Assembly (NCBI GenBank): GCA_021777565.1
Contig: JAJYDJ010000004.1
Coordinates: forward strand, 34,077 to 98,076
DNA: 64,000 nt
DNA from: a bacterium
GTDB lineage: Bacteria; Patescibacteriota; Microgenomatia; Levybacterales; UBA12049
Reading direction: 5' to 3'
Shown: in pieces, positions 1 through 64,000 of the stretch
Position numbering within the stretch: the stretch's first letter is position 1
How the letters are laid out: the number at the start of each line of letters is the position of its first letter
Made by a program: the position numbers and the translations under genes
Notes under the pieces: model-generated
Database searches by the model: none
What the model was told of the DNA's origin: nothing
The model's input: the letters and a program-made list of their open reading frames with translations, nothing else

Positions 1-7
1 TTGGAGA

Positions 8-1537
8 CTAAATTTCAATTGGCTCTGGAGTGTGTTCACCTGGAGCGAAATCTCGTTTGGACTCTTTAACTAAGAGTGCTGCCAGTGCTCCAATGATCAT
101 AAATAGAACAGCACTTTTAAACACAGCGCTATAGGAGAGTACATTTGCCTTGAGAATCATTAATTGCACAATGGTGCTAAGCTCAGTCGGATTACTTGTA
201 TTCACCGTTGAGTGATTTTGTATCTGTATCAAATTAGAAGTGACACTGTTAGATAAAATAGTTGCAAAGATAGCAGTACCAAACGCTCCTGCGATGTTAC
301 GAGCAAGGGCAAGTACCGATGATGCCACACCGACCTCATGGACTGGTACGGTCCCGGTAGCTGCTTGTGTGAGTGGCCCAAGTCCAAGTCCCAGTCCTAC
401 TGCCATGAGAAAAAGTCTCCAAATAACATCCCAGGCAGTCCATTTGATATCGATGCCAGCAAATAAGTACATCGCAAATGCGGCAAATAACATACTACTC
501 GAAACTAAAATACGCGGGGGAATTTTATTGGCAAGTCTGGCGCCAATTTGCGCTGACATACCGATACCAAGTGCCATCGGGATAAATAGATATCCCGTCT
601 TTGTCACGTTATATCCAAGATACGTCTGCACAAAAAGTGGGATAAGAAAAATACCACCAATCATTCCCATGAATGATAAAAATGATGTGATAAGTGATGC
701 CGTGAAGACAGGATTTTTGAAAAATTTCAAATCGACAACTGGTTCTTGTTGGTGTTTTTCAACCAGTATAAATGCCAACAAACTGATAGCAGTAATGGCA
801 TAACTTATGATACTTTGCATGCTGTCCCATCCCCATGACTGCCCTTGATCAAGTACCAGAACAAGCGTTCCAAGACTGATACCCAACAGCAGTGATCCCC
901 AGATATCAAAATTTTTCAGACCCTTAATCTCTTTCACTGGCTCAGTGATATATTTCATGGCCATAAAAGTCCCGAGTGCGCCAAGAGGAAGATTGATATA
1001 AAAGACAGAACGCCAGGAGAAATTATCGATAAGTGGTCCACCAAGAAGTGGGCCAAACACTGCTGCCATGGCAAACACCGCAGACCACATACCCATCGCT
1101 TGTGCACGGCGTTGTTTATCCTCAAAGGTATGGGCAATGATAGAAAGTGCGATCGGGTAATCAATGGAGACGGTTATTGCCTGCAACACACGGAAAAACA
1201 CCATGGAGGGGAGGTTAAATGAAAGTCCTGCCAGCATTGAGGTGAGCGTAAAGCCGACAATGCCAAAAATATAGAGTGATTTACGGCCAATCAAATCACC
1301 GAGTTTTCCAAACACCGGGACAAAAATAGCATTAGCAATGATGTATGCGGTTGAGATCCAACTGGCCTGGCTCACCGTAATGCCGAATTCTTCAATGATT
1401 TTAGGGAGTGCAAGACCCACAATAGTACCGTCAAGGCGACCTAAAAATGAGGCGATCATAAGGGTCACCAAAATCATCCATTCATGACTTTGAAAACCTT
1501 TTGAAGGAGCAGGCACTGGTGTATTCTTTTTTGGCAT
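8..1537 (-). CDS. MFS drug:H+ antiporter, DHA2 (EmrB/QacA) family, ~14 TMS
   Basis: 509 aa. N-terminal MFS signature region GRLDGTIVGLALP...GKLGDLIGRK and many hydrophobic helices. Last gene of the MarR / HlyD-like / HlyD-like / MFS operon on the minus strand. Confidence 0.85.
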   Translation of the reverse strand: MPKKNTPVPAPSKGFQSHEWMILVTLMIASFLGRLDGTIVGLALPKIIEEFGITVSQASWISTAYIIANAIFVPVFGKLGDLIGRKSLYIFGIVGFTLTSMLAGLSFNLPSMVFFRVLQAITVSIDYPIALSIIAHTFEDKQRRAQAMGMWSAVFAMAAVFGPLLGGPLIDNFSWRSVFYINLPLGALGTFMAMKYITEPVKEIKGLKNFDIWGSLLLGISLGTLVLVLDQGQSWGWDSMQSIISYAITAISLLAFILVEKHQQEPVVDLKFFKNPVFTASLITSFLSFMGMIGGIFLIPLFVQTYLGYNVTKTGYLFIPMALGIGMSAQIGARLANKIPPRILVSSSMLFAAFAMYLFAGIDIKWTAWDVIWRLFLMAVGLGLGLGPLTQAATGTVPVHEVGVASSVLALARNIAGAFGTAIFATILSNSVTSNLIQIQNHSTVNTSNPTELSTIVQLMILKANVLSYSAVFKSAVLFMIIGALAALLVKESKRDFAPGEHTPEPIEI

Positions 1538-1542
1538 GGCAG

Positions 1543-2184
1543 TTACTGAACCGTTTGGGTATATACGGTCATCTTTGCAGACATGCCCTGCTTGATCTGT
1601 GGATAGGCAGATTCATTGTAACGAGCATAAATGACAAACTGTTGAGTTGGTCTCTCACTTGAGATAGAGAACGTAAGTTGAGTTTGTTTGGCAGCAGGAC
1701 TCACTTCATCAACATAGCCCCAGAATGTTTGTCCAGGGAGTGCATCGATAGTAAATGAAACAACTTGCCCTGGCTTAATATCCTGTAACCCTTTATTCTC
1801 ATCCAGTGTCCCAGCGATACGCATATCATGTGTTCTCACAATCTGTGCAACAGGAGTTTGGGTACTGATCTGACTACCCAGCTGATTGTTTACCATACTG
1901 ATAGTGCCAGTCGTATCTGCATAGACCATTTGTCCTCCAACAAGTGCAATTGGATCACCACGCTGCACGGATTCTCCTTCATAGACCAGGACATCCGTGA
2001 GTTTTCCATTGTTTGCAGGAGTCACACTGGTTACTGGTGCTTGCACCAGTGAATCATCAATAAAAACTCTGCCAGTACGCATCTGGTAGAAGAAATATCC
2101 TGCTAACACGATCAGTGTTGTGACAACAGGGATCATGAGATTGAGCACTTTTGGTTGTTTTATTTTTTGTATAAGTGATTTCAT
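1543..2184 (-). CDS. HlyD-family membrane fusion protein (EmrA-like), short form
   Basis: 213 aa. N-terminal TM anchor followed by a beta-rich segment (VYEGESVQRGDPIALV, a biotinyl/lipoyl-like hairpin typical of MFPs). Sits directly upstream of the MFS gene. Confidence 0.55.
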   Translation of the reverse strand: MKSLIQKIKQPKVLNLMIPVVTTLIVLAGYFFYQMRTGRVFIDDSLVQAPVTSVTPANNGKLTDVLVYEGESVQRGDPIALVGGQMVYADTTGTISMVNNQLGSQISTQTPVAQIVRTHDMRIAGTLDENKGLQDIKPGQVVSFTIDALPGQTFWGYVDEVSPAAKQTQLTFSISSERPTQQFVIYARYNESAYPQIKQGMSAKMTVYTQTVQ

Positions 2185-3272
2185 AAGATACTATAATGAC
2201 CAGCTGCAACTGATCCAGGATTTACAATAATTTGATCCCCTGGCTGAAGACCTGAAAGTACTTCAGTACTGGTGTTATAGGTATTGCCAAGAGTAACAGT
2301 GCGCAGTACTGGTTGGTTATGTGAGAGTACCCAGAGAGACTGATGATTAAGAATCGTCCATGTCGGAACCAAAACCGCGTGTGTATTGACACTACTGGTG
2401 ATTGTTGCGGTACCATTTTTGCCGAGATTAAGTGCACCCGTGACATCATCAAGCGTAATATCAACTTGATACACATCTTGACCTGAGGCAAGCGTTACTT
2501 TCTGTGGGTAGATGTGGGAAATAATCCCACTGTGTGTTGCACTATCACCAGCAATTCGCACAATAGCTTGTGCACCTAGGTCAATTTTGTCGCTATCAGT
2601 TGCGAGAACATTTGCTCGAAACACGAGCTGTGTTGGGTCGGCAACTGAAAAGCTTGTTGCAGTAGTGATATTTTGCCCTACTGTGGTTACATCGGCATGC
2701 GTCAAGATACCTGAAATCGGCGAGGTCAGTGATGCCAGTTGCAGCGCATAATTTGATAGATCAACATTGGCGACCGTTGTGTCCAGAAGTGCCTGGTTTT
2801 CATCAGTAATGCGCTTAATAATGTCATACATTTGTGGATCAATAGTACTGCCACTTACGCCTTGCTGTGTCAAAAGTGTTTTCTGTTGTGTCTGAGCGAT
2901 ATTGGTCTGGGTATTTGATTGGAGCTGATCAAAACTATCACGAGTGGATCGATAACTATCTAGGGCTATGGTGAGTTGTCTTTGGAGTGCATAGGTATCA
3001 AGTTGTGCGATAGTCTGGCCCTGATAGACACTATCTCCTTCTTGTAGATTCATGACAGCAAGTCTTCCACCAGTCTGGAAATGAAGCGTAACTTCTTGTG
3101 TTGAATGGATAGTACCATCGGCAGTAATGGTATTTGAGACACTCCCAGATGTTATTGGCAGCGTTTGGTAGTGTGTCACTTGTTTGGTATGCCAGGCAAA
3201 AAATCCTGCAACACCGGCAGTGATAAGAACTGCACACATAAGACTAATAATGATTCGTTGTTTATTTTTCAT
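2181..3272 (-). CDS. efflux periplasmic adaptor (HlyD/RND-MFP family)
   Basis: 363 aa. N-terminal TM anchor, a Q/L-rich coiled-coil segment, lipoyl-like motif LQEGDSVYQGQTIAQLD. Its 4-bp overlap with the downstream MFP gene suggests translational coupling. Confidence 0.6.
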   Translation of the reverse strand: MKNKQRIIISLMCAVLITAGVAGFFAWHTKQVTHYQTLPITSGSVSNTITADGTIHSTQEVTLHFQTGGRLAVMNLQEGDSVYQGQTIAQLDTYALQRQLTIALDSYRSTRDSFDQLQSNTQTNIAQTQQKTLLTQQGVSGSTIDPQMYDIIKRITDENQALLDTTVANVDLSNYALQLASLTSPISGILTHADVTTVGQNITTATSFSVADPTQLVFRANVLATDSDKIDLGAQAIVRIAGDSATHSGIISHIYPQKVTLASGQDVYQVDITLDDVTGALNLGKNGTATITSSVNTHAVLVPTWTILNHQSLWVLSHNQPVLRTVTLGNTYNTSTEVLSGLQPGDQIIVNPGSVAAGHYSIL

Positions 3273-3708
3273 AGGACTGATTCATCACCGTAATAAGTTT
3301 TTGCAAAATGCCAGAGACTGCTTTTTTTTCATCGTCTGAAAGATGTGAGAGGATGGATGCATAGTGACGGATACGCTCGTTCATGGCATCTTTGAGCAAC
3401 GATTCACCCTTTGTGGTTAGTGAAATGCGAACCATACGGCGATCATGTGCATCACTTTCACGCGTAACCAAATCTTGTTTGATAAGCCTATTTACTTGAC
3501 TGGTGACTGAGGGAAGTTCAATATGAAACTCTTTGGCAAGAGATGTCATAGGAGAGTGGGGATTGTGCTTAAGAAAAACGAGGGTTCGGATTTGGGCAAC
3601 CGTAAGTTCCCCAAAGGTGCTATGAACAGCCATACCTTCTTTCACGCAATGTGAAAATGCGACCATGAGCTCGACCAACGATTCAGTAGTGACTGATTTA
3701 GTTACCAT
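3262..3708 (-). CDS. MarR-family transcriptional regulator
   Basis: 148 aa. Winged-HTH region TVAQIRTLVFL...LAKEFHIELPSVTSQVNRLIKQDLVTRESDAHDRRMVRISLTTKG is a classic MarR pattern. First gene of the efflux operon. Confidence 0.8.
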   Translation of the reverse strand: MVTKSVTTESLVELMVAFSHCVKEGMAVHSTFGELTVAQIRTLVFLKHNPHSPMTSLAKEFHIELPSVTSQVNRLIKQDLVTRESDAHDRRMVRISLTTKGESLLKDAMNERIRHYASILSHLSDDEKKAVSGILQKLITVMNQSYEK

Positions 3709-3768
3709 AGCTAATACTTAGGGATTCTAACAAATTAGTGTGGGTTTGTCAACTGTTAAGAGGATTGC

Positions 3769-5286
3769 TTAGACAAAGCCAGGGAAGAAGTCTTTTTTAA
3801 TGTGGCTACTTGGGACATGCAGCATGTGCAAGAGCTCTTCATAGTAGGTGACCATACCATGAGGCCCTGAAAGGTAATACCACCTATCCAGATAGTCTGG
3901 GACATATTTCTTGATCATTTCACCACTGATACGCCCCTTTTCTCCCTTCCATGAGGTAGGAATGCTTGCTTCATCAGTCAGTGTGTATACCGTGCGTAGT
4001 CCATAGGCCTTTTGTGCCTCATCAAAAACATCAGTATAGGCAATCTCTTCTTCTGTTTTATTGGCATAGAAAAGCACAATATCACGTTTCTGATTGGCAT
4101 CAGTAAGATACTTGATCATAGCTCGATATGGGGTAATGCCAATACCACCTGCCAAAAAGACAAGTTTTTTCTTTGGATCATCTGGAAGCACAAAATCTCC
4201 ACCCAATGATCCAACGAGTACTGGTGTGGTGGCGGTGATGGACTTCAGGGCTTTTTTGAAACTACTTCCATCAGGATAAAATCTTACTCCTAGATGCATC
4301 TGCGATTCGGTAGGAGAAGATGCTATGGTAAAGTAGCGTCTGTTCCCTCGACTATCAGTATGATCATGGGGGATAGTCCACTCTAAATATTGCCCTGGGG
4401 TAAACGATATTTTTTGAGGCAATGAGAATATGTAATCTACCGTGTCTTCTCCATAGGCAATGCTTTTTTGCATGAATAACTTCAATCGAATTTTAGGACT
4501 GACCACAAATGCAAAGATGTTACCAATGCACAAGGCAATTTCAGGGGTCATGACCAGTGGACCAAGCGCAATATTTGGTGAAAACAGAAGGCCAACGATT
4601 GCCCCGTAGATAGCTTGTAGTCTTTTCGTTGGTGGCGTAGTCAATGGTTCAGTAAGCATGACAAACCCCAGGAAAAGCAGAGAAGAATGTAAGGTGAGTG
4701 CGGTGAGTGTGGTGAGAATGGATGACTGGTGCATGAGAGAGAAAAAGAAGGTGACTGCCAGTGCACTCAATAAAAACGTAAATACCAGATCTTCACGCTG
4801 AATTTTTCTTACCAGCAGTAGTCCTCCTACCAACACAAATGGCATGAGATAGGTTGTCCCAACCCACCAACTTGCTGATTGTCCAAAAAAGAGTGACGTG
4901 ACAACGACCGCAATGGCAGCAGGGTTAAAGATATGTTTATTCTTATACGTGAGTAGGAATTTACTGGCGATGGCAAGTCCAGTAGCTGCGACCAGGAATG
5001 GATAGCCAACATAGTGTTCACTTGGTGTGATGATAAGTGTCAAAATGAGTGTAGTGATAAGAAACGATTCTGTGTTGGTTGGAACAGCAAGAAAGTAACC
5101 AATTGCCCGGTTTGTAATATATCCGGTGGCAACAATAAGTGCGGTTGAGACAATAAGTGCCATGGGGGAGAATCCAACAAGCTGAAAAAATGAGAGAAAT
5201 AGGGCCACACAGAGAAGCATGATCAAATAATAGACGGTGAGTCGATACATGGTGATCTGATTGAGAAGATTATCTATAAATTTCAT
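3769..5286 (-). CDS. membrane oxidoreductase: polytopic N-terminal domain (RnfD/NqrB-like, HIFNPAA motif) fused to an FAD/NAD(P)-binding ferredoxin-reductase-type domain
   Basis: 505 aa. About 8 predicted TM helices in the first 260 aa. The C-terminal part has RRYFTIASSP (an RxY[ST] FAD motif) and LAGGIGITPYRAM (a GGxGxxP NAD(P) motif). Confidence 0.55.
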   Translation of the reverse strand: MKFIDNLLNQITMYRLTVYYLIMLLCVALFLSFFQLVGFSPMALIVSTALIVATGYITNRAIGYFLAVPTNTESFLITTLILTLIITPSEHYVGYPFLVAATGLAIASKFLLTYKNKHIFNPAAIAVVVTSLFFGQSASWWVGTTYLMPFVLVGGLLLVRKIQREDLVFTFLLSALAVTFFFSLMHQSSILTTLTALTLHSSLLFLGFVMLTEPLTTPPTKRLQAIYGAIVGLLFSPNIALGPLVMTPEIALCIGNIFAFVVSPKIRLKLFMQKSIAYGEDTVDYIFSLPQKISFTPGQYLEWTIPHDHTDSRGNRRYFTIASSPTESQMHLGVRFYPDGSSFKKALKSITATTPVLVGSLGGDFVLPDDPKKKLVFLAGGIGITPYRAMIKYLTDANQKRDIVLFYANKTEEEIAYTDVFDEAQKAYGLRTVYTLTDEASIPTSWKGEKGRISGEMIKKYVPDYLDRWYYLSGPHGMVTYYEELLHMLHVPSSHIKKDFFPGFV

Positions 5287-6038
5287 ACTGTTTCCTCCAA
5301 AACATATTTCTTAAATCCATCGGAATAGGTTGCTACCCCATCACTATCTATCATATACCCTTCAAGCCCTTCTTTGTCCTGAATAAATTCTATTCCTTTT
5401 CTCCCCATAGCAAACGCTGGTGTGGCAAACCGGTCCGCCTCAAAAACATTTTGCGCCAAGACCGTAAGACTGACGATTTCTGTAATCGTGTCGTCTGGGT
5501 GATAGGGGTTATAGATATGTTGCCCCCTGATATAGGTGCCTGATGTGGCAATTCCCATATCGGTCAGAAGAAGTACCTTAATAATCTCATCTTGTTTAAA
5601 CGGATTTTTGATGCCAATATGCCAGTCCTCATTTTTCTCATTATGTCCAGAAAGAGCTATATCTCCTCCTGCATCGACGCTGTGATTTGGTAGTCCCATC
5701 TCTTTTAGTTTGTCACTGGCGCGTTGTATCGCCCATCCTTTGACTACCCCTGATGGGTCAAAGACGTTATTGTGCCAAGGGTTAAAAAATCCAAATGTTT
5801 CTTCCTGTGTTTTTCTGCACCAGTGAATAACTTCTTGCATCTCAGGTGAGTAGGATGACGGGACGATATCGTGACGATTTATCTTACTTACTTCACTCGT
5901 CTCTTTATACGGACTAAATTGTTCATCTATGTGCTGAAAGTAATCAAAGATTGTTGTTAAATCGTCCGTTGTTGCATGGACATCAGAAAGAGTGATCGTG
6001 ATGGGCATCCCCATGATAAGTTGTGTATCTTGCACCAT
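5283..6038 (-). CDS. apbE: FAD:protein FMN transferase (ApbE family)
   Basis: ApbE-like sequence (MGMPITITLSD..., GFFNPWHNNVFDPSGVVKGWA, AGGDIALSGH). The ORF-track start at 6149 overlaps the upstream gene, so I moved the start to the internal Met at 6038. Confidence 0.7.
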   Translation of the reverse strand: MVQDTQLIMGMPITITLSDVHATTDDLTTIFDYFQHIDEQFSPYKETSEVSKINRHDIVPSSYSPEMQEVIHWCRKTQEETFGFFNPWHNNVFDPSGVVKGWAIQRASDKLKEMGLPNHSVDAGGDIALSGHNEKNEDWHIGIKNPFKQDEIIKVLLLTDMGIATSGTYIRGQHIYNPYHPDDTITEIVSLTVLAQNVFEADRFATPAFAMGRKGIEFIQDKEGLEGYMIDSDGVATYSDGFKKYVLEETV

Positions 6039-6045
6039 GTAGAAA

Positions 6046-6510
6046 TTATGATTTTGCCTGTTGGAGTGCTTGCTGGAGTGACTGCTGGAATGCACCTGTT
6101 GTATTCGTTGCACCAGAAATGCTGTCAACAGCGGCACTCTGTTTGGCAATGACTTCCTGAGTAAGTACCGGCATAACCTGACTACTTACTTCATCAGTAT
6201 GTCCACCACCAGTTGGATATTGGAGCCATTTCACATCCGTGATCTTGCCACCACTGATGACAACCTGTACTTGGACATTGCCATAAAAGGCATCGGTTAC
6301 CGGACCTGTGTAGGTGCCATCTTTATATCCTGATGCTGATCCAGTAGTTGGCGTAACGGTGGATGATGGCTGTCCTTGACCACCAGATGTACTCGTTGGG
6401 ATAGCGGTTGGAAGGACAAGTGGTCCATTCTCTTCCTGTTGATGTTTTTGGAAGATGGCATACACTCCGATGAGTCCAATGACGCCGATTGCTAACAGAA
6501 ATTTTTTCAT
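6046..6510 (-). CDS. secreted or membrane-anchored FMN-binding domain protein (flavinylation target)
   Basis: 154 aa. N-terminal hydrophobic anchor. FMN_bind-like region with DSISGAT, which matches the Dxx(s/t)gA(T/S) flavinylation motif used by ApbE. Confidence 0.65.
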   Translation of the reverse strand: MKKFLLAIGVIGLIGVYAIFQKHQQEENGPLVLPTAIPTSTSGGQGQPSSTVTPTTGSASGYKDGTYTGPVTDAFYGNVQVQVVISGGKITDVKWLQYPTGGGHTDEVSSQVMPVLTQEVIAKQSAAVDSISGATNTTGAFQQSLQQALQQAKS

Positions 6511-6634
6511 ATTGTGATATAGATAACTATATTGGTCTAGGCTTAACTTCTACTGAAAAAAAGTAGGTTATTTCTAGTAAAAATATGTGTACGTACTGAG
6601 TATGTCATGAGTAATCTGTCAGATCAAGTGTCTC

Positions 6635-9157
6635 TTACAGACTGTATTTTTTCAGGAAGAGTTTTTTCATAATTTCCACCAAGACTAGGTAGGTACCGAC
6701 CAACAAAATTAAGATCATGAAGTAGAATGGTGGTGGCGTGACAAATCCAAGACTTTCTTTCAGTGGTGAGAATGGAATCATGAGTGACAATCCAACGATG
6801 CCAAGACACGTCCCTGCAAGCCATTTCCCAGGGCGGCTTAAGAAGAATGGCGTACGAGACGTACGAATGACAAAAACAACTAAAATTTCAGTCGCCATGG
6901 ATTCAATAAACCATCCTGTTTGGAAAAGGGCAGGATGTGCCTTAAAGATAAATAACATGACACCAAAGGTTAGGAAGTCATAGAGTGAACTGATAGGGCC
7001 AAAGAAAATCATATAGTTCCTGATAAATCCAATATTCCAATGTCTAGGCCTCTGCATGGACTCAGGGTCGACATTGTCCGTTGGGATGGTGAGTTGTGAC
7101 AGATCGTAGAGTCCGTTGGTGAGTAAAATTTGTACTGGCGTCATTGGTAAAAATGGTAAGAAAAAGGAGGCGCCAGCAGCGGAGAACATATTGCCAAAGT
7201 TTGAGCTTGTCCCCATGAGAATATATTTAATAGTGTTACTGAAGGTGCGTCGTCCCTCCATAATGCCTTCAGCGATGACATCAAGACTTTTGTGCAGAAG
7301 AACCACGGTGGCAGCGTCTTTGGCGACATCTACTGCGGTATTGACAGAAATTCCTACATCTGCAGCCCTGAGGGAAGGAATATCATTAATACCATCTCCC
7401 AGATATCCGACATCATGTCCTTCTTTTTGTAGTGTCTGGACGATCTTAAGCTTCATCTCTGGAGTAACACGGGCAAAGACGTTGTGTGCTAAGACTATTT
7501 TTTTAAACTCTTCATCACTGAGTTTTTCAAGCTCTGTACTGACTGATAATCCGGTAATTTTCATACCGACTTCGCTACACACTTTCTGAGTAACTATCTC
7601 GTTATCTCCGGTGATAATTTTGACATCAACACCAAGGGTATGGAGTTTGGCAATAGCCTCTTTTGCAGTAAGCTTTGGCACGTCCAAAAAGGTCAGGTAC
7701 CCTAAGAAATCCAATCCCTTTGCATCATCCCAATCATAGGTTTTTTTCTTGGCTACTTTTTTACAGGCAAGGACGATCACGCGAAGTCCATCAGCATTGA
7801 GTGCATGAAACTTTTTCTGCAGTGCCGCCTTATTGATACGATGATCGCAGAGTGGAAGGATAGAATCAGGAGCACCTTTGACGATCAGATCCGGTTTGTC
7901 TGTGTTAAGCACACAAAACATCATGCGTTTATCAAAATCAAATGGTTCATCATGTAACTTCTCAACGGGGTGTTCCAGATGAATGTTATGTTTCATGCTA
8001 TAGCGCCAGATTGCAGCATCCACGACATCACCAATAATATGTCGGTGCACGATCGCATCATTGCACTGCATGGCCGCACGCAAAACAATATCATTTGTTT
8101 TGCCCTTGATATCAAAATAATCAACCACATCAAGATGTCCCTCGGTGAGTGTTCCGGTCTTGTCGGTACAAAGAATATCCATATTGCCAAGATTTTCAAT
8201 AGCGATAAGTTGTTTGGCAACGACTTTTTTCTTGGCAAGTTTACCCGCGCCATGAGAGAGACTGACCGTTACAATAACAGGAAGAAGTTCTGGGGTAAGT
8301 CCTACCGCGATAGCAAGTGAGAAAAGAAGTGAGTCAAGAAGTGGGTGACCAAGGATTGCATTTACAACAAATATAACTATGGTAAGAATAAAAATAACTT
8401 TTACCAAAAGCTGGCCAAACCCTGTTAATCCTTTTTCAAAATCGGTTTGTGGTTTTACATACAGTGTGCTTTTGGCAATCTTACCAAATTCAGTGTCTTT
8501 GCCAATACGTACAACTACTCCCTTACCAAATCCATTTTCTACAATAGTTCCCATGAAGGCCATGGTCTGCGTTGGGGCTTTCTCGGAATACTCCAATGCT
8601 TTCATGACAGCCTCAGACTCACCAGTGAGTGCTGATTCATTGATAAGAAGGTGAGCGCTATCAACGAGTCTCAGATCTGCAGGGATGATAGTTCCTTGTT
8701 GCACGAGGACGATATCACCAATAGTAAGTTCGCTGACGGGGATTTCGACTCTCTCATCATTTCGAAGTACGAGTGCAGTAAGTGAAATTTTCTTAAGAAG
8801 TTTATCAATAGCCCTTTCTGCCCCAAACTCGTTCCAAAATCCTAATCCTACACTAAGTAAAATCATGGCAAAGATGTAGTAGGCACTGACGTGTTGACCC
8901 AAAAAGTAAGAAATGAGGGTTGCAAGAGACAGAATAAGAATAAGAGGGTTACCAGTAATTTGCCTCAGAAAGATCGTCACAAGTGTTGTGTGTCTTTTTT
9001 GAATAGTATTTGGCCCGTACTGAGTTTGTCTGACATGTACCTCTTCTGGAGTCAGTCCAGTGAGGCGTGAGCTGACCTTTGCGAGTACGTCTTCATACGT
9101 GTCTGATGCGAACACGTCTTGAGATAAGGCTTTGGATGCCATAGATGCTTTTAGCAT
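6635..9157 (-). CDS. cation-transporting P-type ATPase (MgtA / Ca2+-ATPase-like)
   Basis: 840 aa. Motifs DKTGTLT (phosphorylation site), TGES, TGDN and GDGINDIPSLRAADVGISV. About 10 TM segments. Confidence 0.9.
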   Translation of the reverse strand: MLKASMASKALSQDVFASDTYEDVLAKVSSRLTGLTPEEVHVRQTQYGPNTIQKRHTTLVTIFLRQITGNPLILILSLATLISYFLGQHVSAYYIFAMILLSVGLGFWNEFGAERAIDKLLKKISLTALVLRNDERVEIPVSELTIGDIVLVQQGTIIPADLRLVDSAHLLINESALTGESEAVMKALEYSEKAPTQTMAFMGTIVENGFGKGVVVRIGKDTEFGKIAKSTLYVKPQTDFEKGLTGFGQLLVKVIFILTIVIFVVNAILGHPLLDSLLFSLAIAVGLTPELLPVIVTVSLSHGAGKLAKKKVVAKQLIAIENLGNMDILCTDKTGTLTEGHLDVVDYFDIKGKTNDIVLRAAMQCNDAIVHRHIIGDVVDAAIWRYSMKHNIHLEHPVEKLHDEPFDFDKRMMFCVLNTDKPDLIVKGAPDSILPLCDHRINKAALQKKFHALNADGLRVIVLACKKVAKKKTYDWDDAKGLDFLGYLTFLDVPKLTAKEAIAKLHTLGVDVKIITGDNEIVTQKVCSEVGMKITGLSVSTELEKLSDEEFKKIVLAHNVFARVTPEMKLKIVQTLQKEGHDVGYLGDGINDIPSLRAADVGISVNTAVDVAKDAATVVLLHKSLDVIAEGIMEGRRTFSNTIKYILMGTSSNFGNMFSAAGASFFLPFLPMTPVQILLTNGLYDLSQLTIPTDNVDPESMQRPRHWNIGFIRNYMIFFGPISSLYDFLTFGVMLFIFKAHPALFQTGWFIESMATEILVVFVIRTSRTPFFLSRPGKWLAGTCLGIVGLSLMIPFSPLKESLGFVTPPPFYFMILILLVGTYLVLVEIMKKLFLKKYSL

Positions 9158-9209
9158 ACCCCGCGGGCACGTTCTTTTGCAATGACAATAAATACGCTAC
9201 AATAGCTCT

Positions 9210-10511
9210 ATGCATCACGAAGTACTCTCAAATGGCGTTCATGTTTTTCTCTATCCACTGCACGAGATAAAGTCAGTGCACATGCATGTATTTGCCAAGG
9301 GAGGCAGTCTCATGGAAAATCCAGAGAAAAATGGTCTGGCACACTTCATGGAACACATGCTTTTGCAGGGGACACCTCATTTTAAGAACGCTCATGAGAT
9401 TTCCCACTATATTGAGACGCTTGCAGGATCATTCAATGCCTATACCAATGATCGTGAGATCTCTTTTCACGTGAGTCTTCCCTATACCTACACAAAAGAA
9501 GCCATAGATCTGGCCTATGATATCTGGTTCTCCTCAACATTCCCAGAAGATGCTTTCGTGAAAGAAAAACGAGCGGTGTTATCTGAGGCAGCACAGAGGC
9601 TGGATGGGTTAGGCTATAAGCTTGGCAAATTTGGTAAAGATATGCGTTTTAAAGAAGGCACCAAACTCCGCCAGTTTACCATCGGTCTTCCAGAAGTGAT
9701 TCAAAAAATTCAACTGGAGGATACCGTAAATTACTGGAAACAGTTTTTCACCACAGATAATACCTATGTGTTGGTTATCGGCAATATGGATATAGAAGAG
9801 GTCAAAAAGCAAATTCAGGCTACCTTTGGGTCCGTTGAAAAAACAAGCGCGCCTACACTTTTCACAAGTATATCTGGTTCTGACTTTGCCCCAAGTGGCG
9901 TGTATATCAATCACGACGAGAAGTTACAAAGTAATTATGTAGACATCTCTATCCCATCCTTGCCTCTTGAGACAGAAAGAAGAAAATTAATGACTGCTGG
10001 CCTTGCGACGACTATCTTTGGAGGATTGACCTCAAGCAGACTCCAGAAAGTCCTGCGCTGGGAGAAAGGTTTGGTATACGGTGCATCAATAGACTCCTAT
10101 GCGATCCCACACCTGGGCGAGACGTCCTGCTCGACTGAAATGCGCAGTGAACAGTACTACGAAGCCATGGAGTTAATGACAGATCTTCTGGTCGAGTTCA
10201 TGCACAAAGGACCAACTGATGATGAGATGGCACATGCCAAACAATACATTCACGACAGGCGCCTGATGGTTTTTGATGAACCCTCCCGCATCGTCGGCTG
10301 GTTCAAACATGAATTCCTGTGGCGAGATAAGATCATGATGCCAGAGGAGACACTCGAGATTCTCAAAACCATTACCAAAGAAGAAGTAAATGCGGTTCTT
10401 TCAGAACTTAACGTGAGTGGTGCACAGATCATCCAACAAGGGCCACAGGCTGATGATGCCAAACTTCGTGGTTTTCTTGAGACACAGCTCACAAAAATTC
10501 AAGCAAAATAG
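9210..10511 (+). CDS. M16-family zinc peptidase (pitrilysin/insulinase-like)
   Basis: 433 aa. Inverted zinc motif HFMEH (HxxEH) near the N-terminus, followed by ...E. Two-domain M16 architecture. Confidence 0.8.
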   Translation: MHHEVLSNGVHVFLYPLHEIKSVHMHVFAKGGSLMENPEKNGLAHFMEHMLLQGTPHFKNAHEISHYIETLAGSFNAYTNDREISFHVSLPYTYTKEAIDLAYDIWFSSTFPEDAFVKEKRAVLSEAAQRLDGLGYKLGKFGKDMRFKEGTKLRQFTIGLPEVIQKIQLEDTVNYWKQFFTTDNTYVLVIGNMDIEEVKKQIQATFGSVEKTSAPTLFTSISGSDFAPSGVYINHDEKLQSNYVDISIPSLPLETERRKLMTAGLATTIFGGLTSSRLQKVLRWEKGLVYGASIDSYAIPHLGETSCSTEMRSEQYYEAMELMTDLLVEFMHKGPTDDEMAHAKQYIHDRRLMVFDEPSRIVGWFKHEFLWRDKIMMPEETLEILKTITKEEVNAVLSELNVSGAQIIQQGPQADDAKLRGFLETQLTKIQAK

Positions 10512-10551
10512 GTTGTCTTGAAGCCATAATCGTGCTATACTCCCAGATGTT

Positions 10552-10600
10552 GATGAGGATCCACTTCCCCCCACTTCCTTGCCGGATCCTCCTCAATTTT
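10552..10600 (+). terminator. candidate intrinsic terminator downstream of the M16 peptidase gene
   Basis: Inverted repeat GAGGATCC...GGATCCTC with a ~21-nt loop that holds a CACTTCC x2 direct repeat, followed by AATTTTTTT. Confidence 0.4.
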
Positions 10601-10855
10601 TTTCAACGCACATTTACACATCGTACCCTTCATCTGTATGAAGAGATCACTCTTCAGGCACATGAATGTAATGGAATACCCCTGCACAAGCGCAGAGACT
10701 ATTTCTGGCATTTACTTTGAGGTATGGTGTGTAAATAAGGCGTATGACTTCCCCTAGAGCCTACTTCGTAGTAAAATACATATATCCTTTATTCCTGTCG
10801 GATCGCCCGCCTGGGATCGATGACAGTATGAGGGAGGTTTGATATATCTCAATAA

Positions 10856-10926
10856 TGCCGGATCGTCTAATGGTAGGACAACGGACTCTGAATCCGTTTA
10901 TCTTGGTTCGAATCCAGGTCCGGCAG
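10856..10926 (+). tRNA. tRNA-Gln (anticodon CTG)
   Basis: Folded by hand. Acceptor TGCCGGA/TCCGGCA (7 bp), D-stem GTCT/GGAC with loop AATGGTA, anticodon stem ACGGA/TCCGT with loop CTCTGAA (U33, CTG, A37), variable TTAT, T-stem CTTGG/CCAGG with loop TTCGAAT, discriminator G. CCA is not encoded. Confidence 0.8.
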
Positions 10927-12642
10927 CAAGCTTGAAATAGCCTCATCAGAACCACACTTTTGGGTTACTAAATCAATGGAATCGCCAGGTTCGATTGTCT
11001 CCAGAACTTTAATATAGTTTTTCTTCATATTAGATAACACAATCCACGGTTCGTATTGATGTATCGATAAAATCTTATCAGTCAGTGTTAGGTTCGATCC
11101 GAGGGCGTGGAGTATAGCTCGCTTCTGTTCAGTTGTTCCTTTTTTAAACCAAATGTGCGCGTAGGTAGCAAAATTAAATGTCTGCTCACATAGTTCTAAC
11201 CACTCATCAGCGCGTTTATCTGTCTGAGCAACATTGGTGCGCACTTGCTTCTGCTCTTCTAGAAGGTTTGTCTTTTTATGCGTATATTCTTCATCAGTAA
11301 TGAAGCCTTTCAGTCGCATACTCAAGAGCTCATCAAGTTGCTTTTGTACGTCAGTATCTACAGATTGCAAGTTTTTCTTAATCGTAGTTCTTTCATGTAC
11401 TTCGTTCTTATGCAACTCCTGTAACCACTTAATTGCCCACTTACTAAATCCCTCAGGAATAGCAAACTGATCAATCAAGGCATTTACTTGTTCTTCAAAT
11501 TGAGTGACCACAAGGGAAGTTTGTTTGCATTTCTCTCCATCAGCTAACATTTTCTTTGTACAATGAAGCCACGTGTAGTGAAGAATGGTAGGATTTCTCA
11601 TTTCAGCAATCTTTTTTCCACACTGAATGCACTCATCTCTGTCCTGTGCTTTATGGAATTTCGTTTTACATATAGGGCAGATAATCTGCCATTTCTCTTC
11701 CATGGTAATATCACCACCACATTTGCCACACGTCATTTCTCCTGTGTATGCCCATTGTTTAGGTGTCAACCGTCTGTTTGCTTTCTTCCCAAGAAGGACC
11801 TGGATGGTGTCAAATTCTTCCTTTTTCATGAGAGGTTGGAAGTTGGCTGCAAACTCGCCTTCAGCTCGTACGATATGACCATAGTACTTTGGATCAGATA
11901 GTAACTTGTACCATGTACTCTTTGCCAGTGGGTTTCCACCCATTCTTTTTGTTTTTCTTGTGCGATATCCCCACTCATTGTTTAAAATATTTAGTGCTTC
12001 TATTGGTGTATGTGTCTTATTCAGAATAAGGGTAACTGCGTTATGTAGGAGTTGAAAACGATCCTTATCAACTCCCTGTATGTATTCATCGCGGTCATTC
12101 TTTATGTGGACATACCCTTGCGAGAGAGAACCACTCGGAATATACCCTGCTTTGAGTTTTGTTCTATTGCCACGCTTAACAACCTCACTTTTGTCATCAC
12201 TGTCTCTGGTTGCTCTAGTAAATTCATTCATCAAATATTCCTTATCTCGTGGAGAATTTTCAAAAACACCATGGGGAGTAACGACAATCTTTAGCTTTCC
12301 ATCAGACATGAGTTGCGTAAATCTGCCACCATCGGCGTAATTTCTCGCAATACGATTTGGGTGCCAAACCATAACGGCATCGACCTGTCCTTGTTCAATA
12401 AGGTCAATAAGTGCTTGAAATTGTGATCGTCCCATTTTGAAAGCTGATTGTTTTTCTTCAAAAACATGAATCATTGCAAGGGGAAGTTGAAATTTATTCA
12501 CAATATCACTTATTAAATCTTCTTTTTGTCCTTCAATGGAGCGAAGTTGTTTATCTTCATTGTCCTCGGTGGATTTACGAAGATACATACCAAATCTGTA
12601 TGTCTTTAGTTTTTGTTGGAGTGTGTAATCAAAAAATGCCAT
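10867..12642 (-). CDS. large serine recombinase (integrase) of the integrated element
   Basis: 591 aa. N-terminal resolvase-type catalytic domain with YLRKSTEDNE (catalytic Ser), a long recombinase domain and a Cys-rich zinc ribbon (CGKCGG...CPICK...CIQCGK). The last ~20 codons overlap the tRNA-Gln gene in antisense. Confidence 0.85.
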   Translation of the reverse strand: MAFFDYTLQQKLKTYRFGMYLRKSTEDNEDKQLRSIEGQKEDLISDIVNKFQLPLAMIHVFEEKQSAFKMGRSQFQALIDLIEQGQVDAVMVWHPNRIARNYADGGRFTQLMSDGKLKIVVTPHGVFENSPRDKEYLMNEFTRATRDSDDKSEVVKRGNRTKLKAGYIPSGSLSQGYVHIKNDRDEYIQGVDKDRFQLLHNAVTLILNKTHTPIEALNILNNEWGYRTRKTKRMGGNPLAKSTWYKLLSDPKYYGHIVRAEGEFAANFQPLMKKEEFDTIQVLLGKKANRRLTPKQWAYTGEMTCGKCGGDITMEEKWQIICPICKTKFHKAQDRDECIQCGKKIAEMRNPTILHYTWLHCTKKMLADGEKCKQTSLVVTQFEEQVNALIDQFAIPEGFSKWAIKWLQELHKNEVHERTTIKKNLQSVDTDVQKQLDELLSMRLKGFITDEEYTHKKTNLLEEQKQVRTNVAQTDKRADEWLELCEQTFNFATYAHIWFKKGTTEQKRAILHALGSNLTLTDKILSIHQYEPWIVLSNMKKNYIKVLETIEPGDSIDLVTQKCGSDEAISSLLPDLDSNQDKRIQSPLSYH

Positions 12643-12659
12643 AGGTAATAAAAAATAGC

Positions 12660-14096
12660 TTACGGATAATAGCCGCTTTCTCTGGCTGTTTTCTCCACTA
12701 TCGTATCATACATCTCATTGCATTTCTCTTCGTCGGGAACCATGTCTTGATGAAACAGAAATGACGAAAATTCCTCAAGTTCTCCCGTGGAAAACAACTC
12801 TTTGAATAACTCGTGAAGCGCATGCATAGCCGTATTGTGATGTATCAACACCTCTTTGGCTTCCTTCTGTGCATGAGCTATGGTCTTCTCTCCTAAAATT
12901 TCCATGTCATCAAAAAAGTCATGTTCAATGCGGGAGATGACGTGCGAATACGTTTGTATGAGTTGGTACACCACCATCATGTTGGCTAAGAGGTGTTGTA
13001 TTGTTGTTAGTGTTTCCTTATTTTTGAATGTGTAGGTTGTTGCTCTGTCATTTATCTTATGCGGCTTCAAGAGTGTCATACTTTCCAGAAGATCTGAGAT
13101 ATGGGAAAGTTCTATATCATATAATGATTCTTCTCCAGAATCTCGTATATAAAAGCTATCAACCGAGGCAGCATAGCGACGAAATTCTCCATGCGAATCA
13201 TATTCACCAATCTCATATGTTCCAATATCATCAACGTACCGTTGCAGCCACGTATCTGAAAACAGATGCATGTTGTTATAGATACTTTTGATCAGAATAC
13301 CTTCTTTGTCATCTTCTTGTCCTTTTTGTAAAACTCCCTGGGCTGTAAGGCTTTGTATGCGATCACATTGCTCTTTGTATACTTGCTCGTAGGCTCTCTG
13401 TACTTCTGGTGTTACCATTTGTGAAAAATGGACTGTCTTCTCAATATATTCACTTATTTCATCATCAGTAATCTCTTCAGACTTATTTTTCGTTTCTTTC
13501 GCAAGGGTAAATCGTATCCAGTCCGCATGTTGCGTAACATACTCCTCAAGAAGCTCATCCTGTGTTTTATGCATGTTTTCCAGTGCATCCTCAAGAGATT
13601 CTGTATATGGATAGTCTTGTTTGTTTATTACGCCTTGTTTTAGGAGGGTATAGTATGTCTCAGATATGGCAATCCTCTCAATTTCAATAGTTTCATTGAG
13701 CCTTCTTTGTTTTTCTTCATCTAGCTTTTGCTGATACATATCAGGAGAGATAAATATGGGGAATATTCTTTGCGTTTTGTGAATGTTTCTCGCCAGATGA
13801 TCTACAAGCATCATATAGTGGAGTTTATCCAGCAGTGCACTTTGTCGCTCGAGCTCAATCATACTAGTGCCTAAATCCACTTGGACAAATGATACTCGCT
13901 TATACAGCGTAGTATAGAAATTATATGCTCGTGCTTGTGCTATTGATAATGCATTGATAAGTGTTTTTCGCTCATTCTCATAGCTTTTACTAGCTTCATC
14001 CTCTTTGAGGATATATCCAATAACAAGCTGTGCCGTTTCTTTGGCTGTTAATGCTTGTCCGAGTTGGTTTAGCTTTTTTAAGTCAAAATGAGTCAT
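12660..14096 (-). CDS. hypothetical protein (island; helical, E/K-rich)
   Basis: 478-aa ORF immediately downstream of the recombinase on the same strand. I recognise no motif. Confidence 0.45.
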   Translation of the reverse strand: MTHFDLKKLNQLGQALTAKETAQLVIGYILKEDEASKSYENERKTLINALSIAQARAYNFYTTLYKRVSFVQVDLGTSMIELERQSALLDKLHYMMLVDHLARNIHKTQRIFPIFISPDMYQQKLDEEKQRRLNETIEIERIAISETYYTLLKQGVINKQDYPYTESLEDALENMHKTQDELLEEYVTQHADWIRFTLAKETKNKSEEITDDEISEYIEKTVHFSQMVTPEVQRAYEQVYKEQCDRIQSLTAQGVLQKGQEDDKEGILIKSIYNNMHLFSDTWLQRYVDDIGTYEIGEYDSHGEFRRYAASVDSFYIRDSGEESLYDIELSHISDLLESMTLLKPHKINDRATTYTFKNKETLTTIQHLLANMMVVYQLIQTYSHVISRIEHDFFDDMEILGEKTIAHAQKEAKEVLIHHNTAMHALHELFKELFSTGELEEFSSFLFHQDMVPDEEKCNEMYDTIVEKTARESGYYP

Positions 14097-14099
14097 AGA

Positions 14100-14480
14100 T
14101 TATCTTTTGGTTTTCCTTTCAAGAATAAGTCGATCAACCACTTCCATCTTTTCCTCCAGTTCTGCCACTTCAAATGCCTTAAGTGCAATGCCAAGCAAAT
14201 AACCTAGTGTCGTAGCAATTTTGGGTGGCAGTATGCCACTTCTCACTTCATTCATAACTTGAACAGTTGCCGTGGTTACATCACTAGCTTTGTGTATGGT
14301 AAGAGGTGACAAATCAAGATTGAGTTTTTGATACCCCTCAGATGCGCCACCTTTCTGTACAGCAATTTCTTTTACTTCCTTCATTGCTGGCTCATGGTTG
14401 ATACAGAAAAAGGAGTTATCTACAGCATAACTACCACACTGTTTGCCATTTGTTTTCATATAGTGACACTGTTTATTCAT
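14100..14480 (-). CDS. hypothetical protein with N-terminal Cys/His cluster (zinc-finger-like)
   Basis: 126 aa. N-terminus has CHYMKTNGKQCGSY...FFCINH. Overlaps the flanking genes by 4 bp, which suggests an operon. Confidence 0.4.
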   Translation of the reverse strand: MNKQCHYMKTNGKQCGSYAVDNSFFCINHEPAMKEVKEIAVQKGGASEGYQKLNLDLSPLTIHKASDVTTATVQVMNEVRSGILPPKIATTLGYLLGIALKAFEVAELEEKMEVVDRLILERKTKR

Positions 14481-15922
14481 ATAGTCTTAGGTGAGCTACT
14501 TACGGGGAGGGGGATATCCTCCTCATTATCAAATAGCTTCTGTATAGACGGTTCTGACACTTCTGACGGATTTTCTTCACACATAACTTCGCAAGTATCC
14601 TTTTCGTCCGTAGACTCATTATCTGCTTCAGGATATGTTTTTTCACTGTCAGAACTGTCAGATGTGCCAAGAAGACCATAACTCATGGCAAGTTTTGTCA
14701 GAAGCTCTTCATCATAGAGAATTCCCCGTTGCCCTTGTGTCCCTCGCTTTTTAAGAAATCCAAGCCCTTTAAGTATTCTTCCGATGGTTTCGTGAGTAAG
14801 CGTAAACCGTGTGTCACGTGTGGCATTGATCTTGTTTGCCACCAGATCTGTTGGCAAGAATGCATCACATACATCGTATTTGAGTGCAATCAGTGCTTCT
14901 AAGACATGTGCTTCTATACTATCAATGGCATCTTCTTTTTTCTGGGTATCAATAAGGGCAATGAGGCGCAAAAATGTTTCTTTTTTCTCGGGGAAGAAGG
15001 TGAGTACCAATTGATAAAGTGGAGACATAATATCACCAAATCTGCCTTGTGCTGGCTTTTCTGCAGCCACAAGAGGAGTAGCAATATGGGCAATACGAAA
15101 CGCTGTGAGCCTATCTTTGAGTGGTTGTGCATATTCTGGGAGCACTTTGTTGCTAAATGACTTGTTTGATGGCTTCATGTCTACAGCAATGCTTCGTGAT
15201 TCCAAAATGTCATCTACTGGTCTATTGGTTGCAATAATGGTTGGCCCAAACAGGTGATAGACCTTGGTATCCTTAAAGGCTCCTTTTTCAGGCCAAAGTG
15301 TGCGAGAAGACACTGATCCTTTTTCAAACCGAGCAAGAAACAAATCATCACAATTTGCTCGCTCTACTTTTTTAGGGAAGTCTTTAATATCAAAACCAAG
15401 AGATGCTTTATGGTCATTACCCCAACGGATAATATCTGCTTCACGAATACATTCTGTGTATACACCGCGTCTGGCAACATAAAGAGCCCCCTTCATGGTT
15501 CTGCTTTTCCCTCGCTCTTTTACTGCATAAAAATACAAGATAGGTGAAAAATGCAATTTGTCCAGTATATACGTATGAAAGTCCCATAGGACAAGCAGAT
15601 GATAATACAATTCGTGAGGGAGATCAGAAATATGTTTGTGATAGGCAAGCAAGTCCTCGTAGAGCCTTATGTCTTCTGTACATTCCTGTTCTGCATGATG
15701 ACTCAATGCTTGAGATAACCCTTCTTTGTCTGCAAAGGTATAAGGACATGCCTCAAGAGGTGGTGGGGCACAAATCATATCATCCAGTTCAATCTGATCA
15801 GTCAGTTTATTGTCTGTCATCAGGTAACGAAGCTTCCCCTGATCATTGATCACATCAATAACTCCTGGGATATCCAGTGCGTATATGATTTTCTTTGGTT
15901 TTTCTGTGTTAGCTTTTTCCAT
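14477..15922 (-). CDS. hypothetical protein (island; possible replication/primase-associated, acidic C-terminal tail)
   Basis: 481 aa. Only a degenerate P-loop-like KERGKSRT. I cannot assign a family. Confidence 0.35.
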   Translation of the reverse strand: MEKANTEKPKKIIYALDIPGVIDVINDQGKLRYLMTDNKLTDQIELDDMICAPPPLEACPYTFADKEGLSQALSHHAEQECTEDIRLYEDLLAYHKHISDLPHELYYHLLVLWDFHTYILDKLHFSPILYFYAVKERGKSRTMKGALYVARRGVYTECIREADIIRWGNDHKASLGFDIKDFPKKVERANCDDLFLARFEKGSVSSRTLWPEKGAFKDTKVYHLFGPTIIATNRPVDDILESRSIAVDMKPSNKSFSNKVLPEYAQPLKDRLTAFRIAHIATPLVAAEKPAQGRFGDIMSPLYQLVLTFFPEKKETFLRLIALIDTQKKEDAIDSIEAHVLEALIALKYDVCDAFLPTDLVANKINATRDTRFTLTHETIGRILKGLGFLKKRGTQGQRGILYDEELLTKLAMSYGLLGTSDSSDSEKTYPEADNESTDEKDTCEVMCEENPSEVSEPSIQKLFDNEEDIPLPVSSSPKTI

Positions 15923-16100
15923 ATGCTTTTATGTACTCGTCAAAGGCGAGTGATTTATATTGATAAATCAGGTACTTTATTTGTTGTTTTTCTACATTTT
16001 TCTCTTTGATATATGCAATATGTGCATCAACTGCCTCATCCAAAAGCACATCAAGAACAGCAAGGAATGTTTGGACATTGTGAGTAAATGACAAATTCAT
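15909..16100 (-). CDS. small hypothetical protein (island)
   Basis: 63-aa ORF overlapping its neighbours, within the minus-strand island operon. Confidence 0.3.
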   Translation of the reverse strand: MNLSFTHNVQTFLAVLDVLLDEAVDAHIAYIKEKNVEKQQIKYLIYQYKSLAFDEYIKAYGKS

Positions 16101-16336
16101 ATTGATTCCTTCCCCTTTTTTGTGATCTTTATGCGTTGTTTCTCATTGATCCAAGCTTTTTGGATAGGACGGTAGATGGCATGAAATAGTCCCAGGAGCT
16201 TTTCTCCCTGCGTAAGAGCCTCTTCATAGGAGATGGCCTTGCCATACTGCTTTTGATACAGCACTTGGTACTCAAGAATAGCTTCACGAGGGAGTGTAAC
16301 GTTATTCACTATATATTCTCCTCTCTGCAAAAACAC
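16097..16336 (-). CDS. small hypothetical protein (island)
   Basis: 79-aa ORF with a 4-bp overlap with the downstream ORF. Confidence 0.3.
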   Translation of the reverse strand: MFLQRGEYIVNNVTLPREAILEYQVLYQKQYGKAISYEEALTQGEKLLGLFHAIYRPIQKAWINEKQRIKITKKGKESI

Positions 16337-16577
16337 GTGCTTTGAGTTCTTTCAAAATATAGAAATATTTTTTAGGAGAAACGGTCAGGGTATCTGCCCA
16401 GAAAGCTTGTATGAGGATATCCAAGTCTCCATTGCCATTTCGTTTAAATACAAAAAGTAAACGATTAGACTCTGTGGGATCCAGATGATCAAGCGAAAAT
16501 CCATAGCAGATGAGTGTTGCTGCCAACGATATTTCACTGGTTTTTAGATAGTATTTTTCTTCTTTATTCATACTCAT
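16302..16577 (-). CDS. small hypothetical protein (island)
   Basis: 91-aa ORF and first gene after the repeat-containing intergenic region. A possible Xis-like or regulator role is pure inference. Confidence 0.3.
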   Translation of the reverse strand: MSMNKEEKYYLKTSEISLAATLICYGFSLDHLDPTESNRLLFVFKRNGNGDLDILIQAFWADTLTVSPKKYFYILKELKARVFAERRIYSE

Positions 16578-16637
16578 ATGGTGGCTCGCAGTCGCCTTTG
16601 AGCATGATCAGTATGAATTATGTCTAAATGGAGGTAA

Positions 16638-16684
16638 ACGGAAAAAAAGCGGGAAAATTGTGGAAAAATTCTCGGGAAATTGTA
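16638..16684. repeat. iteron-like phased A-tract direct repeats (~11-bp period)
   Basis: ACGGAAAAAAAGC / GGGAAAATTGT / GGAAAAATTCT / CGGGAAATTGT are tandem imperfect ~11-bp units, one helical turn apart. They lie upstream of the 16302..16577 operon. Confidence 0.45.
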
Positions 16685-16686
16685 CC

Positions 16687-18015
16687 TTATTTCTGAGGTA
16701 AAGCAACTAATTTATATCCAATGTTTGGTATATTAAAGAACATTATGTTAATTTCATCATTAGTCATCTTCGCATTTCTGAGAATTGGTTTTAAGTCATC
16801 CATAATATATTGAGTTGCTCTGTTAGAATCTTCTGACTGGAACGAATTAGATGGAATTTTTGCTTTTACGTCATCATATGTAGTAACGGCTTCTTTATTT
16901 ATTAAGAGTAATCTAAGTAATTTTATTCCTCTGGTACTCGGCCGAATATTTATCTGTGGGTTATCTCTAAATTTGAGTGTCGCTTTTGTTATATTGAGTT
17001 CGAGGCATCCAAAGGAATATATCTCTTCAGAAGGTATAGGCGATTGAGATACATCGCTAGATTTTTTGTTTTGGCTTTCTTGTACTTGGAGGGGTTTCTT
17101 CTCCACAGTATTAGGATTTATATTCCTAGTGTGTGATTTCATTGCCTTTTGAGTATTAAAGCCATCTACATAAACAAAGGCTCTAGGTGGAAGAGTGATG
17201 GTAACCTCGCAATGTCGGGGGGGATAGTATTCTTGAAGGTCACCACCAAAAATTATACTTTTTTGACTTTTGGATGTAACAGTTGGTTTAGAAGCGAAAT
17301 CAATTTTTACATTGTTTATAGTGAAATATCTTTCTCTTTCTAAAAGACGCAAAACATGCATAAACTTATATTTTATATCTGGTCTGTTCTTATCTGGCCG
17401 TAGTAACGAAATTCCTGCAGGATCATCTGTTGGGTTTTGCTTCTCATAAGAGCCTAGTATGGCTTCTGAAATTGTTAAGATACCACTACCATCATCAAAG
17501 TCAGCTTTTTTATCTTCATCCAAAATCTCTTTTATACATTGAAGCACTGTCTTTTTTTGTAACTCCTCGCTATATACATTACCTACTCCCTCAATCTCAT
17601 CATGAAGTGATTCAGCAAATGAGAGTAGTTGCTTATAGCTTACATCCGCTTTATATACCCCCGATTTAATCACTTTAAAGTTTTTGATAACTTTTTCTTT
17701 CTGTAGTGTATCGATGGCATCAAGAGTATCAAATCCTACTCGCCACTGGTCATTGTCTGCAAGTTCTGATGGAGAGAGAAGATCTATACTAAAAAAATCT
17801 GATTTTGGCTCCTTTAACTTCTTTCCAACCTCTGTGAGGTCGGTGACTATTTGCATCAATTCTTCAGAAATACGCTCAGCCTTTTCAAGACCAGTATTTC
17901 TGCCCAGGGGATTGAGTGACAAATCTACAGGAACAGCAAGTTGACCTTCTTGGTCAGAAAGAATCTCTTCTGTAGATTTTTTACCTAAGAATTTATTCAA
18001 TATTTTAATACTCAT
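16687..18015 (-). CDS. hypothetical DNA-binding protein with C-terminal OmpR/PhoB-type winged-helix domain
   Basis: 442 aa. The C-terminal ~80 aa (IKLLRLLLINKEAVTTYDDVKAKIP...IPNIGYKLV) fit the Trans_reg_C pattern: ...LLxxL...V...L....W......V...rLR.kL...GYrL. Confidence 0.4.
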   Translation of the reverse strand: MSIKILNKFLGKKSTEEILSDQEGQLAVPVDLSLNPLGRNTGLEKAERISEELMQIVTDLTEVGKKLKEPKSDFFSIDLLSPSELADNDQWRVGFDTLDAIDTLQKEKVIKNFKVIKSGVYKADVSYKQLLSFAESLHDEIEGVGNVYSEELQKKTVLQCIKEILDEDKKADFDDGSGILTISEAILGSYEKQNPTDDPAGISLLRPDKNRPDIKYKFMHVLRLLERERYFTINNVKIDFASKPTVTSKSQKSIIFGGDLQEYYPPRHCEVTITLPPRAFVYVDGFNTQKAMKSHTRNINPNTVEKKPLQVQESQNKKSSDVSQSPIPSEEIYSFGCLELNITKATLKFRDNPQINIRPSTRGIKLLRLLLINKEAVTTYDDVKAKIPSNSFQSEDSNRATQYIMDDLKPILRNAKMTNDEINIMFFNIPNIGYKLVALPQK

Positions 18016-18122
18016 GAATCTGGCTTGATGATATCAGATCAAAAGTTATGTTACAAATATGGTTACTATCTACAAAGAATGATGAGAATATTAAAACTAT
18101 TATTAGTTTATATAGGAATTTA

Positions 18123-19097
18123 TTAAGGGTGCAATTTCCCAGGATTTCTTGGAAACAAAATCGAATCTTCAACTGAATTAAGTTTAAGTAATTTACATAT
18201 AAAACGATCAATCCCCAAACAAAATCCTGCGTGATCTGGTGCACCAAGTCTAAATATGTCTAAAAAATCATCATAATCATGAACATTAAGTTTTTTTTCT
18301 ATAATTCTTCGAGTTAAAATATCTATATTTGTTTCCCGTTGTGCTCCTGATGCAATTTCCCAACCATCGAAAATAAGATCAAATGTTGCCGTATATTTAT
18401 CGTCTTTTTTCAATTTAGTATAGAATTTTTTTACAACAGATGGATATTGAGTAACAAAGAAGATGTTTACACCTTGTGAACTCATAATCTCACCCAATTT
18501 CTTTTCCCTTTCATAGCCTGGATCTTCACCCCATGTTATGTCAATATTGTGTTCTTGTAAAATTCTTATGGCTTCATCATATGTTAAACGTAATAGAGGG
18601 TAAGTGATATTTAAGGGTTTTATTATCTTATGATATTTTTCTACTGTTGCTGTTAACACATAATTTATAATATCTTCGAGAATAACCATTATTTCATTTT
18701 CATCTTGAATATATGCTATTTCTACATCTAATCCCCAAGATTCCACAGAATGACGAGGAGTAACAATCTCATTGTCTCTCCAAAACTGTGCAAGACTATA
18801 AATTTTAGAAAAACCCGCTGCCATTAGCATCTGTTTATGTAATTGTACTGATTGAATTAGATATGAATCCTGACCATAGTAATTTAATTTAAATAGTTCT
18901 TTAGTAGGATCTTTTACTGGATCTGTTGGGACAGAAACTATACTAGGCAAGTGAACTTCTAGAAAGTCTCTCTGATATAAAAATTGTCGTACTTTTTGGA
19001 AAACATATGATCTTATCTCAAAGGTTGTCCTTTGCTTAGGCAAAGACAAATATCGAAGTCTTTCAATAGTTGTTGAATTATAAGTTTTATTTGTCAT
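18123..19097 (-). CDS. standalone class IIb aaRS catalytic-core paralog, AspRS lineage, no anticodon-binding domain
   Basis: 324 aa. Motif 1 FLEVHLPSIV, AspRS-type QSVQLHKQMLMAAGF...FWRDNE, motif 3 GAPDHAGFCLGIDRF. Lacks the N-terminal OB fold. Clearly paralogous to the C-terminal half of the 23597..25597 product (KKFYTK...FDLIFDGWEIASGAQRETN vs KKFYTK...FDVIICGWEFVSGAVRETN). Confidence 0.7.
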   Translation of the reverse strand: MTNKTYNSTTIERLRYLSLPKQRTTFEIRSYVFQKVRQFLYQRDFLEVHLPSIVSVPTDPVKDPTKELFKLNYYGQDSYLIQSVQLHKQMLMAAGFSKIYSLAQFWRDNEIVTPRHSVESWGLDVEIAYIQDENEIMVILEDIINYVLTATVEKYHKIIKPLNITYPLLRLTYDEAIRILQEHNIDITWGEDPGYEREKKLGEIMSSQGVNIFFVTQYPSVVKKFYTKLKKDDKYTATFDLIFDGWEIASGAQRETNIDILTRRIIEKKLNVHDYDDFLDIFRLGAPDHAGFCLGIDRFICKLLKLNSVEDSILFPRNPGKLHP

Positions 19098-19147
19098 ATT
19101 GAATGAGGTCTTGTTCGGTAACTATTGGTTTATATGTTATATGCACT

Positions 19148-19190
19148 ATACCATAGTTATGGTAATATACCATTTGTACTTTTGTAGTAC
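19148..19190. promoter_or_regulatory. overlapping palindromes in a divergent promoter region (candidate operator)
   Basis: ACCATAGTTATGGT, ATGGTAATATACCAT and GTACTTTTGTAGTAC inverted repeats. They lie between the divergently transcribed 18123..19097 (-) and 19229..20263 (+) genes. Confidence 0.35.
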
Positions 19191-19228
19191 AAATGCTGAC
19201 GATAAATAATCCAGTAATATCATAAGTC

Positions 19229-20263
19229 ATGGAGACACATGTACCCAAAAAGAAAAACGAGATGTATATCTTTGTTATCGTTCCCGCCCTTAATGAAGAA
19301 ACGGAATTGCCAAAATTCTTCGATTCATTACGAGAACAAAAAACAGATTTTTCTTTCTCAGTTGTTATTATAGATAATAATAGTACAGATAATACTGCTG
19401 CTGTTGCTCGTTCTTACAGCGCTACTGTTATTTCCTGTAAAGAACAAGGTATCGGTCCTGCACGGGCTACAGGAGTGAATTATGTACTTGAAAAGTTTCA
19501 AGAAGATTGTGCTAACTTGCTCATTGTTCAACTCGATGCTGATGAAGTTCTTGATCCAGGATATATACAAGCAGTAGGGGAAGCATTTATTGCAAATCCA
19601 CATCTCATGGTATCTGTCGGCCCAACTATTTATACATTTATGTCAGATACCGAGAAAAAAATTATCTCTACAGGGAAAGAATTTCGCAATACATTCCAAA
19701 TCGAAGAAATGAAAGATCTTTTTTCTAGGCATAGCAGAGATATCGCAGATTATATTATCACACCAAGGTGTAGACATCTTATTGGTGGCAATACTGCATA
19801 TCGTGCAAGTGTCTTTTCTCTTCCTCATGTTGGATATTCGCAAGGAAACGGATGGGAATCGGTAGTTATCTCTGTCCGCCTTCACCAAGTGATTAGTGAC
19901 GACGGATTTGGCTTTGTTCCAGAACAAAAAGTTTATACGTCCGCACGCGCATACAGCGATGAGGAAGGGATTATAACAAAAGAAAAGATTGAACATATTA
20001 AAAAGCTCGGATACATTCCTCCATTTAAGCTTCACCAAGCGATTTCCCCTGCTGAAACAGCAAAGAATCTTATTCATGAGATTGAAAAGGAATTATACCA
20101 ACTTGCAGAAGATGAATATGTCTCAGAAATTATTTACTACACAGAAGGGACTCATCCTCCTGATGAGGTTACGGAAAAGCGTCTATTGCCTGCTCTTCAT
20201 GCAGCGACAAAGCAAGAAATTTCAAATAAATTTGTGGTTATTGGAAAGAGAAAATTCTCCTAA
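19229..20263 (+). CDS. family 2 glycosyltransferase (GT-A fold) with C-terminal extension
   Basis: 344 aa. N-terminal IFVIVPALNEE...SVVIIDNNSTDNTAAVA and DAD (a DxD motif). Confidence 0.7.
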   Translation: METHVPKKKNEMYIFVIVPALNEETELPKFFDSLREQKTDFSFSVVIIDNNSTDNTAAVARSYSATVISCKEQGIGPARATGVNYVLEKFQEDCANLLIVQLDADEVLDPGYIQAVGEAFIANPHLMVSVGPTIYTFMSDTEKKIISTGKEFRNTFQIEEMKDLFSRHSRDIADYIITPRCRHLIGGNTAYRASVFSLPHVGYSQGNGWESVVISVRLHQVISDDGFGFVPEQKVYTSARAYSDEEGIITKEKIEHIKKLGYIPPFKLHQAISPAETAKNLIHEIEKELYQLAEDEYVSEIIYYTEGTHPPDEVTEKRLLPALHAATKQEISNKFVVIGKRKFS

Positions 20264-21105
20264 AGAGATAAACCTTCGTACTGAGCAAACTCTTCTTCAG
20301 CAAGCTTTCTTGCTTCCTTAGGATCAGATAGAGAAGTGGAGGTAAAATATTCTGTCAAAATGGTGAGGCATCTCCCCTTGTTAAAAAACGGTGTTTCAAT
20401 TAAACGTGAAATATCTGAAATATCATGAGTCCTTATTGTTTCTCCTTTCTTTCTGTACGTTGGTACTAGTCGTATTTTAGCAGCAGCAATTTCTTCAGGA
20501 ATTGGTACTTCAAGAGTAATTTTCTCTCCATTTGCATTGTGTATATATCCTTGAGTAATTTCCATAGTAAATACTTTTCCATTTTTCCCAATAAGCTCTA
20601 CTTTATTTTTATATCTCTGTGGATTTGGGCTTCTATATACATGAATGTTTAATTGCCTTGGTAAGTCTGGAAAATCAGGATCGTTTGCACGGAGCCAGAA
20701 CCAATGAGGAGATGTGGGAAGACTGTACCAGCTGAAAGATGTTTGTGCATTGAGATAGGTCAATATTTTTTCTAAAACTTCATTCTCTTCCTCGTACATT
20801 GGAATAACTAAAGCAATGTCTATATCATGATGAAATCGTGTTATTTTATGTGAAATAAGTGAGTCTACTGCATAGCCAAATTCAAGAAGTGTTCTTAGTG
20901 AAAACTTTGGGCAAAAACTTTTTAGAATCAAAGAAATTTTTATATCTTCATCTATTCTCAGGTTTTCTTTATAAATTTTTGAATTCAAGTTCATAGCGCA
21001 CTTGATATAGTTTAATATATTGATATTCAAAAACAAAGTATATAATATATGAAATATGTCTAGCCAAGAAGCTCCACAAAATAATACAGTCCCAAGCGCA
21101 GACAC
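20260..21105 (-). CDS. hypothetical protein, possible nucleotidyltransferase fold
   Basis: 281 aa. GYAVDSLISHKITRFHHDIDIAL loosely fits the hG[GS]x9-13DhDh pattern of minimal NTases. The true start may be the internal Met at ~20994, since the annotated N-terminus overlaps ORF 21056..21334. Confidence 0.35.
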   Translation of the reverse strand: MSALGTVLFCGASWLDIFHILYTLFLNINILNYIKCAMNLNSKIYKENLRIDEDIKISLILKSFCPKFSLRTLLEFGYAVDSLISHKITRFHHDIDIALVIPMYEEENEVLEKILTYLNAQTSFSWYSLPTSPHWFWLRANDPDFPDLPRQLNIHVYRSPNPQRYKNKVELIGKNGKVFTMEITQGYIHNANGEKITLEVPIPEEIAAAKIRLVPTYRKKGETIRTHDISDISRLIETPFFNKGRCLTILTEYFTSTSLSDPKEARKLAEEEFAQYEGLSL

Positions 21106-21334
21106 CCCTTCTTATGCAAGGCCTTTAGAAGGTGATGATCAATGGGTTATTGGGAGTTCTCATAGAAGATATAGCGAACTTTCTGATAATGAACGAGAGG
21201 CGTTAGCAAATCATACCCCAACATATTCTCCCCCCGCTGACGGAGAGGTTGTTTTAGGTAGTTCTCATACTGGAGTTCAACATGTAGATAGTACTTCTAC
21301 TAATAGTGCTGATAATACTAATACATCTAATTAG
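21056..21334 (+). CDS. small S/T/N-rich ORF with an internal duplicated motif (DDQWVIGSSH / DGEVVLGSSH)
   Basis: 92-aa low-complexity ORF. A TATAAT-like box lies just upstream. No signal peptide. Coding status is uncertain. Confidence 0.2.
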   Translation: MSSQEAPQNNTVPSADTPSYARPLEGDDQWVIGSSHRRYSELSDNEREALANHTPTYSPPADGEVVLGSSHTGVQHVDSTSTNSADNTNTSN

Positions 21335-21451
21335 TCGATTTACTATATTTTACTACTTTTTCTTTTACTGTTAGATTATTGTTTATATTATATAATTTTT
21401 TCTGAATACAAGCTAATTGCATTATGTAAGGAAAAAGCCTAGAATATCTTT

Positions 21452-22846
21452 ATGCTTGAGAGAGTATATATTAGTGATTTAAAGAATTATATTGGTCAAG
21501 ATGTTATTGTTGATGGTTGGGTTGATGTAAGGCGTGACCATGGTAAACTCATCTTCATAGATCTACGTGATAAATCAGAAAAAGTACAAATAGTATTTCT
21601 ACCTACTCACCAGGAAGCGCATGAAACTGCAAAGTCTATCCGTTCAGAATGGGTACTGAGAATAAAAGGAAAAGTGAATGCAAGATCGGAGAAACTTGTA
21701 AATAACAATGAATTTAATGGCACATTAGAAATTGAAGCATTGAGTGTTGAAGTATTGAATAAATCAGAAGCGCTTCCCATAGATATAAGCACAGATGGTC
21801 TTGAAATCAACGAAGAGAATCGACTTCGGTATAGATACCTTGACCTAAGAAGAAAACGTATGCAAAGAAATCTTCGCATACGCCATAAGATCATAAAGAA
21901 AATGAGAGATTATCTTGATGAACGTGATTTTATTGAAGTAGAGACTCCAATTTTGACAAAATCGACTCCCGAAGGTGCAAGGGACTATATTGTCCCTTCG
22001 AGACAATCTAAAGGAAAATTCTACGCACTACCACAATCACCACAACAATATAAACAACTATTGATGGTTGCTGGGATTGAAAAGTATTTTCAGATTGCGC
22101 GATGTTTTAGAGATGAAGATACCAGGTCAGATAGACAGCCAGAGTTCACACAAATGGATCTTGAAATGAGTTTCGTAACACAAGAAGAATTAATCAACTT
22201 GAATGAAGAGATGTTGATTCATATTGTGCAAACGCTTATACCAGAAAAAAAGATCCAACAAATTCCATTTCCTCGCATTACATATAAAGAGGCTATGGAG
22301 AAATATCATACGGATAGACCAGATATTAGAGAAAATAAAGATGATCCGAACCTTCTTGCGTTTTGCTGGGTTGTTGATTTTCCATTCTTCGAAAAAGCCG
22401 ATAATGGCAGTTGGACATTTACGCATAATCCTTTTTCTGCCCCTAAACCAGAATATATGAATGATTTGCTTATGAAAACAAATGTAGAGAATATTATAAC
22501 AACTCAGTATGATATTGTTTTGAATGGGTACGAAATCGGTGGTGGAAGTATTAGGAATCACAACCCAGAGGCATTAAAAGCTGTGTTTGAAATAATGGGA
22601 TACCCAGAAGATCAAATCTCAAAGAATTTTGGCCACATGTTGCAAGCGTTGTCATACGGTGCTCCACCACATGGAGGAATTGCTTGGGGATTAGATCGTT
22701 TCGTTACCCTCCTCTTAGGAGAAGACTCTATTAGAGAGGTTATTCCTTTTGCTAAAACAGGTGAAGGAAAAGATCTTATGATGAGTTCTCCCTCGGAAGT
22801 CTCTACTGCCCAGCTACAGGAGTTGAATATAAAAACTTTAAAATAA
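21452..22846 (+). CDS. aspS: aspartyl-tRNA synthetase, archaeal/eukaryal type (no GAD insertion), island copy
   Basis: 464 aa. N-terminal OB anticodon-binding domain (VIVDGWVDVRRDHGKLIFIDLRD), motif 1 FIEVETPILTKSTPEGARDYIVP, QSPQQYKQLLMVAG, motif 2 FRDEDTRSDRQPEFTQMD, motif 3 GAPPHGGIAWGLDRF. Confidence 0.85.
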   Translation: MLERVYISDLKNYIGQDVIVDGWVDVRRDHGKLIFIDLRDKSEKVQIVFLPTHQEAHETAKSIRSEWVLRIKGKVNARSEKLVNNNEFNGTLEIEALSVEVLNKSEALPIDISTDGLEINEENRLRYRYLDLRRKRMQRNLRIRHKIIKKMRDYLDERDFIEVETPILTKSTPEGARDYIVPSRQSKGKFYALPQSPQQYKQLLMVAGIEKYFQIARCFRDEDTRSDRQPEFTQMDLEMSFVTQEELINLNEEMLIHIVQTLIPEKKIQQIPFPRITYKEAMEKYHTDRPDIRENKDDPNLLAFCWVVDFPFFEKADNGSWTFTHNPFSAPKPEYMNDLLMKTNVENIITTQYDIVLNGYEIGGGSIRNHNPEALKAVFEIMGYPEDQISKNFGHMLQALSYGAPPHGGIAWGLDRFVTLLLGEDSIREVIPFAKTGEGKDLMMSSPSEVSTAQLQELNIKTLK

Positions 22847-22848
22847 AT

Positions 22849-23595
22849 ATGAAGACTGTACTTATTACTGGTGCGAGCAGTGGAATTGGAAAAGCATGTA
22901 GCGAAAAGTTTGCTTCTTCAGGATACCAGGTAGTAATGTGTGCGCGAAGAATAGATAAGTTACAAAGTATATGTCAGGAGTTCCCCGATAAACAGACCTG
23001 CATCTATCAAGTAGATGTTTGTAATAAAGAAAACGTTGAGTCTATGTTTGAAGATCTTAAGAAGAAAAAGATCACAATAGACATTGTTGTTAATTCTGCT
23101 GGATTAGCATTAGGATTAGATGATATACGGGATGCAAATACTTCAGACTGGGATAGTATGATTGATACGAATATCAAGGGTCTGTTATATACTACGCAAG
23201 AATTCTTGAAGCAAACGAACAAAGGACATGTGGTTAACGTAGGATCAATTGCTGGTATTTATGCGTACGCTAAAGGGACAGTATATGCTGCAACAAAATC
23301 GGCTGTGAAATTTATTAGCGATGGGTTACGTAAAGAATTGGTCAGCAATGACATTAAGATTACTAATATACAACCAGGTTTAGTAGAAACAAACTTTAGT
23401 AATGTGCGCTTCAATGGTGATAAGAAGCGAGCAAAAGATGTTTACAAAGGTATCCAGGCACTCACTGGAGATGATATTGCAAACATAGTATTTTATGTTG
23501 TGAATACACCAGAACATGTTCAAATTACTGAACTGACTGTTATGCCCCTACATCAAGCTTCTGTAGATACAGTATATCGTTCTCAAGATCAATAA
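22849..23595 (+). CDS. SDR-family NAD(P)-dependent oxidoreductase (YdfG / serine-dehydrogenase-like)
   Basis: 248 aa. TGASSGIGKA (TGxxxGIG), NSAG, catalytic YAATKSAV (YxxxK). It starts 3 nt after the AspRS stop and ends 2 nt before the next gene. Confidence 0.85.
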   Translation: MKTVLITGASSGIGKACSEKFASSGYQVVMCARRIDKLQSICQEFPDKQTCIYQVDVCNKENVESMFEDLKKKKITIDIVVNSAGLALGLDDIRDANTSDWDSMIDTNIKGLLYTTQEFLKQTNKGHVVNVGSIAGIYAYAKGTVYAATKSAVKFISDGLRKELVSNDIKITNIQPGLVETNFSNVRFNGDKKRAKDVYKGIQALTGDDIANIVFYVVNTPEHVQITELTVMPLHQASVDTVYRSQDQ

Positions 23596-23596
23596 T

Positions 23597-25597
23597 ATGT
23601 TGATTAAAGTTACATGCGCATCAATAAACCTTCAAAAGCTTAATGAAGATGCAATGGAGATGCTCTCAAATGCATCTTTAGCGAATGATGCAAGTACCAT
23701 AGCGAAAATAAAGGATGAACTTGGCTTTCCTGTCGAGCAACTTGCAGTTATTGAGAAGTGCAATGCTGTAATGATTGTTATTGCATATTATGGTGAATAT
23801 TTGGAGAACTACATTCATAGTAGACTATTGGACACATGGGATAAATTATCTCATGGCGGTGTTATAAACTCAGTGAGGCATATAAAGTTTTTTGACAATA
23901 GGGATGCAATCCACTACTTAGGAGAATGTGTGCTTGGATTGCACAGTGTAACTCTAGGAGATTCTCAGGTACTTGCTCAGGTAACCAGCGCTTTACAAGT
24001 GGCAGCACAAATTCAACCCAGTAATCCTACATTTTCATTTATGGCAAACTGGTTTAAAGATTTATCGAGTGAAGTAAAGTTACGTACATCACTTTTTGAT
24101 GGAAATATTTCGCTCGAAAGGATAGCAACTGATTTTATCGCTGAGCATATACAAAAGGACGGAAAAGTCACTATTGTTGGGTACGGTAGGTCAGGCAAGC
24201 TTGTCTCAAAAATTCTATCGGAGGAATTACACTACAATATACAAATTGCTAATCGGACACCGAACATACTTAAACACCTATCACCTAAGAGCGGCGTTAT
24301 TCCCGTTAGTTTCCAAGATTACAATAAAATTCTTGATGTAGATTGTGTAGTTATTGCGCTTTCTTCAAATGGAGAAACACAAAAATACTGTTCAGAGATG
24401 CTTTTAATTTGCGATGAATTAAAAAAGAAACCAAAACTATTTATTGATCTCGCAACTCCTCCATTAATGAGTAAAAATACTGTTCCTTATCTTATCAATA
24501 TCGAAGACTTATCTACAGTTGCACATAAAAATCTTGATAAACGCATTTCTGAAGTTGCGAAGGCAAGAGATATTGTTAATAAGTCAAGTAACACGTTTAT
24601 CGAAACGCTTAATAAAGAGATAAGTGCATTATTGCTTGATGAACAGAGAGAAAAAGTAAATTGCAAAATAGATCCTGTCAAGCTTGAATTGTTTAAATTT
24701 AGAAATGATGTGTATAAGTTCATCAGAGATTATCTTGATAAACTAGATTTTGTTGAGGTGAATACACCTTGTATTGTAGGTGTATCGACGGACCCACCAA
24801 AGGTTGATAAAGGAGGAACTCTTGATGTCTCTTGGCCTGGTGGGAATAATGCATTCCTCCGTCAATCAAACCAGCTCTATAAGCAGATGATTGTTGCTTC
24901 GGGTTTACCAAAAATTTATGAAATTGGACCATTCTGGCGCGCAGAGACAACTCCGTCTTATCGTCATTTACAAGAATCAATCGGCCTTGATGTAGAATAC
25001 AGCAATCCTAAAAATTTGGAAGAAGTTTATAGGCTTGCTTATGAAATAATTCTTGAAGTAAAAAATCACATTTTCAAACATCATGATATTAAGCGAAAAA
25101 ATCTACTCCTTCCTCGCTTTGATTCATTACCTATCTTCACGTATGAGGAGGCTGTAAAACTGTTGAATTCAAAGGGATACGCATTGGCGTTTGGAGAGGA
25201 TATTGGATTAATGGGTGAGGCGAAATTAGGACAGATTGTTCGACGAGAATACAATAGTGATGCACTTATTATCAAAGATTACCCTGACACAATCAAGAAG
25301 TTTTATACCAAGAAAAGCAAAGGTGGGCTAACTGAAACTTTTGATGTTATTATCTGTGGATGGGAATTTGTGAGTGGGGCAGTAAGAGAAACTAATAGAG
25401 ATCTTATTGAAAAATCAATGAAGTTATCGGGGATCAATATTCGCAACTACAATTTCTATCTTTCTATCGTAGATGGTGCAGTCCCGCACGGAGGATTCTG
25501 TCTTGGATTGGATCGACTTGTGGCAAAACTCCTTGACCATGAGATGATTACTGATGCCGTAGTCTTCCCACGATCATTTAAGACACTTATTCCGTAA
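23597..25597 (+). CDS. fusion protein: N-terminal glutamyl-tRNA reductase (HemA)-like catalytic + NADPH-binding domains, C-terminal AspRS-lineage class II catalytic core
   Basis: 666 aa. N-terminal blocks line up with GluTR: EKCNAVMIV (cf. TCNRxE, the catalytic Cys), HYLGECVLGLHSVTLGDSQVLAQV (cf. HLxRVASGLDSxVLGExQILGQV), VTIVGYGRSGKLV...IQIANRT (cf. VLVIGAGEMG...IANRT), LFIDLATPP (cf. LVDIAVPRD). The C-terminal ~300 aa has aaRS motif 1 FVEVNTPCIV, QSNQLYKQMIVASGL, FWRAETT and motif 3 GAVPHGGFCLGLDRL. No OB anticodon-binding domain. Confidence 0.7.
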   Translation: MLIKVTCASINLQKLNEDAMEMLSNASLANDASTIAKIKDELGFPVEQLAVIEKCNAVMIVIAYYGEYLENYIHSRLLDTWDKLSHGGVINSVRHIKFFDNRDAIHYLGECVLGLHSVTLGDSQVLAQVTSALQVAAQIQPSNPTFSFMANWFKDLSSEVKLRTSLFDGNISLERIATDFIAEHIQKDGKVTIVGYGRSGKLVSKILSEELHYNIQIANRTPNILKHLSPKSGVIPVSFQDYNKILDVDCVVIALSSNGETQKYCSEMLLICDELKKKPKLFIDLATPPLMSKNTVPYLINIEDLSTVAHKNLDKRISEVAKARDIVNKSSNTFIETLNKEISALLLDEQREKVNCKIDPVKLELFKFRNDVYKFIRDYLDKLDFVEVNTPCIVGVSTDPPKVDKGGTLDVSWPGGNNAFLRQSNQLYKQMIVASGLPKIYEIGPFWRAETTPSYRHLQESIGLDVEYSNPKNLEEVYRLAYEIILEVKNHIFKHHDIKRKNLLLPRFDSLPIFTYEEAVKLLNSKGYALAFGEDIGLMGEAKLGQIVRREYNSDALIIKDYPDTIKKFYTKKSKGGLTETFDVIICGWEFVSGAVRETNRDLIEKSMKLSGINIRNYNFYLSIVDGAVPHGGFCLGLDRLVAKLLDHEMITDAVVFPRSFKTLIP

Positions 25598-25606
25598 TCA
25601 TATACT

Positions 25607-26596
25607 ATGCAACAAATAATTATTGATGCACATACTCATGCTGCGGGTGTCGACTTTTACAATCTTTTTATCCCCCGCAAGCCACTTGTACAAAGTACCA
25701 GAGACTTAATTTTAAAGATGGACTTATATGGCATAGACTACTCAATAGTTATGCCTATGCCATTTGCAATGTATTATGATCCTAGGAAAGTTAGTCAGGG
25801 AGAGTGGGCTCTCAGTGGTCTAGAAGAATTTCCTTATCAAGTATTGAATACCACATTACTTTATGAGTCTCAGGAATATTCCGATCGGCTATTTCCCTTT
25901 ATGGCAATAGATCCTCGTACAAAAGTCGAGGAGCAAATACAATTTCTTACACAACAAGTCGAGAGAAAAAAGATCTATGGTCTTAAGTTACATACATTAG
26001 CAACTAATTCTTCTGCAACTGTGTTGAGTGATAGTTTATTTGCTAAATTCATGAAAAAATATAACTTACCGATTATTATACATGCGGGAAGAGATACAAC
26101 AACATCGCCTATTCATGTCTTGAACTTTGCAAAACAAAACCCAGAAATTCGAGTATGTATCGCACATCTTGCAGGTTTTGACAATTCTGTACTTAAGCAG
26201 TCACTTGAGATTAAAAATGTTTTCTTTGATACTTCACCTTTTTTATCTCATTGTAAATTTGCTGTAGATGATATATCGTCCTATGTCTCATCGGATCGAT
26301 TTAATACGAACTATGATGATCCTGTAAATGCACTTCTAGAACTTTCTACCTATCTTAAATCGAAACTTCTATGGGGATCAGATGAGCCATGGACAAGTGT
26401 AAGCAATCCAAAAGGGGCAGCATTATCTTCATTTTCATATAAAGATGAATGTAGTATTCTAAATCAACTAAACTCTATGAACCATGAAAACACAGTGAAT
26501 GAAATTGCATATACTAATTCACTTAGATTTCTTTATGGTGATGCTTCCCTTAGGCTTACTAAAAAAGCTAATAAGCATCATAAGAATGATCACTGA
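25607..26596 (+). CDS. metal-dependent TIM-barrel hydrolase (amidohydrolase-2-like)
   Basis: 329 aa. N-terminal IIIDAHTHAAGVD (HxH metal ligands), later His/Asp residues (IIIHAGRD, IAHLAG, WGSDEPW). Confidence 0.55.
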   Translation: MQQIIIDAHTHAAGVDFYNLFIPRKPLVQSTRDLILKMDLYGIDYSIVMPMPFAMYYDPRKVSQGEWALSGLEEFPYQVLNTTLLYESQEYSDRLFPFMAIDPRTKVEEQIQFLTQQVERKKIYGLKLHTLATNSSATVLSDSLFAKFMKKYNLPIIIHAGRDTTTSPIHVLNFAKQNPEIRVCIAHLAGFDNSVLKQSLEIKNVFFDTSPFLSHCKFAVDDISSYVSSDRFNTNYDDPVNALLELSTYLKSKLLWGSDEPWTSVSNPKGAALSSFSYKDECSILNQLNSMNHENTVNEIAYTNSLRFLYGDASLRLTKKANKHHKNDH

Positions 26597-26681
26597 ATCT
26601 CCCTCAAACTTTGCTGCACTCAATTCTGGGGCATCTGTACTAAAAAGATTCTTTCTGTCATAGAAATGGTATACTCACTGT

Positions 26682-27218
26682 ATGCAAACACTTCAGAGAT
26701 ATCGGATACAGATCACTGGTCCTTCAGGAAGTGGGAAGTCATATTTTGCTAAACAGCTAGAAAAAATGGGGTATCCTGCTATTGATGCAGATAATGTTAA
26801 CAAATTGGGGATGTGGGTAAACAGTCAAGGCGAAATAGTAGAATACAATCACGATGGTGACCTACAGTGGTTGCAAGAACATAAGTGGGTGTGGGATATA
26901 AAATTTCTTCTTGAATATCTACATACAAAACAAAAAGTTATTTTATTTGGCGGTGCATCAAATGAACATGAAACAGCAAATGAGTTTGATTATGTCTTCT
27001 ATTTAAAACTGCTAAAGGATGAAATTTTACAAAACCTCTTGAGAGAAGAAAGAACAAATCCATATGGTAAGACTGATATACAGCAAATATATGCTTCTTC
27101 AAAAATTGATCTATTTTATCAGAACATTCCTCACGAATGGACTCGACTTGTGTCGCGTAATCCAAAAGATTTGATTTCTGAGATAGAAGAGTATTTACAA
27201 GCAAAAATTTTATTATGA
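26682..27218 (+). CDS. P-loop NTPase, small-molecule/nucleoside kinase-like
   Basis: 178 aa. Walker A ITGPSGSGKSYFAKQL at the N-terminus. Size and layout resemble small kinases. Confidence 0.5.
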   Translation: MQTLQRYRIQITGPSGSGKSYFAKQLEKMGYPAIDADNVNKLGMWVNSQGEIVEYNHDGDLQWLQEHKWVWDIKFLLEYLHTKQKVILFGGASNEHETANEFDYVFYLKLLKDEILQNLLREERTNPYGKTDIQQIYASSKIDLFYQNIPHEWTRLVSRNPKDLISEIEEYLQAKILL

Positions 27219-27247
27219 TCTTGTAAGGATCAGTTGTTTATTTTTAT

Positions 27248-27724
27248 ATGGATACAACATCAAACAAACCATATCGTCTTGGTGTAAACGCAATCGTTAT
27301 TGACCAGGATAATAACTTTCTTTTGGTGCAAAAGAATGGGTATAAGGATAATGAGTGGAACTTCTTAGGTGGTGGCCGAGAGGAAGGAGAGACATTGGAG
27401 CAGAACTTGTTTAGAGAGTTGAATGAAGAAATTGCTATAGAGGAATCAGATTTCGAAATGGTTGGCGTAAGCTCGCATAAAATTGAATATGATTTTCCAG
27501 CAGATACTGTTTTAAAAATTCATGGTGGAAAATATCGTGGGCAATCGTATGACCAGGTTATTCTCAGGTTTATTGGAGACAAGGCCAAGCTTGTTTTCTC
27601 TACAGGAGAATTTAGGACCCATAAATGGGTCAAGGCAGATGAATTAGAGAAGTGCTTGATCTTTCCAAACCAGTACAGCAATCACAAGAAGGCAATTGAT
27701 GAACTTATGCCAGGAATCTTGTAA
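27248..27724 (+). CDS. NUDIX hydrolase
   Basis: 158 aa. Nudix box GGGREEGETLEQNLFRELNEEIAIEE (GX5EX7REUXEEXGU). Confidence 0.75.
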   Translation: MDTTSNKPYRLGVNAIVIDQDNNFLLVQKNGYKDNEWNFLGGGREEGETLEQNLFRELNEEIAIEESDFEMVGVSSHKIEYDFPADTVLKIHGGKYRGQSYDQVILRFIGDKAKLVFSTGEFRTHKWVKADELEKCLIFPNQYSNHKKAIDELMPGIL

Positions 27725-27762
27725 AGATTTACTCATGAGTGGTATAGTCATAAATGAAATAA

Positions 27763-28491
27763 ATGAATGATCAAAGTTCAAGAATAGACAAACCGTACTG
27801 GATCAAAACATTACAGCAAGAACTAGTAGAGTTTAGCAGAATAAGAACTATTCTTCTCCACAAAAACCCTACTTACCCATTTTTATATCCTGCTATTGAG
27901 AATGCTGAATATGCAATGGCAAACATTCTTGCATATCTCGAAGGAGTGAATCCTCATCTTGTTCAGTTTGCAGATGATTACTTTGGTAACAGGAATATAT
28001 CTATGCACAGAGAATTTCTCCGTGAGCTTCACACCAATATAGAAGATGGACTCAGTCAAATTGTAGAGCAAAAGCAATTTCCTTTGCTTATTACCAAAGA
28101 GGAACAGGCAAAGAGTATTGTCGAAAGTATTAAGCAAAAGCTTGGAGATACCACAATAATTAGAACAGAGCTGAAGAAGATTCTTAGGCTTGGTGGAATG
28201 TTTCCCACATTTAATGATTATCTCAATACTGTTATAGAAAATATTCCGCTTCCAGAAACATATAGGCATGAATGCAGAATGTATTTTGATGCGTTCAGTA
28301 TCGTAAGAAACAAAATGTCTCATTCCGACATGACACTTTCAGAATCAGAAAAGGAAAAGCTCATTACTGCAAAGTTTGGGAAGATCATCGCTCCAGATGG
28401 AAAAGGCATGCAAATGACTTTTGAAGGGTACAAGCTACTTATTGGTGATGCTATACGCTTTTTTGACCAATTGAATTCACATATGATCTAG
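27763..28491 (+). CDS. hypothetical protein
   Basis: 242-aa ORF with no recognised motif. Last + strand gene before the recombinase remnant. Confidence 0.4.
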   Translation: MNDQSSRIDKPYWIKTLQQELVEFSRIRTILLHKNPTYPFLYPAIENAEYAMANILAYLEGVNPHLVQFADDYFGNRNISMHREFLRELHTNIEDGLSQIVEQKQFPLLITKEEQAKSIVESIKQKLGDTTIIRTELKKILRLGGMFPTFNDYLNTVIENIPLPETYRHECRMYFDAFSIVRNKMSHSDMTLSESEKEKLITAKFGKIIAPDGKGMQMTFEGYKLLIGDAIRFFDQLNSHMI

Positions 28492-28542
28492 ATAATCTTA
28501 CAATATTGAGCTTTTAATGCTCTGAAAATAAATACATATAAG

Positions 28543-29034
28543 TTAGCTTGCGAAAACGAAATTAGAAGGCATACAGTATGTAGGGACATGGAAATGTTTA
28601 TCGTTCGAGCCACAAAAAGTTCGAATACTGTCTATGTCCGGCAGCATTCGTGGACTTTGTTCGTACAAAGACTCCAATTGGACTGTCCTATCAATCCCAT
28701 CCACAGGTTCTAACTTATCGTTAATTGCATTTGCCTCTTGGGCAGCGTCTTTTAGTGCTAAAAGTACTTCATCAAGGCGAATTGTTAAAATTTTGTCTTT
28801 TAAAATGAGGTTCGAACCAAGTTTTGCCAGAATATATCGCTTGTCTTCTACCTCTCCCTCGTTAAATCTCTTTAGAGCATCTCTTGCAAAGTCAAATGTC
28901 TCATCGGCTTTAGCCAGCCATTTATTTACTCGTTCTCCTGTGTCATTAAGTAACTCCTCAAGTCTTTGCAAAGGTAAAGATTCCTGTTCCTTCTTTAGAG
29001 GAACAAGCAGAAATCGTAAAAGAAATTGATGCAA
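28543..29034 (-). pseudogene. C-terminal remnant of a second large serine recombinase gene
   Basis: The 163-aa ORF aligns with the C-terminus of the intact recombinase (10867..12642): RVNKWLAKADETFDFA...KRYILAKLGSNLILKDKILTI vs RADEWLELCEQTFNFA...KRAILHALGSNLTLTDKILSI. The catalytic and recombinase domains are absent. Confidence 0.6.
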
Positions 29035-29129
29035 GAATCAAAAAGGCAGAACAACTTCAAAAAGTGGCCATAGAGGGGATAGAGCAAGCAAACAGACAAG
29101 TCGAGTCTATACTCTTAGCTACTAACTGA
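28950..29129 (+). pseudogene. fragment resembling the conserved C-terminal region of a type I R-M specificity subunit (HsdS)
   Basis: 59-codon stop-to-stop ORF, KVKIPVPSLEEQAEIVKEIDARIKKAEQLQK..., which resembles the HsdS repeat motif (i)PlPpLeEQk.Iv..ld. No start codon and no target-recognition domain. Confidence 0.3.
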
Positions 29130-29233
29130 ATATTCTTAAATTCTTAAAAGAAATGAGACCAATTTTCTTGCAGATGATATTCATCATAATGTTAGGATCG
29201 ATCGATTTAAACGGCTTTATAGAGGCTCATAGC

Positions 29234-29647
29234 CTATTCCTGTTGTTGGGCTAGATACTGATCTATCAACTCAATATCTCTTTTATCTTTCTCTCTATTC
29301 AGTTTTTCTTTGTAGTAACGTACTTCCTCTATTCGCACAAATGGGATACCTTCTCTTATTTCTGCTTCTTTAATCATCGTTGGTATATCCTTTCTTGTTA
29401 CTGCAAACCACCAGTTAGATATTTTTACTCCACTAAATCGTATGAATCCTTCTTCATTTGGCGTATATTCCTGAATGAGCTTTCCCCAGAGTTTATTTGT
29501 AACGATAAGGTCGATATTAGGTACTTCACGCAGGCCATACAACCCAAGAAGAGCACTGCCAAACACAGCGTACTCGCTGATTGGGAAGCTTTGTTCTTTA
29601 ACAGAAGCAATCAGGGTTTGAATGGACATAAAACTGATTATAAGCAA
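29234..29647 (-). CDS. hypothetical protein (possible minimal nucleotidyltransferase-like)
   Basis: 137 aa. FGSALLGLYGLREVPNIDLIV partially fits a GS...D NTase motif. Weak. Confidence 0.3.
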   Translation of the reverse strand: MLIISFMSIQTLIASVKEQSFPISEYAVFGSALLGLYGLREVPNIDLIVTNKLWGKLIQEYTPNEEGFIRFSGVKISNWWFAVTRKDIPTMIKEAEIREGIPFVRIEEVRYYKEKLNREKDKRDIELIDQYLAQQQE

Positions 29648-29688
29648 CTCTCTCTAGAGTTTCTACTAAGAGTTGCTATAATACACTC

Positions 29689-30909
29689 GTGACGAGAGTA
29701 CAACTTACCAATAAGACATACATATCAACAGCGACAGATGACGTTAAATTATTCTACCCAAGATCTCAAATGCAATCAGGTGAGCTCATATCAGGTTTTC
29801 AAGTAAATCGAAAACTAATTGATGGTCTCACAAAAGCTGAAGTTGTGTTTTTTTCAATGTTTTGGAAGCCAATCGGCGATTCTTTTCTATTTTTGTCTGT
29901 CTTAACCGCTTGTCTGGAATATTTGCAACTTACTCGACTAAATAATATGCCCAAAATTATCATTGATGACACGTTTTCTAACCTCATAAGACATCTGAAC
30001 ATACTCACAGAATATGAATTTATTTCACATGCAGTTGATTGGTTTAAGCAAAGCGTGCGCGAGAATAAAAATGTTGTTTTAATAACTGACGATGATCCAT
30101 TTACAATGGGAGAAAGTCCTGCAGTATTTAACACAGAAGAATATGTTTATCCGAAGTTTCACGAGAAACTAGTTGATGGCGATATTATCGATTATCCCTC
30201 ACGGCCAGCGAGATATTTTCTAACCTTTGAGAGAGAGGTAGGTATTAGATTAAAATCTGATCCTAATCTATCGCTTCCTGACTTTATCATGAATGATGAT
30301 ATTACTCTCACACAAAAATGTATAAATGATTTTGGGATTGATCTTGATACTCCTGGCCTTACATTCCTGGGAGTTATTAACCAAACCAGCATGGTGGAAA
30401 AAAAATTTGGAGGTCTAAGGTATCTTGAGGTAATAGATAAGCTATATGAGCTTAATAAAAATATTGCTGTTCTTTTCCTAGCTAACACAAAAGAAGAGTC
30501 GCCAAGTGAATGGCTAGCAGTTCTTGAAAAGATTAAAAAAAGTCCATATAAGGTCTATTTGATCGACTCTCGGGATTTTGAATTGCTTGCCTACATGTTC
30601 GCTCGATGCAAGTTGGTGTTGGGGAATGATACAGGCTTTTCTCATTTAGCCGCAATGTGTAAAAGATCCTTGTTAGCACCAAATGTGCCTTGCGTGATCA
30701 CTTACTCCAGACATGATTATGGGAAATGGAGTACAGGAAAAGAAAATGTCTATCCTGTCGTCACAGAGTTAAGTCAATACCTCAAGGATAGTAACTCCTC
30801 AATTAGTCGAGACAAAATTGATGTTACCAACTGGGGTTTAAAAGAGTGGGCATATTCTATATCTGAAGACGCTGTTTTTAACAGAATCAAAAAAATATGG
30901 GAAAAGTAG
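29689..30909 (+). CDS. GT9-family glycosyltransferase (heptosyltransferase-like)
   Basis: 406 aa. C-terminal LVLGNDTGFSHLAAMC resembles the GNDSGPMHLAAA signature of ADP-heptose:LPS heptosyltransferases. Confidence 0.6.
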   Translation: MTRVQLTNKTYISTATDDVKLFYPRSQMQSGELISGFQVNRKLIDGLTKAEVVFFSMFWKPIGDSFLFLSVLTACLEYLQLTRLNNMPKIIIDDTFSNLIRHLNILTEYEFISHAVDWFKQSVRENKNVVLITDDDPFTMGESPAVFNTEEYVYPKFHEKLVDGDIIDYPSRPARYFLTFEREVGIRLKSDPNLSLPDFIMNDDITLTQKCINDFGIDLDTPGLTFLGVINQTSMVEKKFGGLRYLEVIDKLYELNKNIAVLFLANTKEESPSEWLAVLEKIKKSPYKVYLIDSRDFELLAYMFARCKLVLGNDTGFSHLAAMCKRSLLAPNVPCVITYSRHDYGKWSTGKENVYPVVTELSQYLKDSNSSISRDKIDVTNWGLKEWAYSISEDAVFNRIKKIWEK

Positions 30910-31841
30910 ATTTAACTATTCTTGTACCTGCTTGGAATGAAGAAAGAAATATAACAAGCTTTCTTAGTGATATTGCAGATCAATTAAATTATAGTTCATT
31001 TAAAACAGATGTCATCATCCTTGCTAATGGATGTGTCGACAATACTATCCCACTGGCAAAGTCTCATATACAAAAACAGTCCTTACCAAATGTTTCATGG
31101 CTAATACAAGTGTTTGATGATCCATTTAAGAATAAAGTTCTTAATGCAGGCATCGAGTTGGCAAAATCCGATATTATACTCAACCTTGATGCCGATTCTC
31201 GTTTAGAAAAAAATTGTATTTCTCGCCTTTATAGCTTTTTACTAGATAATCCAAAGGTTAATTTAGTTGGAGGGCTGGATATACCTATTTACGACAAGCT
31301 CAATAAGGAAACACTACTTTATCAATTTCAGAGAACTCAACAGATCTGGAGAGAAGAAAGAGGTCGTGTTATGGCAATCGGTGCTGTTATGATGTATCGT
31401 AAATCGTCATTTAACGGGTTCCCCTTGGATGCAATCTCTGAAGACACCTGGCTCTCTTTATACATTGCTTCTAAGTTTGGCTGGGAATCTGTAAAAGTAC
31501 TCATGGATGCCAATATTCACATCTTCGCTCCGACAAGTTGGAGTGATTACTTAAAACAACAAACTCGTTGGGACACAGGATATGTCCAACTTATGAAAAA
31601 CCACCCAGAGCTTCAATCAACGTATGATAATCGTAGAAGCTTGTTTAAAAGAAGAAGTAATGAAGAGATATTCGAGAGTGTATACAACAGGCTTGATGAA
31701 GAAAAGATAGCTCGATCGCGCTTAGTTGAGCTTCGTGATATAATCAATATCATTATTGAAGAAAATAGTGATATTGAGTACGACTCAATACTGAGAAATG
31801 TAGGGACATGGGACCCTATTATTTCCACAAAGGGAGCATAA
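30897..31841 (+). CDS. family 2 glycosyltransferase
   Basis: 314 aa. LTILVPAWNEERNI, ILANGCVDNT, DADSRL (DxD). Overlaps the upstream GT9 gene by 13 nt. Confidence 0.7.
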   Translation: MGKVDLTILVPAWNEERNITSFLSDIADQLNYSSFKTDVIILANGCVDNTIPLAKSHIQKQSLPNVSWLIQVFDDPFKNKVLNAGIELAKSDIILNLDADSRLEKNCISRLYSFLLDNPKVNLVGGLDIPIYDKLNKETLLYQFQRTQQIWREERGRVMAIGAVMMYRKSSFNGFPLDAISEDTWLSLYIASKFGWESVKVLMDANIHIFAPTSWSDYLKQQTRWDTGYVQLMKNHPELQSTYDNRRSLFKRRSNEEIFESVYNRLDEEKIARSRLVELRDIINIIIEENSDIEYDSILRNVGTWDPIISTKGA

Positions 31842-31842
31842 T

Positions 31843-32499
31843 ATGAAAACTTATACGAGAGATGAAATTTATGAGCTTCACAAAAAATATACTCAAGGCG
31901 CTCATCCTGAGCGTTTTCTAGATAGTGTCTGGACACATTCTCAAATTGTTGCTGAAATTGCAGATCGTATTTGTGACTTTCTCAAAAAGACGTATGAGGT
32001 CACTCCTAATCGCGAGTTAGTTCAGACTGGGGCACTTCTTCATGACATTGGAGTATATAAATGTCATGATGACGAGTTAAACCCCGTCCAGGAGCCTGGA
32101 TATATTTCCCATGGTATAGAAGGCTATAAAATACTCAAAAAAGAAAGTTATCCAGAGTACTTGGCTCGCTTCCCGTTGTCACATACAGGAACAGGTATTA
32201 CAACAGAAGATATTGAAAGAGAAAACTTCAACTTAGAACTTAAAAATTATATTCCTGTCACTCTTGAAGAAGAGATTGTTTGCTATGCTGACAAGTTTCA
32301 TACAAAGTATCCAGCTTTTGACACGTTTGATAAAGCAAAGTCTAGACTTGAGAAATTTGACCCAAGTAAAGGGATACTTATGAATCGATTTAAAAAGAAG
32401 TTTGGTATTCCTGATGTAAGCGATCTAGAGGCCAAATACAAAGATTGGCAAGAAGAGTTAGATCACTACCTCACCTCCCTGTCCGAAGCTAAAAAATGA
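31843..32499 (+). CDS. HD-domain metal-dependent phosphohydrolase
   Basis: 218 aa. H...GALLHDIGVYKCHDD (the HD motif) plus downstream His/Asp residues. Confidence 0.65.
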   Translation: MKTYTRDEIYELHKKYTQGAHPERFLDSVWTHSQIVAEIADRICDFLKKTYEVTPNRELVQTGALLHDIGVYKCHDDELNPVQEPGYISHGIEGYKILKKESYPEYLARFPLSHTGTGITTEDIERENFNLELKNYIPVTLEEEIVCYADKFHTKYPAFDTFDKAKSRLEKFDPSKGILMNRFKKKFGIPDVSDLEAKYKDWQEELDHYLTSLSEAKK

Positions 32500-33602
32500 T
32501 CTCTAAAGAATTAGTTGTCATAGAACGATATGTCCCTAGAAATCCTGTCCATGAACCAAATAGAGATGGTTTTCGTGCAGACAGTTTATTAGTAATCGAC
32601 AATGCCGATTTAGGTCCAATTGGTGTAGTAAGAAAAAAGACGCATTACGTTAACAGTCCAGCAGATGTGATGATAATGCCCTTAGAGGGAGCAATCTCAC
32701 AAATTACTGAACTATCCGAAGCAGAAGCAGCCTCATTCTTGTTAACTTGTGCGAGAGTAGTTGATGCAATGAGAGAAATTTCGCCTGATGGCTCTCCAGT
32801 TATTGCAATAAATCAGCAACCTGATTGTATAATGCTTCCTACTAAATTTGCTCCAGATGGCACTGAGCTTAAAGTACAGACAATAGATGCAATACATGCA
32901 CATGTATTTTTAGAAGATGGGCGAGGACTACCGCGTGGGACAATTTCTTCAATGGATAAAGTTGCATCAACTGACTTCTTTGATCCACTCGGACATGCAG
33001 TAAGTCAATTATTTATTAGTGAGGTTAATAGACAGTTGGATGAAGCTGGGCTTGCTACTCAATCAACATACAACACAGATCACTTCCCACTTGGTATCAA
33101 TGTACCTTTCGACGGAGATATTGTTGCAGTACTTACAGATCCTCGTATTGCACGATTTATACAAGCTACGCAGAGGAGTTACGTACAGACATATAGAATG
33201 ATTGAGCAGATTTGGCAAAATTACTCAGGTGAAGCAAGGCGAGATCAGATTACACAATTTTTCTCAGGGTTATCTGGAGAAAACATACAAGTAAGAGAAT
33301 TTGTAGAAAGAGTGATTCTTTCTCTTAGAGAAGATGTATCTGGTGTTGAAAGACACCATAGATTAGTACAAGGCCCTGCTCTGACCTGGGTTATTTATGA
33401 AAGAGATGGAAGGTGTTATATTCACTTAACTCCTCGCTTTTTTTCTCGCGGAAACGCAATGGAAGATTTAGGGGTTTGGGTAGAACCAGTAGAGGAAGTT
33501 ACACCAGATCTATCTGAAGCAAATGACTTCTATAGGTTACTTATGGTAAAATTGGGATCAACCCTTCTTGTTTCTGAAGGTGCATCCTTATATGAAAATT
33601 AA
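32496..33602 (+). CDS. hypothetical protein with HIT-superfamily-like N-terminal region
   Basis: 368 aa. LLVIDNADLGPIGVVRKKTHYVNSPADVMIMPLEG...IDAIHAHVF resembles the HIT fold, but the third His of the HxHxHxx nucleotide-binding motif is replaced by Phe. Tentative. Confidence 0.3.
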   Translation: MISKELVVIERYVPRNPVHEPNRDGFRADSLLVIDNADLGPIGVVRKKTHYVNSPADVMIMPLEGAISQITELSEAEAASFLLTCARVVDAMREISPDGSPVIAINQQPDCIMLPTKFAPDGTELKVQTIDAIHAHVFLEDGRGLPRGTISSMDKVASTDFFDPLGHAVSQLFISEVNRQLDEAGLATQSTYNTDHFPLGINVPFDGDIVAVLTDPRIARFIQATQRSYVQTYRMIEQIWQNYSGEARRDQITQFFSGLSGENIQVREFVERVILSLREDVSGVERHHRLVQGPALTWVIYERDGRCYIHLTPRFFSRGNAMEDLGVWVEPVEEVTPDLSEANDFYRLLMVKLGSTLLVSEGASLYEN

Positions 33603-35274
33603 AAAAGCAAATAAAGTGCCTTTCATAACCTCACTTGAGGACGATTTCCTATCAGGAAAGAATAAAAAACAGAAAAAGTTATTCAATGAGGTAATTGATG
33701 CTGGATTTGATTTTTATTCAGGCAAACAACGTGATCAAAAATTTCTTGTCTATAGAACTCCAGACGAGCTTAAAGAAGTCTTTGCAGAAGCAATGCCAGA
33801 AGATAGTACTGACCTACCGTCAATCATCAACTATCTCAGACTAATCGGACACTATTCAATTTCCCAATCAGATTTGAGCTACTTAGCGTTTCCTGACTCT
33901 GGGAACTCTATAGCTGCACTACTTGGAGACATCTATGGTAAATTTTTGAATCAAAACCTGATTGCATTTGATCGAAGTGCACCAGCAGCAACCATTATAG
34001 AAATTCAGCTTATTGAATGGTTACGAGCGTTAATCGGGTATGAAAGTAAAGAGTTAAAGCAAATTGAAAACCTAGCAGAAGTATCAGGTATGTGCACGAC
34101 AGGCGGGCATATGTCAAATCACGTAGCCACTCTCTCTGCACTTAATTGCAAATACCCTCAAATAAAAAAAGATGGGCTTTCAAGTCTAGATCATTCCCCG
34201 AAAATAGTTTTAGCTGGCAAGATAGGTCACTACTCATATGGAGCTGCTATGCACCATTTAGGACTTGGGAACGCAAATATTATTAACACTGATTCTAACG
34301 ATGACTTCACGACTAACATAGATGCACTTGAGAATGTGTTAGAACAGCACAAGGACAAAAATGATATTTTTATGGTTGTAGCAGTAGCGGGAAACTGTAG
34401 AACAACGGGAATAGATAACATTGCCTCAATTGCGAAAATATGCAAGAAATATGGAATATGGCTCCATGTTGATGCATGTCATGGAGGCAGTTTATTATTC
34501 TCTGATAAATTAAAAAAACGCTATCTCATGGGTATCGAAGAGGCAGATTCTGTCGCACTAGATCCCCATAAAGGGCTTTTTGTGGCATACCCTTGCAGCT
34601 TTGTTCTCTTTAAGAAGAGAGATACGCTTGTAACATTCACTCGATATGAAAAAGAGGCAAGAAATGGTGAATCATGGGATTTAGGTTACATAACACCTTT
34701 CTTAGGATCAAGAGGATTTGAGTCCCTCAAGCTTATGTTACTCATAAAGCACTTAGGCAAAAAAAGGCTGAGCGAGATAACTGAAAAAAGGCAGGGAGAT
34801 GCCTTATATGTAGAGTCACTCATAGCAAAGTCAGGATATTTTGTTTTGTTTAATGATATGACATTTTATCGAATGGCTTTTGTTTATTATCCAAACAAAA
34901 TTAGAAAGCAAGTCTCAAAGTTCACTCTCTCAGATGAGACTAATCAAAAAATTATCAATTGTATTGATCATTATACACATACAATCAACAGTGAGTTATA
35001 TAAGGAAGGTGATATTTGTCTTGATGAGTTTAAATTACATGACATAGGGAACCAGACAGCAACTAATGCTAAGGAGACACGATTTTATGTAATGAGTATT
35101 ACGACAGGTAACCCACTACTTACCAATGAGAACTTAAAGAGATCCTTAAGCTTTCTCTTTAAAAAGGCAAAGCGTTACGAGTCTGCTATGGGAAAAGACA
35201 TAGTATCTATAATAAAAAGTGACACATATGCCCCGAAGGTAACAAAAACATATGGACCAGCAGGATGGAATTAA
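33568..35274 (+). CDS. PLP-dependent group II amino-acid decarboxylase
   Basis: 568 aa. The Lys-containing S-x-H-K site is in DSVALDPHKGLFVAYPCSFV, with an upstream GGHMSNHVAT-type region. The start may be the Met at 33592. Confidence 0.7.
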   Translation: MFLKVHPYMKIKKANKVPFITSLEDDFLSGKNKKQKKLFNEVIDAGFDFYSGKQRDQKFLVYRTPDELKEVFAEAMPEDSTDLPSIINYLRLIGHYSISQSDLSYLAFPDSGNSIAALLGDIYGKFLNQNLIAFDRSAPAATIIEIQLIEWLRALIGYESKELKQIENLAEVSGMCTTGGHMSNHVATLSALNCKYPQIKKDGLSSLDHSPKIVLAGKIGHYSYGAAMHHLGLGNANIINTDSNDDFTTNIDALENVLEQHKDKNDIFMVVAVAGNCRTTGIDNIASIAKICKKYGIWLHVDACHGGSLLFSDKLKKRYLMGIEEADSVALDPHKGLFVAYPCSFVLFKKRDTLVTFTRYEKEARNGESWDLGYITPFLGSRGFESLKLMLLIKHLGKKRLSEITEKRQGDALYVESLIAKSGYFVLFNDMTFYRMAFVYYPNKIRKQVSKFTLSDETNQKIINCIDHYTHTINSELYKEGDICLDEFKLHDIGNQTATNAKETRFYVMSITTGNPLLTNENLKRSLSFLFKKAKRYESAMGKDIVSIIKSDTYAPKVTKTYGPAGWN

Positions 35275-36622
35275 AATAAGAACTATATTAGAGTCAAATA
35301 GATTCTTATCGCCAACATACTCAAAGTGGTATGCGAATATTTTTGTGGATTTGTTTCACAGTAGTAGTCTCAGCCCTAGTGACTGTTTAAACCAGCTCGA
35401 AGCTGGTTATCATCCTCATAGAGTTTTATATAAATTTTTAGGTGGAAGCACATTTACGCAAGATAAACTTAACTATCATCCGATTGATTACAGTAAACAT
35501 ATTTCATTCTGCACGAAAGATGAACAAATGCATTGTAATGACCATGATCTAATTGACTACCTTAATTCTCAATATATTGGTAATTTTTCTGGATTTATCG
35601 AAAGCCTTTCTCCAATAACTACGGGAAGAATGTACTTAGATACTGGCACTGCACCGAAGCTACTGTTTCTCCCAAATAACAGAACATTTGTAGTTATTTG
35701 TATAAAGTCACAAAAGGAATATCTTGCAAATTACTATGTACTGAGTAGGCTGTTTAATGAAAGTAACTGTTGTAATGATCTTACTATTAAGACTATTGAT
35801 TCAATTGGTGTAGTGCGCAGCAACGGATTACAGTACTTCGTATCAGAATTTAAAGGTTTAGATTATGAAGCACTGATACTTGAATATGATAAAACAGAGA
35901 AAAAAGATACCTTATTAAGGGTATCACGAGAGCTAGAAGAACTATTTCTGGAAAACAATCTTTTTATTAGAAATCTTGCTCCTAGAAATATTTTATTTAA
36001 TGGCAATCATACGAGCTATCTTATTGATTTTGACAATGTCTATAACATCGAGGACAAGCACGATGTAAAACTCGCATCTAAGGAATTAAACAGAGACATA
36101 TGGTATGGGGATGTACTCTCTCGAAGAGATATAAAAACAATATTCAAAAAAAGAATCTTTTCATTTCCAGATGAGGCACAATTAACAGACATCTTTGAAA
36201 CGACTTTCTTTGAACGAGACAAAGTTAGATCAAGGGACTTAAAATACCTTTACTCTTTAGTAAGAGCCTTCGAGCAGTATGATCATTATTTAGACATAGA
36301 TATCTATGGTCACCAATTGGGTAGGTATATCTCAGATTATTGGGATTTATCAAGTGAAGTTAAACTGTATAAGTTTATTGCCCAAAATAAAACAAAGATT
36401 AAATACCTTAGAGCAATTCTTTATTTATTGTCTAGGCTCGATCAGGAGTTACTTCTAAGAAAAAAATACCACTTAGATAAAGATCTGGAATTGTTATCTG
36501 AACTAGCATTTCATAAAATTGCAGAAAATAGAGCTAACCCAGGTGTGAAGGCTCTTAAAGTTACACTTGATCCAGATTTAAGTTTCACAGAAAGGTACTT
36601 GGCGGTAAGGAGTGCAATATGA
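35252..36622 (+). CDS. hypothetical protein with protein-kinase-like / APH-like catalytic loop
   Basis: 456 aa. IRNLAPRNILFNGNHTSYLIDFDNV resembles an H/xRDxxxxN catalytic loop plus a DFD (DFG-like) motif. Confidence 0.35.
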   Translation: MDQQDGIKIRTILESNRFLSPTYSKWYANIFVDLFHSSSLSPSDCLNQLEAGYHPHRVLYKFLGGSTFTQDKLNYHPIDYSKHISFCTKDEQMHCNDHDLIDYLNSQYIGNFSGFIESLSPITTGRMYLDTGTAPKLLFLPNNRTFVVICIKSQKEYLANYYVLSRLFNESNCCNDLTIKTIDSIGVVRSNGLQYFVSEFKGLDYEALILEYDKTEKKDTLLRVSRELEELFLENNLFIRNLAPRNILFNGNHTSYLIDFDNVYNIEDKHDVKLASKELNRDIWYGDVLSRRDIKTIFKKRIFSFPDEAQLTDIFETTFFERDKVRSRDLKYLYSLVRAFEQYDHYLDIDIYGHQLGRYISDYWDLSSEVKLYKFIAQNKTKIKYLRAILYLLSRLDQELLLRKKYHLDKDLELLSELAFHKIAENRANPGVKALKVTLDPDLSFTERYLAVRSAI

Positions 36623-37161
36623 AGAAAAAAATATCATGGAAAGAACTAACAACAAGAAATGGCTATCCAGCTGACGAAGTAATATCTGCACTCCAAAAAG
36701 AGATCCGTCGCAATAATCAGGATAAAGCAGTTTACTGGGCATATGAGTTATGCATCTCTGGGAAAGTATTTGAGACAAAGTTCTGGGAAAGAATAATAAC
36801 TATCTCAGTGGAAGACATTGGTTTCGGTAACCCTTTGGCCGTTGTAATAGTCAATTCTCTTAAGAACTCATATTACTCTGAATTTGAGCACCAAGACGAC
36901 TCGTTAATTCAGGCTCTATTTGCTGCAGCATATTTAGCCTCATGCACGAAAGACAGATACATTGATGAATATAAAAACTATCTAAAAGAGAGTAAAATCA
37001 AGTTAGAGGTTCCTGATTATGCACTAGATAAGCACACAAAGAGGGGAAAGACATTGGGGAGAGATGACAAACACTTCTGGACCGTCGCAGCTAAACTTTC
37101 TCCTGAGTTAGCAAAAAGGAACAAGAAGTATTTAAAACTTGTCTTAAAATCACTCAAATAA
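36619..37161 (+). CDS. hypothetical protein
   Basis: 180-aa ORF with a 4-bp overlap with the upstream gene. No motif recognised. Confidence 0.35.
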   Translation: MKKKISWKELTTRNGYPADEVISALQKEIRRNNQDKAVYWAYELCISGKVFETKFWERIITISVEDIGFGNPLAVVIVNSLKNSYYSEFEHQDDSLIQALFAAAYLASCTKDRYIDEYKNYLKESKIKLEVPDYALDKHTKRGKTLGRDDKHFWTVAAKLSPELAKRNKKYLKLVLKSLK

Positions 37162-37162
37162 A

Positions 37163-38350
37163 ATGGCAGAGGCAGAACCACTTCGAATTGGTATTGATGT
37201 CAGTAGAGCTAGTCGTGAAAATCATGGCATTCCCATTTATACACGTAGCGTCTTGGCTGAGCTTGGCAAGTTAGATACGACTGACCAGTTTGTCTTATTA
37301 AGTTATCCAGATAGTCCAGTTGCTCATGGATTTGGCCTTCAAGATCCTGAGTTAGCGGCAATTCCATATTCTGGGAGATATATCCCTTGGGTGAGAGTAT
37401 TTCAGGAACAAGTGCTTTATCCAGCAGCACAACAAAGGCTCAATTTAGATGTCATGTGGCACCCTCAAAATCATGGCCAGTTTTGGACTCCAGTTGGTTA
37501 CGTTTGTACCCTACATGATGTTTTGCCATACTCCAGACCAGATCTTGCGCAGGACTTAGACACAAGAAGAGAGCAAGCTCTTTACTGGAGTCGAGTACAA
37601 AGTGCTGCTCACGCAGACATGATAATCACAGTCTCAGAATTTAGTAGAAAAGAAATCATTAGGCTACTTGGCGTTGATCCATCGCGCGTTGTTGCAGTAC
37701 AGAATGGTATAGACCACACAACATTTAGAGTTCTACGGTCAGAGGTAGATAGAGCAAGACTACAAACACAATATGGTTTACCAGAAAGATATGTTCTTAC
37801 AGTTGGTAGTTATGGACCACATAAGGACCTAGCAACAATGATAAGGGCATTCAAAACCAGCGACCTCATGCGACTTGGATATAACCTCGTTATGGTAGGG
37901 CCTAAGGATGAAATTGTATACACGTCTGACCATGAAGGATTGGAAGAGATGGTGAGGGACGAAGGGCTAGAAGGAAGAGTCTTAATGCTTCCACCAGTGC
38001 CAGTTACAGATTTAGTAGGGATGTATAACGGTGCCAGTATGTTTTGCATTACATCTCAATTTGAGGGGTTTGGGCTTACGCCTCTCGAAGCAATGGCTTG
38101 CGGGGTACCTGTTATTTCATCTGACTCAAGCTCGTTGCCTGAAGTTTGTGGGAACGCGGCGCTATATGCTCATGTCGGAGACTATCTAGGGTTTGCCGAG
38201 CGGATGAACTTATTAGCAACGGATATTGAATTAGCTCGCAGAATGACTAGCTTAGGCCTTATGCAAGCTGCCAAATACGATTGGGCAACTACCGCTCAGA
38301 AAACACTTGATATATTACAACGGGTCGGAAGAACGAACAGAAGGTCTTAG
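37163..38350 (+). CDS. GT4 (group 1) glycosyltransferase
   Basis: 395 aa. C-terminal [28 protein letters not shown] is the classic GT4 motif. Noticeably higher GC than its neighbours. Confidence 0.8.
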
Positions 38351-38442
38351 CAATGGAGGAGAAATAATTGTAAGCTCTAGTGAATCGCATAATTTACACT
38401 TTGCGATATTAAGTAGGTTCTAATGTGATCCATTACCCGCAG

Positions 38443-38480
38443 CCCATAAAAGACCTGGCTTATGCCAGTTTTTTTATGGG
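38443..38480 (+). terminator. rho-independent terminator after the GT4 gene
   Basis: CCCATAAAAGACCTGGC-TTAT-GCCAGTTTTTTTATGGG. The inner stem is CTGGC/GCCAG with a TTAT loop, followed by a T7 run. Confidence 0.5.
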
Positions 38481-38505
38481 TTGGCGTGTGACATGAGTTC
38501 ATGCT

Positions 38506-38856
38506 TTAGCTAGAATCCGACACTTCGAAGAAGTTAGTGCCCTTGTGGTACACGTCCGGCAGCACGTTTGTACGCATGTCTGGCTTAAGAAGCACAACAT
38601 ATGGCTTTTTGAAGCTAAAAGTAAGCATTTTGTCTTTCAAAAATTTATAGCGCCATCCGTGCCAAAAGTCGCTGTCAACAAAAATAAGAAGCGAGCCGTT
38701 TACTATGCAGTCAGGCTTACCGTAGAGCTTGGGGTGCTTCTCATAGTTTATTTTATAGCTGTCTAATAAACCCAAAAACTTTTGCTCTAGCTGCGTATTA
38801 GTACTTCTAATACTAGACATGTTATATGTGCGTTGAGCTTTAGTGAGGTTGTCCAT
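38506..38856 (-). CDS. vsr: very-short-patch repair endonuclease (Vsr)
   Basis: 116 aa. TKAQRTYNMSSIRSTNTQLE...GKPDCIV...FVDSDFWHGW matches the Vsr N-terminal and catalytic motifs (RSxNMSxIRsKNT...PD...FxHGCFWH). Confidence 0.7.
   Translation of the reverse strand: MDNLTKAQRTYNMSSIRSTNTQLEQKFLGLLDSYKINYEKHPKLYGKPDCIVNGSLLIFVDSDFWHGWRYKFLKDKMLTFSFKKPYVVLLKPDMRTNVLPDVYHKGTNFFEVSDSS
38545..38564. repeat. att-core-like copy of the tRNA-Gln 3' end (GTCCGGCAGCA)
   Basis: GTGGTACACGTCCGGCAGCA. The 11-nt core is identical to tRNA-Gln 10918..10928 and 17/20 identical to the 41404..41423 copy. Lies inside the Vsr 3' coding end. Confidence 0.5.
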
Positions 38857-38881
38857 ACAGTTTTCTGCATAGCAAAATCTA

Positions 38882-39901
38882 TTAAAATTCCATGTAATAT
38901 TTGTCGCCGTCCATTTTGTAAAAATTGATGCTGTTTCTGCCGTATGCGTCTAATGTATCTTGAGTAACAGGAGTAAGAGGTAACAAAGCACCGCTCTTTT
39001 GCAGTTTGCCTTTTATCCATTGGCCTAATATAGATAAATTACCCCTTGAGCGGATATTTTTGAAATAGTCTCCACTTGTTTTCATTGGAATAATAAACCC
39101 ATCATCTGTGTAGGCAGTAAAGTCGCCCTTGGGGTAAAGAGGGTTAGAGGTAATGTCTCTATTTGCAATCAACTCTACTTCATACCATGGCCTCGCGAGC
39201 ACCTTTCCTGTTGTCCTGCTCCACCTGCCTTTACCAAAATATACATTAAGATTTGATTTTTCTTTATCAGCAACTCTTGTAAGAGGGTAGTCTAACTCTG
39301 GCAGCAAAGACTTATCTACAGTAGCGGGGTCATATTTGGGTAAGTCATCAAGCGTCTTGAGAGAAATCTTATTACTGTAGTCAGAAGTACCAGGTACAAC
39401 AATATCGGCTTTAACTATAGAAACAGCATTATCCGGCTGGAAAAGATAGTCAAGAAAGTTATCTAAGCCATTTACTGTTTCGTCATCACCTATTGAAGCC
39501 GTACATTCAATGTTTTCTGTTAAACCGCTGCGGGAGAAATTTGATGAGCCCAAGTAGTACTTCTTTTGCTGTGCATTTTCAAAGAGGTATACTTTCCCGT
39601 GATATTTGCCATTATAACTAACATAAACTCCGCTGCCATTGCCTAAACTTTCAAGGCTGTTACTCAAACTGGTTAAACGGGTTAGTTTATTTGCCGTCAG
39701 ACCCTCATAAAAAGCCATACCAACAAGAAGTCTTGCTTTCCCGCCTTTTTCTGCTATTCTCTCAAAGTCACCATAAAATTTATTGATTATATCCAGAGAA
39801 ACGTAGCCAGATGCTATCGTAACGCTTTCAGCATCTCTAAATTCATTTTCAACTTTTTGCAGAAAATTTCCGCCTGAGCCATCTGTATTAGTCCACAACA
39901 T
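38882..39901 (-). CDS. PLD-family (Nuc/BfiI-like) restriction endonuclease candidate
   Basis: 339 aa. YHGKVYLFENAQQKKYYLGSSNFS fits the HxK(x)4[DE](x)6-9GSxN phospholipase-D nuclease motif. Sits between a C5-MTase and Vsr. Confidence 0.45.
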   Translation of the reverse strand: MLWTNTDGSGGNFLQKVENEFRDAESVTIASGYVSLDIINKFYGDFERIAEKGGKARLLVGMAFYEGLTANKLTRLTSLSNSLESLGNGSGVYVSYNGKYHGKVYLFENAQQKKYYLGSSNFSRSGLTENIECTASIGDDETVNGLDNFLDYLFQPDNAVSIVKADIVVPGTSDYSNKISLKTLDDLPKYDPATVDKSLLPELDYPLTRVADKEKSNLNVYFGKGRWSRTTGKVLARPWYEVELIANRDITSNPLYPKGDFTAYTDDGFIIPMKTSGDYFKNIRSRGNLSILGQWIKGKLQKSGALLPLTPVTQDTLDAYGRNSINFYKMDGDKYYMEF

Positions 39902-39907
39902 ATTTAG

Positions 39908-41017
39908 TTAGCCAACTAGTGGCAGTTGATTATAATTTTTACTTTCAACTTGAATATATTTCAAGGCATCGCCTGAGAGTTGTCTAAGTTGTTTTTCTTC
40001 TGTCTTAGTATAATTACCTGCAAATACTTTCATAAGCTCTTTTGCTACTGCTCTAACACCTGCTGGGGGGACTGAATTGCCTATTTGCTTTCTAACCTCA
40101 GTTATTGTGCCTTCAAAAATAAAGTCATCTGGGTAGCCAAAAAGCCTTGCACGCTCTCTATTGGTCAAAGGCCTTGGCTCACTATAGTGATAACCCCAAG
40201 TGCCTCCCCCTCCGCCTGCAATAATAGTTGTAGATGGTTTATTCCTATTAAGCCTGCGGTAAACATGGCTAATCATACCTTTAACATAGTATGGGCTGTC
40301 TTTGGGAATATCTGTAAAATTTCCTCCCTCTGGAATTAGGCTTATTATTTTTGCAGTCCTTTCTTTAATATTTATTAGCTCATTGTTATAAAGTGCTTTT
40401 TCAACGCCTTTTAGAGCTTCACCGGTAGTCACATAATTAGTTGCATTATGAGTCGGCTCAGGCTTCACAAATTCAAAGGGAATATCGTTTCTAATACCTA
40501 TTATGAGTACTCTTTCTCTTAATTGAGGCACGCCATATTCTGCAAAGTTAAATAAATTTACATAAATTCTATAACCAGCCCCATCAATATGAGAGAAATC
40601 TTTTACTATTTGCTTTATAGCCATTCCTTTATTTGCCGTTAGTATTCCCTTGACATTTTCTGCTACAAATACTTTTGGTAATTTAGTTTCAACTGCTCTG
40701 ACGAAGTGTTTATATAAGTTACCTCTATCTGTTTCAATACCGCCTCTTTTCCATATCATTGAAAAGTCCTGGCATGGAAACCCGCCGGTAATTATGTCGC
40801 AGTTGGGGACTTTGTTAAAATCAACATCATTTATGTCGCCCTCAAATATGTGGTCTCCAAAATTTCTTTTATAAGTTTCGCAAGCAGCATGGAAGTTGTC
40901 ATTTGCCCAAACTACCTCAAAACCCTCTTTCGCAAAGCCTAAGTCAAGACCGCCACAACCGGAAAATAAAGATAATATTTTGGGTTTATTCGTTTTGCGA
41001 GCTTTACCATTTTGCAT
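39908..41017 (-). CDS. DNA (cytosine-5)-methyltransferase
   Basis: 369 aa. Motif I LSLFSGCGGLDLGF, motif IV GGFPCQDFS, motif VI ENVKG, C-terminal motifs QIGNSVPP. Confidence 0.85.
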   Translation of the reverse strand: MQNGKARKTNKPKILSLFSGCGGLDLGFAKEGFEVVWANDNFHAACETYKRNFGDHIFEGDINDVDFNKVPNCDIITGGFPCQDFSMIWKRGGIETDRGNLYKHFVRAVETKLPKVFVAENVKGILTANKGMAIKQIVKDFSHIDGAGYRIYVNLFNFAEYGVPQLRERVLIIGIRNDIPFEFVKPEPTHNATNYVTTGEALKGVEKALYNNELINIKERTAKIISLIPEGGNFTDIPKDSPYYVKGMISHVYRRLNRNKPSTTIIAGGGGGTWGYHYSEPRPLTNRERARLFGYPDDFIFEGTITEVRKQIGNSVPPAGVRAVAKELMKVFAGNYTKTEEKQLRQLSGDALKYIQVESKNYNQLPLVG

Positions 41018-41101
41018 ACTTTAATCAGTATACTTAATTTATTTTCAATGCGCCATATATCAATCTGTATCATTCACTACTAAAATTACCTACTGCCTTT
41101 A

Positions 41102-41380
41102 GAATATACTCATAACTAGAGCGGTGGCATCGTTGAAGACGGTACGTGAGGTATTGCACAAGCGACAGTAAAATTCATTTGCAGATGGGTTACGGTAAAG
41201 TGTACCTGCTCTTAGTTTACAGGACGGACAGACAAACCACACTCTTTTGCCACCATAGTTACATTTGGTTGTTGTAAGTCTGATTTGTTGATACCCAAGC
41301 TCAAAGAAATTCCCGCATGTGAGGGCATTTTTTTTGAGACTGTTGTAGAGATGTATTCGTGCGTAAGCAAAGATCCGCCG
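41102..41380 (-). pseudogene. start-less ORF fragment encoding a 4-Cys zinc ribbon (possible transposase/integrase-associated relic)
   Basis: Hand translation of the minus strand gives ...KCNYGGKRVWFVCPSCKLRAGTLYRNPSANEFYCRLCNTSR... There is no ATG start in 93 codons. It is not in the ORF track. Confidence 0.2.
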
Positions 41381-41403
41381 CTACGAAGTAGCTAGTACTT
41401 TTA

Positions 41404-41423
41404 GTGTACAGGTCCGGCAGCAA
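41404..41423. repeat. second att-core-like copy of the tRNA-Gln 3' end
   Basis: CAGGTCCGGCAGCAA (41409..41423) is identical to tRNA-Gln 10915..10929 (15/15). The copy at 38545 shares a GTGTACA-GTCCGGCAGCA context. Confidence 0.5.
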
Positions 41424-41515
41424 ATACTCATTTTTAGCCATTCATTTCCTTCTTGTTTTTGTTTGGCATAGACATATAGTTTCAAGAACTATTCTGAACG
41501 CATAGTTTGTTATAA

Positions 41516-42430
41516 TTGTTTTTAGGCTTAAGATACATGATGAAAAGATACCTATTCCAATTAAATAACACATATAATAACGAAAAACCTTTCTACGAGA
41601 TAGATTCACTACCTAACTCAGACGTAGTTAAAGTTTATATATTCGGAGGCAGAAGTGACTTTGCACCAAATGGAATGGGTAGTATCTATATCTATTTAGA
41701 ATTGCGTGATGAACTTACCCCAAGAAATGTCTTTTATAACCTTCAGAGAATACTTAACCTGATTTATTTAGAAACTGGAAGTTCAACGTACTACAGAGAA
41801 ATTCCATTAAATGGGTTAAGTAATTTTGATGAAATTTATACTACTTTTGGTGCTTCTAAATATTTTGACGGCGCTACAAGTTACCATGGGATTACTCCAG
41901 AACCGAATCATATTTTAAGAGTTCAGCAACTAATAACACTGATTAACAAGGTAAATGAAAATGAGTTTATGAAATTTGATAATTCTTTAAATACATACGT
42001 GTGGGCTTTAGAATTAAGAGAGCTTCCTAATCCTCATCTGAAATTTACTTTATATATGACTCTTCTTCTTTCGTCTATTGAGCAACTGTCTAGTAGTCCT
42101 AGCAACTGTGACTTTCATGATCCTTGTCCTAAATGCCAAAGAGAGCTTTCCCATCATGTAAAAGGGCAGGGACAAAGGCAAGCTTTAGAAAACCTGATTA
42201 GGCACTTATTGACAGGAGCTGGTGTGGAAGATGGGGTTAAGCGAGTGAGTCTATTATATGGAAAGCTTCGGTCATCCTTTCTACATTCAGGGAATTTATA
42301 TGGAGGAGAAAAAGATGGAGGATTTTTAGAGGGGGTAGAGAACGACACTGAATTGTTAGAAGATGAGCTAAATATAATACTTCTTGTTAGAAAGTTATTA
42401 GAGCAGTTCCTAGTTAAAGGCTCTCAATAG
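41516..42430 (+). CDS. hypothetical protein
   Basis: 304-aa ORF in a low-GC stretch. No motif recognised. Confidence 0.35.
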   Translation: MFLGLRYMMKRYLFQLNNTYNNEKPFYEIDSLPNSDVVKVYIFGGRSDFAPNGMGSIYIYLELRDELTPRNVFYNLQRILNLIYLETGSSTYYREIPLNGLSNFDEIYTTFGASKYFDGATSYHGITPEPNHILRVQQLITLINKVNENEFMKFDNSLNTYVWALELRELPNPHLKFTLYMTLLLSSIEQLSSSPSNCDFHDPCPKCQRELSHHVKGQGQRQALENLIRHLLTGAGVEDGVKRVSLLYGKLRSSFLHSGNLYGGEKDGGFLEGVENDTELLEDELNIILLVRKLLEQFLVKGSQ

Positions 42431-42733
42431 TTGGAATACAAACATAAAAGTATGACCTCACGAAAAGAACACTCAGTAGTAACTTTTACCGTCTATATAC
42501 TTCGTACATCATCTAACACAATCTACATTGGTCAGACGAATAATCTAGACAAACGTTTAAAGGAGCACAAAAGTAAAACGACGAGGTCGGCGAAGTACAT
42601 GAAGTATTTTGACTCTTTTGAACTGGTGTATACAGAAGTCTACGGGACCAGAACCGAAGCACTGCAGAGAGAGTGGCAGCTGAAACAACTGACGAGAAAG
42701 CAAAAGGACGCTCTGATAAATAAGCATTATTAG
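42431..42733 (+). CDS. GIY-YIG nuclease-domain protein (UPF0213/YhbQ-like)
   Basis: 100 aa. VYILRTSSNTIYIGQTNNLDKRLKEH is the GIY...YIG motif plus the conserved R and E. Confidence 0.65.
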   Translation: MEYKHKSMTSRKEHSVVTFTVYILRTSSNTIYIGQTNNLDKRLKEHKSKTTRSAKYMKYFDSFELVYTEVYGTRTEALQREWQLKQLTRKQKDALINKHY

Positions 42734-42774
42734 AACTCTGTGAGAGTAGATACCCTCAAGTGAGGTATTAACCT

Positions 42775-43647
42775 TCACGTCTTTATAAAAAGAAGGACTA
42801 GTCCAGCAGTAACACCAACCACACCGATAAACTTTCTCTTTGTCAATTCATCTTTAAAGAAGAATGAAGAGAGAAGAGTGATCAGCGTAATGGATGCAGC
42901 ACTAGCTGCATTAATATATCCAGGATTAGGTGAGCTTGTATAGCCAAGCTGCGTATACAGATTGTAGAGGAGTGACATGCTGCCGATTATGAGAAGAATA
43001 AATGCTTTTGAGATACCAAGTGTTATTTTTCTCTTGTTTATGATTGCTTCACTGACTAAACAAATAGTTACAAAAAGAAACAAGTAAAAAAGATAGACAT
43101 ACACAGGTACTCCAACATGAATAATATAAACAGACACCAGAGTCAGAAATGAAAAACAAAAAAATGCGCCAATTGCCATGATCGCCCATTTATTATTTTT
43201 ATTTGACGGTTTTTTCGTTGACTGAGGAGAAATGGTAATAAGAGCAGAAAATACTAAAATAAGGCATATTGCTACTGTGCTCGTAAATGTGAGAGATGAA
43301 TGAAAGAAAAATACTGCAAAAAGAGTTGTGAAGACTACATAAGATTTTGTAATGGTAAGGCTGTATCCAGGGTTTGATGCCTGAAGAATACTTGTTTGGG
43401 ATAGGATGTTACCAATATAACTGAGAAACACAGCAGCAAGAAATATAATTGCAAGGTTAGGCCATGAAATCGCAATTGACCCATGGGCATTATATATTAA
43501 CCAGGTGTAACCAATGAGTGGGATAGCAAACATTGCCAGAAGATACTCAGTAACAGAAATATTATGCACTTGCCCTTTTCGTATGAACAGGTACATGACA
43601 ACTGATGCCAAAAAAAGTGCAATACTATCAAATACCCAAATTGGCAT
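42775..43647 (-). CDS. EamA/DMT-family membrane transporter
   Basis: 290 aa. About 10 hydrophobic helices arranged as two 5-TM repeats. Very AT-rich. Confidence 0.55.
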   Translation of the reverse strand: MPIWVFDSIALFLASVVMYLFIRKGQVHNISVTEYLLAMFAIPLIGYTWLIYNAHGSIAISWPNLAIIFLAAVFLSYIGNILSQTSILQASNPGYSLTITKSYVVFTTLFAVFFFHSSLTFTSTVAICLILVFSALITISPQSTKKPSNKNNKWAIMAIGAFFCFSFLTLVSVYIIHVGVPVYVYLFYLFLFVTICLVSEAIINKRKITLGISKAFILLIIGSMSLLYNLYTQLGYTSSPNPGYINAASAASITLITLLSSFFFKDELTKRKFIGVVGVTAGLVLLFIKT

Positions 43648-43703
43648 AGAAAAATTATAGCAGAACTATTTTAAAAATATTCTTGACGAGGGGAAACATT
43701 TCT

Positions 43704-43997
43704 TTATCCTTTTGTAGGGTTGAACTTGCCAGACACTTTGATAATCTTGTCACCTTCTGCAAAACTCTCCCAGGTTTTCTTACTCAAGGATACGGTCTTC
43801 TCTTGACCATCATCGGTTTTTACTACCAGATGATAGGTAGTGTACGTGTTGTCATCAGCTCCATCGTGATCTCGAGAATATTTTCTTGCAACCACACCAG
43901 TATATGCTTGCTTCTTGGTGTTCACGATCACGAACCAGACAATAACGCCACACAGGACCAACGTACCAGCAATAGTTAAAAATGAGACCATAGTCAC
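43704..43997 (-). CDS. small membrane-anchored hypothetical protein
   Basis: 97 aa. N-terminal TM helix followed by a charged soluble domain. I prefer this over the overlapping + strand ORF 43683..43979. Confidence 0.35.
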   Translation of the reverse strand: MTMVSFLTIAGTLVLCGVIVWFVIVNTKKQAYTGVVARKYSRDHDGADDNTYTTYHLVVKTDDGQEKTVSLSKKTWESFAEGDKIIKVSGKFNPTKG

Positions 43998-44051
43998 ATT
44001 TTATACAATGACAGGCATGATCGCAAGAGATAAATCTGATATACTGTACTT

Positions 44052-44435
44052 ATGGACACCAATAAGCTAACGATTGTCATTAACAAACCACTTACTGAGG
44101 TGTTTGCTGCCTGTGTCACTCCACCCATGGCCAAACTTTGGGTGCCAAATATCATCAACGAAACTACCAGTGAATGGCCAGTAAAGCCGGGGACTATCTA
44201 TACTGAATATAAAAATGATAATACTTCCTTTAATATCATCGTGACTGAGTACGAAGAGAATGCCTATATTGAATGGCAGACAGAAGATGGCAATTACCAC
44301 GTGCGTTATACCTTTACCCCCATTGACCAGAGCACGACTCAACTAGAATACGTCGAGACAGGGGATGTTAGCGAACCATTTACTCAAGAAATTTTAGAAA
44401 AACTCAAAGAAGTGATCGAAAATACTCCTCGTTAA
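44052..44435 (+). CDS. SRPBCC (START/AHSA1/polyketide-cyclase-like) family protein
   Basis: 127 aa. Beta-rich pattern beginning LTIVINKPLTEVFAACVTP...W. Confidence 0.45.
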   Translation: MDTNKLTIVINKPLTEVFAACVTPPMAKLWVPNIINETTSEWPVKPGTIYTEYKNDNTSFNIIVTEYEENAYIEWQTEDGNYHVRYTFTPIDQSTTQLEYVETGDVSEPFTQEILEKLKEVIENTPR

Positions 44436-44497
44436 CCCCAACCTCTGACTGCCTCGGTTTGACATACATCACACAAAGGTAAATACTAAAAATAGGG

Positions 44498-44719
44498 ATG
44501 GAGGTGAGGTATATGTTATCTAAAGAAATGTTTTTTCAAATCGTAGGCGTCATTTTCACACTGGTAGGGTTATTACATCTTATTCGTTTGCTTACCGGGT
44601 TTCAGGTATTGTTTGGTACCTGGGAATTTCCTCTTTGGCTCAGTATCGTTGGAGTAATTCTCCCTTGGTATCTAGCCTATAACGCATTTAGCTTGGCAAA
44701 AAAGAAATCAAAAAAGTGA
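44498..44719 (+). CDS. small membrane protein
   Basis: 73 aa with two predicted TM helices. Confidence 0.3.
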   Translation: MEVRYMLSKEMFFQIVGVIFTLVGLLHLIRLLTGFQVLFGTWEFPLWLSIVGVILPWYLAYNAFSLAKKKSKK

Positions 44720-44731
44720 GGGGGTGATAGT

Positions 44732-44980
44732 ATGAAATATTCAACGAAAAGATTTGCACTCGCGGGTGGGATCGTGTGGGGGTTATGTTTGTTTGCGACT
44801 ACATTAGTTAGTGTCTATACAAATGGCTTTGCAAAAGCATTTCTTGATGGGGTAGGAAGCATTTACCCAGGGTACTCGATTTCAGTGGTTGGAAGTGTAG
44901 TCGGCCTTATATACGGTTTTTTTGACGTGTTCATTGGGGTATATCTCTTTACTTGGGTGTATAAAGCACTAGGCAAGTAA
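44732..44980 (+). CDS. small membrane protein
   Basis: 82 aa with two or three TM helices. Confidence 0.3.
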   Translation: MKYSTKRFALAGGIVWGLCLFATTLVSVYTNGFAKAFLDGVGSIYPGYSISVVGSVVGLIYGFFDVFIGVYLFTWVYKALGK

Positions 44981-45003
44981 CAAATTACTGATATACTCAA
45001 AAC

Positions 45004-45534
45004 ATGAATAAAACTGCTGTCGTGTACTTTCCACCATGTGAAGAGACGCAGATTCAGGAATTTCGGACACGCTACGATACAAGTTGGCAGGTCATCCCGC
45101 CACATATTACTATTGTGTCGCCATTGTCAGAGATCAGTGATGATCAGCTTATTTCACTCGTTGAAGAAGTAGCTCTCAAAACGCAGGTATTTCCGATCCG
45201 AATAAATAAACTTATCAAGAGTTTTGATGATTATCTGCTTTTACGAGTAACCGATGGCGAAGAAAAGATTAATGCACTGCATGACACGATGTATGCAGAT
45301 GCGCTCGCACCATATCTCCCTACAGAATATCCGTTTGAGCCACACATTACGCTTGGGTATTTTAGAGATGAACAAGACGTCTTTGATCAAGAGAAATTTG
45401 ACAGTGCGTTTGCAGAAGCTGAGGCTATGCAGTTCGATCTACAGTGCATGTTTGATGCGCTCACCGTTATCAAAGGGGATGGCATAAGCCCGAGTAAAAT
45501 GCTCAAAACTATTCCGCTCTTACGTCCTTCATAA
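45004..45534 (+). CDS. 2H phosphoesterase superfamily protein (LigT / 2'-5' RNA ligase-like)
   Basis: 176 aa. Two H-x-T-x motifs (PPHITIVSP and EPHITLGYF) at the expected spacing. Confidence 0.65.
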   Translation: MNKTAVVYFPPCEETQIQEFRTRYDTSWQVIPPHITIVSPLSEISDDQLISLVEEVALKTQVFPIRINKLIKSFDDYLLLRVTDGEEKINALHDTMYADALAPYLPTEYPFEPHITLGYFRDEQDVFDQEKFDSAFAEAEAMQFDLQCMFDALTVIKGDGISPSKMLKTIPLLRPS

Positions 45535-46051
45535 GTTCCAGAAGTTTTTCACAAGTTGCTAGATTTCGTATCGTGATCTCCTGATACCATTTTGTGCCAG
45601 AACCTTTACTAAAGCCACTGTCAGTCAGGCCATCTGCACGTGTCGCCATATACAAGACCCCTTTGCCCTCAGTCAGGGTATCGGTAGCAGTGAGTTTCAT
45701 CTCTTTTGCTATCTCTTCAGGAAGTGATGGGGGACGTACGAATGAAATGTAGCACCTTAGGTCCTCTGAGTGCCAAAGGGATGGCATGTCACTGATGACC
45801 TGTTCTAGCTCATCTCTGCTCACGAGTACGATCTTGCCATGATAGGAAAATGCACTGGCAAGCATCTGTTCGATCTTCTCAGTGAGTTGTGCCTGATCGG
45901 TCTCGGGTGAAGTAAAGATCACATTGCCACTTTGGATATAGGTCTGAACATGCTGATAGCCCTCCTCTTCAAAAAGCTTTTTCAGATCAGCCATCTTGAT
46001 GACATTTTTACCCCCAACATTGATCCCGCGAAGAAGCGCCAGATACGTCAT
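45509..46051 (-). CDS. DUF1697-family protein
   Basis: 180 aa. N-terminal MTYLALLRGINVGGKNVIKMADLKKLFEEEGY is typical of DUF1697. Confidence 0.5.
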   Translation of the reverse strand: MTYLALLRGINVGGKNVIKMADLKKLFEEEGYQHVQTYIQSGNVIFTSPETDQAQLTEKIEQMLASAFSYHGKIVLVSRDELEQVISDMPSLWHSEDLRCYISFVRPPSLPEEIAKEMKLTATDTLTEGKGVLYMATRADGLTDSGFSKGSGTKWYQEITIRNLATCEKLLELMKDVRAE

Positions 46052-46617
46052 AGATATTCTTCCTTTATCAGCGGCTTGTAGTCTTGTAAGAGCTTATGCA
46101 GCTTTGGGTCGATAACAAACATACAGTAGTCAGGACGTTTGCCACTCTCGTAGAAATTTCTCTGATAGTCCTCAGCCGGATAAAAGGTCGTAAAAGGCAC
46201 GATCTCAGTCACAATCGGGTCAGGATAGACATGATCTGCCTCAAGCTTGGCTTTTGACTCCTGCGCCGTCTTTTGCTGCTCAGGAGAATGGTAAAAAATA
46301 GCACTTCGATACTCAGGCCCCACATCGTTGCCTTGTCTATTGAGTGTCGTTGGATTATGGGTATGCCAAAAGACTTCAAGTAAGACGCTGTAGGGAATAA
46401 CTGTTGGATCAAATTCAATTTGCAGCGACTCCGCATGCCCAGTCTCACCGGTACAGACTTGTTCATAGGTCGGATTAGCAACCGTGCCGCCTGCATAGCC
46501 TGACATCACTGAAATGACTCCACGAAGTCGTTTAAATACTGCCTCAGTGCACCAGAAACAGCCATTGGCAAAGGTTGCAATCTCAGTCATATCATCAGTA
46601 TACTGCTTTCCAGCCAC
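46048..46617 (-). CDS. msrA: peptide methionine sulfoxide reductase MsrA
   Basis: 189 aa. GCFWCTEAVF active-site motif. Confidence 0.9.
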   Translation of the reverse strand: MAGKQYTDDMTEIATFANGCFWCTEAVFKRLRGVISVMSGYAGGTVANPTYEQVCTGETGHAESLQIEFDPTVIPYSVLLEVFWHTHNPTTLNRQGNDVGPEYRSAIFYHSPEQQKTAQESKAKLEADHVYPDPIVTEIVPFTTFYPAEDYQRNFYESGKRPDYCMFVIDPKLHKLLQDYKPLIKEEYL

Positions 46618-47263
46618 TCCTTGTAATGATCAAGTGATCCAGAAGTGTGATCCCTAATATCTCTGCTGCTTTTTCAACTCTTTTGGTAAAGAGAATGTCT
46701 TCGCGTGATGGGTCTAACTCGCCTGACGGATGGTTGTGTACGAGAATAATACTGGCAACCGGCATATCCCGGATCACATGAAAAATCTCAACAGGCAAGA
46801 CGCGTACGGTATTGAGATTGCCAACGGCGATCGTTTCACGATTGAGTATTTCCCCTCGTGCATTAAGATAAAAACAGACAAGGGTTTCTTTTTGATCTGA
46901 GAGAATGTCTTGTGATTGTAGGTAGATATGATCACCCGAGTGTGCAACCGATCTTTTGGGCTCTTTATATCTGATGATCAATTCAAAGAGTGAGAGAATT
47001 TGTGCTGTTTTGGCAGGGCCAAATGAAAGCTTTTCAATCACCTGCTTGTCAGGGATTTTCCCTGAAAGATAGATTTTCTCTAAAACTGTTGCCAGCTGAG
47101 TAACACTTTTGCTTTTACTTCCTGTGATAAACAGCGTCACCAAGAGCTCTTTAAGACTGAGTGAGGTAGGGCCACGGGCGAGAAGCTTTTCTCGAGGTCG
47201 AAGCGGCGTAGGAATTGAGTTGATCTTCCTTCTCACCTTTTTAGTATAGCGCGTTATGGACAC
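46595..47263 (-). CDS. radC: RadC-family JAB/MPN domain protein
   Basis: 222 aa. HNHPSGELDPSREDILFTKRV JAMM motif. N-terminal HhH region. Confidence 0.85.
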   Translation of the reverse strand: MSITRYTKKVRRKINSIPTPLRPREKLLARGPTSLSLKELLVTLFITGSKSKSVTQLATVLEKIYLSGKIPDKQVIEKLSFGPAKTAQILSLFELIIRYKEPKRSVAHSGDHIYLQSQDILSDQKETLVCFYLNARGEILNRETIAVGNLNTVRVLPVEIFHVIRDMPVASIILVHNHPSGELDPSREDILFTKRVEKAAEILGITLLDHLIITRSGWKAVY

Positions 47264-47619
47264 ACTTGTGCCTTAATAAGGCCCTGAATAGTCATCTCAT
47301 CAATGTCTTCTATACCAAGAATGGTATCCTCAGGAAGCACCATGTCATGGTACAGATCAGGGGTATCGGTTACCAAAATACATCTGGTCTTTTGAAGCGT
47401 CTGCTGTCTTTTTCTCAGCCTCAACAGCGCGGCGATATCTATCTCTCTGGCATCAGTCGTATAGATAACCATGCTAAGAAAAGAATTAATACTCAGGAAA
47501 AGAAGTGCGGTGGTGGCATCAGAGGCAGGAATAATTTCGCATTTTGGGGTAGAGAGCACTTCGTGATATAATTGGCGTACCTTGTCACAGTGAGAGAAGA
47601 ATAGTATATGGTCTAACAT
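47254..47619 (-). CDS. standalone CheY-like receiver-domain protein (atypical)
   Basis: 121 aa. Receiver-like alternation of beta strands and helices, with a conserved Thr and Lys (VTDTPD...K). The acidic pocket is degenerate. Confidence 0.3.
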   Translation of the reverse strand: MLDHILFFSHCDKVRQLYHEVLSTPKCEIIPASDATTALLFLSINSFLSMVIYTTDAREIDIAALLRLRKRQQTLQKTRCILVTDTPDLYHDMVLPEDTILGIEDIDEMTIQGLIKAQVCP

Positions 47620-47676
47620 AGATATACTTTATTCTATTCACAAAAGAGAGGTGTTGTCAAGATATTTTTTAGGAAT

Positions 47677-47958
47677 ATGTTAAACATTGGTGAAAAAATC
47701 AAACAAGCACGAAAGACAAAGCGGTTTACTCAGGATGAGTTGGCTCGTGCAATAGGAGTGAGCGACAAATCAGTTTCTGCGTATGAGTCAAGTCGTATCA
47801 ATCCACCACTGCCTGTGCTTGAAAAAATTGCTGAGAGTACCAACCATTCGATGAGCTATTTTCTTGAAGATACACTTGAGGCAGATATTATGGCAAAGCT
47901 CAAAGAAATTGAAGTACAGTTTAGTGAGATCAAAGAACTCCTGAAAAGACGTAAGTAA
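47677..47958 (+). CDS. XRE-family HTH transcriptional regulator
   Basis: 93 aa. KQARKTKRFTQDELARAIGVSDKSVSAYES is a Cro/C1-type HTH. Confidence 0.75.
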   Translation: MLNIGEKIKQARKTKRFTQDELARAIGVSDKSVSAYESSRINPPLPVLEKIAESTNHSMSYFLEDTLEADIMAKLKEIEVQFSEIKELLKRRK

Positions 47959-48663
47959 CTATCTCCAGTCAATTTCTGTCATCCCATGCTTCTTGAGATA
48001 CGTATTACACTGGCTAAAATGATGATGCCCAAAAAATAGATTGGCAGAGTAAGGTGAGGGATGCCCACTTTCCAGAACCAAATTATTTTCTCTATCAATC
48101 ACTGCTCCTTTGGCCTGTGCATATTTTCCCCAGAGCATGTACACCACATGCTGTCTATCTGTATTAAGTGCATGAATCATGGCATCAGTAAACTGTTCCC
48201 ATCCGATATTGGCATGCGAGGCAGGTTTATGCGCAAGCACCGTGAGTACACTGTTAAGCATCAAGACGCCTTGGCTTGCCCAACGAGTCAAATCACCTGA
48301 AGTAAGTGTCTGGATATCTAGGTCACTCTCAATCTCTTTGTAGATATTTTTAAGAGATGGGGGAAGAAGCACGCCATCATTGACTGAAAATGATAAACCA
48401 TTGGCCTGACGTTCTCCATGATAGGGATCTTGGCCAACGATAACGACCTTTACCTTATCAAATGGGCACAAATCCAATGCTTTAAAAATAGATGCTGCTG
48501 GTGGAAATACCGTAGTACTCTGATAATCTTTTCTCACTTTTTCAGTCAAGGTTTTCCAGTATGGAAGATCAAACTGGTCTTCCAGTTCTTTTTTCCAGGA
48601 TGGGTCGAGTCTAACCTCTGCCATAGGTTCATTATACACGCTATTCGTATCTAAGTGCGTCAA
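47959..48663 (-). CDS. ung: uracil-DNA glycosylase, family 1
   Basis: 234 aa. VVIVGQDPYHG (the GQDPYH motif) and HPSPYSANLFFG (the HPSPLS motif). Confidence 0.9.
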   Translation of the reverse strand: MTHLDTNSVYNEPMAEVRLDPSWKKELEDQFDLPYWKTLTEKVRKDYQSTTVFPPAASIFKALDLCPFDKVKVVIVGQDPYHGERQANGLSFSVNDGVLLPPSLKNIYKEIESDLDIQTLTSGDLTRWASQGVLMLNSVLTVLAHKPASHANIGWEQFTDAMIHALNTDRQHVVYMLWGKYAQAKGAVIDRENNLVLESGHPSPYSANLFFGHHHFSQCNTYLKKHGMTEIDWR

Positions 48664-49855
48664 TAGGTGACAGGAGTGACGCGCGACGAGCAGGATAGAG
48701 GCCGAAAATAACGCCGACCAGCATAGATACTCCTACCGCAATAAGAACAGAAGGGATACTAACCACAAATGGTATTTTTACAAATATTGAAATCAAGAAT
48801 GCAAGCCCTACTCCAAGCAGTATCCCGATAAGTCCACCAATACTCGTCATCACAATAGCCTCAATAAGAAACTGCAGGAGAATATCCTTATCCTTTGCGC
48901 CAATTGATTTTAAGAGTCCAATTTCTCGAGTCCTTTCAGTTACTGATACCAGCATAATATTCATGACGCCTACCCCACCCACGACCAGTGATATCGCAGA
49001 TATCGTCGTAATCAGCAGTGTTAACAGTTGGGTGATGGTCTGTACGGTCGTAATAGCATCGGTTGCACTGGTTATGATGAAATCATTTTCATCTGTGCTT
49101 TTGAGATTATGCCGTTCACGAAGAAGTTGCGTCACATATTCAATGTTGTCATTAATAAGATCAGGATTTTTGACACTCACGTCAAATTCATTGATCTCGA
49201 CATTGCCCTCTATCTCATGCAGCGCCACATTTAAGGGTATAAAAAGGGCACTATCCATAAATCCACCAACCATTGCGCTGGCCGATCTGGCTACACCGAC
49301 GATGCGAAACGTTTTATTATCTATCTTAATTTTTTCACCAACCGGATTGGCGCATTTGCCAAAGAATACTTCTGATGCTTTTTCACCAAGGACAACCACT
49401 CGTTCACTATCTTGATCATCAGACTGCGTGAAGAAATCGCCGTGAACCATGGTGGGTTTGAGCATGTCTACAATATCAGCAGTTGATCCATAGGTTAGAT
49501 AGGTTTTCGTTACGTCGTTTGCTGACGCTTCGGCAGTGACAAGAGCAAAAACCGCAACACTTTTGAGATTGGTGAACGAGGTATCATTACGAATGGCATC
49601 TGCATCCTCAAGCGTGAGTGATTTAGACCCACCAGCAAAACTTGAGAGGGCACTACTTCCAGGATTTATTTGAAAGTAGTTGGTGCCAAATGCAGACAAT
49701 TCATTAGTCACAAATGCAACCGATCCTTGCCCAAGTGACACAATGAGAATGACAGACGTAATACCAATGACAATGCCAAGCATCGTCAAAAGAGTACGCA
49801 TCAAATTGGTACGAAGTGCTGTAATTGCATTAAGAACAATTTCTTCAAATTCCAT
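48641..49855 (-). CDS. ABC transporter permease, MacB/FtsX family
   Basis: 404 aa. N-terminal TM segment, a large periplasmic MacB-PCD-like domain and three C-terminal FtsX TM helices. Confidence 0.8.
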   Translation of the reverse strand: MEFEEIVLNAITALRTNLMRTLLTMLGIVIGITSVILIVSLGQGSVAFVTNELSAFGTNYFQINPGSSALSSFAGGSKSLTLEDADAIRNDTSFTNLKSVAVFALVTAEASANDVTKTYLTYGSTADIVDMLKPTMVHGDFFTQSDDQDSERVVVLGEKASEVFFGKCANPVGEKIKIDNKTFRIVGVARSASAMVGGFMDSALFIPLNVALHEIEGNVEINEFDVSVKNPDLINDNIEYVTQLLRERHNLKSTDENDFIITSATDAITTVQTITQLLTLLITTISAISLVVGGVGVMNIMLVSVTERTREIGLLKSIGAKDKDILLQFLIEAIVMTSIGGLIGILLGVGLAFLISIFVKIPFVVSIPSVLIAVGVSMLVGVIFGLYPARRASLLSPIDALRYE

Positions 49856-50551
49856 TTATTTCCCTTTCCCTTTATCACTGACAATCTTTCCATCAACAAT
49901 ACGTATCTGCCTGTGAGCCATATTGGCAATGTCTTCATCATGCGTAATAACAACGATTGTGTGACCTTCTTCATGCAGACTATGCAGTAACATCATGATT
50001 TCTTTTGAAGTCGTGCTGTCTAAATTCCCTGTTGGTTCGTCTGCCAAAATAAGAGCAGGCTCCATAATCAGTGCCCGAGCAATCGCTACTCGCTGGATTT
50101 GCCCACCGGATATTTTATTGGACAAGCTTTGTACTTTATCCGTGAGCTTTACTAGTTCAAGTGCTTTCATGACACGCTTTTCACGTTCATTCTTAGGAAT
50201 ACGCGCATACAGCATCGGACGCTCTACATTTTTGAACACACTCGTACGGGGAAGCAGATTAAATGTCTGGAAAACAAATCCTATTTCTTTATTTCGAATC
50301 TCTGCTAGCTCATCTGAAGAAAACGAACTAATATCCTTGCCTCTAAAAAGATATTGACCAGTGGTCGGAGTATCCAGTGCTCCCAGAATATGCATGGTAG
50401 TTGATTTGCCACTGCCTGATGGCCCCATGATCGCGACAAAGTCTCCTTGCTGGACAGTGAGGCTTATCCCATTGAGCGCCTGATAGGATGTCCCATCATC
50501 CAAGGGATAACTTTTGGTGACATTGATAAGCTGGATGACTGGTGTTGTCAT
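49856..50551 (-). CDS. ABC transporter ATP-binding protein (MacB/LolD-type)
   Basis: 231 aa. Walker A GPSGSGKST, signature LSGGQIQRVAIARAL, Walker B ILADEPTGNLD. Confidence 0.9.
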   Translation of the reverse strand: MTTPVIQLINVTKSYPLDDGTSYQALNGISLTVQQGDFVAIMGPSGSGKSTTMHILGALDTPTTGQYLFRGKDISSFSSDELAEIRNKEIGFVFQTFNLLPRTSVFKNVERPMLYARIPKNEREKRVMKALELVKLTDKVQSLSNKISGGQIQRVAIARALIMEPALILADEPTGNLDSTTSKEIMMLLHSLHEEGHTIVVITHDEDIANMAHRQIRIVDGKIVSDKGKGK

Positions 50552-51771
50552 ATACCAAGTAAACTGGGGCGTTGTATCAGTTCATTGGTTAAAGAGACAA
50601 TAATTTCTTGATTCTCTTTTAGTCCTGAAAGTATTTGAGTGCGGCTTTGTCCTTTGACGCCAACTTCTACCGGCACATAGATCATCTGCTTTTGTGCATT
50701 TAATACCCGCACTGACTTCTTACCTTGATAGAGAACAATGGCCGCGTTGGGAACTGTCAGGACATCGGTTAGTTTTTTCGTCGTGATCTGGGCATCCATA
50801 CTCATGCCGGATCGTAAATTGACATCGGCTACCGTAATGCCTACATATACTGTGTACTTCACAACACCCTGCACTGATCTCCCCATAGTATCAACTCTTT
50901 CAACAACACCCGAGTATGTTTTATCTTTATATGCATCAGGCAGAATAACTACTTCTTGTCCTGGTTGAATTTTTGCAATATCACTCTGTCCGAAATCAAC
51001 CACTCCGATAATTTTCGGATTGGTTACCAGGGTGAGAGCGGGACGGGGGATACTGGTGGGAGAATATGCCTGCACCTTACTCCCTTGTGCTATGGATAGG
51101 TTGCTGACCGTACCATAGGTGGTAGCCTTTACTGTCGCATTTTGGGTAGCCTGATAGGCAAGCCAGGCAGTGTTCATTTTTGCCTGTGCAGCACTCGTGA
51201 GCACTTCATGATTTTTATAACTCTTTTCAGAGGCGAGCCAGTTGTCCTGTGTTGATTGAAAAGCTGCAGATTCCAATCTTTCTTTTTGTTTTGGCGTGTC
51301 ATTACTATTCTCATAGTCAGAGCTCGTAGCCATATCCATAAATGCTTTCCAGGCAACATACATAGCCGAGCGAAGCGTATTGGCCGTGGCATCTGCTTGA
51401 TTGTATTCAGATTGGGCAGCCAGATAGGCTGTGTACGCTGCTTGTTGCTCCTGTTCCGTTGCTGTACTTTTCACGATGAAAAGTGTCTGACCAGCCGAGA
51501 CTGAGGCACCATTTTCAACCATTACTGACTGCACGACACCAGTTGTTGGTGAATAAATATCTGTCTGGCTATCAGCAAGCAGGGTGCCAGATTCGGTAAC
51601 AACTTCTGTCAGTGGTGTCTTTTCAACCTTGCCCATGACATAGCCACTTTGTTTTGGCAGAAGATAATTGAGAGCGATCACAAGTATGATCACGGCAAGG
51701 AAAGCAATGCCAATTTTCTTCTTCCACGAAGTATGCAGATACCACACAAACGGACCGAGTAGACGGTGCAT
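50548..51771 (-). CDS. efflux periplasmic adaptor (HlyD/MacA family)
   Basis: 407 aa. N-terminal TM anchor, coiled coil, lipoyl and beta-barrel regions. First gene of the adaptor-ABC-permease operon. Confidence 0.7.
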   Translation of the reverse strand: MHRLLGPFVWYLHTSWKKKIGIAFLAVIILVIALNYLLPKQSGYVMGKVEKTPLTEVVTESGTLLADSQTDIYSPTTGVVQSVMVENGASVSAGQTLFIVKSTATEQEQQAAYTAYLAAQSEYNQADATANTLRSAMYVAWKAFMDMATSSDYENSNDTPKQKERLESAAFQSTQDNWLASEKSYKNHEVLTSAAQAKMNTAWLAYQATQNATVKATTYGTVSNLSIAQGSKVQAYSPTSIPRPALTLVTNPKIIGVVDFGQSDIAKIQPGQEVVILPDAYKDKTYSGVVERVDTMGRSVQGVVKYTVYVGITVADVNLRSGMSMDAQITTKKLTDVLTVPNAAIVLYQGKKSVRVLNAQKQMIYVPVEVGVKGQSRTQILSGLKENQEIIVSLTNELIQRPSLLGI

Positions 51772-51821
51772 ACATTCAGCGTATGAGTATAGGCAGAAGA
51801 AGTCAGTGATCTATGTTACAA

Positions 51822-52220
51822 CTATTTATCCAGCGGTAGAGGAAGTTCCTGCCCTTCTGGGATGAACTTGATTGATAGCGAATTGACGCAATGCCTCGTA
51901 TCAGTCGCAGTAAAATGTTCACCTGTGAACACATGTCCTAAATGAGCACCACAGTGGGCACACTCAATCTCTTCCCATTCACCAAACATCCACATGTTCA
52001 TGGGTACTCGTTTGACTGCCCCTGGAAAGTTTTGATCAAATGATGGCCAGCCACACCCAGCATCAAATTTAGCTTTTGACGAGAAAAGAGGCGTATTACA
52101 TCTGCGACAAATAAAAGTCCCAGGAACATAAAAATTATCATATTCACCAATAAAGGGACGCTCAGTTCCTTTATCCTCGATAACGTGTTTTTCCTCTTCT
52201 GTCAGCATATTGTATGCCAT
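51822..52220 (-). CDS. msrB: peptide methionine sulfoxide reductase MsrB
   Basis: CxxC...CxxC zinc site plus the RxCxxCxxHLGHVF motif (ECAHCGAHLGHVF). The start was trimmed to the internal Met (MAYNMLTEEE) to remove the overlap with greA. Confidence 0.85.
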   Translation of the reverse strand: MAYNMLTEEEKHVIEDKGTERPFIGEYDNFYVPGTFICRRCNTPLFSSKAKFDAGCGWPSFDQNFPGAVKRVPMNMWMFGEWEEIECAHCGAHLGHVFTGEHFTATDTRHCVNSLSIKFIPEGQELPLPLDK

Positions 52221-52251
52221 ATCCTCAGTATAGCATGGTATACTACACAAG

Positions 52252-52725
52252 ATGAAACGACCGGTCGAGAAAAAAGCAGAAATTCTTTTTACCAAAGAGG
52301 GCTTAGAAGAAGTTCAGGCAGAGCTCAAAAGTCTGCAGCAGCTTCGCCCCAGCGTGGTAGTCGAGCTGTCACGTGGACGAGAGATGGGAGACTTGAGTGA
52401 AAATGGTCTGTATCGTGGTGCCAAAATGAAACTTGGACAAGTAGATGGCCGTATCAGGCATCTGACCAGGCTACTCAAAGCAGCAAAGGTTATAGAATCA
52501 AAACAATCAGAAATCATTCAATTTGGATCAGTCGTAACCATAATTACGAATGATAAAGAGTATACGTATCAAATTGTTGGTGGCTATGAATCCAACCCCG
52601 CCAAAGGGACTATCTCACATCATTCACCTCTGGGACAGGCACTGATGGGTAAGAAAAAGGGTGACTCGGCCGTCGTCACTACCCCAACAGGCGAGATTCA
52701 CTACACGATTCACACGATCAAATAA
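52252..52725 (+). CDS. greA: transcription elongation factor GreA
   Basis: 157 aa. N-terminal coiled coil and a C-terminal FKBP-like domain (GxISxxSPLGxALxGKKxGD). Confidence 0.85.
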   Translation: MKRPVEKKAEILFTKEGLEEVQAELKSLQQLRPSVVVELSRGREMGDLSENGLYRGAKMKLGQVDGRIRHLTRLLKAAKVIESKQSEIIQFGSVVTIITNDKEYTYQIVGGYESNPAKGTISHHSPLGQALMGKKKGDSAVVTTPTGEIHYTIHTIK

Positions 52726-53526
52726 TTATTTCTTGGAGATAAGAGAGAGTACGAAGAAAACCAGTGCCAGTACCACGATGGCTCCACCTGCTGGCAGATC
52801 AAAATAATAGGAAACGATAATTCCAGCGATCACCGAAAAAAGTGAAAAACACTCAGCATAGACAATCGTTCTTAAAAACCCCTCTTTAAATTGCAGTGCC
52901 GTCACCACCGGGATCACAATGAGTGCTGAGATGAGCAAAATGCCAACAATAGGGATCGCCAGTGCGACCGTCAGTGCTGCAAGTGCAATAACAAGTGTAT
53001 TAATAAATCTGGTCGGGATGCCGCCAACCTGTGCTGCTTCTTCATCAAAAGTGATATAGGTAAGTTCTTTATAAATCAGTAATACCACCGCAAAGACAAT
53101 GACCCCAATACCCAAAATTGCATACACATCACTTTGTTTGACTGTGACAATACTGCCAAAGAGATAATTAAACAAATCGACACTAAATCCATGCGCCAAA
53201 CTGATAAGGATAATGGCGACCGCAAGACTTCCTGAGAGGAAAATAGACAGCGCCGACTCGCCATACACTCTTTTGGAAAGCCTGAGCCTCTCGATCACTA
53301 CTGAGGAACAGACTGCTGCCCCGATAGCAGTGAAAAGGGGATTGACGCCAAAAAGTAACCCGATGGCTACCCCGGCAAGTGAAATGTGAGAAAGCGTATC
53401 GGCAATAAGTGAATAGCGCCTCAGAACGAGAAACATGCCAATTAGAGGGGAAATAAGCGCGATAATCGTCCCAACTTCAAGCGCTCTGACCATAAACGCG
53501 TACTGCAGAAAATCAAACATGGACAT
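52726..53526 (-). CDS. metal (Zn/Mn) ABC transporter permease, ABC-3 family
   Basis: About 8 TM helices with a ZnuB/MntB-like pattern. The start was adjusted to the internal Met to avoid overlap with the upstream ATPase gene. Confidence 0.8.
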   Translation of the reverse strand: MSMFDFLQYAFMVRALEVGTIIALISPLIGMFLVLRRYSLIADTLSHISLAGVAIGLLFGVNPLFTAIGAAVCSSVVIERLRLSKRVYGESALSIFLSGSLAVAIILISLAHGFSVDLFNYLFGSIVTVKQSDVYAILGIGVIVFAVVLLIYKELTYITFDEEAAQVGGIPTRFINTLVIALAALTVALAIPIVGILLISALIVIPVVTALQFKEGFLRTIVYAECFSLFSVIAGIIVSYYFDLPAGGAIVVLALVFFVLSLISKK

Positions 53527-54265
53527 CCTCCTTTCCAGAAAGCCGTGCAAAGTACTCAGTATGAACAAAATTCTTTGGAACACCATGATACACGAGCGTC
53601 TTATTGATATAGGCAATCTCTGTTGCCTCATGATCAACAACGTCCAGTTCATGAGTAACTAAAATAAGTGTCAAATTCATGGTGGTATTTAACTTTTGCA
53701 AGAGTGCATAGAACTGTTTTTGTGTCTTTACGTCAACCCCAACCGTTGGCTCATCAAGAATAATCACTTCAGGTTCACCAGCCAAACATCTGGCGATAAA
53801 AACTCGTTGTTTTTGACCACCTGAGAGATCACCAATGCGACGATCCCTATACTCCCACATCCCAACTTCTTTCAATGCATTCTCGACGGCTTCATGATCT
53901 TTCTTGCCAGGGAGTTGTAAGAGACCAAGACGAGGGAATCTTCCCATCAACACGACTTCTTGTACGGTCATAGGGAAATTTACATCAATATGAGTTGCTA
54001 GCTGGCTGACATACCCAATTTTCTTCCACCCTTTAAACTTTTTAATATCCTGGCCAAAAAGTGAGACACTCCCAGATCGTGGTGTCTCGAGTCCCAAAAG
54101 CACCCGAAGTAAGGTAGACTTACCACCACCGTTGGGCCCAACAATGGCGAGATAGTCTCCTCGGTGCACTGGAATCGTGACATGCTCAAGTACCATCTCA
54201 TCGCCATAGGCAAATGAAACGTCGCTCAGCTGGATAATCGTGTGGCTGTGATCGGTTACTGACAT
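53513..54265 (-). CDS. metal ABC transporter ATP-binding protein (ZnuC-like)
   Basis: 250 aa. Walker A GPNGGGKSTLL, signature LSGGQKQRVFIARCL, Walker B ILDEPT. Confidence 0.85.
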   Translation of the reverse strand: MSVTDHSHTIIQLSDVSFAYGDEMVLEHVTIPVHRGDYLAIVGPNGGGKSTLLRVLLGLETPRSGSVSLFGQDIKKFKGWKKIGYVSQLATHIDVNFPMTVQEVVLMGRFPRLGLLQLPGKKDHEAVENALKEVGMWEYRDRRIGDLSGGQKQRVFIARCLAGEPEVIILDEPTVGVDVKTQKQFYALLQKLNTTMNLTLILVTHELDVVDHEATEIAYINKTLVYHGVPKNFVHTEYFARLSGKEDVHV

Positions 54266-55173
54266 ATGAGTGCCTTTCTTAAGTTTACTAAATTTTGCTC
54301 CTGAATCGTGAAGTAGTTCGCACCACTGACTTGTTTTTCTTGAGGGATACCCTCCAGTGGATCAAGCACCAATGTCTGTGCCCCAGTCTCTGCGGCAATG
54401 GTATCTGATAATTTGGGTGATACTAAGGACTCAAAAAAGATATAGGGGATATGTTGAGATTTTACCAGCTGCGCAATCTCTGCTATTTTTTGGGTAGATG
54501 GTTCTTCATCTGGTGAAATCCCACTTATAGCAATTTGGGTGAGGTTATACTGTGTGGCAAGATATCCAAAAGCTGCGTGGGAAGTAACAAAACTTTTGAG
54601 TGTGCAGGAAGTAAAGGCTGCTTTGTATGCACGGTCCAGGGCATCAAGCTCTGTCTCAAGCGTCTTAAGATTTCTCAGGTAATCACCCTGATGTGCTGGG
54701 TCTATAGCAACAAGGTGTTTTTCTATAGCTTCTGCTTCTTTTTTGGCAAGCAGTGGATCAAGCCAGATATGTGGATCAATGATCTTTTGACCATTCTCTT
54801 GTAAGTTTTGATTAAACAATCCATCCCCAGCAACTAGGACTTGGGTAGAAGTTCCTTTTAGCTGATCCTTGATCTTATCTCCCCATGGTTCAACATTACC
54901 ACCATTTAGAATTAACAGCCTACTTTTGGAAATAGTAATGATATCCTGCGTGGTTGGTTCATAATCATGAGGCTCAGCACCTGCTGGTGTGATCGTTGTG
55001 ACAAAGACATGATCGCCTCCGATACTGGAGGCAAAATAGGCGAGTGGGTAAAAGGATGCGGTTATGGTAATCTTTGAAGTTTGCTCTGAGGAGGTAAAAA
55101 GACGCAGCTTAAGTATAATTGCTAGGATCAACACGGTCGTTACCACAAAAAAAAGTAGAAGAAATCTCCTCAT
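54256..55173 (-). CDS. metal ABC transporter substrate-binding protein (TroA/ZnuA family)
   Basis: 305 aa. N-terminal signal/anchor, His/Asp/Glu metal-ligand regions (EPHDYEP, HIWLDP). Confidence 0.8.
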   Translation of the reverse strand: MRRFLLLFFVVTTVLILAIILKLRLFTSSEQTSKITITASFYPLAYFASSIGGDHVFVTTITPAGAEPHDYEPTTQDIITISKSRLLILNGGNVEPWGDKIKDQLKGTSTQVLVAGDGLFNQNLQENGQKIIDPHIWLDPLLAKKEAEAIEKHLVAIDPAHQGDYLRNLKTLETELDALDRAYKAAFTSCTLKSFVTSHAAFGYLATQYNLTQIAISGISPDEEPSTQKIAEIAQLVKSQHIPYIFFESLVSPKLSDTIAAETGAQTLVLDPLEGIPQEKQVSGANYFTIQEQNLVNLRKALICQ

Positions 55174-55249
55174 ATTCTTAGTATATGCAACAGAGTTGCA
55201 TTCGTCAAGGCTTTCGCCTTATATTCTGCTATACTAATTCTACACAAAT

Positions 55250-55741
55250 ATGGCTGACGCTACCTTTACATGGATCCCAACGCGAGAAGTACCAACAGAT
55301 TACCAAGTTACACAATCATCTGGTATTATTTTTGACACAAATGGCAATTTGCTTATTGGATCAATGCACAGCAACAATGAATGGAATCTTTTTGGTGGGT
55401 CACCAGAAGAAGGTGAGTCTGCCCTAGATGCACTTCTTAGAGAATGTATTGAAGAGGGAGATGTGAAAATTAAAAATATCCATCTACTAGGAGTCTTTCA
55501 TGTTCATTTCCTTCAGAACCCTAATCCCAAAGAAGGAGAGGATTTCTACCAGGCACGATACATTGCAGATATTGATGAGCTTTTACCACAGACTCCAGAT
55601 CCAGATGAAAAAGAAATCACGATTTGGCAAAGAATACTCGTACCTGCAGAGACAATCACAAATTATATTGATTGGGGAGAAAACGGAAAACGTATGTTTC
55701 AGGAAGCAATTAAACTTCACAGTTCACTTAGCCAAAAGTGA
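55250..55741 (+). CDS. NUDIX hydrolase
   Basis: 163 aa. Nudix box GGSPEEGESALDALLRECIEEGDV. Confidence 0.75.
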   Translation: MADATFTWIPTREVPTDYQVTQSSGIIFDTNGNLLIGSMHSNNEWNLFGGSPEEGESALDALLRECIEEGDVKIKNIHLLGVFHVHFLQNPNPKEGEDFYQARYIADIDELLPQTPDPDEKEITIWQRILVPAETITNYIDWGENGKRMFQEAIKLHSSLSQK

Positions 55742-57458
55742 AGGCAAAGAGTTGCACTCCTGAGGTTGGGAACTCGAGTCTGAGGGTGTGTACTCCTGGG
55801 GTATTTTTCAAGTTAACCAGATCATACAGTCTGTCTTGATCAACTGTCACCATGCCATTTATTACGTCTGCACCAGAAACAGACGGGTCGATTGTCTTTC
55901 CATCCAAAAGCACTTTGACTTGTTGAGAGGTACCAGGAGTGCTGGGCTTCATGACCAGATACACATGAGTCGCATAAAACTGGTAATTAAGTGCACCACC
56001 AGCCTCTGCACTGGCATGATCATCAAAAACATCCCATTTCCCTTCAAAAGTAAATGAGTTCAGTTGAGGGCTGGAGGCTGGGAATGTTTTAGAGACAGTG
56101 CCAGTATTACCATCAGGATATTCATACTGCATACGGGCAGAACCTAAATAGGTTTCAGGAGAGAGCTGTGTCTGAGGAGTCGTATCAGCGACATTGGTTG
56201 TTGGCATGCTTATGGTCTTACCAGCTGCCTGTAGTAAGGTTCTAATTGCTTGTTCCATGGTGTCATAGGACCCTTCACCAAATTCTGTTCGTCTGATAGT
56301 GCCATTAGCATCAATAAGATATTCTGCCGGCCAATATTGATTGTTAAATGCATTCCAGGTTCCGTAGTTATTATCTTGTGCCACGGGGTAGTGAATACCA
56401 AATTGTTTGATTGCCTGAGCGACATTATTGGTGTCATGTTCAAATGCAAATTCCGGTGTATGCACCCCAATCACGACAAATCCTTGATCCTTGTACGTGT
56501 CGTACCATTTCGTCACGTGGGGGAGAGTACGAATGCAGTTAATACAGGTGTACGTCCAGAAATCGACCAGAACGACTTTCCCTTTCAACCTAGCGATCGT
56601 CAATGGTGTTGGGGTATTAAGCCAGTTGGTAATTCCCGTAATTTCGGGGGAAGGCATATTGGCATTAAAGACACCTGAGGTGTCAAGGAGTGTCTGTTGA
56701 GAGAGATTGCCACGAAGGCTATTGAGTTGTTTGGTCAGTGCATCATTTTGCTCAAACTGGTTGAGCGATGTTTGTACTCCTGGGAATGCGTTAAGAAGTT
56801 GTGCCTCAAGATACGTATCAGTATTGGTATAGATCGCTGCCGCAGTCAGAAGCATCAGGATGCCGAAAAATTGCTGGAGTTGGGTCGTATAGGCAGAGAA
56901 AAAACGTGTTTTCTGCACAACGATACGCCCACCATAGGCAAAGATAAGAAGTGGTATCCCCATGCCAAGGACATACATAGCAGTAATTAAAACAACCTCA
57001 CCCGTCACTTTTCCCGTCGCAGCAAGGGTTGCTACTGCCGCCAAGATTGGCCCTGCACACGGTGTCCACACAGCACCTAAAACCAGTCCGGAAAGAAATC
57101 CACCAATAAATCCTGAATCGCCGGTTGGATGAGGAGCGATACTACTGAGTCTACTCACCCACGCTTCCATGCGAGAAGATAACGCCGGAAAGACAAGTGT
57201 CATGCCAAGAAGTCCAATGACAATAACCGCAACAATGCGTAAGACATTGGGATCAAACATAAATACGTGTACTAGTGTTGAAAGACTAAGCGTCAGTACG
57301 CCAAAAGAGAGCAGTACGCCTAGCGTGACTCCCAGGGGTTTGTGATTGCCTTTCCCAAGAGCAGAAGTTGAGAACAGAATTGGTAAAATTGGCCAGATAC
57401 AGGGAGTCAGTGGAGTAACAAGTCCTGCCAAAAATGAGAATCCCAAAAGAAGTAACAT
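55728..57458 (-). CDS. DipZ-like protein: CcdA/DsbD transmembrane domain + TlpA-like thioredoxin domain + C-terminal beta domain
   Basis: 576 aa. N-terminal 6-8 TM region with a conserved Cys (TPLTPC), a periplasmic thioredoxin fold with FWTYTCINCIRTLP (CxxC), then a ~180-aa C-terminal domain. Confidence 0.7.
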   Translation of the reverse strand: MLLLLGFSFLAGLVTPLTPCIWPILPILFSTSALGKGNHKPLGVTLGVLLSFGVLTLSLSTLVHVFMFDPNVLRIVAVIVIGLLGMTLVFPALSSRMEAWVSRLSSIAPHPTGDSGFIGGFLSGLVLGAVWTPCAGPILAAVATLAATGKVTGEVVLITAMYVLGMGIPLLIFAYGGRIVVQKTRFFSAYTTQLQQFFGILMLLTAAAIYTNTDTYLEAQLLNAFPGVQTSLNQFEQNDALTKQLNSLRGNLSQQTLLDTSGVFNANMPSPEITGITNWLNTPTPLTIARLKGKVVLVDFWTYTCINCIRTLPHVTKWYDTYKDQGFVVIGVHTPEFAFEHDTNNVAQAIKQFGIHYPVAQDNNYGTWNAFNNQYWPAEYLIDANGTIRRTEFGEGSYDTMEQAIRTLLQAAGKTISMPTTNVADTTPQTQLSPETYLGSARMQYEYPDGNTGTVSKTFPASSPQLNSFTFEGKWDVFDDHASAEAGGALNYQFYATHVYLVMKPSTPGTSQQVKVLLDGKTIDPSVSGADVINGMVTVDQDRLYDLVNLKNTPGVHTLRLEFPTSGVQLFAFTFG

Positions 57459-57496
57459 ACTTTAGGTATACATGCTCAGGAGACTTGTGACAAGTG

Positions 57497-57874
57497 TCAC
57501 AGATAAATGCCCCAGAGACGAAATACGTACGGGGTGAAAATAATGATGCCAACCACCACTGATCCAGCTGCGACGACCAACACCATACCGGCGGCAACGT
57601 CCTTGGCAATTTTTGCTTCTTCTCGATGCTCTTTGGTGATAAGATCAACCATCTCTTCAATTGCGCTATTGATCATCTCAGCCGCAACGACCAACAAAAT
57701 CATTACACCCAAAATTCCCATTTCAAAATGCGACACACCCAACAGGACACTGGCAATAGCTACGATAAGTGCGACGAGGAAGTGAACACGAAGGTTTTGA
57801 TTTTCTCTCAAAGAATACACTACCCCATCCCAGGCGTATCGAAATGATTGAATAAGTTTGCGATGGTGAATCAT
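57497..57874 (-). CDS. dgkA: diacylglycerol/undecaprenol kinase DgkA family
   Basis: AEMINSAIEEMVDLI is the DgkA signature. Three TM helices. The start was trimmed to the internal Met so it does not overlap the upstream gene. Confidence 0.75.
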   Translation of the reverse strand: MIHHRKLIQSFRYAWDGVVYSLRENQNLRVHFLVALIVAIASVLLGVSHFEMGILGVMILLVVAAEMINSAIEEMVDLITKEHREEAKIAKDVAAGMVLVVAAGSVVVGIIIFTPYVFRLWGIYL

Positions 57875-58461
57875 AGTAACGCTTTCCCAAGTACAAATGT
57901 CCCTATGGTTATTATACACCCTAGAAAAACACCACTGATATATTCAACTGGCGTATGTTTTTTCAGTGAGATGCGTGACCAGGCCATAAGGATAGGTAAA
58001 GGGAGTGTCGCCAACAACCCGAAATACCCATAAAAGATAGTCATGGTGACCATATAGGCGGCGACGACTCCACCATGGACACTCGCCTTCACTCGAGTAT
58101 TCACGAGATCAAATAACCCAATCCCAACGATAATGCCAAGTGCCACAATGGATAATGGATAAAAAATTCCACGTAAAATAAAGGCAGCCAGAAAATAAAG
58201 TGATGAGAAAACAATCATGATGCCGTAAAACACCGGTCTTTTTTCTCTTTTGGAAACATCAAAATCATGCAACACCTCATCAGGTCGTACGACCAAAAAG
58301 GTAAATCCGGTCATGATAATAAAAGCCACAGAAAAGATCATCCAGCGTGTTGCTGAGAAAAAATCACCAGTCTGGTGGTAAATCAGAAGAAAAGGGAAGA
58401 GGACTGCAAAAACGATGGGATGAAAAATGGTTGAGATGAGATGGGCAGTTTCTTTCTTCAT
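57871..58461 (-). CDS. PAP2-superfamily membrane phosphatase (tentative)
   Basis: 196 aa. Six TM helices. KASVHGG (PSGH-like) and SRISLKKHTPVE (SRx5Hx3[DE]) motifs. Confidence 0.45.
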   Translation of the reverse strand: MKKETAHLISTIFHPIVFAVLFPFLLIYHQTGDFFSATRWMIFSVAFIIMTGFTFLVVRPDEVLHDFDVSKREKRPVFYGIMIVFSSLYFLAAFILRGIFYPLSIVALGIIVGIGLFDLVNTRVKASVHGGVVAAYMVTMTIFYGYFGLLATLPLPILMAWSRISLKKHTPVEYISGVFLGCIITIGTFVLGKALL

Positions 58462-59900
58462 TGCGTGATACTGTGTAACCTCTCCAGTGCGTCTTCTTTT
58501 TTCAACAGTGCCAACACCTCAGGCAGTGGCAGCCCTTGCTCTCGCCCTGTCATGAGTTTATAGACAACTGCACCTTTGATCTTTTGCTCTGAGATCAGCT
58601 CCCTAATAGCAGAGAGGATAGACTCTTTTGACCAGTCAGACAGTGCTTCAAACTTGTCAGACAATGCCTTGGCGAGTCCTTTTTCAGCTTCAGTGAAGGT
58701 AGCCTCGGCTGGGGTCACCAGATCCTTAAAATCTTTCAATGTCTTCATTCTGGTCTGTGCCAGGGCAATAATTTCAAAAAGAATGGCTTCATACTCCTTG
58801 AAGAATTTTTGCATGTCGGCATCATTTACGTAAAATGCCTGCAACTTCTCAAGCAGCTGCTCACCCGTGAGCATTCGGATGTACTCACCATTCATCCAGG
58901 TAAGCTTATCCAAGTCAAAACGTACACCATTTGATTTGATGTCAAATTTTAATGGATCAAGTTTGAGCGCGTGAGCAAAATCCATAACAGGGAAAATCTC
59001 AATTCCCTGTGGATGATTCCAGACAATATTTGCAAGATAATTCACCACTGCCTCTGGCAAAAATCCATTTTCTTTGTAGAACATGACTGATGTATGAGCA
59101 TGGCGTTTAGACAGTTTTCCTTTCCCATCACTATTAAGAAGAATAGGAATGTGCGCATATACTGGCATATCCCATCCGAAATATTTATACAAAAGGACAT
59201 GTTTCGGGGCTGAAGGAAGCCATTCGGTACCTCGCACTGCATGGGTAATTTGCATTTCATGATCATCAACAACCACAGCCAAATGATAGGTTGGGTACCC
59301 ATCAGATTTCAAAAGTACTTGATCATCAAGTTCGTCACTTTGAAATGTCACAGCACCCACAATTGGGTCATGAACCACGACCGCTTCATGATCTGGCATC
59401 TTCATACGGATAGTGTATGAGAGACCGTCAGCAAGATTTTTTTTAACTTCATCATCCGAAAGGGCACGACAGAGACGATCATAGCGAGGAGCTTGGTGAT
59501 TTTTCTCCTGTTCTTGTCGCATAGTCTCAAGTCTCTCTTTGGTACAAAAACAGCGATAAGCATGCCCCCCATCAATTAACTGTTGTGCATATTTTTGATA
59601 GAGTGGTAATCTTTCTGATTGGCGATACGGTGCGACTGGTCCACCCTCTCGTGGCCCTTCATCTGGCATCATGCCAACCCAGGCAAGCGTGTCATAAATG
59701 ACATTTTCTGCTCCCTCAACAAAACGTGTTCTGTCAGTGTCTTCAATACGAAGAAGAAATTTCCCACCGTGGGCTCGAGACAAAACAGTATCAAACAAAG
59801 CCTGATACACCAGACCCAAATGAGGGAATCCAGTTGGAGATGGAGCAACGCGTGTTCTAACCATATATTGATTATAGTCTATTTGTGTGCGTATACTCAA
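58458..59900 (-). CDS. gltX: glutamyl-tRNA synthetase
   Basis: 480 aa. Class I aaRS with the HIGH region in VAPSPTGFPHLG and KLSKR (KMSKS). Confidence 0.9.
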   Translation of the reverse strand: MSIRTQIDYNQYMVRTRVAPSPTGFPHLGLVYQALFDTVLSRAHGGKFLLRIEDTDRTRFVEGAENVIYDTLAWVGMMPDEGPREGGPVAPYRQSERLPLYQKYAQQLIDGGHAYRCFCTKERLETMRQEQEKNHQAPRYDRLCRALSDDEVKKNLADGLSYTIRMKMPDHEAVVVHDPIVGAVTFQSDELDDQVLLKSDGYPTYHLAVVVDDHEMQITHAVRGTEWLPSAPKHVLLYKYFGWDMPVYAHIPILLNSDGKGKLSKRHAHTSVMFYKENGFLPEAVVNYLANIVWNHPQGIEIFPVMDFAHALKLDPLKFDIKSNGVRFDLDKLTWMNGEYIRMLTGEQLLEKLQAFYVNDADMQKFFKEYEAILFEIIALAQTRMKTLKDFKDLVTPAEATFTEAEKGLAKALSDKFEALSDWSKESILSAIRELISEQKIKGAVVYKLMTGREQGLPLPEVLALLKKEDALERLHSITQ

Positions 59901-59903
59901 TAT

Positions 59904-60977
59904 ATGACTACTCTCAGTCGAGTCGCGGCATTTACGCGAAAAGGCATCTTTATCGGAGGAGGGATTTTTGGTGGATTACTTGTCATCGCGCTTCTGATCA
60001 TGATCGGTACCGCTATCAAAAATAAATTCTTCCCAACCCCTCCAGCACCACCAACCGTTGCGTATGGGCAATTGCCACCAATCCCATTCCCAAGTAGTGC
60101 ACCAACACAAAACGTTTCTTTTTATATTGATACTATTTCAGGATTTCTCCCATCATTCACTGATAGACAAGTGGTATATAAGATTAATCAGCCCCAGACC
60201 AATTTGCTTTCGTATCAAAAGGCAAAGGATTTGGCCAGCGCGCTTGGTTTTACTGATACGCCCACCCAGAAGTCTGATACCGTCTTTTCCTTCGCAAGTA
60301 CCAATCCGTTTCCTGCCACATTCACGGTAGCTATTGATTCTTTCAATTTCACCCTTGACTCGACCTATCTCACAACAGTAAATACTGCCTCTCTTGCCGC
60401 AATTCCTGTGGGGCAGGCACCAACCGTAGCCCAAACATTTTTTGACACGGCAAATGCGCTGGGGGACAGTGTGGACCTGACCAAGACCCAGACAACCAAT
60501 CGGATGTATGACCCAACTGGCACTCTTATTCCGGCAGACAAGCCCGATGACACTCAGGTAGCCATTGTCGATTTTGTGCATCCTGACATGAATAATCTGC
60601 CAGCAGTGTATGCGCATCCACCACGTACCAATCTCACCGCAGTCGTCGTCAGTGTGAATGGGAAGCCAACGGTTATCCAGGCCAATAAATTTACCTATGA
60701 TTTGGTCAGTGACGCAACGGCCACGTATCCATTGAAATCTGCTCAACAAGCTTTTGATGAATTGCAAAAAGGCAAAGCGTACATCGCGCAGTATGATGGT
60801 AAAAGTACTTCAGTCCCGATCAAGAATGTAAAACTTGCCTATTATTTCCCTGATACCAGTTATGGGTACGTCGTGCCAGTTGTTGTTTTTTCCAGTGATA
60901 CGTTTGTGGCATATGTGAATGCCGTTGCAGATAATTGGGTTAGTTCAAGTAGTGCTTCTCTAAGTAGTCCACAATAG
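59904..60977 (+). CDS. membrane-anchored extracytoplasmic hypothetical protein
   Basis: The start was set to the internal Met (MTTLSRVAAF...) because the ORF-track N-terminus overlaps gltX. A TM anchor (IFIGGGIFGGLLVIALLIMIG) is followed by a Pro-rich linker and a ~300-aa domain. Confidence 0.45.
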   Translation: MTTLSRVAAFTRKGIFIGGGIFGGLLVIALLIMIGTAIKNKFFPTPPAPPTVAYGQLPPIPFPSSAPTQNVSFYIDTISGFLPSFTDRQVVYKINQPQTNLLSYQKAKDLASALGFTDTPTQKSDTVFSFASTNPFPATFTVAIDSFNFTLDSTYLTTVNTASLAAIPVGQAPTVAQTFFDTANALGDSVDLTKTQTTNRMYDPTGTLIPADKPDDTQVAIVDFVHPDMNNLPAVYAHPPRTNLTAVVVSVNGKPTVIQANKFTYDLVSDATATYPLKSAQQAFDELQKGKAYIAQYDGKSTSVPIKNVKLAYYFPDTSYGYVVPVVVFSSDTFVAYVNAVADNWVSSSSASLSSPQ

Positions 60978-61818
60978 TTTTGGTGTCCGCAAATCGATCA
61001 TCACTTTTCATTACCGTAATAATAATGGTATGACCTCTCAAGGGCAGTGAGGTAACAAGTACTTCTTTGGCGCCCTCCGTTGTTCCTGTCTTGAGGCCAT
61101 TGATCCCTTTATAGCCAAGCAGCAGATTGGTATTAACAAGTTTTACCATGCCAATTCCATCAACAGGAATCGTGGCAGATTGGATACTCGCGATATGGGC
61201 AATTGCTTTATTCTCAACAAAAACTGAGGCAATATGGGTTAATTCTTGTGCCGTGGTATAGCCGCTATCATCTTCCAGTCCTGCTGGGTCAGCAAAGGTT
61301 GTACGTTCCAGATGCAGCTCTCGTGCTTTATCATTCATGGCCTGAATAAAGGCAGGCTTGCCTCCGGGGTAATTATCAGCAACAGCCTGTGCGACATCAT
61401 TGGCAGAGGGCAGCAGCATGGCATAGAGCGCATGTTCAAAAGTTAATCTGTCACCTGGTTTGAGCCCAATCATGACCCCTTCAGTCCCGGCATGACTTGC
61501 CACGATCGTATCCGTGAATTTGAAATACGAACTGGCGACAAGAATACTCATGAGTTTGGTTGTGGAGGCGGCAGAGAATCGATACTGTGCATTTTTTGCT
61601 CCCAGAATTCTTCCATTGGTCGTATCCAGAACATAGATTGCTTGTCCTGAGAGAGTATCAAGAGGGAGAGCAAGTGAGGGGGTTGGGGAAGGGGACATGA
61701 CTGAAACTTTTTTGGTTATTTTGGACGGCGCATGGGCAATCGAGGTAAAGACGAGTGCACACGTGACACCGCCAAGAAGGACTAATCCACTGACACGAAC
61801 AATTGCCGAGATAGTCAT
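60940..61818 (-). CDS. D-alanyl-D-alanine carboxypeptidase (S11, PBP5/6-like)
   Basis: 292 aa. N-terminal anchor, SxxK active site in AASTTKLMS, SxN (SAND) and KTG (KTGTT) motifs. Confidence 0.8.
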   Translation of the reverse strand: MTISAIVRVSGLVLLGGVTCALVFTSIAHAPSKITKKVSVMSPSPTPSLALPLDTLSGQAIYVLDTTNGRILGAKNAQYRFSAASTTKLMSILVASSYFKFTDTIVASHAGTEGVMIGLKPGDRLTFEHALYAMLLPSANDVAQAVADNYPGGKPAFIQAMNDKARELHLERTTFADPAGLEDDSGYTTAQELTHIASVFVENKAIAHIASIQSATIPVDGIGMVKLVNTNLLLGYKGINGLKTGTTEGAKEVLVTSLPLRGHTIIITVMKSDDRFADTKTIVDYLEKHYLN

Positions 61819-61822
61819 GAAG

Positions 61823-63187
61823 TTATTGTTTCACTTCGTTGAGACGAATATCAATGCGTTCCATATCGCGAGGGAACATAGAAGCCTCACGAATATTTTT
61901 CAATTGGAGTATCTGCATGGTGATGCGCTCGGCCCCAAATGCAAATCCGCCTTCTGGTGGCACACCATAGGAAAATGCTTCCAAAAACATTGAGATTTTT
62001 GCAGGGTCCATCTTCCACTCCTTCACCTGCTCGAGCAGTTGATCATAGTCATTCACTCTTCTGCCACCTGATAACCATTCAATTCCACGACAGAGAAGAT
62101 CCATGCCTTCGTTGTATTCGGGATCTTCAGGATTTGGATAGACATAGAATGGCTTTTTCTTGGTTGGATAGCCATAGACAAAAACAAAATCTGATCCTGT
62201 CTCTTCTTTGACGATGGCACACAGTTCTCGTTCATCCTCAGGATTAAGATCTTTTTCGTCTCTGACATCTCGTCCAGAGTGATCAAAAATCTTTTGCTGT
62301 GCTTCACGAAGACTCATGGTTGGGGTCTCATCTAACATGACCGGAAGAGTAGTCTGAAACAATTCTAGCTCTTTGGCGCACTTTTCACCAACTTGCTTGA
62401 GAATATATCTGACCGTTGCGGCTGCCATATCACGCACTTCTGTCCATGACTCAATAAAACCCATTTCAGCATCCAGTGAGACAACTTCGGTCAAGTGACG
62501 AGTCGTCACACTTGGCTCAGCGCGAAAGATTTTGTTTACAGAAAAGACTCTCTCAAACGCACTCATCACAATCTGCTTATACAGCTGTGGACTCTGCGTC
62601 AAGTATGCTTTGTGGTCAAAATATTCGATCTGAAATACTTCAGAACCACCTTCTGCGACTGCTGGAGTAATGCATGGAGCCTGAAATTCAAAGAACTCTT
62701 GAGATTTTAAGAATTCTCTAAACGCATCGATAACCACTGCCTGCACTTTGAAAATAGCTTGGACTCGTGGATGTCTGAGGGTGAGACCACGATGATCAAG
62801 CATGGTTGGAAGTTCAAGATTAAGCTCACTATCTCCCATGTCAAAAGGCAGGGGAGCCGCTTTGGCAAGAATAGTAATGCCATGTGCCTCTAGTTCTACC
62901 GTGCCGGTAACAAGTTTAGGATTGATAAGTTTTTCTGGGCGAGCATTTACTTTCCCTGAGATCTCAACCACGTATTCACTTTTGACTTCACTGGCTACGT
63001 TGTACGCTTCTTCTGAGACTTGGGGAAGTACCACGACCTGCATCACTCCAGAGCGATCACGAACATCAAGAAAAATAATTTTCCCATGGTCACGACGAAC
63101 GTGCACCCATCCTTTGATAGTAACTTCTTCGCCAACTTTTTCAACAGTTTGTGCGATCAATGTACGCATGATGATATTGTACCGCAA
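61823..63187 (-). CDS. aspS: aspartyl-tRNA synthetase, archaeal/eukaryal type, core-genome copy
   Basis: 454 aa. OB domain VTIKGWVHVRRDHGKIIFLDVRD, QSPQLYKQIVMSAF, motif 2 FRAEPSVTTRHLTEVVSLD, motif 3 GVPPEGGFAFGAERI. Confidence 0.85.
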   Translation of the reverse strand: MRYNIIMRTLIAQTVEKVGEEVTIKGWVHVRRDHGKIIFLDVRDRSGVMQVVVLPQVSEEAYNVASEVKSEYVVEISGKVNARPEKLINPKLVTGTVELEAHGITILAKAAPLPFDMGDSELNLELPTMLDHRGLTLRHPRVQAIFKVQAVVIDAFREFLKSQEFFEFQAPCITPAVAEGGSEVFQIEYFDHKAYLTQSPQLYKQIVMSAFERVFSVNKIFRAEPSVTTRHLTEVVSLDAEMGFIESWTEVRDMAAATVRYILKQVGEKCAKELELFQTTLPVMLDETPTMSLREAQQKIFDHSGRDVRDEKDLNPEDERELCAIVKEETGSDFVFVYGYPTKKKPFYVYPNPEDPEYNEGMDLLCRGIEWLSGGRRVNDYDQLLEQVKEWKMDPAKISMFLEAFSYGVPPEGGFAFGAERITMQILQLKNIREASMFPRDMERIDIRLNEVKQ

Positions 63188-63201
63188 GGGGAGCCTGATT
63201 G

Positions 63202-64000
63202 CTATATCTGAATGTCTTTAAGAAGAAGCTGAAGATTTTTTCGTCCATTCCATACATTTTCTTGCACACTATACACGATTTGGCATGCATCACCACTATG
63301 AAGTGTTTTACATTTCTCCGCCATGCCAAATCCAACACTATCAATAGTACTGCCATCTTTTCTCAATGTTATTTTGATATGTGTTTTATCTTTCCCAATG
63401 GTGCGTAGATCATCAACAATAACATCACTCACAAAAAGTGGTTCAGGATTAGCAAGACCAAATGGGGCAAGCGTCTGCACATTGTCATACAACGTCTGAG
63501 AGACCAGAGCAAAAGGGAGTGCACAATCAATGATGAGTTCTTTTTCATACGTTACTTGTATCCCTTCTTTTGCAATAAGTGCCTCCATGAGCTTTTTTAC
63601 TTCTTCTACTTTTTCAGGCAACAGAGAAAACCCTGCTGCCATGGGGTGACCACCGGCATTGAGCAAATGTTCTTCCTGTGTTCTGATAAAGGAAATAATG
63701 TCAAACCCATCCACACTTCTAGCGGAAGCCTTGGCTACCAATTCTTTTTTGGTGATAACGATAGCAGGCTTATGAAACGCTTCCACCAGTCGTCCTGCAA
63801 CGAGTCCAATAATGCCTTCCTCGTATTCACCGACATGAATAATGATCTGTTTTTCGCTCCCTGACCGTTTCACTTCCTCTACTGCCTGCATGGCCGCTGC
63901 CTGCATGAGAAGTTGTCTACCACGGTTAGTCTCTCCCAGAAGGTGTGCTAGGTCGCGTGCTTTCCCAGGATTTTTAGTACACAGCAGACGCAGACTATCC
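63202..64000 (-). CDS. RecJ-like DHH/DHHA1 phosphoesterase (partial; N-terminus lies beyond the window)
   Basis: The C-terminal DHHA1 motif GGHPMAAGFSL is visible. The reading frame stays open upstream to the window edge. Confidence 0.6.
   Translation of the reverse strand, partial: DSLRLLCTKNPGKARDLAHLLGETNRGRQLLMQAAAMQAVEEVKRSGSEKQIIIHVGEYEEGIIGLVAGRLVEAFHKPAIVITKKELVAKASARSVDGFDIISFIRTQEEHLLNAGGHPMAAGFSLLPEKVEEVKKLMEALIAKEGIQVTYEKELIIDCALPFALVSQTLYDNVQTLAPFGLANPEPLFVSDVIVDDLRTIGKDKTHIKITLRKDGSTIDSVGFGMAEKCKTLHSGDACQIVYSVQENVWNGRKNLQLLLKDIQI

Follow-up and report, generated by a model that had tools for sequence, protein, structure and literature searches.

Three adjacent genes, encoding an FMN_bind protein, an ApbE-type flavin transferase and an RnfD/NqrB–FNR fusion reductase, probably form a self-contained "NQR/RNF-like" module that exports electrons across the membrane from NAD(P)H to an extracellular acceptor. 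They lie in a 64-kb stretch of DNA, which was analysed as a whole and is called the window below. The features are as follows.

6046..6510, minus strand: gene 1, membrane-anchored FMN_bind acceptor protein, 154 aa (PF04205)
5283..6038, minus strand: gene 2, ApbE-type FAD:protein FMN transferase, 251 aa (PF02424)
5286..3769, minus strand: gene 3 as a whole, fusion reductase, 505 aa (PF03116 and PF00175)
4492..5286, minus strand: N-terminal part of gene 3, residues 1–265, polytopic RnfD/NqrB-fold domain (PF03116 and Foldseek)
3769..4491, minus strand: C-terminal part of gene 3, residues 266–505 plus stop codon, FNR-type module (PF00175)
6106..6126, minus strand: flavinylation motif DSISGAT, residues 129–135 of the gene 1 product (direct sequence reading)
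6580..6608, minus strand: weak sigma-70-like site, 9/12 matches, within the 124-nt gap that precedes gene 1 (consensus scan)
3724..3752, minus strand: TTGACA-17-TAGAAT, 11/12 matches, with TG, located after the reductase stop and before the MarR start, outside the module

Gene order and neighbourhood

A sequence-only reading of this DNA had proposed a three-gene flavin module here, and its open reading frames, strand and coordinates were confirmed. The genes are co-directional and tightly packed: an 8-nt gap separates the FMN_bind stop from the ApbE start, and an ATGA overlap joins the ApbE stop to the reductase start. For ApbE, the ATG at 6038 given by public gene calls was used; the open reading frame list starts it at a TTG at 6149, overlapping the upstream gene. 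The site at 6580..6608 is a possible candidate for the promoter of the three-gene unit, the evidence being weak because shuffled sequence contains at least as many sigma-70-like sites in total as the region does. The source genome is a ~0.95-Mb MAG of Patescibacteria type, and neither an ApbE nor an FMN_bind gene occurs a second time in the window.

About 60 of 80 related loci, drawn from five phyla (Patescibacteria, Chloroflexota, Alphaproteobacteria, Spirochaetota and Actinobacteria), keep the order FMN_bind, ApbE, reductase, so the juxtaposition of the trio is not due to chance. Most carriers are Patescibacteria; the Ktedonobacteria relatives Dictyobacter (L007) and Ktedonospora (L015) are 49–52% identical and share the gene order. 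ApbE and/or FMN_bind is absent beside the reductase in ~10/80 loci, and some loci (L006, L008, L058) pair reductase and FMN_bind without an adjacent ApbE. When the two genes flanking each of the 80 loci on either side were clustered all against all and assigned to Pfam families, no conserved acceptor or partner gene emerged beyond the trio. Occasional neighbours included two-component regulators (~5–10 loci per side), Nramp transporters (3/80) and VKOR (2).

By Pfam, the flanking genes in the window encode a type II/III P-type cation ATPase, an M16 peptidase, MarR, two HlyD-type proteins and an MFS transporter. The module had been described as sitting beside efflux genes; MarR, HlyD and MFS genes do adjoin it, but they have their own strong promoter-like site and are not conserved neighbours. 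That site, TTGACA-17-TAGAAT, suggests that the MarR/HlyD/HlyD/MFS genes are a separate, MarR-led unit. A functional link to these efflux genes or to the P-type ATPase was rejected because of this site before MarR and because adjacency is rare (1–7 of 80 loci for these families).

The fusion reductase

The Pfam families anticipated in the sequence-only reading were matched (NQR2_RnfD_RnfE, NAD_binding_1, FMN_bind and ApbE), with FAD_binding_6 (PF00970) recovered on the reductase at 20.4 bits, 0.7 below its 21.1 cut-off. The C-terminal half carries NAD_binding_1 (PF00175) on residues 377–482 (E=4.7e-18). Foldseek with the full-length AlphaFold model (pLDDT 90.2) returned FNR-type and NqrF FAD-domain matches (E ~1e-14), profile searches of PDB sequences returned cytochrome b5 reductase and the NqrF FAD domain (~1e-13), and flavohaemoglobin reductase domains were likewise among the hits. 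This part shows the R-x-Y-[ST] and G-G-x-G-x-x-P signatures and a two-domain FNR fold, and its RRYFTIASSP, GGIGITP and YLSGP motifs are 85–100% conserved among homologues. It is predicted to be a cytoplasmic module of the FAD/NAD(P)H type.

For the N-terminal half, the proposed kinship with RnfD/NqrB was supported by family and fold searches. NQR2_RnfD_RnfE (PF03116) matched residues 132–235 at 34.1 bits, above the gathering score of 27.7. Searched as a single sequence against PDB sequences, the membrane domain had no match, and a 25-sequence profile found one weak match, RnfD (8ahx_D, E=1.1e-3); a structure search was therefore needed. Since the full-length model gave FNR-family matches only among its top 50 Foldseek hits, the N-terminal domain was modelled alone (pLDDT 84.6). 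The top 15 PDB matches were then all RnfD or NqrB, with query-normalised TM-scores of 0.57–0.72.

The segment past FNPA is 28–29 aa long in 76/81 homologues versus ~97 aa in RnfD 8ahx_D, 27–29 residues separating FNPA from the aligned C-terminal half, and the [ST]G[AS][ST] motif is absent from 80/81 homologous membrane domains. The flavinylated RnfD/NqrB loop is deleted in the module reductase, which is without a covalent FMN site there. Two cryptic flavinylation sites in the reductase were considered and rejected: in SASWW, the residue that would accept the flavin is variable, and the FTIASS of FTIASSP is the classical FNR FAD-binding motif.

HIFNPAA, singled out in the sequence-only reading, was found at residues 118–124. 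H118, N121, A123 and E213 (each at least 95% conserved) correspond to N200, N203, A205 and D346 of the NqrB riboflavin site (PMC10643135; numbering rechecked in the present analysis). By this residue correspondence, the membrane domain would be occupied by a flavin. All lysines and arginines of the domain fall in predicted inner loops, giving a positive-inside topology, and W140–W141, invariant in all homologues, lies in a loop predicted to face outward. The acidic residues E73, E213 and E249, in or near the membrane, are 93–100% conserved.

These acidic residues bear on whether the protein could be a minimal redox-driven ion pump, in which flow from the inner flavin to the outer FMN through the NqrB-type domain would be coupled to the export of Na+ or H+. 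In Na+-NQR, NqrB is considered the module that conducts Na+, its gating being linked to FMN/riboflavin redox steps (PMC10643135), and the window domain keeps the NqrB fold. E213, however, is already accounted for as a flavin ligand, the equivalent of D346; coupling in NQR also requires conformational changes of NqrD/E and NqrC, which have no counterpart in the window module, and electrons would cross the domain in the direction opposite to that in NQR. We regard such a pump as quite unlikely. The fuller version, a two-subunit pump energising the membrane of Patescibacteria that lack respiratory chains, with a Sec substrate flavinylated in the cytoplasm, seems very unlikely; if true, the pump would provide primary membrane energisation for organisms without a respiratory chain.

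Alternatively, the inner flavin might pass electrons to a membrane quinone, making the protein a membrane NAD(P)H:quinone reductase with the FMN_bind protein as an accessory. Carriers in Mesorhizobium and Actinobacteria possess quinones. In NqrB itself, riboflavin hands electrons to ubiquinone bound at the NqrB rim (PMC10643135). This arrangement leaves the conserved FMN_bind/ApbE pair unexplained and we consider it highly improbable. Most carriers are Patescibacteria, which to our knowledge generally lack quinone biosynthesis.

The predicted FMN acceptor and its ApbE

The FMN_bind protein (PF04205, E=1.1e-10) consists of an N-terminal MKK, a 17-aa hydrophobic anchor, a ~45-aa linker rich in Pro, Thr, Ser and Gly, and an FMN_bind domain at residues ~66–152. 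Flanking charges suggest an N-in/C-out anchor. A Cys lipobox is absent from the 154-aa protein; related partner proteins begin either with MKK and a TM segment or with a lipobox or signal-peptidase site, the lipoboxes occurring in Actinobacteria and Spirochaetota. The perfect DSISGAT reported in the sequence-only reading is indeed present at residues 129–135, inside the FMN_bind domain, and conforms to the ApbE-substrate pattern D-x-x-[ST]-G-[AS]-[ST]. Thr135, which lies 19 residues from the C-terminus, is where the FMN phosphoester is predicted. Across 70 partner proteins, the close clade has D[ILV][IV]SGAT at the aligned position and the distant clade has [ST][KR]V[SA]GSS.

Among solved structures, SaFMN3-D2 (8p2a) comes nearest, with E=1e-16 across residues 66–152; this domain has been shown experimentally to be flavinylated by ApbE (PMC10339131), and DSISGAT aligns with its flavinylated site region. 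SaFMN3-D2 shares the D-x-x-S-G-A-T site with the window acceptor, but SaFMN3 and CbFMN4 (8p2a, 8p2b), secreted multi-flavinylated proteins, are soluble chains of 3–4 domains, whereas the window acceptor is single-domain, membrane-tethered and genetically coupled to a dedicated reductase.

The module ApbE (PF02424, E=5.9e-38) aligns with V. cholerae ApbE 6nxi (E=1.5e-16). In this alignment the counterpart of catalytic His257 is kept, GQHIYNP pairing with YSHIIDP of 6nxi, as are the IATSG and ADxxAT (Mg-site) motifs, and the catalytic residues are thus intact. The N-terminus reads MVQDTQLIMGMP, only 8 residues precede the domain core, and neither a signal peptide nor a lipobox is present. A hydrophobic N-terminal extension is impossible in 66/67 related loci. 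The enzyme is predicted to be cytoplasmic. Its lack of an export signal was not part of the sequence-only reading.

There is accordingly a mismatch in localisation: ApbE is without a signal peptide in nearly all loci, yet its partner carries an export signal or anchor. The passages searched of PMC8238504 and PMC10979944 hold no discussion of it. Characterised extracytosolic ApbEs typically carry an N-terminal lipoprotein or Sec signal, unlike the window enzyme. The cytosolic ApbE of Klebsiella pneumoniae likewise has no signal peptide, but its substrate is the cytosolic fumarate reductase, whereas the presumed substrate in the window bears an export signal or anchor. In Salmonella, a cytosolic ApbE failed to complement (PMC12052999). 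The flavinylation step is the weak link of the proposed pathway. Its simplest reading is that Thr135 would be modified before or during Sec export. The signal-less ApbE thus raises the question of whether a Sec substrate is flavinylated before export, which, if true, would sidestep the problem of FAD supply outside the cell.

Two other routes were judged unlikely. Export of ApbE as an FMN_bind–ApbE fusion, by frameshift or read-through, is disfavoured because the reading frames of the two genes differ and, in most loci, that of ApbE is closed 1–10 codons ahead of its own ATG. Hitch-hiking of a pre-folded flavoprotein on Tat is likewise disfavoured, since L068 and L083 alone have N-termini resembling a twin-arginine signal, the others starting with MKK.

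The module ApbE might instead not modify the exported partner, which would be flavinylated by a second, exported ApbE or bind FMN non-covalently; the module enzyme would then hydrolyse FAD, deliver flavin to the reductase or modify a cytoplasmic target. The missing signal peptide in 66/67 loci, the precedent of Klebsiella, where cytosolic ApbEs have cytosolic substrates, and the loci that pair reductase and FMN_bind without an adjacent ApbE all lean this way. Against it, the strict FMN_bind–ApbE adjacency and order is a hallmark of substrate/enzyme pairs, the acceptor motif is conserved in the partner proteins, the reductase membrane domain offers no candidate ApbE motif, and two ApbEs are improbable in a ~0.95-Mb genome with no second copy in the 64-kb window. 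On balance, we find this explanation unlikely.

Known systems and the proposed electron route

The module is an ordinary member of the published "NQR/RNF-like" flavinylation-associated system, from which it differs in nothing essential. That system is operationally defined by such an architecture (Méheust 2021, eLife, PMC8238504; Huang 2024, PMC10979944), and in the literature searched it is known from genomics and AlphaFold models alone, including an AlphaFold-multimer model of the Ktedonobacter racemifer complex (PMC10979944). Méheust 2021 specifies a single protein with N-terminal PF03116 and C-terminal PF00175, as in the window reductase, and ApbE or FMN_bind within five genes of the fusion; the window trio is directly adjacent. 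Huang 2024 describes an NqrB/RnfD-like subunit without the conserved flavinylated Thr, equally true of the window reductase, and an NqrC/RnfG-like membrane-anchored acceptor is common to the published system and the window copy. The idea that electrons cross the membrane to reach an extracytoplasmic flavoprotein, which the sequence-only reading also suggested, had already been put forward for this architecture in both papers (PMC8238504, PMC10979944). The signal-less ApbE, the conserved counterparts of the riboflavin site and the invariant outer Trp-Trp are additions not found in the passages searched of these papers. No experimental paper on any NQR/RNF-like member was found in the literature searched.

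Na+-NQR and Rnf share with the module the NqrB/RnfD fold of the membrane domain, an acceptor of the NqrC/RnfG Pfam family (FMN_bind) and ApbE-dependent maturation, which is predicted here; the FNR module further resembles the FAD/NADH domain of NqrF. They have six subunits (NqrABCDEF, RnfABCDEG) against two in the window module, which is without NqrA, RnfB and RnfC and, unlike them, has no 2Fe-2S domain on its FNR module. It also lacks NqrD/E or RnfA/E and therefore an intramembrane Fe-S centre. Na+-NQR and Rnf hold covalent FMN on a Thr of the B/D-type subunit (SGAT loop), a site that the window reductase lacks, and their electrons loop back to a cytoplasmic acceptor, whereas one-way outward flow is predicted here. 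A canonical Rnf/Na+-NQR complex was rejected, as only D/B-type and G/C-type homologues are present among the genes scanned.

The likeness to Listeria FmnB/PplA drawn earlier holds as a concept, an ApbE-family enzyme and a surface FMN_bind flavoprotein that takes up cytoplasmic reducing power, but not as locus identity. Listeria-type EET comprises Ndh2, EetA/B, DmkA/B, FmnA, FmnB and PplA; the flanking genes scanned include no Ndh2, EetA/B or DmkA/B, and the PplA model (NCBIfam NF041941) scores the FMN_bind protein at 18.4 bits, far below its cut-off of 325, so that a Listeria-type locus was rejected. The Listeria acceptor is a two-domain lipoprotein, whereas the window acceptor is built of a single FMN domain with a TM anchor; the window ApbE, unlike the Listeria-type enzyme, has no lipoprotein signal; and electrons would cross the membrane through an NqrB-type flavin domain in place of quinone.

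In the proposed electron-export route, NAD(P)H would reduce the FAD of the cytoplasmic FNR module, which would pass an electron to a flavin held non-covalently by the membrane domain, at a cytoplasm-proximal site matching the NqrB riboflavin site. The electron would then move to the FMN held covalently by Thr135 of the small anchored protein; this FMN may dock from outside, near W140–W141, into the pocket vacated by the deleted flavinylated RnfD/NqrB loop. Finally, the tethered, flexible FMN domain could deliver the electron to an extracellular acceptor, with Fe(III), O2 or another soluble oxidant as candidates; the neighbouring genes encode no acceptor. The net result would be re-oxidation of NAD(P)H at the cell surface of a Patescibacteria-type organism.

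If the published hypothesis is right, the module is among the few membrane redox devices of Patescibacteria, dumping NAD(P)H electrons outside. Such an outward redox outlet, if true, bears on redox balance and on iron, oxygen and host interaction in reduced-genome, mostly uncultured bacteria. With two subunits, flavins only and cultivable carriers (Dictyobacter, Ktedonospora, Mesorhizobium and Agreia), it makes a good model system in which to study the movement of electrons, and perhaps of ions, through NqrB/RnfD-type domains.

Electron export may also serve a specific purpose, the module acting as a surface ferric reductase in iron assimilation or as an NADPH-oxidase-like O2 reductase that scavenges O2 or generates ROS; we hold this as a tentative possibility. 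The sequence specifies no acceptor, metal-transport neighbours are rare, and the window neighbour is a type II/III P-type cation ATPase rather than an iron system. In favour, Nramp transporters adjoin the few loci noted above, and PMC8238504 places a VIT1 iron transporter in six published NQR/RNF-like clusters. For the homologous SaFMN3, the midpoint potential is -184 mV, and the reduced protein reacts with O2 (PMC10339131).

Gene organization and family of the flavin module

Three closely packed ORFs on the minus strand bear out the three-gene flavin module proposed by the sequence-only reading, with one correction, the start of ApbE:

6510..6046, minus strand, FMN_bind protein, 154 aa (PF04205, E=1.1e-10)
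6126..6106, minus strand, flavinylation motif D129-S-I-S-G-A-T135 of the FMN_bind protein
start ATG 6038, minus strand, ApbE, 251 aa (PF02424, E=5.9e-38)
5286..3769, minus strand, reductase, 505 aa (Pfam matches in the text)

A mechanical ORF list places the ApbE start at TTG 6149; public gene calls use ATG 6038, 8 nt past the FMN_bind stop, which yields the 251-aa product. The reductase ATG overlaps the ApbE stop (ATGA). The FMN_bind protein begins with MKKFLLAIGVIGLIGVYAIF, followed by a ~45-residue Pro/Thr/Ser/Gly-rich linker and the FMN_bind domain; its DSISGAT motif, reported earlier and read here from the sequence at residues 129–135, lies 19 residues before the C-terminus. The Pfam assignments anticipated for FMN_bind, ApbE, NQR2_RnfD_RnfE (34.1 bits; gathering score 27.7) and NAD_binding_1 (E=4.7e-18) were all matched, with FAD_binding_6 falling 0.7 bits under the cut-off at 20.4 bits. 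The window sequence is matched by the MAG GCA_027424575.1 and by a 953-kb metagenomic contig (ENA, k141_2336031).

The module is a real feature of a kind already described. In the passages of Méheust et al. 2021 (PMC8238504) that treat it, the NQR/RNF-like system is defined as a PF03116–PF00175 fusion within a flavinylation gene cluster, an architecture that the window module shares, and is reported in 127 genomes, chiefly of Actinobacteria and the candidate phyla radiation. With this module the kind gains a new but unremarkable member, from a genome of Patescibacteria type, and no experimental work on any member was found in the literature searched. Two of its properties are worth carrying forward: an ApbE without export signal and conserved counterparts of a riboflavin site.

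Searching with the reductase returned >7,500 protein matches, the best 120 of which are full-length, 50–57% identical and mostly from Patescibacteria or metagenomes; the closest relatives among the matches listed are Patescibacteria. When a single genome was scanned for each species, at least 432 relatives emerged, the best 80 of them from Patescibacteria, Chloroflexota (including Ktedonobacteria), Alphaproteobacteria, Spirochaetota and Actinobacteria. Carriers that can be cultivated include Dictyobacter aurantiacus, Ktedonobacter racemifer, Mesorhizobium sp. and Agreia pratensis. The order FMN_bind→ApbE→reductase on one strand holds in ~60 of these 80 loci, the exceptions being mostly truncated contigs, with ~10 loci lacking one or both small genes; no conserved gene beyond the trio was found among the neighbours at the same 80 loci. 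When searched alone, the membrane domain forms a compact family of 593 clusters (50% identity, E≤1e-30), and most proteins in the best 150 clusters are ~480–515 aa, the length of the full fusion. In three related loci (L006, L008 and L058) the reductase is accompanied by a single FMN_bind gene or a pair of them, with no adjoining ApbE, and L029, L034, L051, L057, L066, L072 and L080 carry the reductase alone despite upstream sequence being present.

Reductase folds and proposed flavin sites

The AlphaFold model of the full reductase is confident, with a pLDDT of 90.2 and a pTM of 0.85. In both profile and structure searches, the C-terminal half resembles the FAD domains of NqrF as well as cytochrome b5 reductase and the reductase modules of flavohaemoglobin, and homologues share its motifs for FAD and NAD(P)H. 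The resemblance of the membrane domain to RnfD/NqrB is weak at the sequence level; when the N-terminal 268 residues were modelled alone (pLDDT 84.6), the 15 best PDB matches were all RnfD (9eri_D, 8ahx_D, 7zc6_D) or V. cholerae NqrB, at query-normalised TM-scores of 0.57–0.72, with urea transporters next in the ranking. Together with the NQR2_RnfD_RnfE match, this upholds the proposed relation to RnfD/NqrB.

The segment between FNPA and the region aligned with the C-terminal half spans 27 residues in the window reductase, against ~97 in RnfD (8ahx_D), and 28–29 residues in 76 of 81 homologues. The missing stretch is the one that holds the flavinylated Thr, and an [ST]G[AS][ST] motif is absent from the membrane domain in 80/81 homologues. 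The module is no canonical Rnf/Nqr complex: the flavinylated Thr is lacking, and the genes nearby encode no subunit of the A/E, D/E, B or C types. Nor is it a Listeria-type EET locus: the PplA model reached 18.4 bits where the cut-off is 325, and scanning the flanking genes revealed no Ndh2 or EetAB.

Taking the FNR module as cytoplasmic, helix order places all loop Lys/Arg of the membrane domain on the inner side, and the short loop GQSASWWVGT, whose W140-W141 is 100% invariant, on the predicted outer side. Within the domain, conservation is highest at two motifs, H118-I-F-N121-P-A123 and T212-E213-P214. The riboflavin of V. cholerae NqrB is held by N200, N203 and A205, together with D346 in M-A-T-D-P (PMC10643135); residue numbering of the N200-F-L-N203-P-A205 motif was checked. 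By motif correspondence, H118, N121, A123 and E213 are the counterparts of these residues, with conservation of 97–100% for H118, N121 and E213 and 95% for A123, suggesting that the domain has kept a site for a non-covalent flavin close to the cytoplasmic face.

The architecture, the folds and the motifs with their conservation are observed, whereas we infer which cofactors are bound, which way electrons run, what accepts them and where flavinylation occurs. In the path proposed, NAD(P)H would reduce FAD in the FNR module, which would pass electrons to an inner non-covalent flavin at the site corresponding to NqrB riboflavin, and thence to the FMN that the tethered partner would carry on Thr135. 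This FMN would dock in the emptied outer pocket near W140-W141 and deliver electrons to some external acceptor. In the relevant passages of Huang et al. 2024 (PMC10979944), a Ktedonobacter racemifer complex was modelled with an NqrB/RnfD-like subunit without flavinylated Thr, and the covalent flavin of the partner was suggested to sample the vacant flavin site. Ion coupling is a speculative possibility, raised by conserved acidic residues (E73, E213, E249) and the part that NqrB plays in conducting Na+ (PMC10643135).

Predicted export of the partner and an ApbE without export signal

The closest solved relative of the FMN_bind protein is SaFMN3 domain 2 (8p2a, E=1e-16). ApbE flavinylated that domain covalently in E. 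coli; its midpoint potential is –184 mV and, once reduced, it reacts with O2 (PMC10339131). The flavinylation motif is conserved across 70 partner proteins: the close clade has D[ILV][IV]SGAT, and a distant clade has [ST][KR]V[SA]GSS. Partner N-termini consist of MKK and a hydrophobic segment, and Actinobacteria and Spirochaetota partners carry a lipobox or signal-peptidase site; these anchors and sites argue for an extracytoplasmic location.

Partners in L068 (4812-5225) and L083 (4466-5122), one from a Spirochaetota and one from an Arthrobacter, have twin-arginine-like N-termini (FRRTAAAM and HHRRALTML), which, for a minority of lineages, hint at Tat export of the flavoprotein after it has folded. 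In Alphaproteobacteria (L033, L038, L040, L043, L044, L047, L052, L053 and L076), partners reach ~230–295 aa through an extended region between anchor and domain, much longer than the ~145–190 aa of Patescibacteria.

ApbE retains the equivalent of the V. cholerae ApbE catalytic His257 and the Mg-site motif, with only 8 residues ahead of the domain core in the window protein. A hydrophobic N-terminal extension is not encodable in 66 of 67 related loci: most of these are closed by an in-frame stop a few codons ahead of M-[KR]-x-T-[KR], and the remainder have an upstream extension that is not hydrophobic. Characterised ApbEs are exported lipoproteins; a cytosolic version did not complement in Salmonella, and the known cytosolic ApbEs all have substrates in the cytosol (PMC12052999). 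The mismatch between a signal-less ApbE and an exported partner was not seen to be discussed in the passages searched of Méheust 2021 or Huang 2024; in the former (PMC8238504), one signal peptide per cluster sufficed. Export of ApbE through a frameshift fusion is unlikely given the reading frames at the FMN_bind/ApbE junction and the upstream stops, as is Tat hitch-hiking given the partner N-termini. A second, exported ApbE may be encoded elsewhere in the genome, although the 64-kb window holds none. The reading we favour is that the FMN_bind partner would be modified in the cytoplasm, ahead of its export by Sec or in the course of it. ApbE can take a 7-residue tag as its target and performs best at the ends of proteins, and the motif here lies near the C-terminus.

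Flanking genes and the rest of the window

The downstream MarR/HlyD/HlyD/MFS efflux genes, which the sequence-only reading had placed beside the module, have their own TTGACA-17-TAGAAT site (11/12 consensus matches) and are not conserved neighbours; a functional link with the module is rejected. A P-type cation ATPase lies directly upstream of the trio.

6635-9157, same strand as the trio, P-type cation ATPase, 840 aa (Cation_ATPase_N, Cation_ATPase_C)
10856-10927, plus strand, tRNA-Gln(CTG) gene
10867..12642, minus strand, serine recombinase ORF, 591 aa (Resolvase domain)
12660-14096, 14477-15922, 16687-18015 and 35252-36622, ORFs of 440-480 aa without Pfam match, low-GC region
21452-22846, class II aminoacyl-tRNA synthetase, near the 666-aa fusion protein
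23597-25597, 666-aa fusion protein
29689-30909 (GT9) and 37163-38350 (GT4), glycosyltransferases, low-GC region
33568-35274, PLP-dependent decarboxylase, low-GC region

In L002, the NCBI MAG copy of the locus, the gene calls split the ATPase in two (390 and 453 aa), which suggests that a frameshift or an assembly difference exists there. The 3′ end of the serine recombinase overlaps the tRNA-Gln(CTG) gene, and 10856-12642 appears to be the junction at which a mobile element integrated. Beside the recombinase, GC content falls from ~0.43 to 0.33–0.39 over ~32 kb (~12000-44000), probably a genomic island. The 666-aa protein is an unusual fusion of glutamyl-tRNA reductase N-terminal, shikimate-dehydrogenase-type NAD(P) and class II aaRS catalytic domains.

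Follow-up and report, generated by a model that had tools for sequence, protein, structure and literature searches.

Large serine recombinases (LSRs) carry a zinc-ribbon domain into which a coiled coil is inserted and catalyse recombination of attP with attB, and excision needs a directionality factor. The large serine integrases of A118/LI, phiC31, Bxb1 and SPbeta (SprA) have in common with the recombinase described here a Resolvase catalytic domain and probably a recombinase domain and a Cys-rich zinc ribbon. Their attP likewise measures about 50 bp and has inverted arms, leaving attL and attR with only a few bases in common. In LSR sites, the distance of the outer half-site motif to the centre is 5 bp greater in attP than in attB (PMC3783163). 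Unlike these integrases, the element of this study has a tRNA gene as its target, with a motif that is apparently the universal T-loop, and its attP would lie inside the 3' coding end of the recombinase gene, so that the C-terminus changes on integration. It also differs from the phage large serine integrases in that it harbored no phage genes and that relatives of its recombinase family, looked for in IMG/VR, were not found there.

SCC elements are driven by LSRs as well and enter a conserved housekeeping gene at its 3' end, so that the gene stays active, forming tandem composite arrays with repeated att cores. Their target is a protein-coding gene, and the ccr genes are located internally and do not span attSCC. 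With respect to SCC/SCCmec (CcrAB/CcrC) at the rlmH 3' end, CcrA and CcrB were the best NCBIfam matches of our recombinase, though far below the cut-off. An attP within a coding sequence (int or a repressor gene) is known from SSV-type archaeal integrases and from the integration-dependent immunity of mycobacteriophages. These systems use tyrosine recombinases and integration changes the gene product, whereas in our element it is a serine recombinase whose 3' tail would be exchanged for a tRNA-antisense peptide of about the same length.

Since tRNA genes are normally targets of tyrosine integrases, an LSR at a tRNA gene is unusual. Islands and prophages of tyrosine integrases likewise occupy the tRNA 3' end with the integrase adjoining the tRNA, and repeated insertions build a hotspot; however, the enzyme belongs to another superfamily with another chemistry, and our element has no long direct repeat at its true junction. 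In a survey of mycobacteria, tyrosine-integrase elements used tRNA genes and serine-integrase elements did not (PMC10654092). The tycheposons of Prochlorococcus, as described in the part of the paper covered here (10.1101/2020.12.28.424599), are also tRNA-adjacent elements with non-phage cargo, of which 910 of 937 use tyrosine recombinases and a minority LSRs; newer elements push older ones deeper into the island, which also contains scattered pieces of integrases and of tRNAs. Our locus resembles them in its tRNA adjacency, cargo and multiple scars, but belongs to another phylum, and its backbone has no recognisable replication gene; the same part of that paper holds no description of an attP inside the recombinase gene or of T-loop mimicry.

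Composition and gene content of the locus

In the window, i.e., the whole stretch of 64,000 nt that was analysed, GC content was 0.43–0.44 in the flanks and 0.30–0.41 (mean 0.37) in the island, while the tetranucleotide correlation to the flanks (5-kb windows) fell from 0.87–0.93 outside to 0.28–0.69 inside. The shift in tetranucleotide usage begins at tRNA-Gln, the sole tRNA detected by ARAGORN in the window. Sliding-window analysis thus recovered the compositional break, with the tRNA at the left island edge, that a first-pass annotation had expected, and its island size of 27.6 kb came close to our 27.5 kb; the flanks, given there as about 50% GC, measured 43%. Nor does the low-GC tract end near 38.5 kb as had been assumed, as low GC resumes past a bump at 37–39 kb and reaches about 42.5–45 kb. 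Our data support a real island that was horizontally acquired and integrated by an LSR at tRNA-Gln, and with a probability of roughly 0.8 an element of foreign DNA of about 27.5 kb (c. 10927–38442) is located at the 3' end of tRNA-Gln(CTG) in this Patescibacteria (CPR) chromosome. The following features were assigned:

10856..10927, + strand, tRNA-Gln(CTG) (ARAGORN; Rfam tRNA, 63 bits)
10867..12642, − strand, large serine recombinase with 591 aa when integrated (Pfam, PHROG, NCBIfam, alignment)
12660..18015, − strand, conserved backbone without assigned function (synteny with locus L088)
16097..16309, − strand, 70-aa two-helix protein (co-occurs with the recombinase family)
18123..28491, cargo block 1 (Pfam, NCBIfam)
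18123-19097, − strand, AspRS/AsnA-like catalytic-only paralog, cargo block 1
21452-22846, AspRS, cargo block 1
22849-23595, SDR, cargo block 1
23597-25597, fusion of GluTR-N, NAD domain and AspRS-like part, cargo block 1
29689..38350, + strand, cargo block 2 (Pfam, NCBIfam)
38506..41017, − strand, R-M cassette, outside the recombinase element (Pfam)
41423..45000, further low-GC tract, 0.373 GC (composition, Pfam)

The same-strand genes reported before next to the recombinase were present as a backbone with ORFs at 12660-14096, 14100-14480, 14477-15922, 15909-16100, 16097-16309, 16302-16577 (DUF5659) and 16687-18015. Apart from DUF5659, searches against Pfam, PHROG, NCBIfam and PDB gave no matches, and no replication domain was recognisable in it by domain and structure searches. 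The backbone is syntenic with genes upstream of the recombinase in L088, the closest free relative of the element, and partly in L097, L139 and L163; another relative, L089, carries a DnaG-like primase. The 70-aa protein had no match in PDB or Pfam, and its AlphaFold2 single-sequence model (pLDDT 86) predicted helices at residues 8-22 and 28-68. BLASTP resulted in 48 matches to it in the ORFs of 83 related loci, spread over about 47 of them and in many cases immediately upstream of the recombinase gene, and this co-occurrence makes it a candidate directionality factor or regulator.

The two cargo blocks are of a metabolic and glycosyltransferase type. Apart from the genes listed, cargo block 1 encodes a GT2, an amidohydrolase, a P-loop kinase-like and a NUDIX protein and a 242-aa protein without assigned function. 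The trio of AspRS, SDR and fusion genes is also found as an operon on the chromosome of a different CPR genome (Patescibacteria contig L177), so that some of the cargo might be indispensable. Cargo block 2 comprises genes for a GT9-like protein, a GT2, an HD hydrolase, a 368-aa unknown protein, a PLP-dependent decarboxylase (PanP/DABA-decarboxylase-like by NCBIfam), a 456-aa unknown protein, an MgsA_C-like protein and a GT4, and PADLOC found no defence system in it. In agreement with the earlier view that the cargo is not phage-like, Pfam on about 48 ORFs and PHROGs on 10 ORFs revealed no capsid, portal, terminase or tail genes, and Pfam detected a Phage_integrase domain in none of the ORFs between 10.8 and 45 kb.

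Beyond the element, the R-M cassette consists of genes for Vsr (38506-38856), an NgoFVII-type endonuclease (38882-39901) and a C5 cytosine methyltransferase (39908-41017). The low-GC tract at 41423-45000 is probably older acquired DNA, with ORFs for a 304-aa unknown protein, GIY-YIG, EamA and SRPBCC-like proteins and small ORFs; a 44%-identical homolog of the 304-aa protein is located in L141, 5 kb upstream of a family recombinase. Because of the repeat-flanked R-M cassette and this further low-GC DNA beyond the element, the tRNA-Gln locus is an integration hotspot.

The recombinase and its family

The recombinase revealed a Resolvase N-terminal domain (PF00239, E 5.6e-14, residues 19-135), a weak match to the Recombinase domain (PF07508, E 0.0021, 18.7 bits against a cut-off of 21.1), a match to PHROG 95 integrase (E 5e-39) and weak NCBIfam matches to CcrA, CcrB and XisF; for several homologs, PF07508 and PF13408 were recorded. 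Y20, R22 and S24 as well as seven Cys at 305-372 were invariant in an alignment of 45 sequences. The ORF overlaps 61 of the 72 nt of tRNA-Gln on the opposite strand, its stop codon (10867-10869) is located 11 nt inside the tRNA 5' end, where about 10 nt had been estimated, and its final 18 residues (PDLDSNQDKRIQSPLSYH) come from the tRNA antisense strand.

For comparison we used 83 related loci and, for the protein tails, 120 homologous proteins. An opposite-strand tRNA was found under the recombinase 3' end in 42 of the 83 loci (tRNA-Gln in 25, tRNA-Asn in 6, tRNA-Ser in 5, tRNA-Met in 4, and tRNA-Pro and tRNA-Arg in one each), while 17 revealed a native tail without a tRNA nearby. Among the homologs, 54 tails were tRNA-antisense and 7 were of the conserved native type, and these two kinds of tail, together with the tRNA under the 3' end, bear out the earlier proposal of an attP in the recombinase 3' end. 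All integrated members at least 39% identical to the query were located at tRNA-Gln, usually with the stop at the same position, and the relatives at tRNA-Gln differ in their cargo. None of the native-tail contigs could be shown to be circular. A search for an empty tRNA-Gln site of the source species or an excised circle found neither, and all four same-species contexts carry the island; in the nearest other relative, with a 55%-identical M16 protein, M16 is followed by tRNA-Gln(CTG) without the recombinase, on a short contig.

Attachment sites and proposed mechanism

10894..10959, attL (B arm, tRNA 3' half; P' arm, recombinase 3' coding end)
38410..38475, attR (P arm, centre 38442|38443, B' flank and terminator)

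The B arm of attB and attL is formed by the T-arm and 3' acceptor strand of tRNA-Gln, with the T-loop motif GGTTCGAA at 10905-10912 and a 14-nt spacer to the att centre; in the P' arm of attL, TCAGAACC (which reads GGTTCTGA on the other strand) occupies 10946-10953, with 19 nt between it and the centre. Placed by the symmetry of the reconstructed attP and by comparison with the L088 attP, the centre (10926|10927) would correspond to G73 and the first trailer base. With this putative crossover dinucleotide, the whole tRNA-Gln body is probably chromosomal, in contrast to the earlier suggestion that integration rebuilt the tRNA.

The native attP of L088 served as a reference for the other end. 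Its 27-nt P arm matched the window only at attR (24/27, i.e., 3 mismatches; 0 matches expected by chance), where GGTTCTAA at 38416-38423 is followed by 19 nt to the centre 38442|38443, the B' flank CCCATAAAAGA and a hairpin with T7 terminator at 38455-38475. This unique match moves the right end from 38564, as first annotated, to a cognate attR at 38416-38443 with its junction at 38442|38443. Joining of attR to attL yields a symmetric attP that is 55/66 identical to that of L088, and a 593-aa recombinase ending in SLLRVMDHIRTY..., compared with SLLRVMDDIRTY... in P0002; by its sequence, the rebuilt C-terminus is family-typical. The only sequence common to attL and attR is GCAGC, which fits the expectation for a serine recombinase. 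No symmetry was detected between the B' and B arms (5/33), and the B' flank may itself be part of an older insert.

Both arms of the reconstructed attP and of the L088 attP harbor GGTTCT[AG]ATG 19 nt from the centre, whereas the distance of the T-loop motif to the centre is 14 nt in attB, i.e., in the tRNA. A spacing of 10 nt between this motif and the core was seen by eye in L088, L132 and L138 and is the same at relic R0 (see below) and at the attR of the window. At the corresponding codons of 19 attP sequences, ACC (15/18), CGA (13/19) and GTT (14/14) were found, against a background of 25%, 13% and 37%, respectively. From arm symmetry and this codon bias we infer the crossover position and T-loop recognition: the tail-coding DNA of attP would be a T-loop mimic (GGTTCGAA) located 5 bp further out than the T-loop of attB, a shift that reads as the classic LSR attB/attP half-site offset, and the recombinase appears to recognise the conserved tRNA T-loop.

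In the proposed mechanism, the element's own LSR would insert the c. 27.5 kb at the extreme 3' end of tRNA-Gln(CTG), in an attB comprising the tRNA T-arm, the acceptor strand and about 20 bp of trailer. The attP would cover the last c. 20 codons of the recombinase gene, and since it is located in the 3' coding end, integration would split the gene end: in the integrated state the recombinase would be completed by 18 tRNA-antisense codons, while the free form would end in another, family-conserved tail. Crossover at the G73/C74 dinucleotide would leave the tRNA body intact, with the predicted attB junction ...GGTCCGGCAG|CCCATAAAAGACC... across tRNA-Gln, and the recombinase would read GGTTCGAA in attB and its mimic, 5 bp further out, in both attP arms. 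The element is presumed to be mobile today, and any functional role of the tail swap is likewise presumed.

In the attR-derived tail the distal F-x-[VI]-P motif is missing and the stop comes early, which suggests decay. Together with the presence of the island in every same-species contig found and the conserved CPR operon among the cargo, this speaks for an old, fixed (domesticated) and immobile region with the recombinase and att sites as fossils, a possible but rather doubtful reading, as the recombinase still has an intact ORF in which every family-invariant residue is kept, 24 of 27 positions of the P arm agree with the free relative, and the composition of the island is still strongly foreign. 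Such domestication concerns present-day activity and is compatible with the proposed LSR origin.

Relic of a second recombinase and repeats of the tRNA core

28543..29034, − strand, relic R0, 3' fragment of a second recombinase of a distant subfamily (tblastn, tail, arm symmetry)
38490..38564, + strand, first copy of repeat D1, with the 11-nt tRNA core at its end (R1; 72% identical to 41348-41422)
41348..41422, + strand, second copy of repeat D1, with the tRNA core at its end (R2; repeat comparison)

R0 matched residues 474-578 of P0001 in tblastn (39% identity, E 5e-15), P0002, P0040 and P0065 align through its core into the tail without a break, and this tail (IDSIRTFCGSNDKHFHVPTY) matches the native tail of the family. 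Its attP-like site (c. 28610-28675) is intact and symmetric, with AGTTCGAA at 28618-28625, the core at 28636-28646, TTCGTACA at 28660-28667 and an arm symmetry of 14/33 about 28642|28643. Owing to this relic with its own attP at 28.5–29.0 kb, the island is chimeric, with a dead piece of a second member of the recombinase family inside, where a single unit had been annotated.

R0 could also be taken as the right end of an active unit of 17.7 kb (10929-28646), to which 28647-38443 would have been added in tandem as an older, decayed element with a truncated recombinase. SCC elements are known to form tandem arrays, and on its left side R0 has a perfect arm of the P type (AGTTCGAA, 10 nt and the exact 11-nt core), which, when joined, would provide the recombinase with the complete native tail, F-H-V-P-T-Y motif included. 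Tandem arrays are also known in tycheposons, according to the covered part of that paper (10.1101/2020.12.28.424599). Nevertheless, we regard this arrangement as improbable: the R0 arms are symmetric about a centre 2 nt off that of the active type, it is 38416-38442 and not R0 that matches the closest relative of the live recombinase, and a simple tandem array would have the two P arms the other way round. In addition, the R0 tail and fragment can be aligned without interruption to members of a distant subfamily (L138, L132), so that both R0 arms seem to belong with the dead recombinase. The preferred reading remains one element ending at 38442|38443, with R0 as a relic inside it.

The 11-nt tRNA core GTCCGGCAGCA occurs in four identical + strand copies (10918, 28636, 38554 and 41412), with none expected by chance; at R2, 15 nt (41409-41423) are identical to the tRNA-Gln 3' end, and R1 revealed no Rfam match and a fold z-score of about 0. 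That a single island extends from the tRNA to the copy at 38554-38564 as its recombination core is very improbable, for although this repeat is exact, far beyond chance, lies only 120 nt from the proposed junction and keeps the recombinase frame open (590 aa) when 38564 is joined to 10929, the core is present four times, no T-loop mimic is found at P-arm spacing left of 38554, the resulting tail (VYHKGTNFFEVSDSS) is unlike any family member, its flank is 72% identical to that of the 41412 copy with both D1 copies bracketing the R-M cassette, and a far better P arm exists at 38416-38442. The core at 38554-38564, previously taken as the far junction, is a decoy and not the cognate one, and the 11-nt core repeats may belong to other, recombinase-less inserts.

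Implications for the recombinase family

Tentatively, the recombinase of this element could belong to an LSR clade widespread in Patescibacteria, although we consider so broad a generalization doubtful. Its members would use the tRNA T-loop as half of attB and mimics 5 bp further out in attP, within their own last codons, and would retarget Gln, Asn, Ser, Met, Leu, Pro and Arg tRNAs by changing only the inner, acceptor-like part, with the tail swap as a built-in switch. If this is true, the conserved tail (...[VI]RT[WY]...F-x-[VI]-P-[SN]-[FY]) would be exchanged for a tRNA-antisense peptide on integration, which would also leave the recombinase gene facing, head-on, a tRNA with strong transcription. 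The enzyme would therefore 'know' whether it is free or integrated, amounting to a built-in directionality or expression switch.

Integration of a putative serine recombinase element at tRNA-Gln

The sole tRNA gene of the window was found to be overlapped on the opposite strand by the 3' end of a large open reading frame:

10856-10927, plus strand: tRNA-Gln(CTG), Rfam score of 63 bits
10867-12642, minus strand: 591-aa protein with a resolvase catalytic domain, a weak recombinase domain, and a match to a PHROG integrase

Based on these domains the open reading frame is predicted to encode a large serine recombinase (LSR), its best NCBIfam matches being CcrA, CcrB, and XisF, all far below cut-off. 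Its stop codon is located 11 nt from the tRNA 5' end, so that the C-terminus, ...LLPDLDSNQDKRIQSPLSYH*, is encoded by the antisense strand of 61 nt of the tRNA. Since the integrated recombinase gene converges head-on with the tRNA gene, transcriptional interference between the two is possible.

The first-pass annotation had described a low-GC island at this position. Its compositional break is real: GC contents were 0.367 (10929-28646), 0.377 (28647-38564), 0.385 (38565-41422), and 0.373 (41423-45000), compared to 0.432 and 0.439 for the left and right flanks, and tetranucleotide correlation to the flanks in 5-kb windows dropped from 0.87-0.93 outside to 0.28-0.69 inside the island. A horizontally acquired, LSR-borne element at tRNA-Gln, foreign by composition, was borne out, and an attP within the recombinase 3' end was supported. 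The boundary, the idea of a rebuilt tRNA, and the picture of a single unit had to be revised. The flanks, estimated at about 50% GC, measured 43%, and the low-GC DNA, thought to end at about 38.5 kb, extends to about 42.5-45 kb.

Reconstruction of the attachment sites

The last 11 nt of the tRNA (GTCCGGCAGCA) occur four times in the window, all on the plus strand, at 10918 (the tRNA itself), 28636 (R0), 38554 (R1), and 41412 (R2), while none would be expected by chance. The copy at R1 had been taken as the far boundary of the element. The repeat exists, but for a serine recombinase a shared central dinucleotide suffices at the junctions, so that core repeats are not required there. The closest recombinase relative, P0002 (70% identical, encoded in locus L088), is in its native, tRNA-free form, and the attP of L088 could therefore be read directly. 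Its 27-nt P arm, one half-site of attP (GGTTCTAATATCGTCCATTACCCGCAG), had its sole match in the window at 38416-38442, with 3 mismatches and 0 matches expected by chance. Joined to the sequence right of attL, this arm gave an attP identical to that of L088 at 55/66 positions, with GGTTCTAA and its reverse complement GGTTCTGA both 19 nt from the centre. The recombinase reconstructed in this way comprises 593 aa and ends in ...AISSLLRVMDHIRTYLISQSVNYAIH, and P0002 ends in ...AIPSLLRVMDDIRTYYRTTRDQFYTPNVTS. In the reciprocal product, the tRNA runs into CCCATAAAAGA and then a hairpin + T7 terminator (38455-38475), plausibly the native end of the tRNA transcription unit.

Reconstructed junctions and the two rival junctions
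attB: GGTCCGGCAGCCCATAAAAGACC
attP: CATTACCCGCAGCAAGCTTGAAAT
Rival, 38564 joined to 10929: GTACACGTCCGGCAGCAAGCTTGAAAT
Rival, 28646 joined to 10929: TGTCTATGTCCGGCAGCAAGCTTGAAAT

Both an element end at R1 and an active unit 10929-28646 ending at R0 were dropped, since the P arm at 38416-38442 matches the attP of the closest relative. The only sequence common to attL and attR is GCAGC. By symmetry, we infer the centre of exchange at G/C, at 10926/10927 and 38442/38443, corresponding to the discriminator base and the first trailer base. Such a centre would leave the tRNA body wholly chromosomal, at odds with the earlier view that integration had rebuilt it. The element size of about 27.5 kb is near the original estimate, while the junction itself lies 120 nt further left and follows from a different logic. 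For annotation, this is a warning that the obvious direct repeat of a tRNA core can be the wrong boundary.

tRNA 3' ends as putative targets of the recombinase family

Comparison of the window with about 80 related loci shows tRNA 3' ends as the apparent rule for this LSR clade. Among the C-termini of 120 homologous proteins, 54 were of the tRNA-antisense type (DSN/ESN...), 7 had another conserved tail, 48 ended at or just past the core, and 11 were fragments. At the level of DNA, available for 83 loci, the recombinase gene ended over a tRNA of the opposite strand in 42 (25 Gln, 6 Asn, 5 Ser, 4 Met, 1 Pro, and 1 Arg), and 17 had no tRNA and a native tail, ...[DN]x[VI]RT[WY]..., with F-x-[VI]-P-[SN]-[FY] 13 residues on. 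Both groups support the location of attP within the recombinase 3' end. All integrated members with an identity of 39% or more to the query were found at tRNA-Gln (CTG or TTG), mostly again with a stop about 11 nt from the tRNA 5' end. These tRNA-Gln relatives have the recombinase and part of the backbone in common, while their cargo differs. In L090, a second, more distant LSR of that contig (17427-19141; 27.5% identical) also ends antisense to a tRNA, here tRNA-Leu(TAG), so that the arrangement reaches past one clade. A search for terminal overlaps indicating circularity of the contigs with native tails yielded none, no second core was found in relatives within the 10 kb available, and IMG/VR viral contigs contained no relative of the recombinase.

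A T-loop motif within attP

The T-loop motif GGTTCGAA of the tRNA is located 14 nt from the inferred centre, and an identical or near-identical motif occurs in attP at 19 nt. An outward shift of the outer attP motif by 5 bp relative to attB is established LSR site geometry. In the described architecture, it is the outer (zinc-ribbon) motif that lies 5 bp further out in attP than in attB (PMC3783163). The gap of 10 nt between this mimic and the core, read by eye, is equal in L088, L132, and L138 (loci of recombinase relatives) and in R0 and attR of the window.

The mimic DNA also encodes the tail residues [VI]-R-T-[WY]. In 19 distinct attP, its codons were strongly biased toward the mimic, with ACC for Thr in 15/18 (background 25%), CGA for Arg in 13/19 (13%), and GTT for Val in 14/14 (37%), suggesting a constraint that acts on the DNA itself. 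For the distal motif F-x-[VI]-P, the variation was synonymous (TTC/TTT, CCT/CCG/CCC, and four Ser codons), suggesting selection that acts on the peptide. A conserved C-terminal peptide would thus be present in the free-form recombinase and absent from the integrated form. Altogether, these patterns suggest site recognition by a constant T-loop motif combined with a variable acceptor-like core.

Backbone, cargo, and the relic of a second recombinase

Between the recombinase and the cargo, the element carries a backbone syntenic with L088:

12660-18015: backbone open reading frames, with DUF5659 as the sole recognisable domain
16097-16309, minus strand: 70-aa protein, 48 BLAST matches, present at about 47/83 loci, often immediately upstream of the recombinase

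Searches of the backbone proteins against PDB, Pfam, PHROGs, and NCBIfam resulted in nothing significant except DUF5659. The 70-aa protein belongs to a helical family of 55-80 aa (consensus LS.EAI.EFK.IY..E.G..IS..EA...G..L..LF..IYRPIP), which almost always accompanies the recombinase family. A single-sequence model predicted a two-helix hairpin (pLDDT 86), with no significant match in PDB and no known family. By co-occurrence, the protein is a candidate directionality factor or regulator.

The cargo comprises two blocks separated by a relic:

18.1-28.5 kb: cargo block 1 with three class-II synthetase paralogs, an SDR, an amidohydrolase, a kinase-like protein, NUDIX, and GT2
18123-19097, minus strand: third class-II synthetase paralog, 324 aa, catalytic domain only, archaeal AspRS/AsnA-like
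21452-22846: AspRS, 464 aa
22849-23595: SDR, between AspRS and the fusion
23597-25597, plus strand: fusion protein of 666 aa that joins a glutamyl-tRNA-reductase N-terminal domain to an NAD-binding domain and an AspRS-like catalytic domain
28543-29034, minus strand: R0 relic, a pseudogene fragment covering the 3'-terminal ~130-150 codons of another recombinase, from a distant subfamily
29.7-38.35 kb: cargo block 2, rich in glycosyltransferases, with an HD hydrolase and a PLP-dependent decarboxylase

The 324-aa paralog lacks an anticodon-binding domain and scores below the NCBIfam cut-offs. For the 666-aa fusion at least 178 homologues were found, the named ones nearly all from Patescibacteria and annotated only as 'tRNA ligase-related' or AspRS. 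The trio of AspRS, SDR, and fusion forms a chromosomal operon on the Patescibacteria contig L177. These findings suggest that an aspartyl ester is reduced in a so far uncharacterised, tRNA-dependent reaction. Literature searches for a GluTR-AspRS fusion resulted in no description, which is not proof of absence. PADLOC revealed no defence system in cargo block 2.

The R0 fragment shares 39% identity with the corresponding stretch of the resident recombinase. It runs on into a native tail of its own and carries a symmetric, intact attP-like site with an exact tRNA-Gln core. A tandem junction inside the element would be an improbable explanation for R0: both its arms seem to belong with the dead gene, and the arm of the live recombinase lies at 38.4 kb. 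For these reasons, we take R0 to be a relic inside a fused element, which also corrects the earlier single-unit picture of the island.

DNA beyond the element

Right of attR, two direct repeats (D1) of 75 nt, 72% identical (38490-38564 and 41348-41422), end in the last 11-15 nt of tRNA-Gln. They flank a 2.86-kb cassette for Vsr, an NgoFVII-type endonuclease, and a C5-methyltransferase, and each is preceded by a run of T, which at the first copy comes after a clear hairpin. Neither a T-loop mimic nor a recombinase was detected in the D1 repeats. A degenerate tRNA or small RNA was rejected based on the missing Rfam match and fold z-scores of about 0 compared to shuffled sequences; one 5-bp hairpin with two compensatory changes, seen by eye, is too little to build on. 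In our reading, the D1 repeats mark the scars or ends of further inserts that lack a recombinase and share this hotspot, and the cassette they flank is possibly a mobilisable R-M cassette or a set of integration scars. The Vsr open reading frame (38506-38856, minus strand) crosses the R1 core into D1, its last ~19 codons being repeat-encoded, and is thus another gene with its 3' end across an att-like core. The 120 nt between attR and R1 seem to have two stretches in common with the cassette, the 8-mer CTGGCTTA near the left end (by eye) and the D1 repeat at the right end.

The low-GC tract 41423-45000 (0.373) goes on past the last tRNA-core repeat:

41516-42430: 304-aa protein, followed by a GIY-YIG nuclease gene; in locus L141, a homologue of 44% identity lies 5 kb upstream of a recombinase of the family

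Host and same-species contexts

The window is part of a metagenomic contig of 953 kb. Named recombinase homologues belong to candidate-phyla-radiation (CPR) groups, i.e., WWE3, Levybacteria, Woesebacteria, and Pacebacteria. Homologues of the M16 peptidase flanking tRNA-Gln are rare, the closest being 55% identical and the single named match a 'Patescibacteria group bacterium'; a search of genome contigs with it gave matches of about 25% identity only. Exact-protein look-ups of the flank genes, one of which had no record, retrieved same-species contigs only; the island was present in 4/4 contexts found, and none was without it. Two independent short-read contigs, L083 (ending at window position 10890) and L092 (ending within tRNA-Gln), are both broken inside tRNA-Gln beside M16, perhaps owing to a heterogeneous population at this site or to a repeat common to another tRNA-Gln gene.

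No true empty tRNA-Gln site was found among the same-species contigs or relatives examined. The nearest thing to one appears to be the relative with the 55%-identical M16, in which tRNA-Gln(CTG) follows M16 with no recombinase after it, on a short contig. In the more distant relative L095, M16 is directly followed by MarR/MFP/MFS genes with no tRNA-Gln after it, while in the window (1-10500) these genes are inverted and on the other side of M16, so that the locus seems rearranged around the hotspot.

Comparison with known systems

tRNA genes are textbook targets of tyrosine integrases, and the islands inserted by these enzymes share the target of the window element, while the chemistry differs. 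SSV-type integrases and integration-dependent immunity have an attP inside a gene and use tyrosine recombinases; the attP-in-gene is as here, unlike the serine enzyme of the window. SCC elements resemble the window element in two respects: LSRs insert them at the 3' end of a housekeeping gene, and they form tandem arrays. With large serine integrases, the window recombinase shares enzyme and site geometry, while it differs in targeting a tRNA 3' end, in the apparent use of the T-loop, and in an attP inside its own coding end. Serine integrases, as generally described, insert at sites other than tRNA genes (e.g., PMC10654092), and a large LSR survey never mentions tRNA (PMC10083194). Tycheposons are, like the window element, tRNA-adjacent accreting cargo elements, a minority of them with LSRs (10.1101/2020.12.28.424599). 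Searches of the literature library for tRNA-targeting serine integrases and for an attP within a serine integrase gene resulted in no description, which again does not prove absence.

Little is known about the mobile elements of CPR bacteria. If true, the suggested mode of site recognition would provide a route for the movement of gene cargo in these bacteria, a natural example of modular retargeting of serine integrases, enzymes of interest for genome engineering, and a case of integration altering the recombinase protein itself.

Follow-up and report, generated by a model that had tools for sequence, protein, structure and literature searches.

Catalytic cores of class II aminoacyl-tRNA synthetases also occur as paralogues without an anticodon-binding domain, which act as amide or ester ligases, namely AsnA, AS-AR, EpmA and the amino acid:carrier-protein ligases. 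AS-AR and AsnA are class IIb cores of about 300-330 aa derived from AspRS/AsnRS and form aspartyl-adenylate for a non-tRNA acceptor. EpmA (PoxA/GenX; EF-P beta-lysine ligase) is a LysRS-derived class IIb core with a non-canonical acceptor. GluTR is to our knowledge the only enzyme which reduces an aminoacyl-tRNA, solely for the synthesis of haem and chlorophyll. The Arg of its C-N-R motif binds the Glu carboxylate. In the GluTR reaction, the acyl group of the charged tRNA is taken over by a Cys as thioester and reduced by NADPH to the amino-acid 1-semialdehyde (PMC3778395). A fusion of AspRS with a second enzyme is described for ErdS (ergosteryl-3beta-O-L-aspartate synthase), where an entrapped tRNA(Asp) swings between two active sites (PMC13219428). 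Concerning AspRS itself, the Glu of the flipping loop binds the alpha-amino group, and E398 of PvAspRS, the equivalent of the motif-2 Glu, contacts the adenine amino group (N6) (PMC12262901).

In this study, we analyse a standalone AspRS-derived core, P0001, and the genes around it in a stretch of 64,000 nucleotides of bacterial DNA (hereafter the window). The features of the window are listed in Table 1; related loci are designated by L numbers. In the literature searched we found no description or published name either for a lineage of GluTR-associated AspRS-derived cores or for the module to which they belong.

Table 1. Coordinates of the genes and regions of the window which are discussed in the text
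Feature	Coordinates	Strand	Description
tRNA-Gln(CTG)	10856..10927	+	ARAGORN, Rfam
Large serine recombinase at island edge	10867..12642	-	591 aa; Pfam Resolvase; NCBIfam CcrA/CcrB/XisF-like
P0001, standalone class IIb AspRS-derived catalytic core	18123..19097	-	ORF, ATG start, 324 aa
Divergent intergenic region, core gene / GT2 gene	19098..19228	.	131 nt
P0003, island AspRS	21452..22846	+	Complete bacterial-type, OB fold + catalytic domain, without GAD insertion, 464 aa
YdfG-like short-chain dehydrogenase (SDR)	22849..23595	+	248 aa; Pfam adh_short 1.5e-47; YdfG model 233 bits
P0002, fusion of GluTR (HemA)-like reductase and AspRS-derived core	23597..25597	+	666 aa
Amidohydro_2 metal-dependent hydrolase	25607..26596	+	329 aa; Pfam PF04909 1e-12
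ORF resembling C-terminal part of large serine recombinases	28543..29034	-	163 aa
Housekeeping archaeal-type ND-AspRS of the host	61823..63187		NCBIfam

Descent of the standalone core

Translation of the P0001 ORF reveals zero internal stops, and the strings QSVQLHKQ, FWRDNE and GAPDHAGFCLGIDRF, quoted for it in an earlier note on this DNA, are all found in the protein. In a Pfam scan only tRNA-synt_2 was matched, over residues 15-318 (E 1e-64), and the OB domain tRNA_anti-codon was not found, so that the description as an anticodon-less AspRS-core paralogue is borne out. P0001 aligns to residues 124-438 of T. kodakarensis AspRS, i.e. from the start of the catalytic domain. Since the intergenic region upstream of the gene comprises only 131 nt, the domain has been cleanly excised, and P0001 is no remainder of a full-length gene in decay. 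Ten homologues at 44-63% identity show 72 invariant columns. The AlphaFold (AF2) model of P0001 (mean pLDDT 84) matches solved AspRS catalytic domains with TM 0.85-0.88, and its top 50 PDB matches in Foldseek are all AspRS or AsnRS. On these grounds the gene is real.

The best NCBIfam match of P0001 is archaeal-type AspRS (NF003483 / TIGR00458) with 287 bits against a cut-off of 353; the housekeeping AspRS of the host scores 478 on the archaeal-type AspRS model. A further archaeal-type AspRS model gives 242 bits (cut-off 368), and in a PDB sequence search T. kodakarensis AspRS was matched with 222 bits. Likeness to this enzyme (1B8A/3NEL) extends over the whole catalytic domain at about 35-40% identity and TM 0.86-0.87. 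Motifs 1-3, QSxQ, the Lys/Arg pair and the Asp/Glu for Mg are common to P0001 and archaeal/eukaryal-type AspRS, and the motif-2 loop is equally long in both. P0001 differs by the absence of the OB domain and hinge, by a TDPxK loop with four additional residues, by the elements FWR, KKFY, GWE and RET and by a motif-2 Asn. P0001 was accordingly rejected as a canonical archaeal-type AspRS: it has motifs 1-3, but neither the OB domain nor a score at the equivalog cut-off nor the (S/T)-E-G-G flipping loop. Nor is it the housekeeping synthetase, in agreement with the earlier note, since the host has its own archaeal-type ND-AspRS.

The described families of anticodon-less cores were rejected as well. 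On the models for archaeal AsnA/AS-AR (NF005052-55) P0001 reaches 130 bits against a cut-off of 368. The solved relatives 3P8T and 1NNH give 43 and 50 bits as compared to 222 for AspRS, and there is no AS-AR/AsnA among the top 50 Foldseek matches. With EpmA, P0001 has in common a class IIb core without anticodon domain. However, its scores on the EpmA/PoxA/GenX models are low (70.8 vs 286.9 bits, TIGR00462; 68.6 vs 264 bits, NF006828), the tree places it among AspRS-type sequences, against the LysRS ancestry of EpmA, and efp or epmB neighbours are absent. The earlier note had considered that P0001 might group inside an AsnA or EpmA clade or be a pseudogene with a broken motif 2; all scores are far under the cut-offs, and motif 2 is not degraded. 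An amino acid:[carrier protein] ligase of the Mocibob type was rejected, the core being AspRS-type, not SerRS-type, and a PP-binding gene being absent; in Pfam scans none of the neighbours has a PP-binding (carrier-protein) domain. An ErdS-type AspRS fusion was rejected, too: DUF2156 is absent from the window and the related loci, and the resemblance is mechanistic only.

Within the window, P0001 is closest to the C-terminal half of the fusion P0002 (fusion residues 360-666; 37% identity, 191 bits), as had been proposed; identity to the housekeeping AspRS is 29% (141 bits) and to the island AspRS P0003 27% (100 bits). The 40-aa block common to P0001 and the fusion, which had been called near-identical, is indeed the best-conserved stretch and holds lineage-specific residues, but only 24/40 positions are identical. 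A neighbour-joining (NJ) tree was computed from 193 core sequences, in which the P0001 clade has a bootstrap of 99 for 8 members. Together with all fused cores and a few other standalone cores it forms one clade apart from canonical archaeal-type AspRS. The bootstrap of 76 lends moderate support to this grouping of P0001 as sister to the fused core. The standalone clade comprises about 10 cores and its fused relatives more than 200, mostly from Patescibacteria; homologues of the fusion make up more than 200 clusters. The add-on cores of L001 and L002 share 63% identity with P0001. In four loci (L097, L098, L013, L014) the fused enzyme occurs with no standalone core within 10 kb. The FWRDNE motif was found in 3/3 cores coexisting with a fusion (P0001, P0008, P0014), and 4/4 cores from unfused operons have FWR[AKR]EE. 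Because of this distribution P0001 is an add-on copy with an ancestry separate from that of the fused core of the window.

Active site and conserved partners

Class II motifs 1-3 and the Lys and Arg for the Asp side chain are kept in P0001. Invariant across its clade are motif-1 Pro51, QSxQ, Lys88, motif-2 Arg107, Asp124/Glu126, Asp240/Glu247 (Mg), Arg254, His289 and motif-3 Arg298. A check of the Asp-recognising residues, which the earlier note had asked for, gave a divided result: the side-chain binders Lys88 (QSPQLYK) and Arg254 (QRE) are retained, but the flipping loop is remodelled. It reads T58-D59-P60-V-K-D-P-T-K-E with a 4-residue insertion as compared to the canonical (S/T)-E-G-G; among 82 canonical enzymes the loop Glu is conserved in 100% and the insertion present in 0%. 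Besides the flipping-loop Glu, which is changed to Asp, the remodelled amino-group binders include QSPQ (to QSVQ; QS(V/N)Q) and REH (to RET), and the substitutions cluster at the site which normally holds the alpha-amino and alpha-carboxyl end. The lineage signature consists of the TDPxK loop with its insertion, a W before the motif-2 Arg (FWR), KKFY, GWE and RET. P0001 has all five elements, and they are conserved to 90-100% in the standalone clade and to 80-100% in 46 fused cores; at the matched gene the signature was found in 0/80 canonical AspRS loci. We predict that P0001 descends from an archaeal-type AspRS and is a class IIb enzyme of the dimer type, competent in catalysis, which forms adenylates.

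In P0001 the motif-2 Glu is changed to Asn. That this change is limited to cores coexisting with a fused core could hint at a non-catalytic or regulatory subunit, i.e. an add-on core without full activity which would pair as a heterodimer with the fused enzyme or the island AspRS or provide a scaffold for one of them. Class II cores dimerise via motif 1, whose Pro51 is retained, and the fusion gene of L001 and L002 is immediately followed by the gene of the add-on core. Still, apart from this position the whole clade, P0001 included, shows no variation in the residues for ATP, Mg and substrate, and a hydrogen bond to the purine would be possible for Asn as well. Moreover, three orthologues at 63% overall identity keep the motif-2 Asn, which argues for selection and not decay. 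A purely regulatory role is thus highly improbable.

Concerning the neighbourhoods, a GluTR-like protein is encoded in 7/8 contextualised loci of the P0001 clade. In the window, L001 and L002 this protein is joined to a second core, and in L004, L009, L095 and L096 it is encoded by the next gene; P0017, the most divergent clade member, comes from loci without a visible GluTR-like gene. A complete AspRS is encoded in 8/8 clade loci and also adjoins the fusion in L014, L097 and L098. Alcohol dehydrogenases are present in non-homologous forms: the window, L097 and L098 have an SDR, and L009, L095 and L096 an Fe-ADH. A tRNA gene is located upstream of the core gene at a distance of 12 nt in L004 and L096 (anticodon GUC) and of 47 nt in L009 (anticodon GUU). 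As L004 and L096 are near-identical, this adjacency represents only two independent lineages. The three operon tRNAs are mutually homologous and keep G73; where the anticodon is GUC, its loop is atypical (A32, U37, U38). No module-associated tRNA gene was found in the window, L001, L002 or L095. In Patescibacteria the fused operon is located in syntenic housekeeping surroundings (ScpA/ScpB, Peptidase_S11, MraY, FtsW, MurG).

A conserved amine-supplying, amide-related, amidotransferase or carrier-protein partner was not found with the clade. P0001 resembles AS-AR and AsnA in size, in descent from AspRS/AsnRS and in the absence of an anticodon domain; it differs from them by its position outside their clade and by conserved partners which are tRNA-related, not ammonia-related. 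The GluTR-like enzyme, the complete AspRS and, in three unfused operons, the tRNA(GUC/GUU) therefore point to tRNA-linked chemistry. They speak against the earlier view of P0001 as an AsnA-like amide ligase rather than a tRNA synthetase, while its assignment to a pathway module built on aspartyl activation holds.

In P0002 a reductase (residues about 1-355) precedes the AspRS-derived core (about 360-666), and Pfam identifies GlutR_N, Shikimate_DH and tRNA-synt_2. A GxGxxG for NADPH is found at 195-200, Cys55 falls on the catalytic Cys in alignments to Arabidopsis and M. kandleri GluTR, and K-C-N is invariant in 116 fusions. Fused and unfused reductases carry (Q/E)KCN[C/A] and GDxQV, whereas canonical GluTR has (S/T)TCNR and GE(P)Q. 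With about 10 members, the family of unfused GluTR-like proteins is as small as the core clade, and it is most closely related to the fused reductase domains, canonical HemA being more distant. The unfused reductase has the full GluTR architecture including the dimerisation domain (hemA model, 212 bits; cut-off 209.6). Most members have the AspRS-derived core in the place of the GluTR dimerisation domain.

Candidate pathways of aspartate reduction

We propose, with a probability of roughly 0.4, that the enzymes of the P0001 lineage activate Asp in a tRNA(Asp)-linked aspartate-reduction module, in which the AspRS-derived core is the partner of the GluTR-like reductase. Asp would be held by Lys88/Arg254, activated by ATP and carried as ester on the 3' end of a tRNA of the tRNA(Asp/Asn) type with discriminator G73. 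The invariant cysteine of the GluTR-like enzyme would receive the aspartyl group as thioester, reduction by NADPH would give aspartate semialdehyde, and the co-operonic SDR, a candidate aldehyde-to-alcohol reductase of the module, would turn the aldehyde into an amino-hydroxy acid; in unfused operons this step would fall to the Fe-ADH. The core would hereby be the activating and acceptor-end-handling partner, in a layout comparable to an A domain beside an R domain; tRNA would be the carrier arm, a use for which ErdS is a precedent. P0001 itself probably catalyses a modified form of this adenylation, in which another acceptor or nucleotide is preferred, rather than housekeeping aminoacylation, since the fusion of the window already has a core, the ancestry of P0001 differs and its motif-2 Glu is Asn. 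The domains, the retained and altered residues, the position in the tree, the gene neighbourhoods and the adjacent tRNA genes are observed; from them we infer the substrate, the use of tRNA by the core, which carboxyl undergoes reduction, what is finally produced and the special role of P0001. Several observations speak against the proposal. The complete, strictly co-occurring AspRS looks redundant if the core charges the tRNA; the operon tRNAs keep the GUY anticodon needed by ND-AspRS, which suggests that the full AspRS and not the core charges them. Moreover, the remodelled amino-group binders would fit a flipped (beta-carboxyl) binding or an Asp-derived substrate equally. Further points against it are the four loci in which the module has no tRNA gene, the limitation of the tRNA adjacency to two lineages, the moderate bootstrap of the uniting clade, the position of P0001 outside the operon and on the opposite strand, and the loci of P0017.

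The core might instead act downstream, on the reduced product. AspRS would charge the tRNA, the GluTR-like enzyme and the alcohol dehydrogenase would make 3-amino-4-hydroxybutanoate ('aspartol'), and the core would adenylylate or ligate it with ATP. The product could be a stable aspartyl-adenylate mimic which inhibits AspRS, the extra AspRS being a self-protection copy. Such a pathway would give a non-redundant role to each strictly conserved part (AspRS, tRNA, reductase, alcohol dehydrogenase, core). It would explain why the GUC/GUU anticodon is kept while the remaining loop drifts, and it would explain why the module supplies an AspRS to genomes which possess another (the ND-AspRS in the window; a second archaeal-type AspRS in L097). 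The clustering of changes at the alpha-amino/alpha-carboxyl site is consistent with it, as Lys88/Arg254 would hold an Asp look-alike. Some versions of the module encode types of enzymes which detoxify aminoacyl-adenylate analogues, i.e. GNAT Acetyltransf_3 (L009, L014) and Peptidase_S66 (L097), and carriage of the module by mobile islands with serine recombinases would also fit. However, the GNAT and S66 matches are weak and generic (RimL 43 vs 184; LdcA 112 vs 378) and not conserved across loci, no conserved exporter was found, and the housekeeping synteny in Patescibacteria looks like core metabolism and not like an antibiotic cluster. We know of no class II synthetase fold which adenylylates an alcohol. 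Action on the reduced product is therefore unlikely, albeit worth considering.

Another possibility concerns the carboxyl group. In a tRNA-independent reaction with the regiochemistry of AsnA, the core would make beta-aspartyl-AMP and hand the acyl group directly to the reductase Cys, yielding L-aspartate-4-semialdehyde and then, via SDR/Fe-ADH, homoserine; the reaction would offer another way than aspartokinase, ASA dehydrogenase and homoserine dehydrogenase. The elements which have moved in the core (loop Glu to Asp with insertion, QSPQ, REH) are the amino-group binders, and since the Asp carboxylates are equidistant, an AspRS pocket could switch regiochemistry by moving these binders alone. 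In the reductase, GExQ is changed to GDxQ and the Arg of CNR is lost. There is a precedent for the change of an AspRS into a beta-activating enzyme, as the archaeal AS-AR is reportedly such a converted AspRS. Direct hand-over would suit a fusion of adenylation and reductase domains, and products of central metabolism would suit the wide, apparently vertical spread beside cell-wall genes in small-genome Patescibacteria. Left unexplained are the near-universal AspRS neighbour and the tRNA genes upstream of the core. The unfused reductase retains the full GluTR architecture (212 vs 209.6 bits), and GluTR-family enzymes are known to us only with aminoacyl-tRNA ester substrates. In no neighbourhood was an ASA or homoserine consumer (dapA, thrB, metX-type) seen. 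We regard tRNA-independent beta-activation as quite unlikely.

The tRNA(Asp)-linked reduction which we favour can be extended to a wider claim, which we put forward only tentatively. The module as a whole would be an unrecognised aspartyl-tRNA (or aspartyl-adenylate) reductase pathway of core, reductase and sometimes a dedicated non-decoding tRNA(GUC/GUU), similar in layout to A-carrier-R, with P0001 as a free-standing, trans-acting activating subunit. Aspartate semialdehyde and then an amino-hydroxy acid would be produced, which would amount either to a third route to aspartate-4-semialdehyde and homoserine or to a new metabolite, 3-amino-4-hydroxybutanoate. In Patescibacteria the module would occur widely, in the form of one fused enzyme, and in other bacteria it would be mobile.

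As compared to the C5 pathway (GluTR/GluRS/tRNA(Glu)), the proposed aspartate-reduction module would share aminoacyl-tRNA-dependent reduction, and its reductase is a GluTR homologue with the Cys and NADPH site. It differs in the synthetase family, which is AspRS (class II) and not GluRS (class I), and in a reductase which lacks the C-N-R Arg and has a Lys preceding the Cys. GSA aminomutase and other haem genes are not nearby; an alcohol dehydrogenase follows instead. ErdS has an AspRS-family part joined to a second enzyme which consumes an aspartyl ester apart from translation (PMC13219428; PMC7334510), and the module would resemble it in this respect. ErdS, in contrast, is fungal and consists of a full AspRS with anticodon-binding domain and a DUF2156/GNAT transferase partner; in the module a reductase takes the place of the transferase, the core is devoid of the anticodon-reading part, and a complete AspRS is encoded alongside as a protein of its own. 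The proposed logic of adenylation, carrier arm or thiol, NAD(P)H reduction of a thioester and often an alcohol as next product is also that of carboxylic acid reductases and NRPS A-T-R modules. The folds are different (class II aaRS vs ANL, GluTR vs an SDR-type R domain), and so is the carrier (tRNA or none vs phosphopantetheine).

If true, aspartate-directed aminoacyl-tRNA reduction would be a new case of tRNA acting outside translation and a new way to an aspartate-derived aldehyde or alcohol in small-genome bacteria. The pairing with a seemingly purpose-built AspRS-derived core, found in hundreds of Patescibacteria lineages and borne by islands into other bacteria, is unusual. It offers a handle on the function of a large set of proteins which are at present only labelled 'aspartyl-tRNA synthetase', 'glutamyl-tRNA reductase' or 'amino acid--tRNA ligase-related'. 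Such labels would mislead metabolic reconstructions, e.g. by implying haem synthesis in organisms without it. The standalone core with its co-encoded tRNA represents a compact system of four proteins and one RNA which could be reconstituted in vitro.

The glycosyltransferase neighbour and the island

Between P0001 and the oppositely transcribed AspRS-SDR-fusion operon there are a GT2 gene and an unknown gene. The region which separates P0001 from the divergent GT2 gene contains a perfect 10-nt inverted repeat (19171-19180 / 19186-19195), two copies of the direct repeat TATACCAT (19147-19154 and 19166-19173) and, found by eye, the short palindrome ACCATAgtTATGGT. Repeats are therefore present, as the earlier note had described for a divergent promoter with palindromes, but promoter-like matches in this region are not above shuffle expectation (12 found vs 17.3 expected), and a shared regulated promoter is thus not shown. 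The divergent arrangement occurs in 0/11 related loci examined and is unique to the window; the link of P0001 to glycosylation by way of this promoter could not be sustained.

In the earlier reading P0001 is an amide or ester ligase tied to the glycosyltransferase genes by the promoter; ammonia, an amine or an acceptor linked to a sugar would receive the aspartyl group of Asp-AMP. P0001 does keep all adenylation residues, the divergent GT2 gene does lie across a region with palindromes, and the acceptor could be the reduced compound made by the neighbouring operon. Scores and fold ranking, however, exclude membership in AsnA, AS-AR or EpmA, and carrier-protein, amidotransferase or amine-forming genes conserved with the clade were not found. 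The GT2 neighbour is missing from all 11 related loci examined, promoter-like sites are not enriched, and the larger glycosyltransferase cluster (29.7-38.3 kb) is separated from P0001 by the recombinase remnant 28543..29034. A ligase of this kind is improbable.

P0001 shares its island with the fusion, at a distance of 4.5 kb, and with the island AspRS, at 2.4 kb. The operon starts with AspRS P0003, followed by the SDR and the fusion. P0003 has the Pfam domains tRNA_anti-codon and tRNA-synt_2 and scores 645 bits on NCBIfam aspS (cut-off 443), the two matched stretches skipping the GAD region; it is 63-67% identical to the AspRS adjoining the fusions in L098 and L014. An SDR 61-64% identical to that of the window is found at the equal position in L097 and L098. 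At its left edge the low-GC island borders on the tRNA-Gln(CTG) gene, where it probably integrated; to the right of this gene GC drops from about 43% to 33-38%. The module is carried by mobile islands with serine recombinases: the recombinase at the island edge is 31-32% identical to those flanking the module in L001. The ORF 28543..29034, for which Pfam gave no match, has 36-37% identity to both L001 recombinases in tblastn and is a probable recombinase remnant at the right end of the module-bearing segment. Homologues of the Amidohydro_2 hydrolase are encoded at the end of the L009 operon (55% identical) and at the contig end of L096 (69% over 61 aa), and an Amidohydro_2 gene is also present upstream of the L098 operon, making this hydrolase a recurrent member of the module.

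Domain content and family placement of the standalone core

The gene under study, P0001, encodes a standalone core of aspartyl-tRNA synthetase (AspRS) type. Its open frame contains the strings quoted in the earlier note as AspRS-type signatures of a class IIb core of 324 aa. As stated there, the protein has no anticodon-binding domain: Pfam reveals tRNA-synt_2 alone (E 1e-64, residues 15-318) and no OB domain. The nearest solved relative is the AspRS of T. kodakarensis (3NEL/1B8A, 222 bits), to which P0001 aligns from residue 124, the start of the catalytic domain, to the C terminus. Since the P0001 start lies only 131 nt from the divergent GT2 gene, there is no space for a decayed N-terminal domain. 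An AlphaFold model computed with nine clade sequences as input has a mean pLDDT of 84; confidence drops only in the flipping loop (residues 60-67) and near the motif-2 loop. Its PDB structure matches are headed by the catalytic domains of archaeal and eukaryal AspRS (TM 0.85-0.88), and AsnRS comes next.

Against NCBIfam models P0001 scores 287 bits for archaeal-type AspRS (cut-off 353), 185 bits for AsnRS (cut-off 414), 130 bits for archaeal AsnA (cut-off 368) and 71 bits for EpmA (cut-off 287). The AS-AR structures 1NNH and 3P8T match with 50 and 43 bits. By these scores P0001 is not a member of AsnA, AS-AR or EpmA; both model scores lie far under the cut-offs, and the placement that the earlier note had named as speaking against its own reading does not apply. 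AS-AR/AsnA and EpmA share the truncation of P0001 but belong to a different clade. Within the window the closest relative is, as had been proposed, the C-terminal half of P0002, the fusion of a glutamyl-tRNA reductase (GluTR)-like domain to an AspRS core (37% identity, 191 bits); identity to the other AspRS genes is 29% (housekeeping) and 27% (island). The 40-aa block common to P0001 and the fused core had been called near-identical, which overstates 24 identical positions out of 40.

A word-indexed search of 5.8 billion proteins revealed only about 10 close homologues of about 320 aa with 44-63% identity. In an exhaustive HMMER search (1.84 billion representatives) the other standalone and the GluTR-fused cores rank above canonical archaeal AspRS. 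Homologues of the fusion fall into >200 clusters, the few named ones belonging to Patescibacteria (Falkowbacteria, Kaiserbacteria). The core tree, which is neighbour-joining only, was built from 193 catalytic-core sequences over 329 columns with 100 bootstraps. In it, eight of the standalone sequences make up the standalone clade (bootstrap 99), which is united with every sampled fused core and six further cores of standalone length in one clade apart from the canonical OB-bearing enzymes (bootstrap 76). This grouping is also supported by rare shared characters. The flipping loop, canonically (S/T)-E-G-G with Glu in 82/82 sequences, reads T-D-P-x-K in the lineage and has a 4-residue insertion; Trp replaces the canonical Phe before the motif-2 Arg and the canonical Leu/Val before the Mg-binding Glu, KK replaces (R/K)P before FY, and REH after the conserved Arg becomes RET.

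The lineage signature was present at the matched gene in 0 of 80 canonical metagenome AspRS loci, which are ordinary archaeal-type AspRS (27-36% identity) found with two search patterns, one of them generic (QSxQ..KQ), and which serve as negative control only. A genome-contig search with P0001 returned just two Thermoplasmata AspRS genes (35-40% identity), viral contigs searched with P0001 and P0002 no relatives, and tblastn of PLSDB plasmids with the fusion ordinary aspS genes alone and no fused homologue. The 914-aa protein P0145, considered as a complete AspRS joined to a standalone-type core and thereby a Rosetta-stone link, was rejected, as the tree identifies it as a tandem duplicate of eukaryote-like AspRS. 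A separate mobile context is seen in L010 2055..5903 (also L011, L012), where three class IIb paralogues stand beside a TraG-like T4SS coupling protein: the 294-aa standalone core P0017, the most divergent clade member; an overlapping 443-aa AspRS of archaeal type; and an OB-bearing protein that reaches 341 bits with the model for archaeal AsnA (cut-off 368) and has 'ATDPG' at the flipping-loop position. No GluTR-like gene is visible among the neighbours of P0017.

Active-site residues of the lineage

Invariant in the clade are the motif-1 Pro, QSxQ, Lys88, Arg254, the motif-2 Arg107, Asp124/Glu126, His289, the motif-3 Arg298 and the Mg ligands Asp240/Glu247. Lys88 and Arg254 correspond to the AspRS pair holding the Asp side-chain carboxylate. 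Concerning the Asp-recognising residues that the earlier note had singled out, this side-chain pair is thus kept and the flipping loop is replaced. With its catalytic residues invariant, the enzyme should have kept the ability to bind ATP and a ligand carrying a distal carboxylate, and P0001 as a non-catalytic subunit is less likely. The rebuilt part of the active site is the lid, which serves in AspRS to bind the alpha-amino group and, at a later stage, to anchor A76 (PMC12262901).

A further change concerns the motif-2 Glu of AspRS (E398 of PvAspRS), which touches the adenine amino group (PMC12262901). All three cores coexisting with a fusion, P0001 and its counterparts P0008 and P0014 from L001 and L002, have F-W-R-D-N-E; four cores from unfused operons have F-W-R-[AKR]-E-E. 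That three orthologues share the Asn points to a selected change rather than decay.

The island and the conserved neighbours

The P0001 gene lies within an island of low GC content (33-38% versus about 43% in the flanks), 2.4 kb from an AspRS-SDR-fusion-Amidohydro_2 operon that is followed by a P-loop kinase and a NUDIX gene. The 64-kb window contains four AspRS-family genes of three different ancestries. The housekeeping enzyme is located outside the island, in DNA of host GC content; as it is complete, the island AspRS and both cores are extra copies. GAD is missing entirely from the island AspRS, which the model matches in two separate stretches. Relatives without GAD, 463-465 aa long and 63-67% identical, adjoin the fusions in L014 and L098; the AspRS of L097, L001, L002, L009 and L096 have kept GAD.

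Features of the window and tRNA genes of related loci (coordinates of the window unless a locus is named)
Feature	Coordinates	Strand	Remarks
tRNA-Gln(CTG)	10856-10927		left island edge
Large serine recombinase, 591 aa	10867..12642		left island edge; ORF overlaps tRNA-Gln(CTG)
DUF5659 protein	16302..16577	-	after the 442-aa gene
442-aa protein	16687..18015	-	directly downstream of the P0001 gene, same strand; no family match
Standalone AspRS-type core P0001	18123..19097	-	324 codons, ATG, uninterrupted frame
GT2	19229..20263	+	two alternative public-assembly gene calls, 344 aa and 333 aa
281-aa ORF	20260..21105	-	GTG start; called as 244 aa in other assemblies
AspRS, bacterial type, 464 aa	21452..22846	+	first operon gene; OB fold, no GAD insertion
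SDR	22849..23595		second operon gene
GluTR-like::AspRS-core fusion, 666 aa	23597..25597		third operon gene
Amidohydro_2	25607..26596		fourth operon gene
Recombinase-like remnant, 163 aa	28543..29034		16 kb right of the serine recombinase
Group II PLP-dependent decarboxylase, 568 aa	33568..35274	+	inside glycosyltransferase cluster
180-aa ORF	36619..37161	+	inside glycosyltransferase cluster
NgoFVII-type restriction endonuclease and C-5 cytosine methyltransferase	38882..41017	-	type II R-M pair, near right low-GC end
GluRS	58458..59900	-	neighbour of housekeeping AspRS
Housekeeping AspRS, 454 aa	61823..63187	-	archaeal-type, non-discriminating; 478 bits, cut-off 353
Operon-linked tRNA	L004 5594-5669
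Operon-linked tRNA	L096 838-913
Operon-linked tRNA	L009 243-317

The recombinase-like remnant divides the module segment from a glycosyltransferase/HD/PLP-decarboxylase cluster at 29.7-38.3 kb. Together with the recombinase at the left edge it suggests a composite or nested mobile element. In L001 the same module is carried between two large serine recombinases. A reading as defence island was abandoned, since PADLOC gave no match on the module and the neighbouring island genes except a weak one for NUDIX.

Several further genes of the island were observed. The decarboxylase, another enzyme of Asp or DAB type, has aspartate 1-decarboxylase PanP (147 bits) and L-2,4-diaminobutyrate decarboxylase (108 bits) as top matches, both far below the cut-offs. 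Of the MgsA AAA+ ATPase, the 180-aa ORF has the C-terminal domain (PF12002) alone and no ATPase domain. The C-terminal ~100 residues of the 442-aa protein resemble, by eye only, a winged-helix OmpR-type DNA-binding domain; neither its gene nor the DUF5659 gene has a counterpart in the related loci. The 281-aa ORF matches no Pfam or NCBIfam family. As to the region between P0001 and GT2, the palindromes described earlier exist, but the shared promoter read from them is not supported, promoter-like sites being no more frequent than by chance. The hairpins at 19150-19195 were also considered as minihelix-like acceptor mimics, an idea dropped for want of a 3' NCCA on either strand.

Neighbourhoods were compared at 13 loci, eight with members of the standalone clade and five with fused relatives. 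The unfused operons of L009, L096 and L004 (the last cut by the contig end) share the order core, GluTR-like reductase (421-428 aa), bacterial-type AspRS, Fe-ADH; in L095 the core and GluTR-like genes are followed first by Fe-ADH and then by AspRS. GNAT and Amidohydro_2 follow the operon in L009, and an Amidohydro_2 fragment ends that of L096. Fused operons read AspRS-SDR-fusion in the window, L097 and L098, and AspRS-GNAT-fusion in L014; Amidohydro_2 occurs in those of the window and L098, and in L013 the fusion stands alone. L001 and L002, whose standalone cores are closest to P0001, have the order fusion, standalone core, AspRS, with ThiF and Peptidase_M29. Two non-homologous types of alcohol dehydrogenase in one slot are the pattern expected if an aldehyde product needs reduction.

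The unfused GluTR-like reductases form a family no larger than the core clade. They are related most closely to the reductase halves of the fusions and less closely to canonical HemA; core and reductase halves thus co-evolve. In place of the (S/T)-T-C-N-R and G-E-(P)-Q of canonical GluTR, all module reductases carry (Q/E)-K-C-N-[C/A] and G-D-x-Q-V; the arginine of C-N-R, which in GluTR binds the Glu carboxylate, is lost. Their Cys is aligned with the GluTR nucleophile, which forms a thioester (PMC3778395), and the NADPH motif is intact.

The module of the window is a mosaic. Its AspRS, SDR and fusion genes are 57-67% identical to their counterparts in L014, L097 and L098, and the fusion is only 39% identical to that of L001/L002. 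P0001 is 63% identical to the L001/L002 cores and 55-59% to those of unfused operons, and the Amidohydro_2 gene likewise matches the unfused-operon loci. Since fused operons exist without any standalone core (L097, L098, L013, L014), the standalone core is an optional addition to the fused system.

Some neighbours vary from locus to locus. Peptidase_S66 (LdcA/MccF family; L097 12080..13066) and GNAT (Acetyltransf_3; L009 5639..6145, L014 9447..9983) lie beside reductase genes; such types elsewhere detoxify aminoacyl-adenylate analogues, the scores here being weak and generic. A ThiF/MoeB-like E1 adenylyltransferase (256-266 aa) and a Peptidase_M29 aminopeptidase occur in L001 (3552..5382) and L002 (7624..9505) and are absent from the window. 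MccE-, MccF- or MccB-like immunity or biosynthesis roles for GNAT, S66 and ThiF were discarded, as the NCBIfam matches fall far short of the cut-offs and these genes lack conservation. A PDB sequence search with the Amidohydro_2 protein gave no informative relative.

Operon-linked tRNAs and the proposed pathway

In three unfused operons the core gene is directly preceded by a tRNA gene. The gap measures 12 nt in L004 and L096, whose tRNA has the anticodon GUC, and 47 nt in L009, where the anticodon is GUU; as L004 and L096 are near-identical, these are only two independent cases. The three tRNAs are homologous, with nearly identical D and T arms, compensated acceptor-stem changes and discriminator G73 kept. 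The anticodon loop of the GUC form reads A32-U33-G-U-C-U37-U38; decoding tRNAs very rarely have a pyrimidine at position 37. In the L004 tRNA the basal pair of the anticodon stem is, in addition, a C-A mismatch. The three look like dedicated, non-decoding tRNAs. No operon tRNA of that kind was found in L095, the window island, L001 or L002; in the latter three, ARAGORN and Rfam with permissive E-values detected only the island-edge tRNA-Gln and no other tRNA or tRNA-like RNA.

GUC and GUU are exactly the anticodons that a non-discriminating AspRS reads. A complete AspRS is present at all eight clade loci and adjoins the fusion in three of four further fused loci. Taken together, these findings connect the module with Asp-tRNA chemistry and argue against a purely tRNA-free amide ligase; the GT2-linked amide ligase of the earlier note is less likely.

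What we say of function beyond domain content, residues and neighbourhoods is inference. We favour, with a probability of about 70%, an aspartate-activating pathway with GluTR-type reduction, linked to AspRS and tRNA. The lineage would activate aspartate with ATP and work at the 3' terminus of a tRNA(Asp)-type carrier. The GluTR-like enzyme would take over the aspartyl group as Cys thioester and reduce it with NADPH to the semialdehyde, which SDR or Fe-ADH would convert to an amino-hydroxy acid. That the core is the activating and acceptor-end partner of the reductase we propose only tentatively. In the structure of ErdS, an AspRS fusion, an entrapped tRNA(Asp) swings between two active sites (PMC13219428), which makes a comparable arrangement, core-carrier-reductase, plausible for the GluTR-like::core fusion.

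The main weakness of a tRNA-charging core is its redundancy with the ever-present complete AspRS; a second puzzle is the GUY anticodon kept by the operon tRNA and readable only by an OB-bearing enzyme. Both motivate a different assignment, in which AspRS charges the tRNA, reductase and alcohol dehydrogenase make an amino alcohol and this Asp look-alike is the substrate of the remodelled core. An adenylate mimic might result, against which the extra AspRS would give immunity. This would account for the constant complete AspRS and the retained anticodon, and the Mcc-like idea for GNAT, S66 and ThiF lends it weak support; we consider it unlikely. Still more doubtful is activation of the beta-carboxyl with direct hand-over to the Cys, yielding ASA and homoserine, which would be the AsnA logic of the earlier note in the regiochemical sense. 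The carboxylates of Asp are equidistant and only amino-group binders have changed, Glu to Asp in both core and reductase, so that the sequence fits alpha and beta activation alike.

Full-text literature searches gave no account of an aspartyl-tRNA reductase, a GluTR/AspRS fusion or the module of P0001, and those on GluTR in Patescibacteria likewise nothing that describes it. Database names of the relatives are generic ('amino acid--tRNA ligase-related protein', 'aspartyl-tRNA synthetase', 'glutamyl-tRNA reductase'). There is a realistic chance that the module marks a new pathway. It belongs with aaRS paralogues and tRNA-dependent metabolism. With the archaeal-type AspRS catalytic domain the P0001 lineage shares fold and chemistry but differs in the lid and in having no anticodon reader; the GluRS/GluTR/tRNA(Glu) system has the same reduction logic but another amino acid and synthetase class; and ErdS is likewise an AspRS-family module feeding a fused second enzyme via tRNA.
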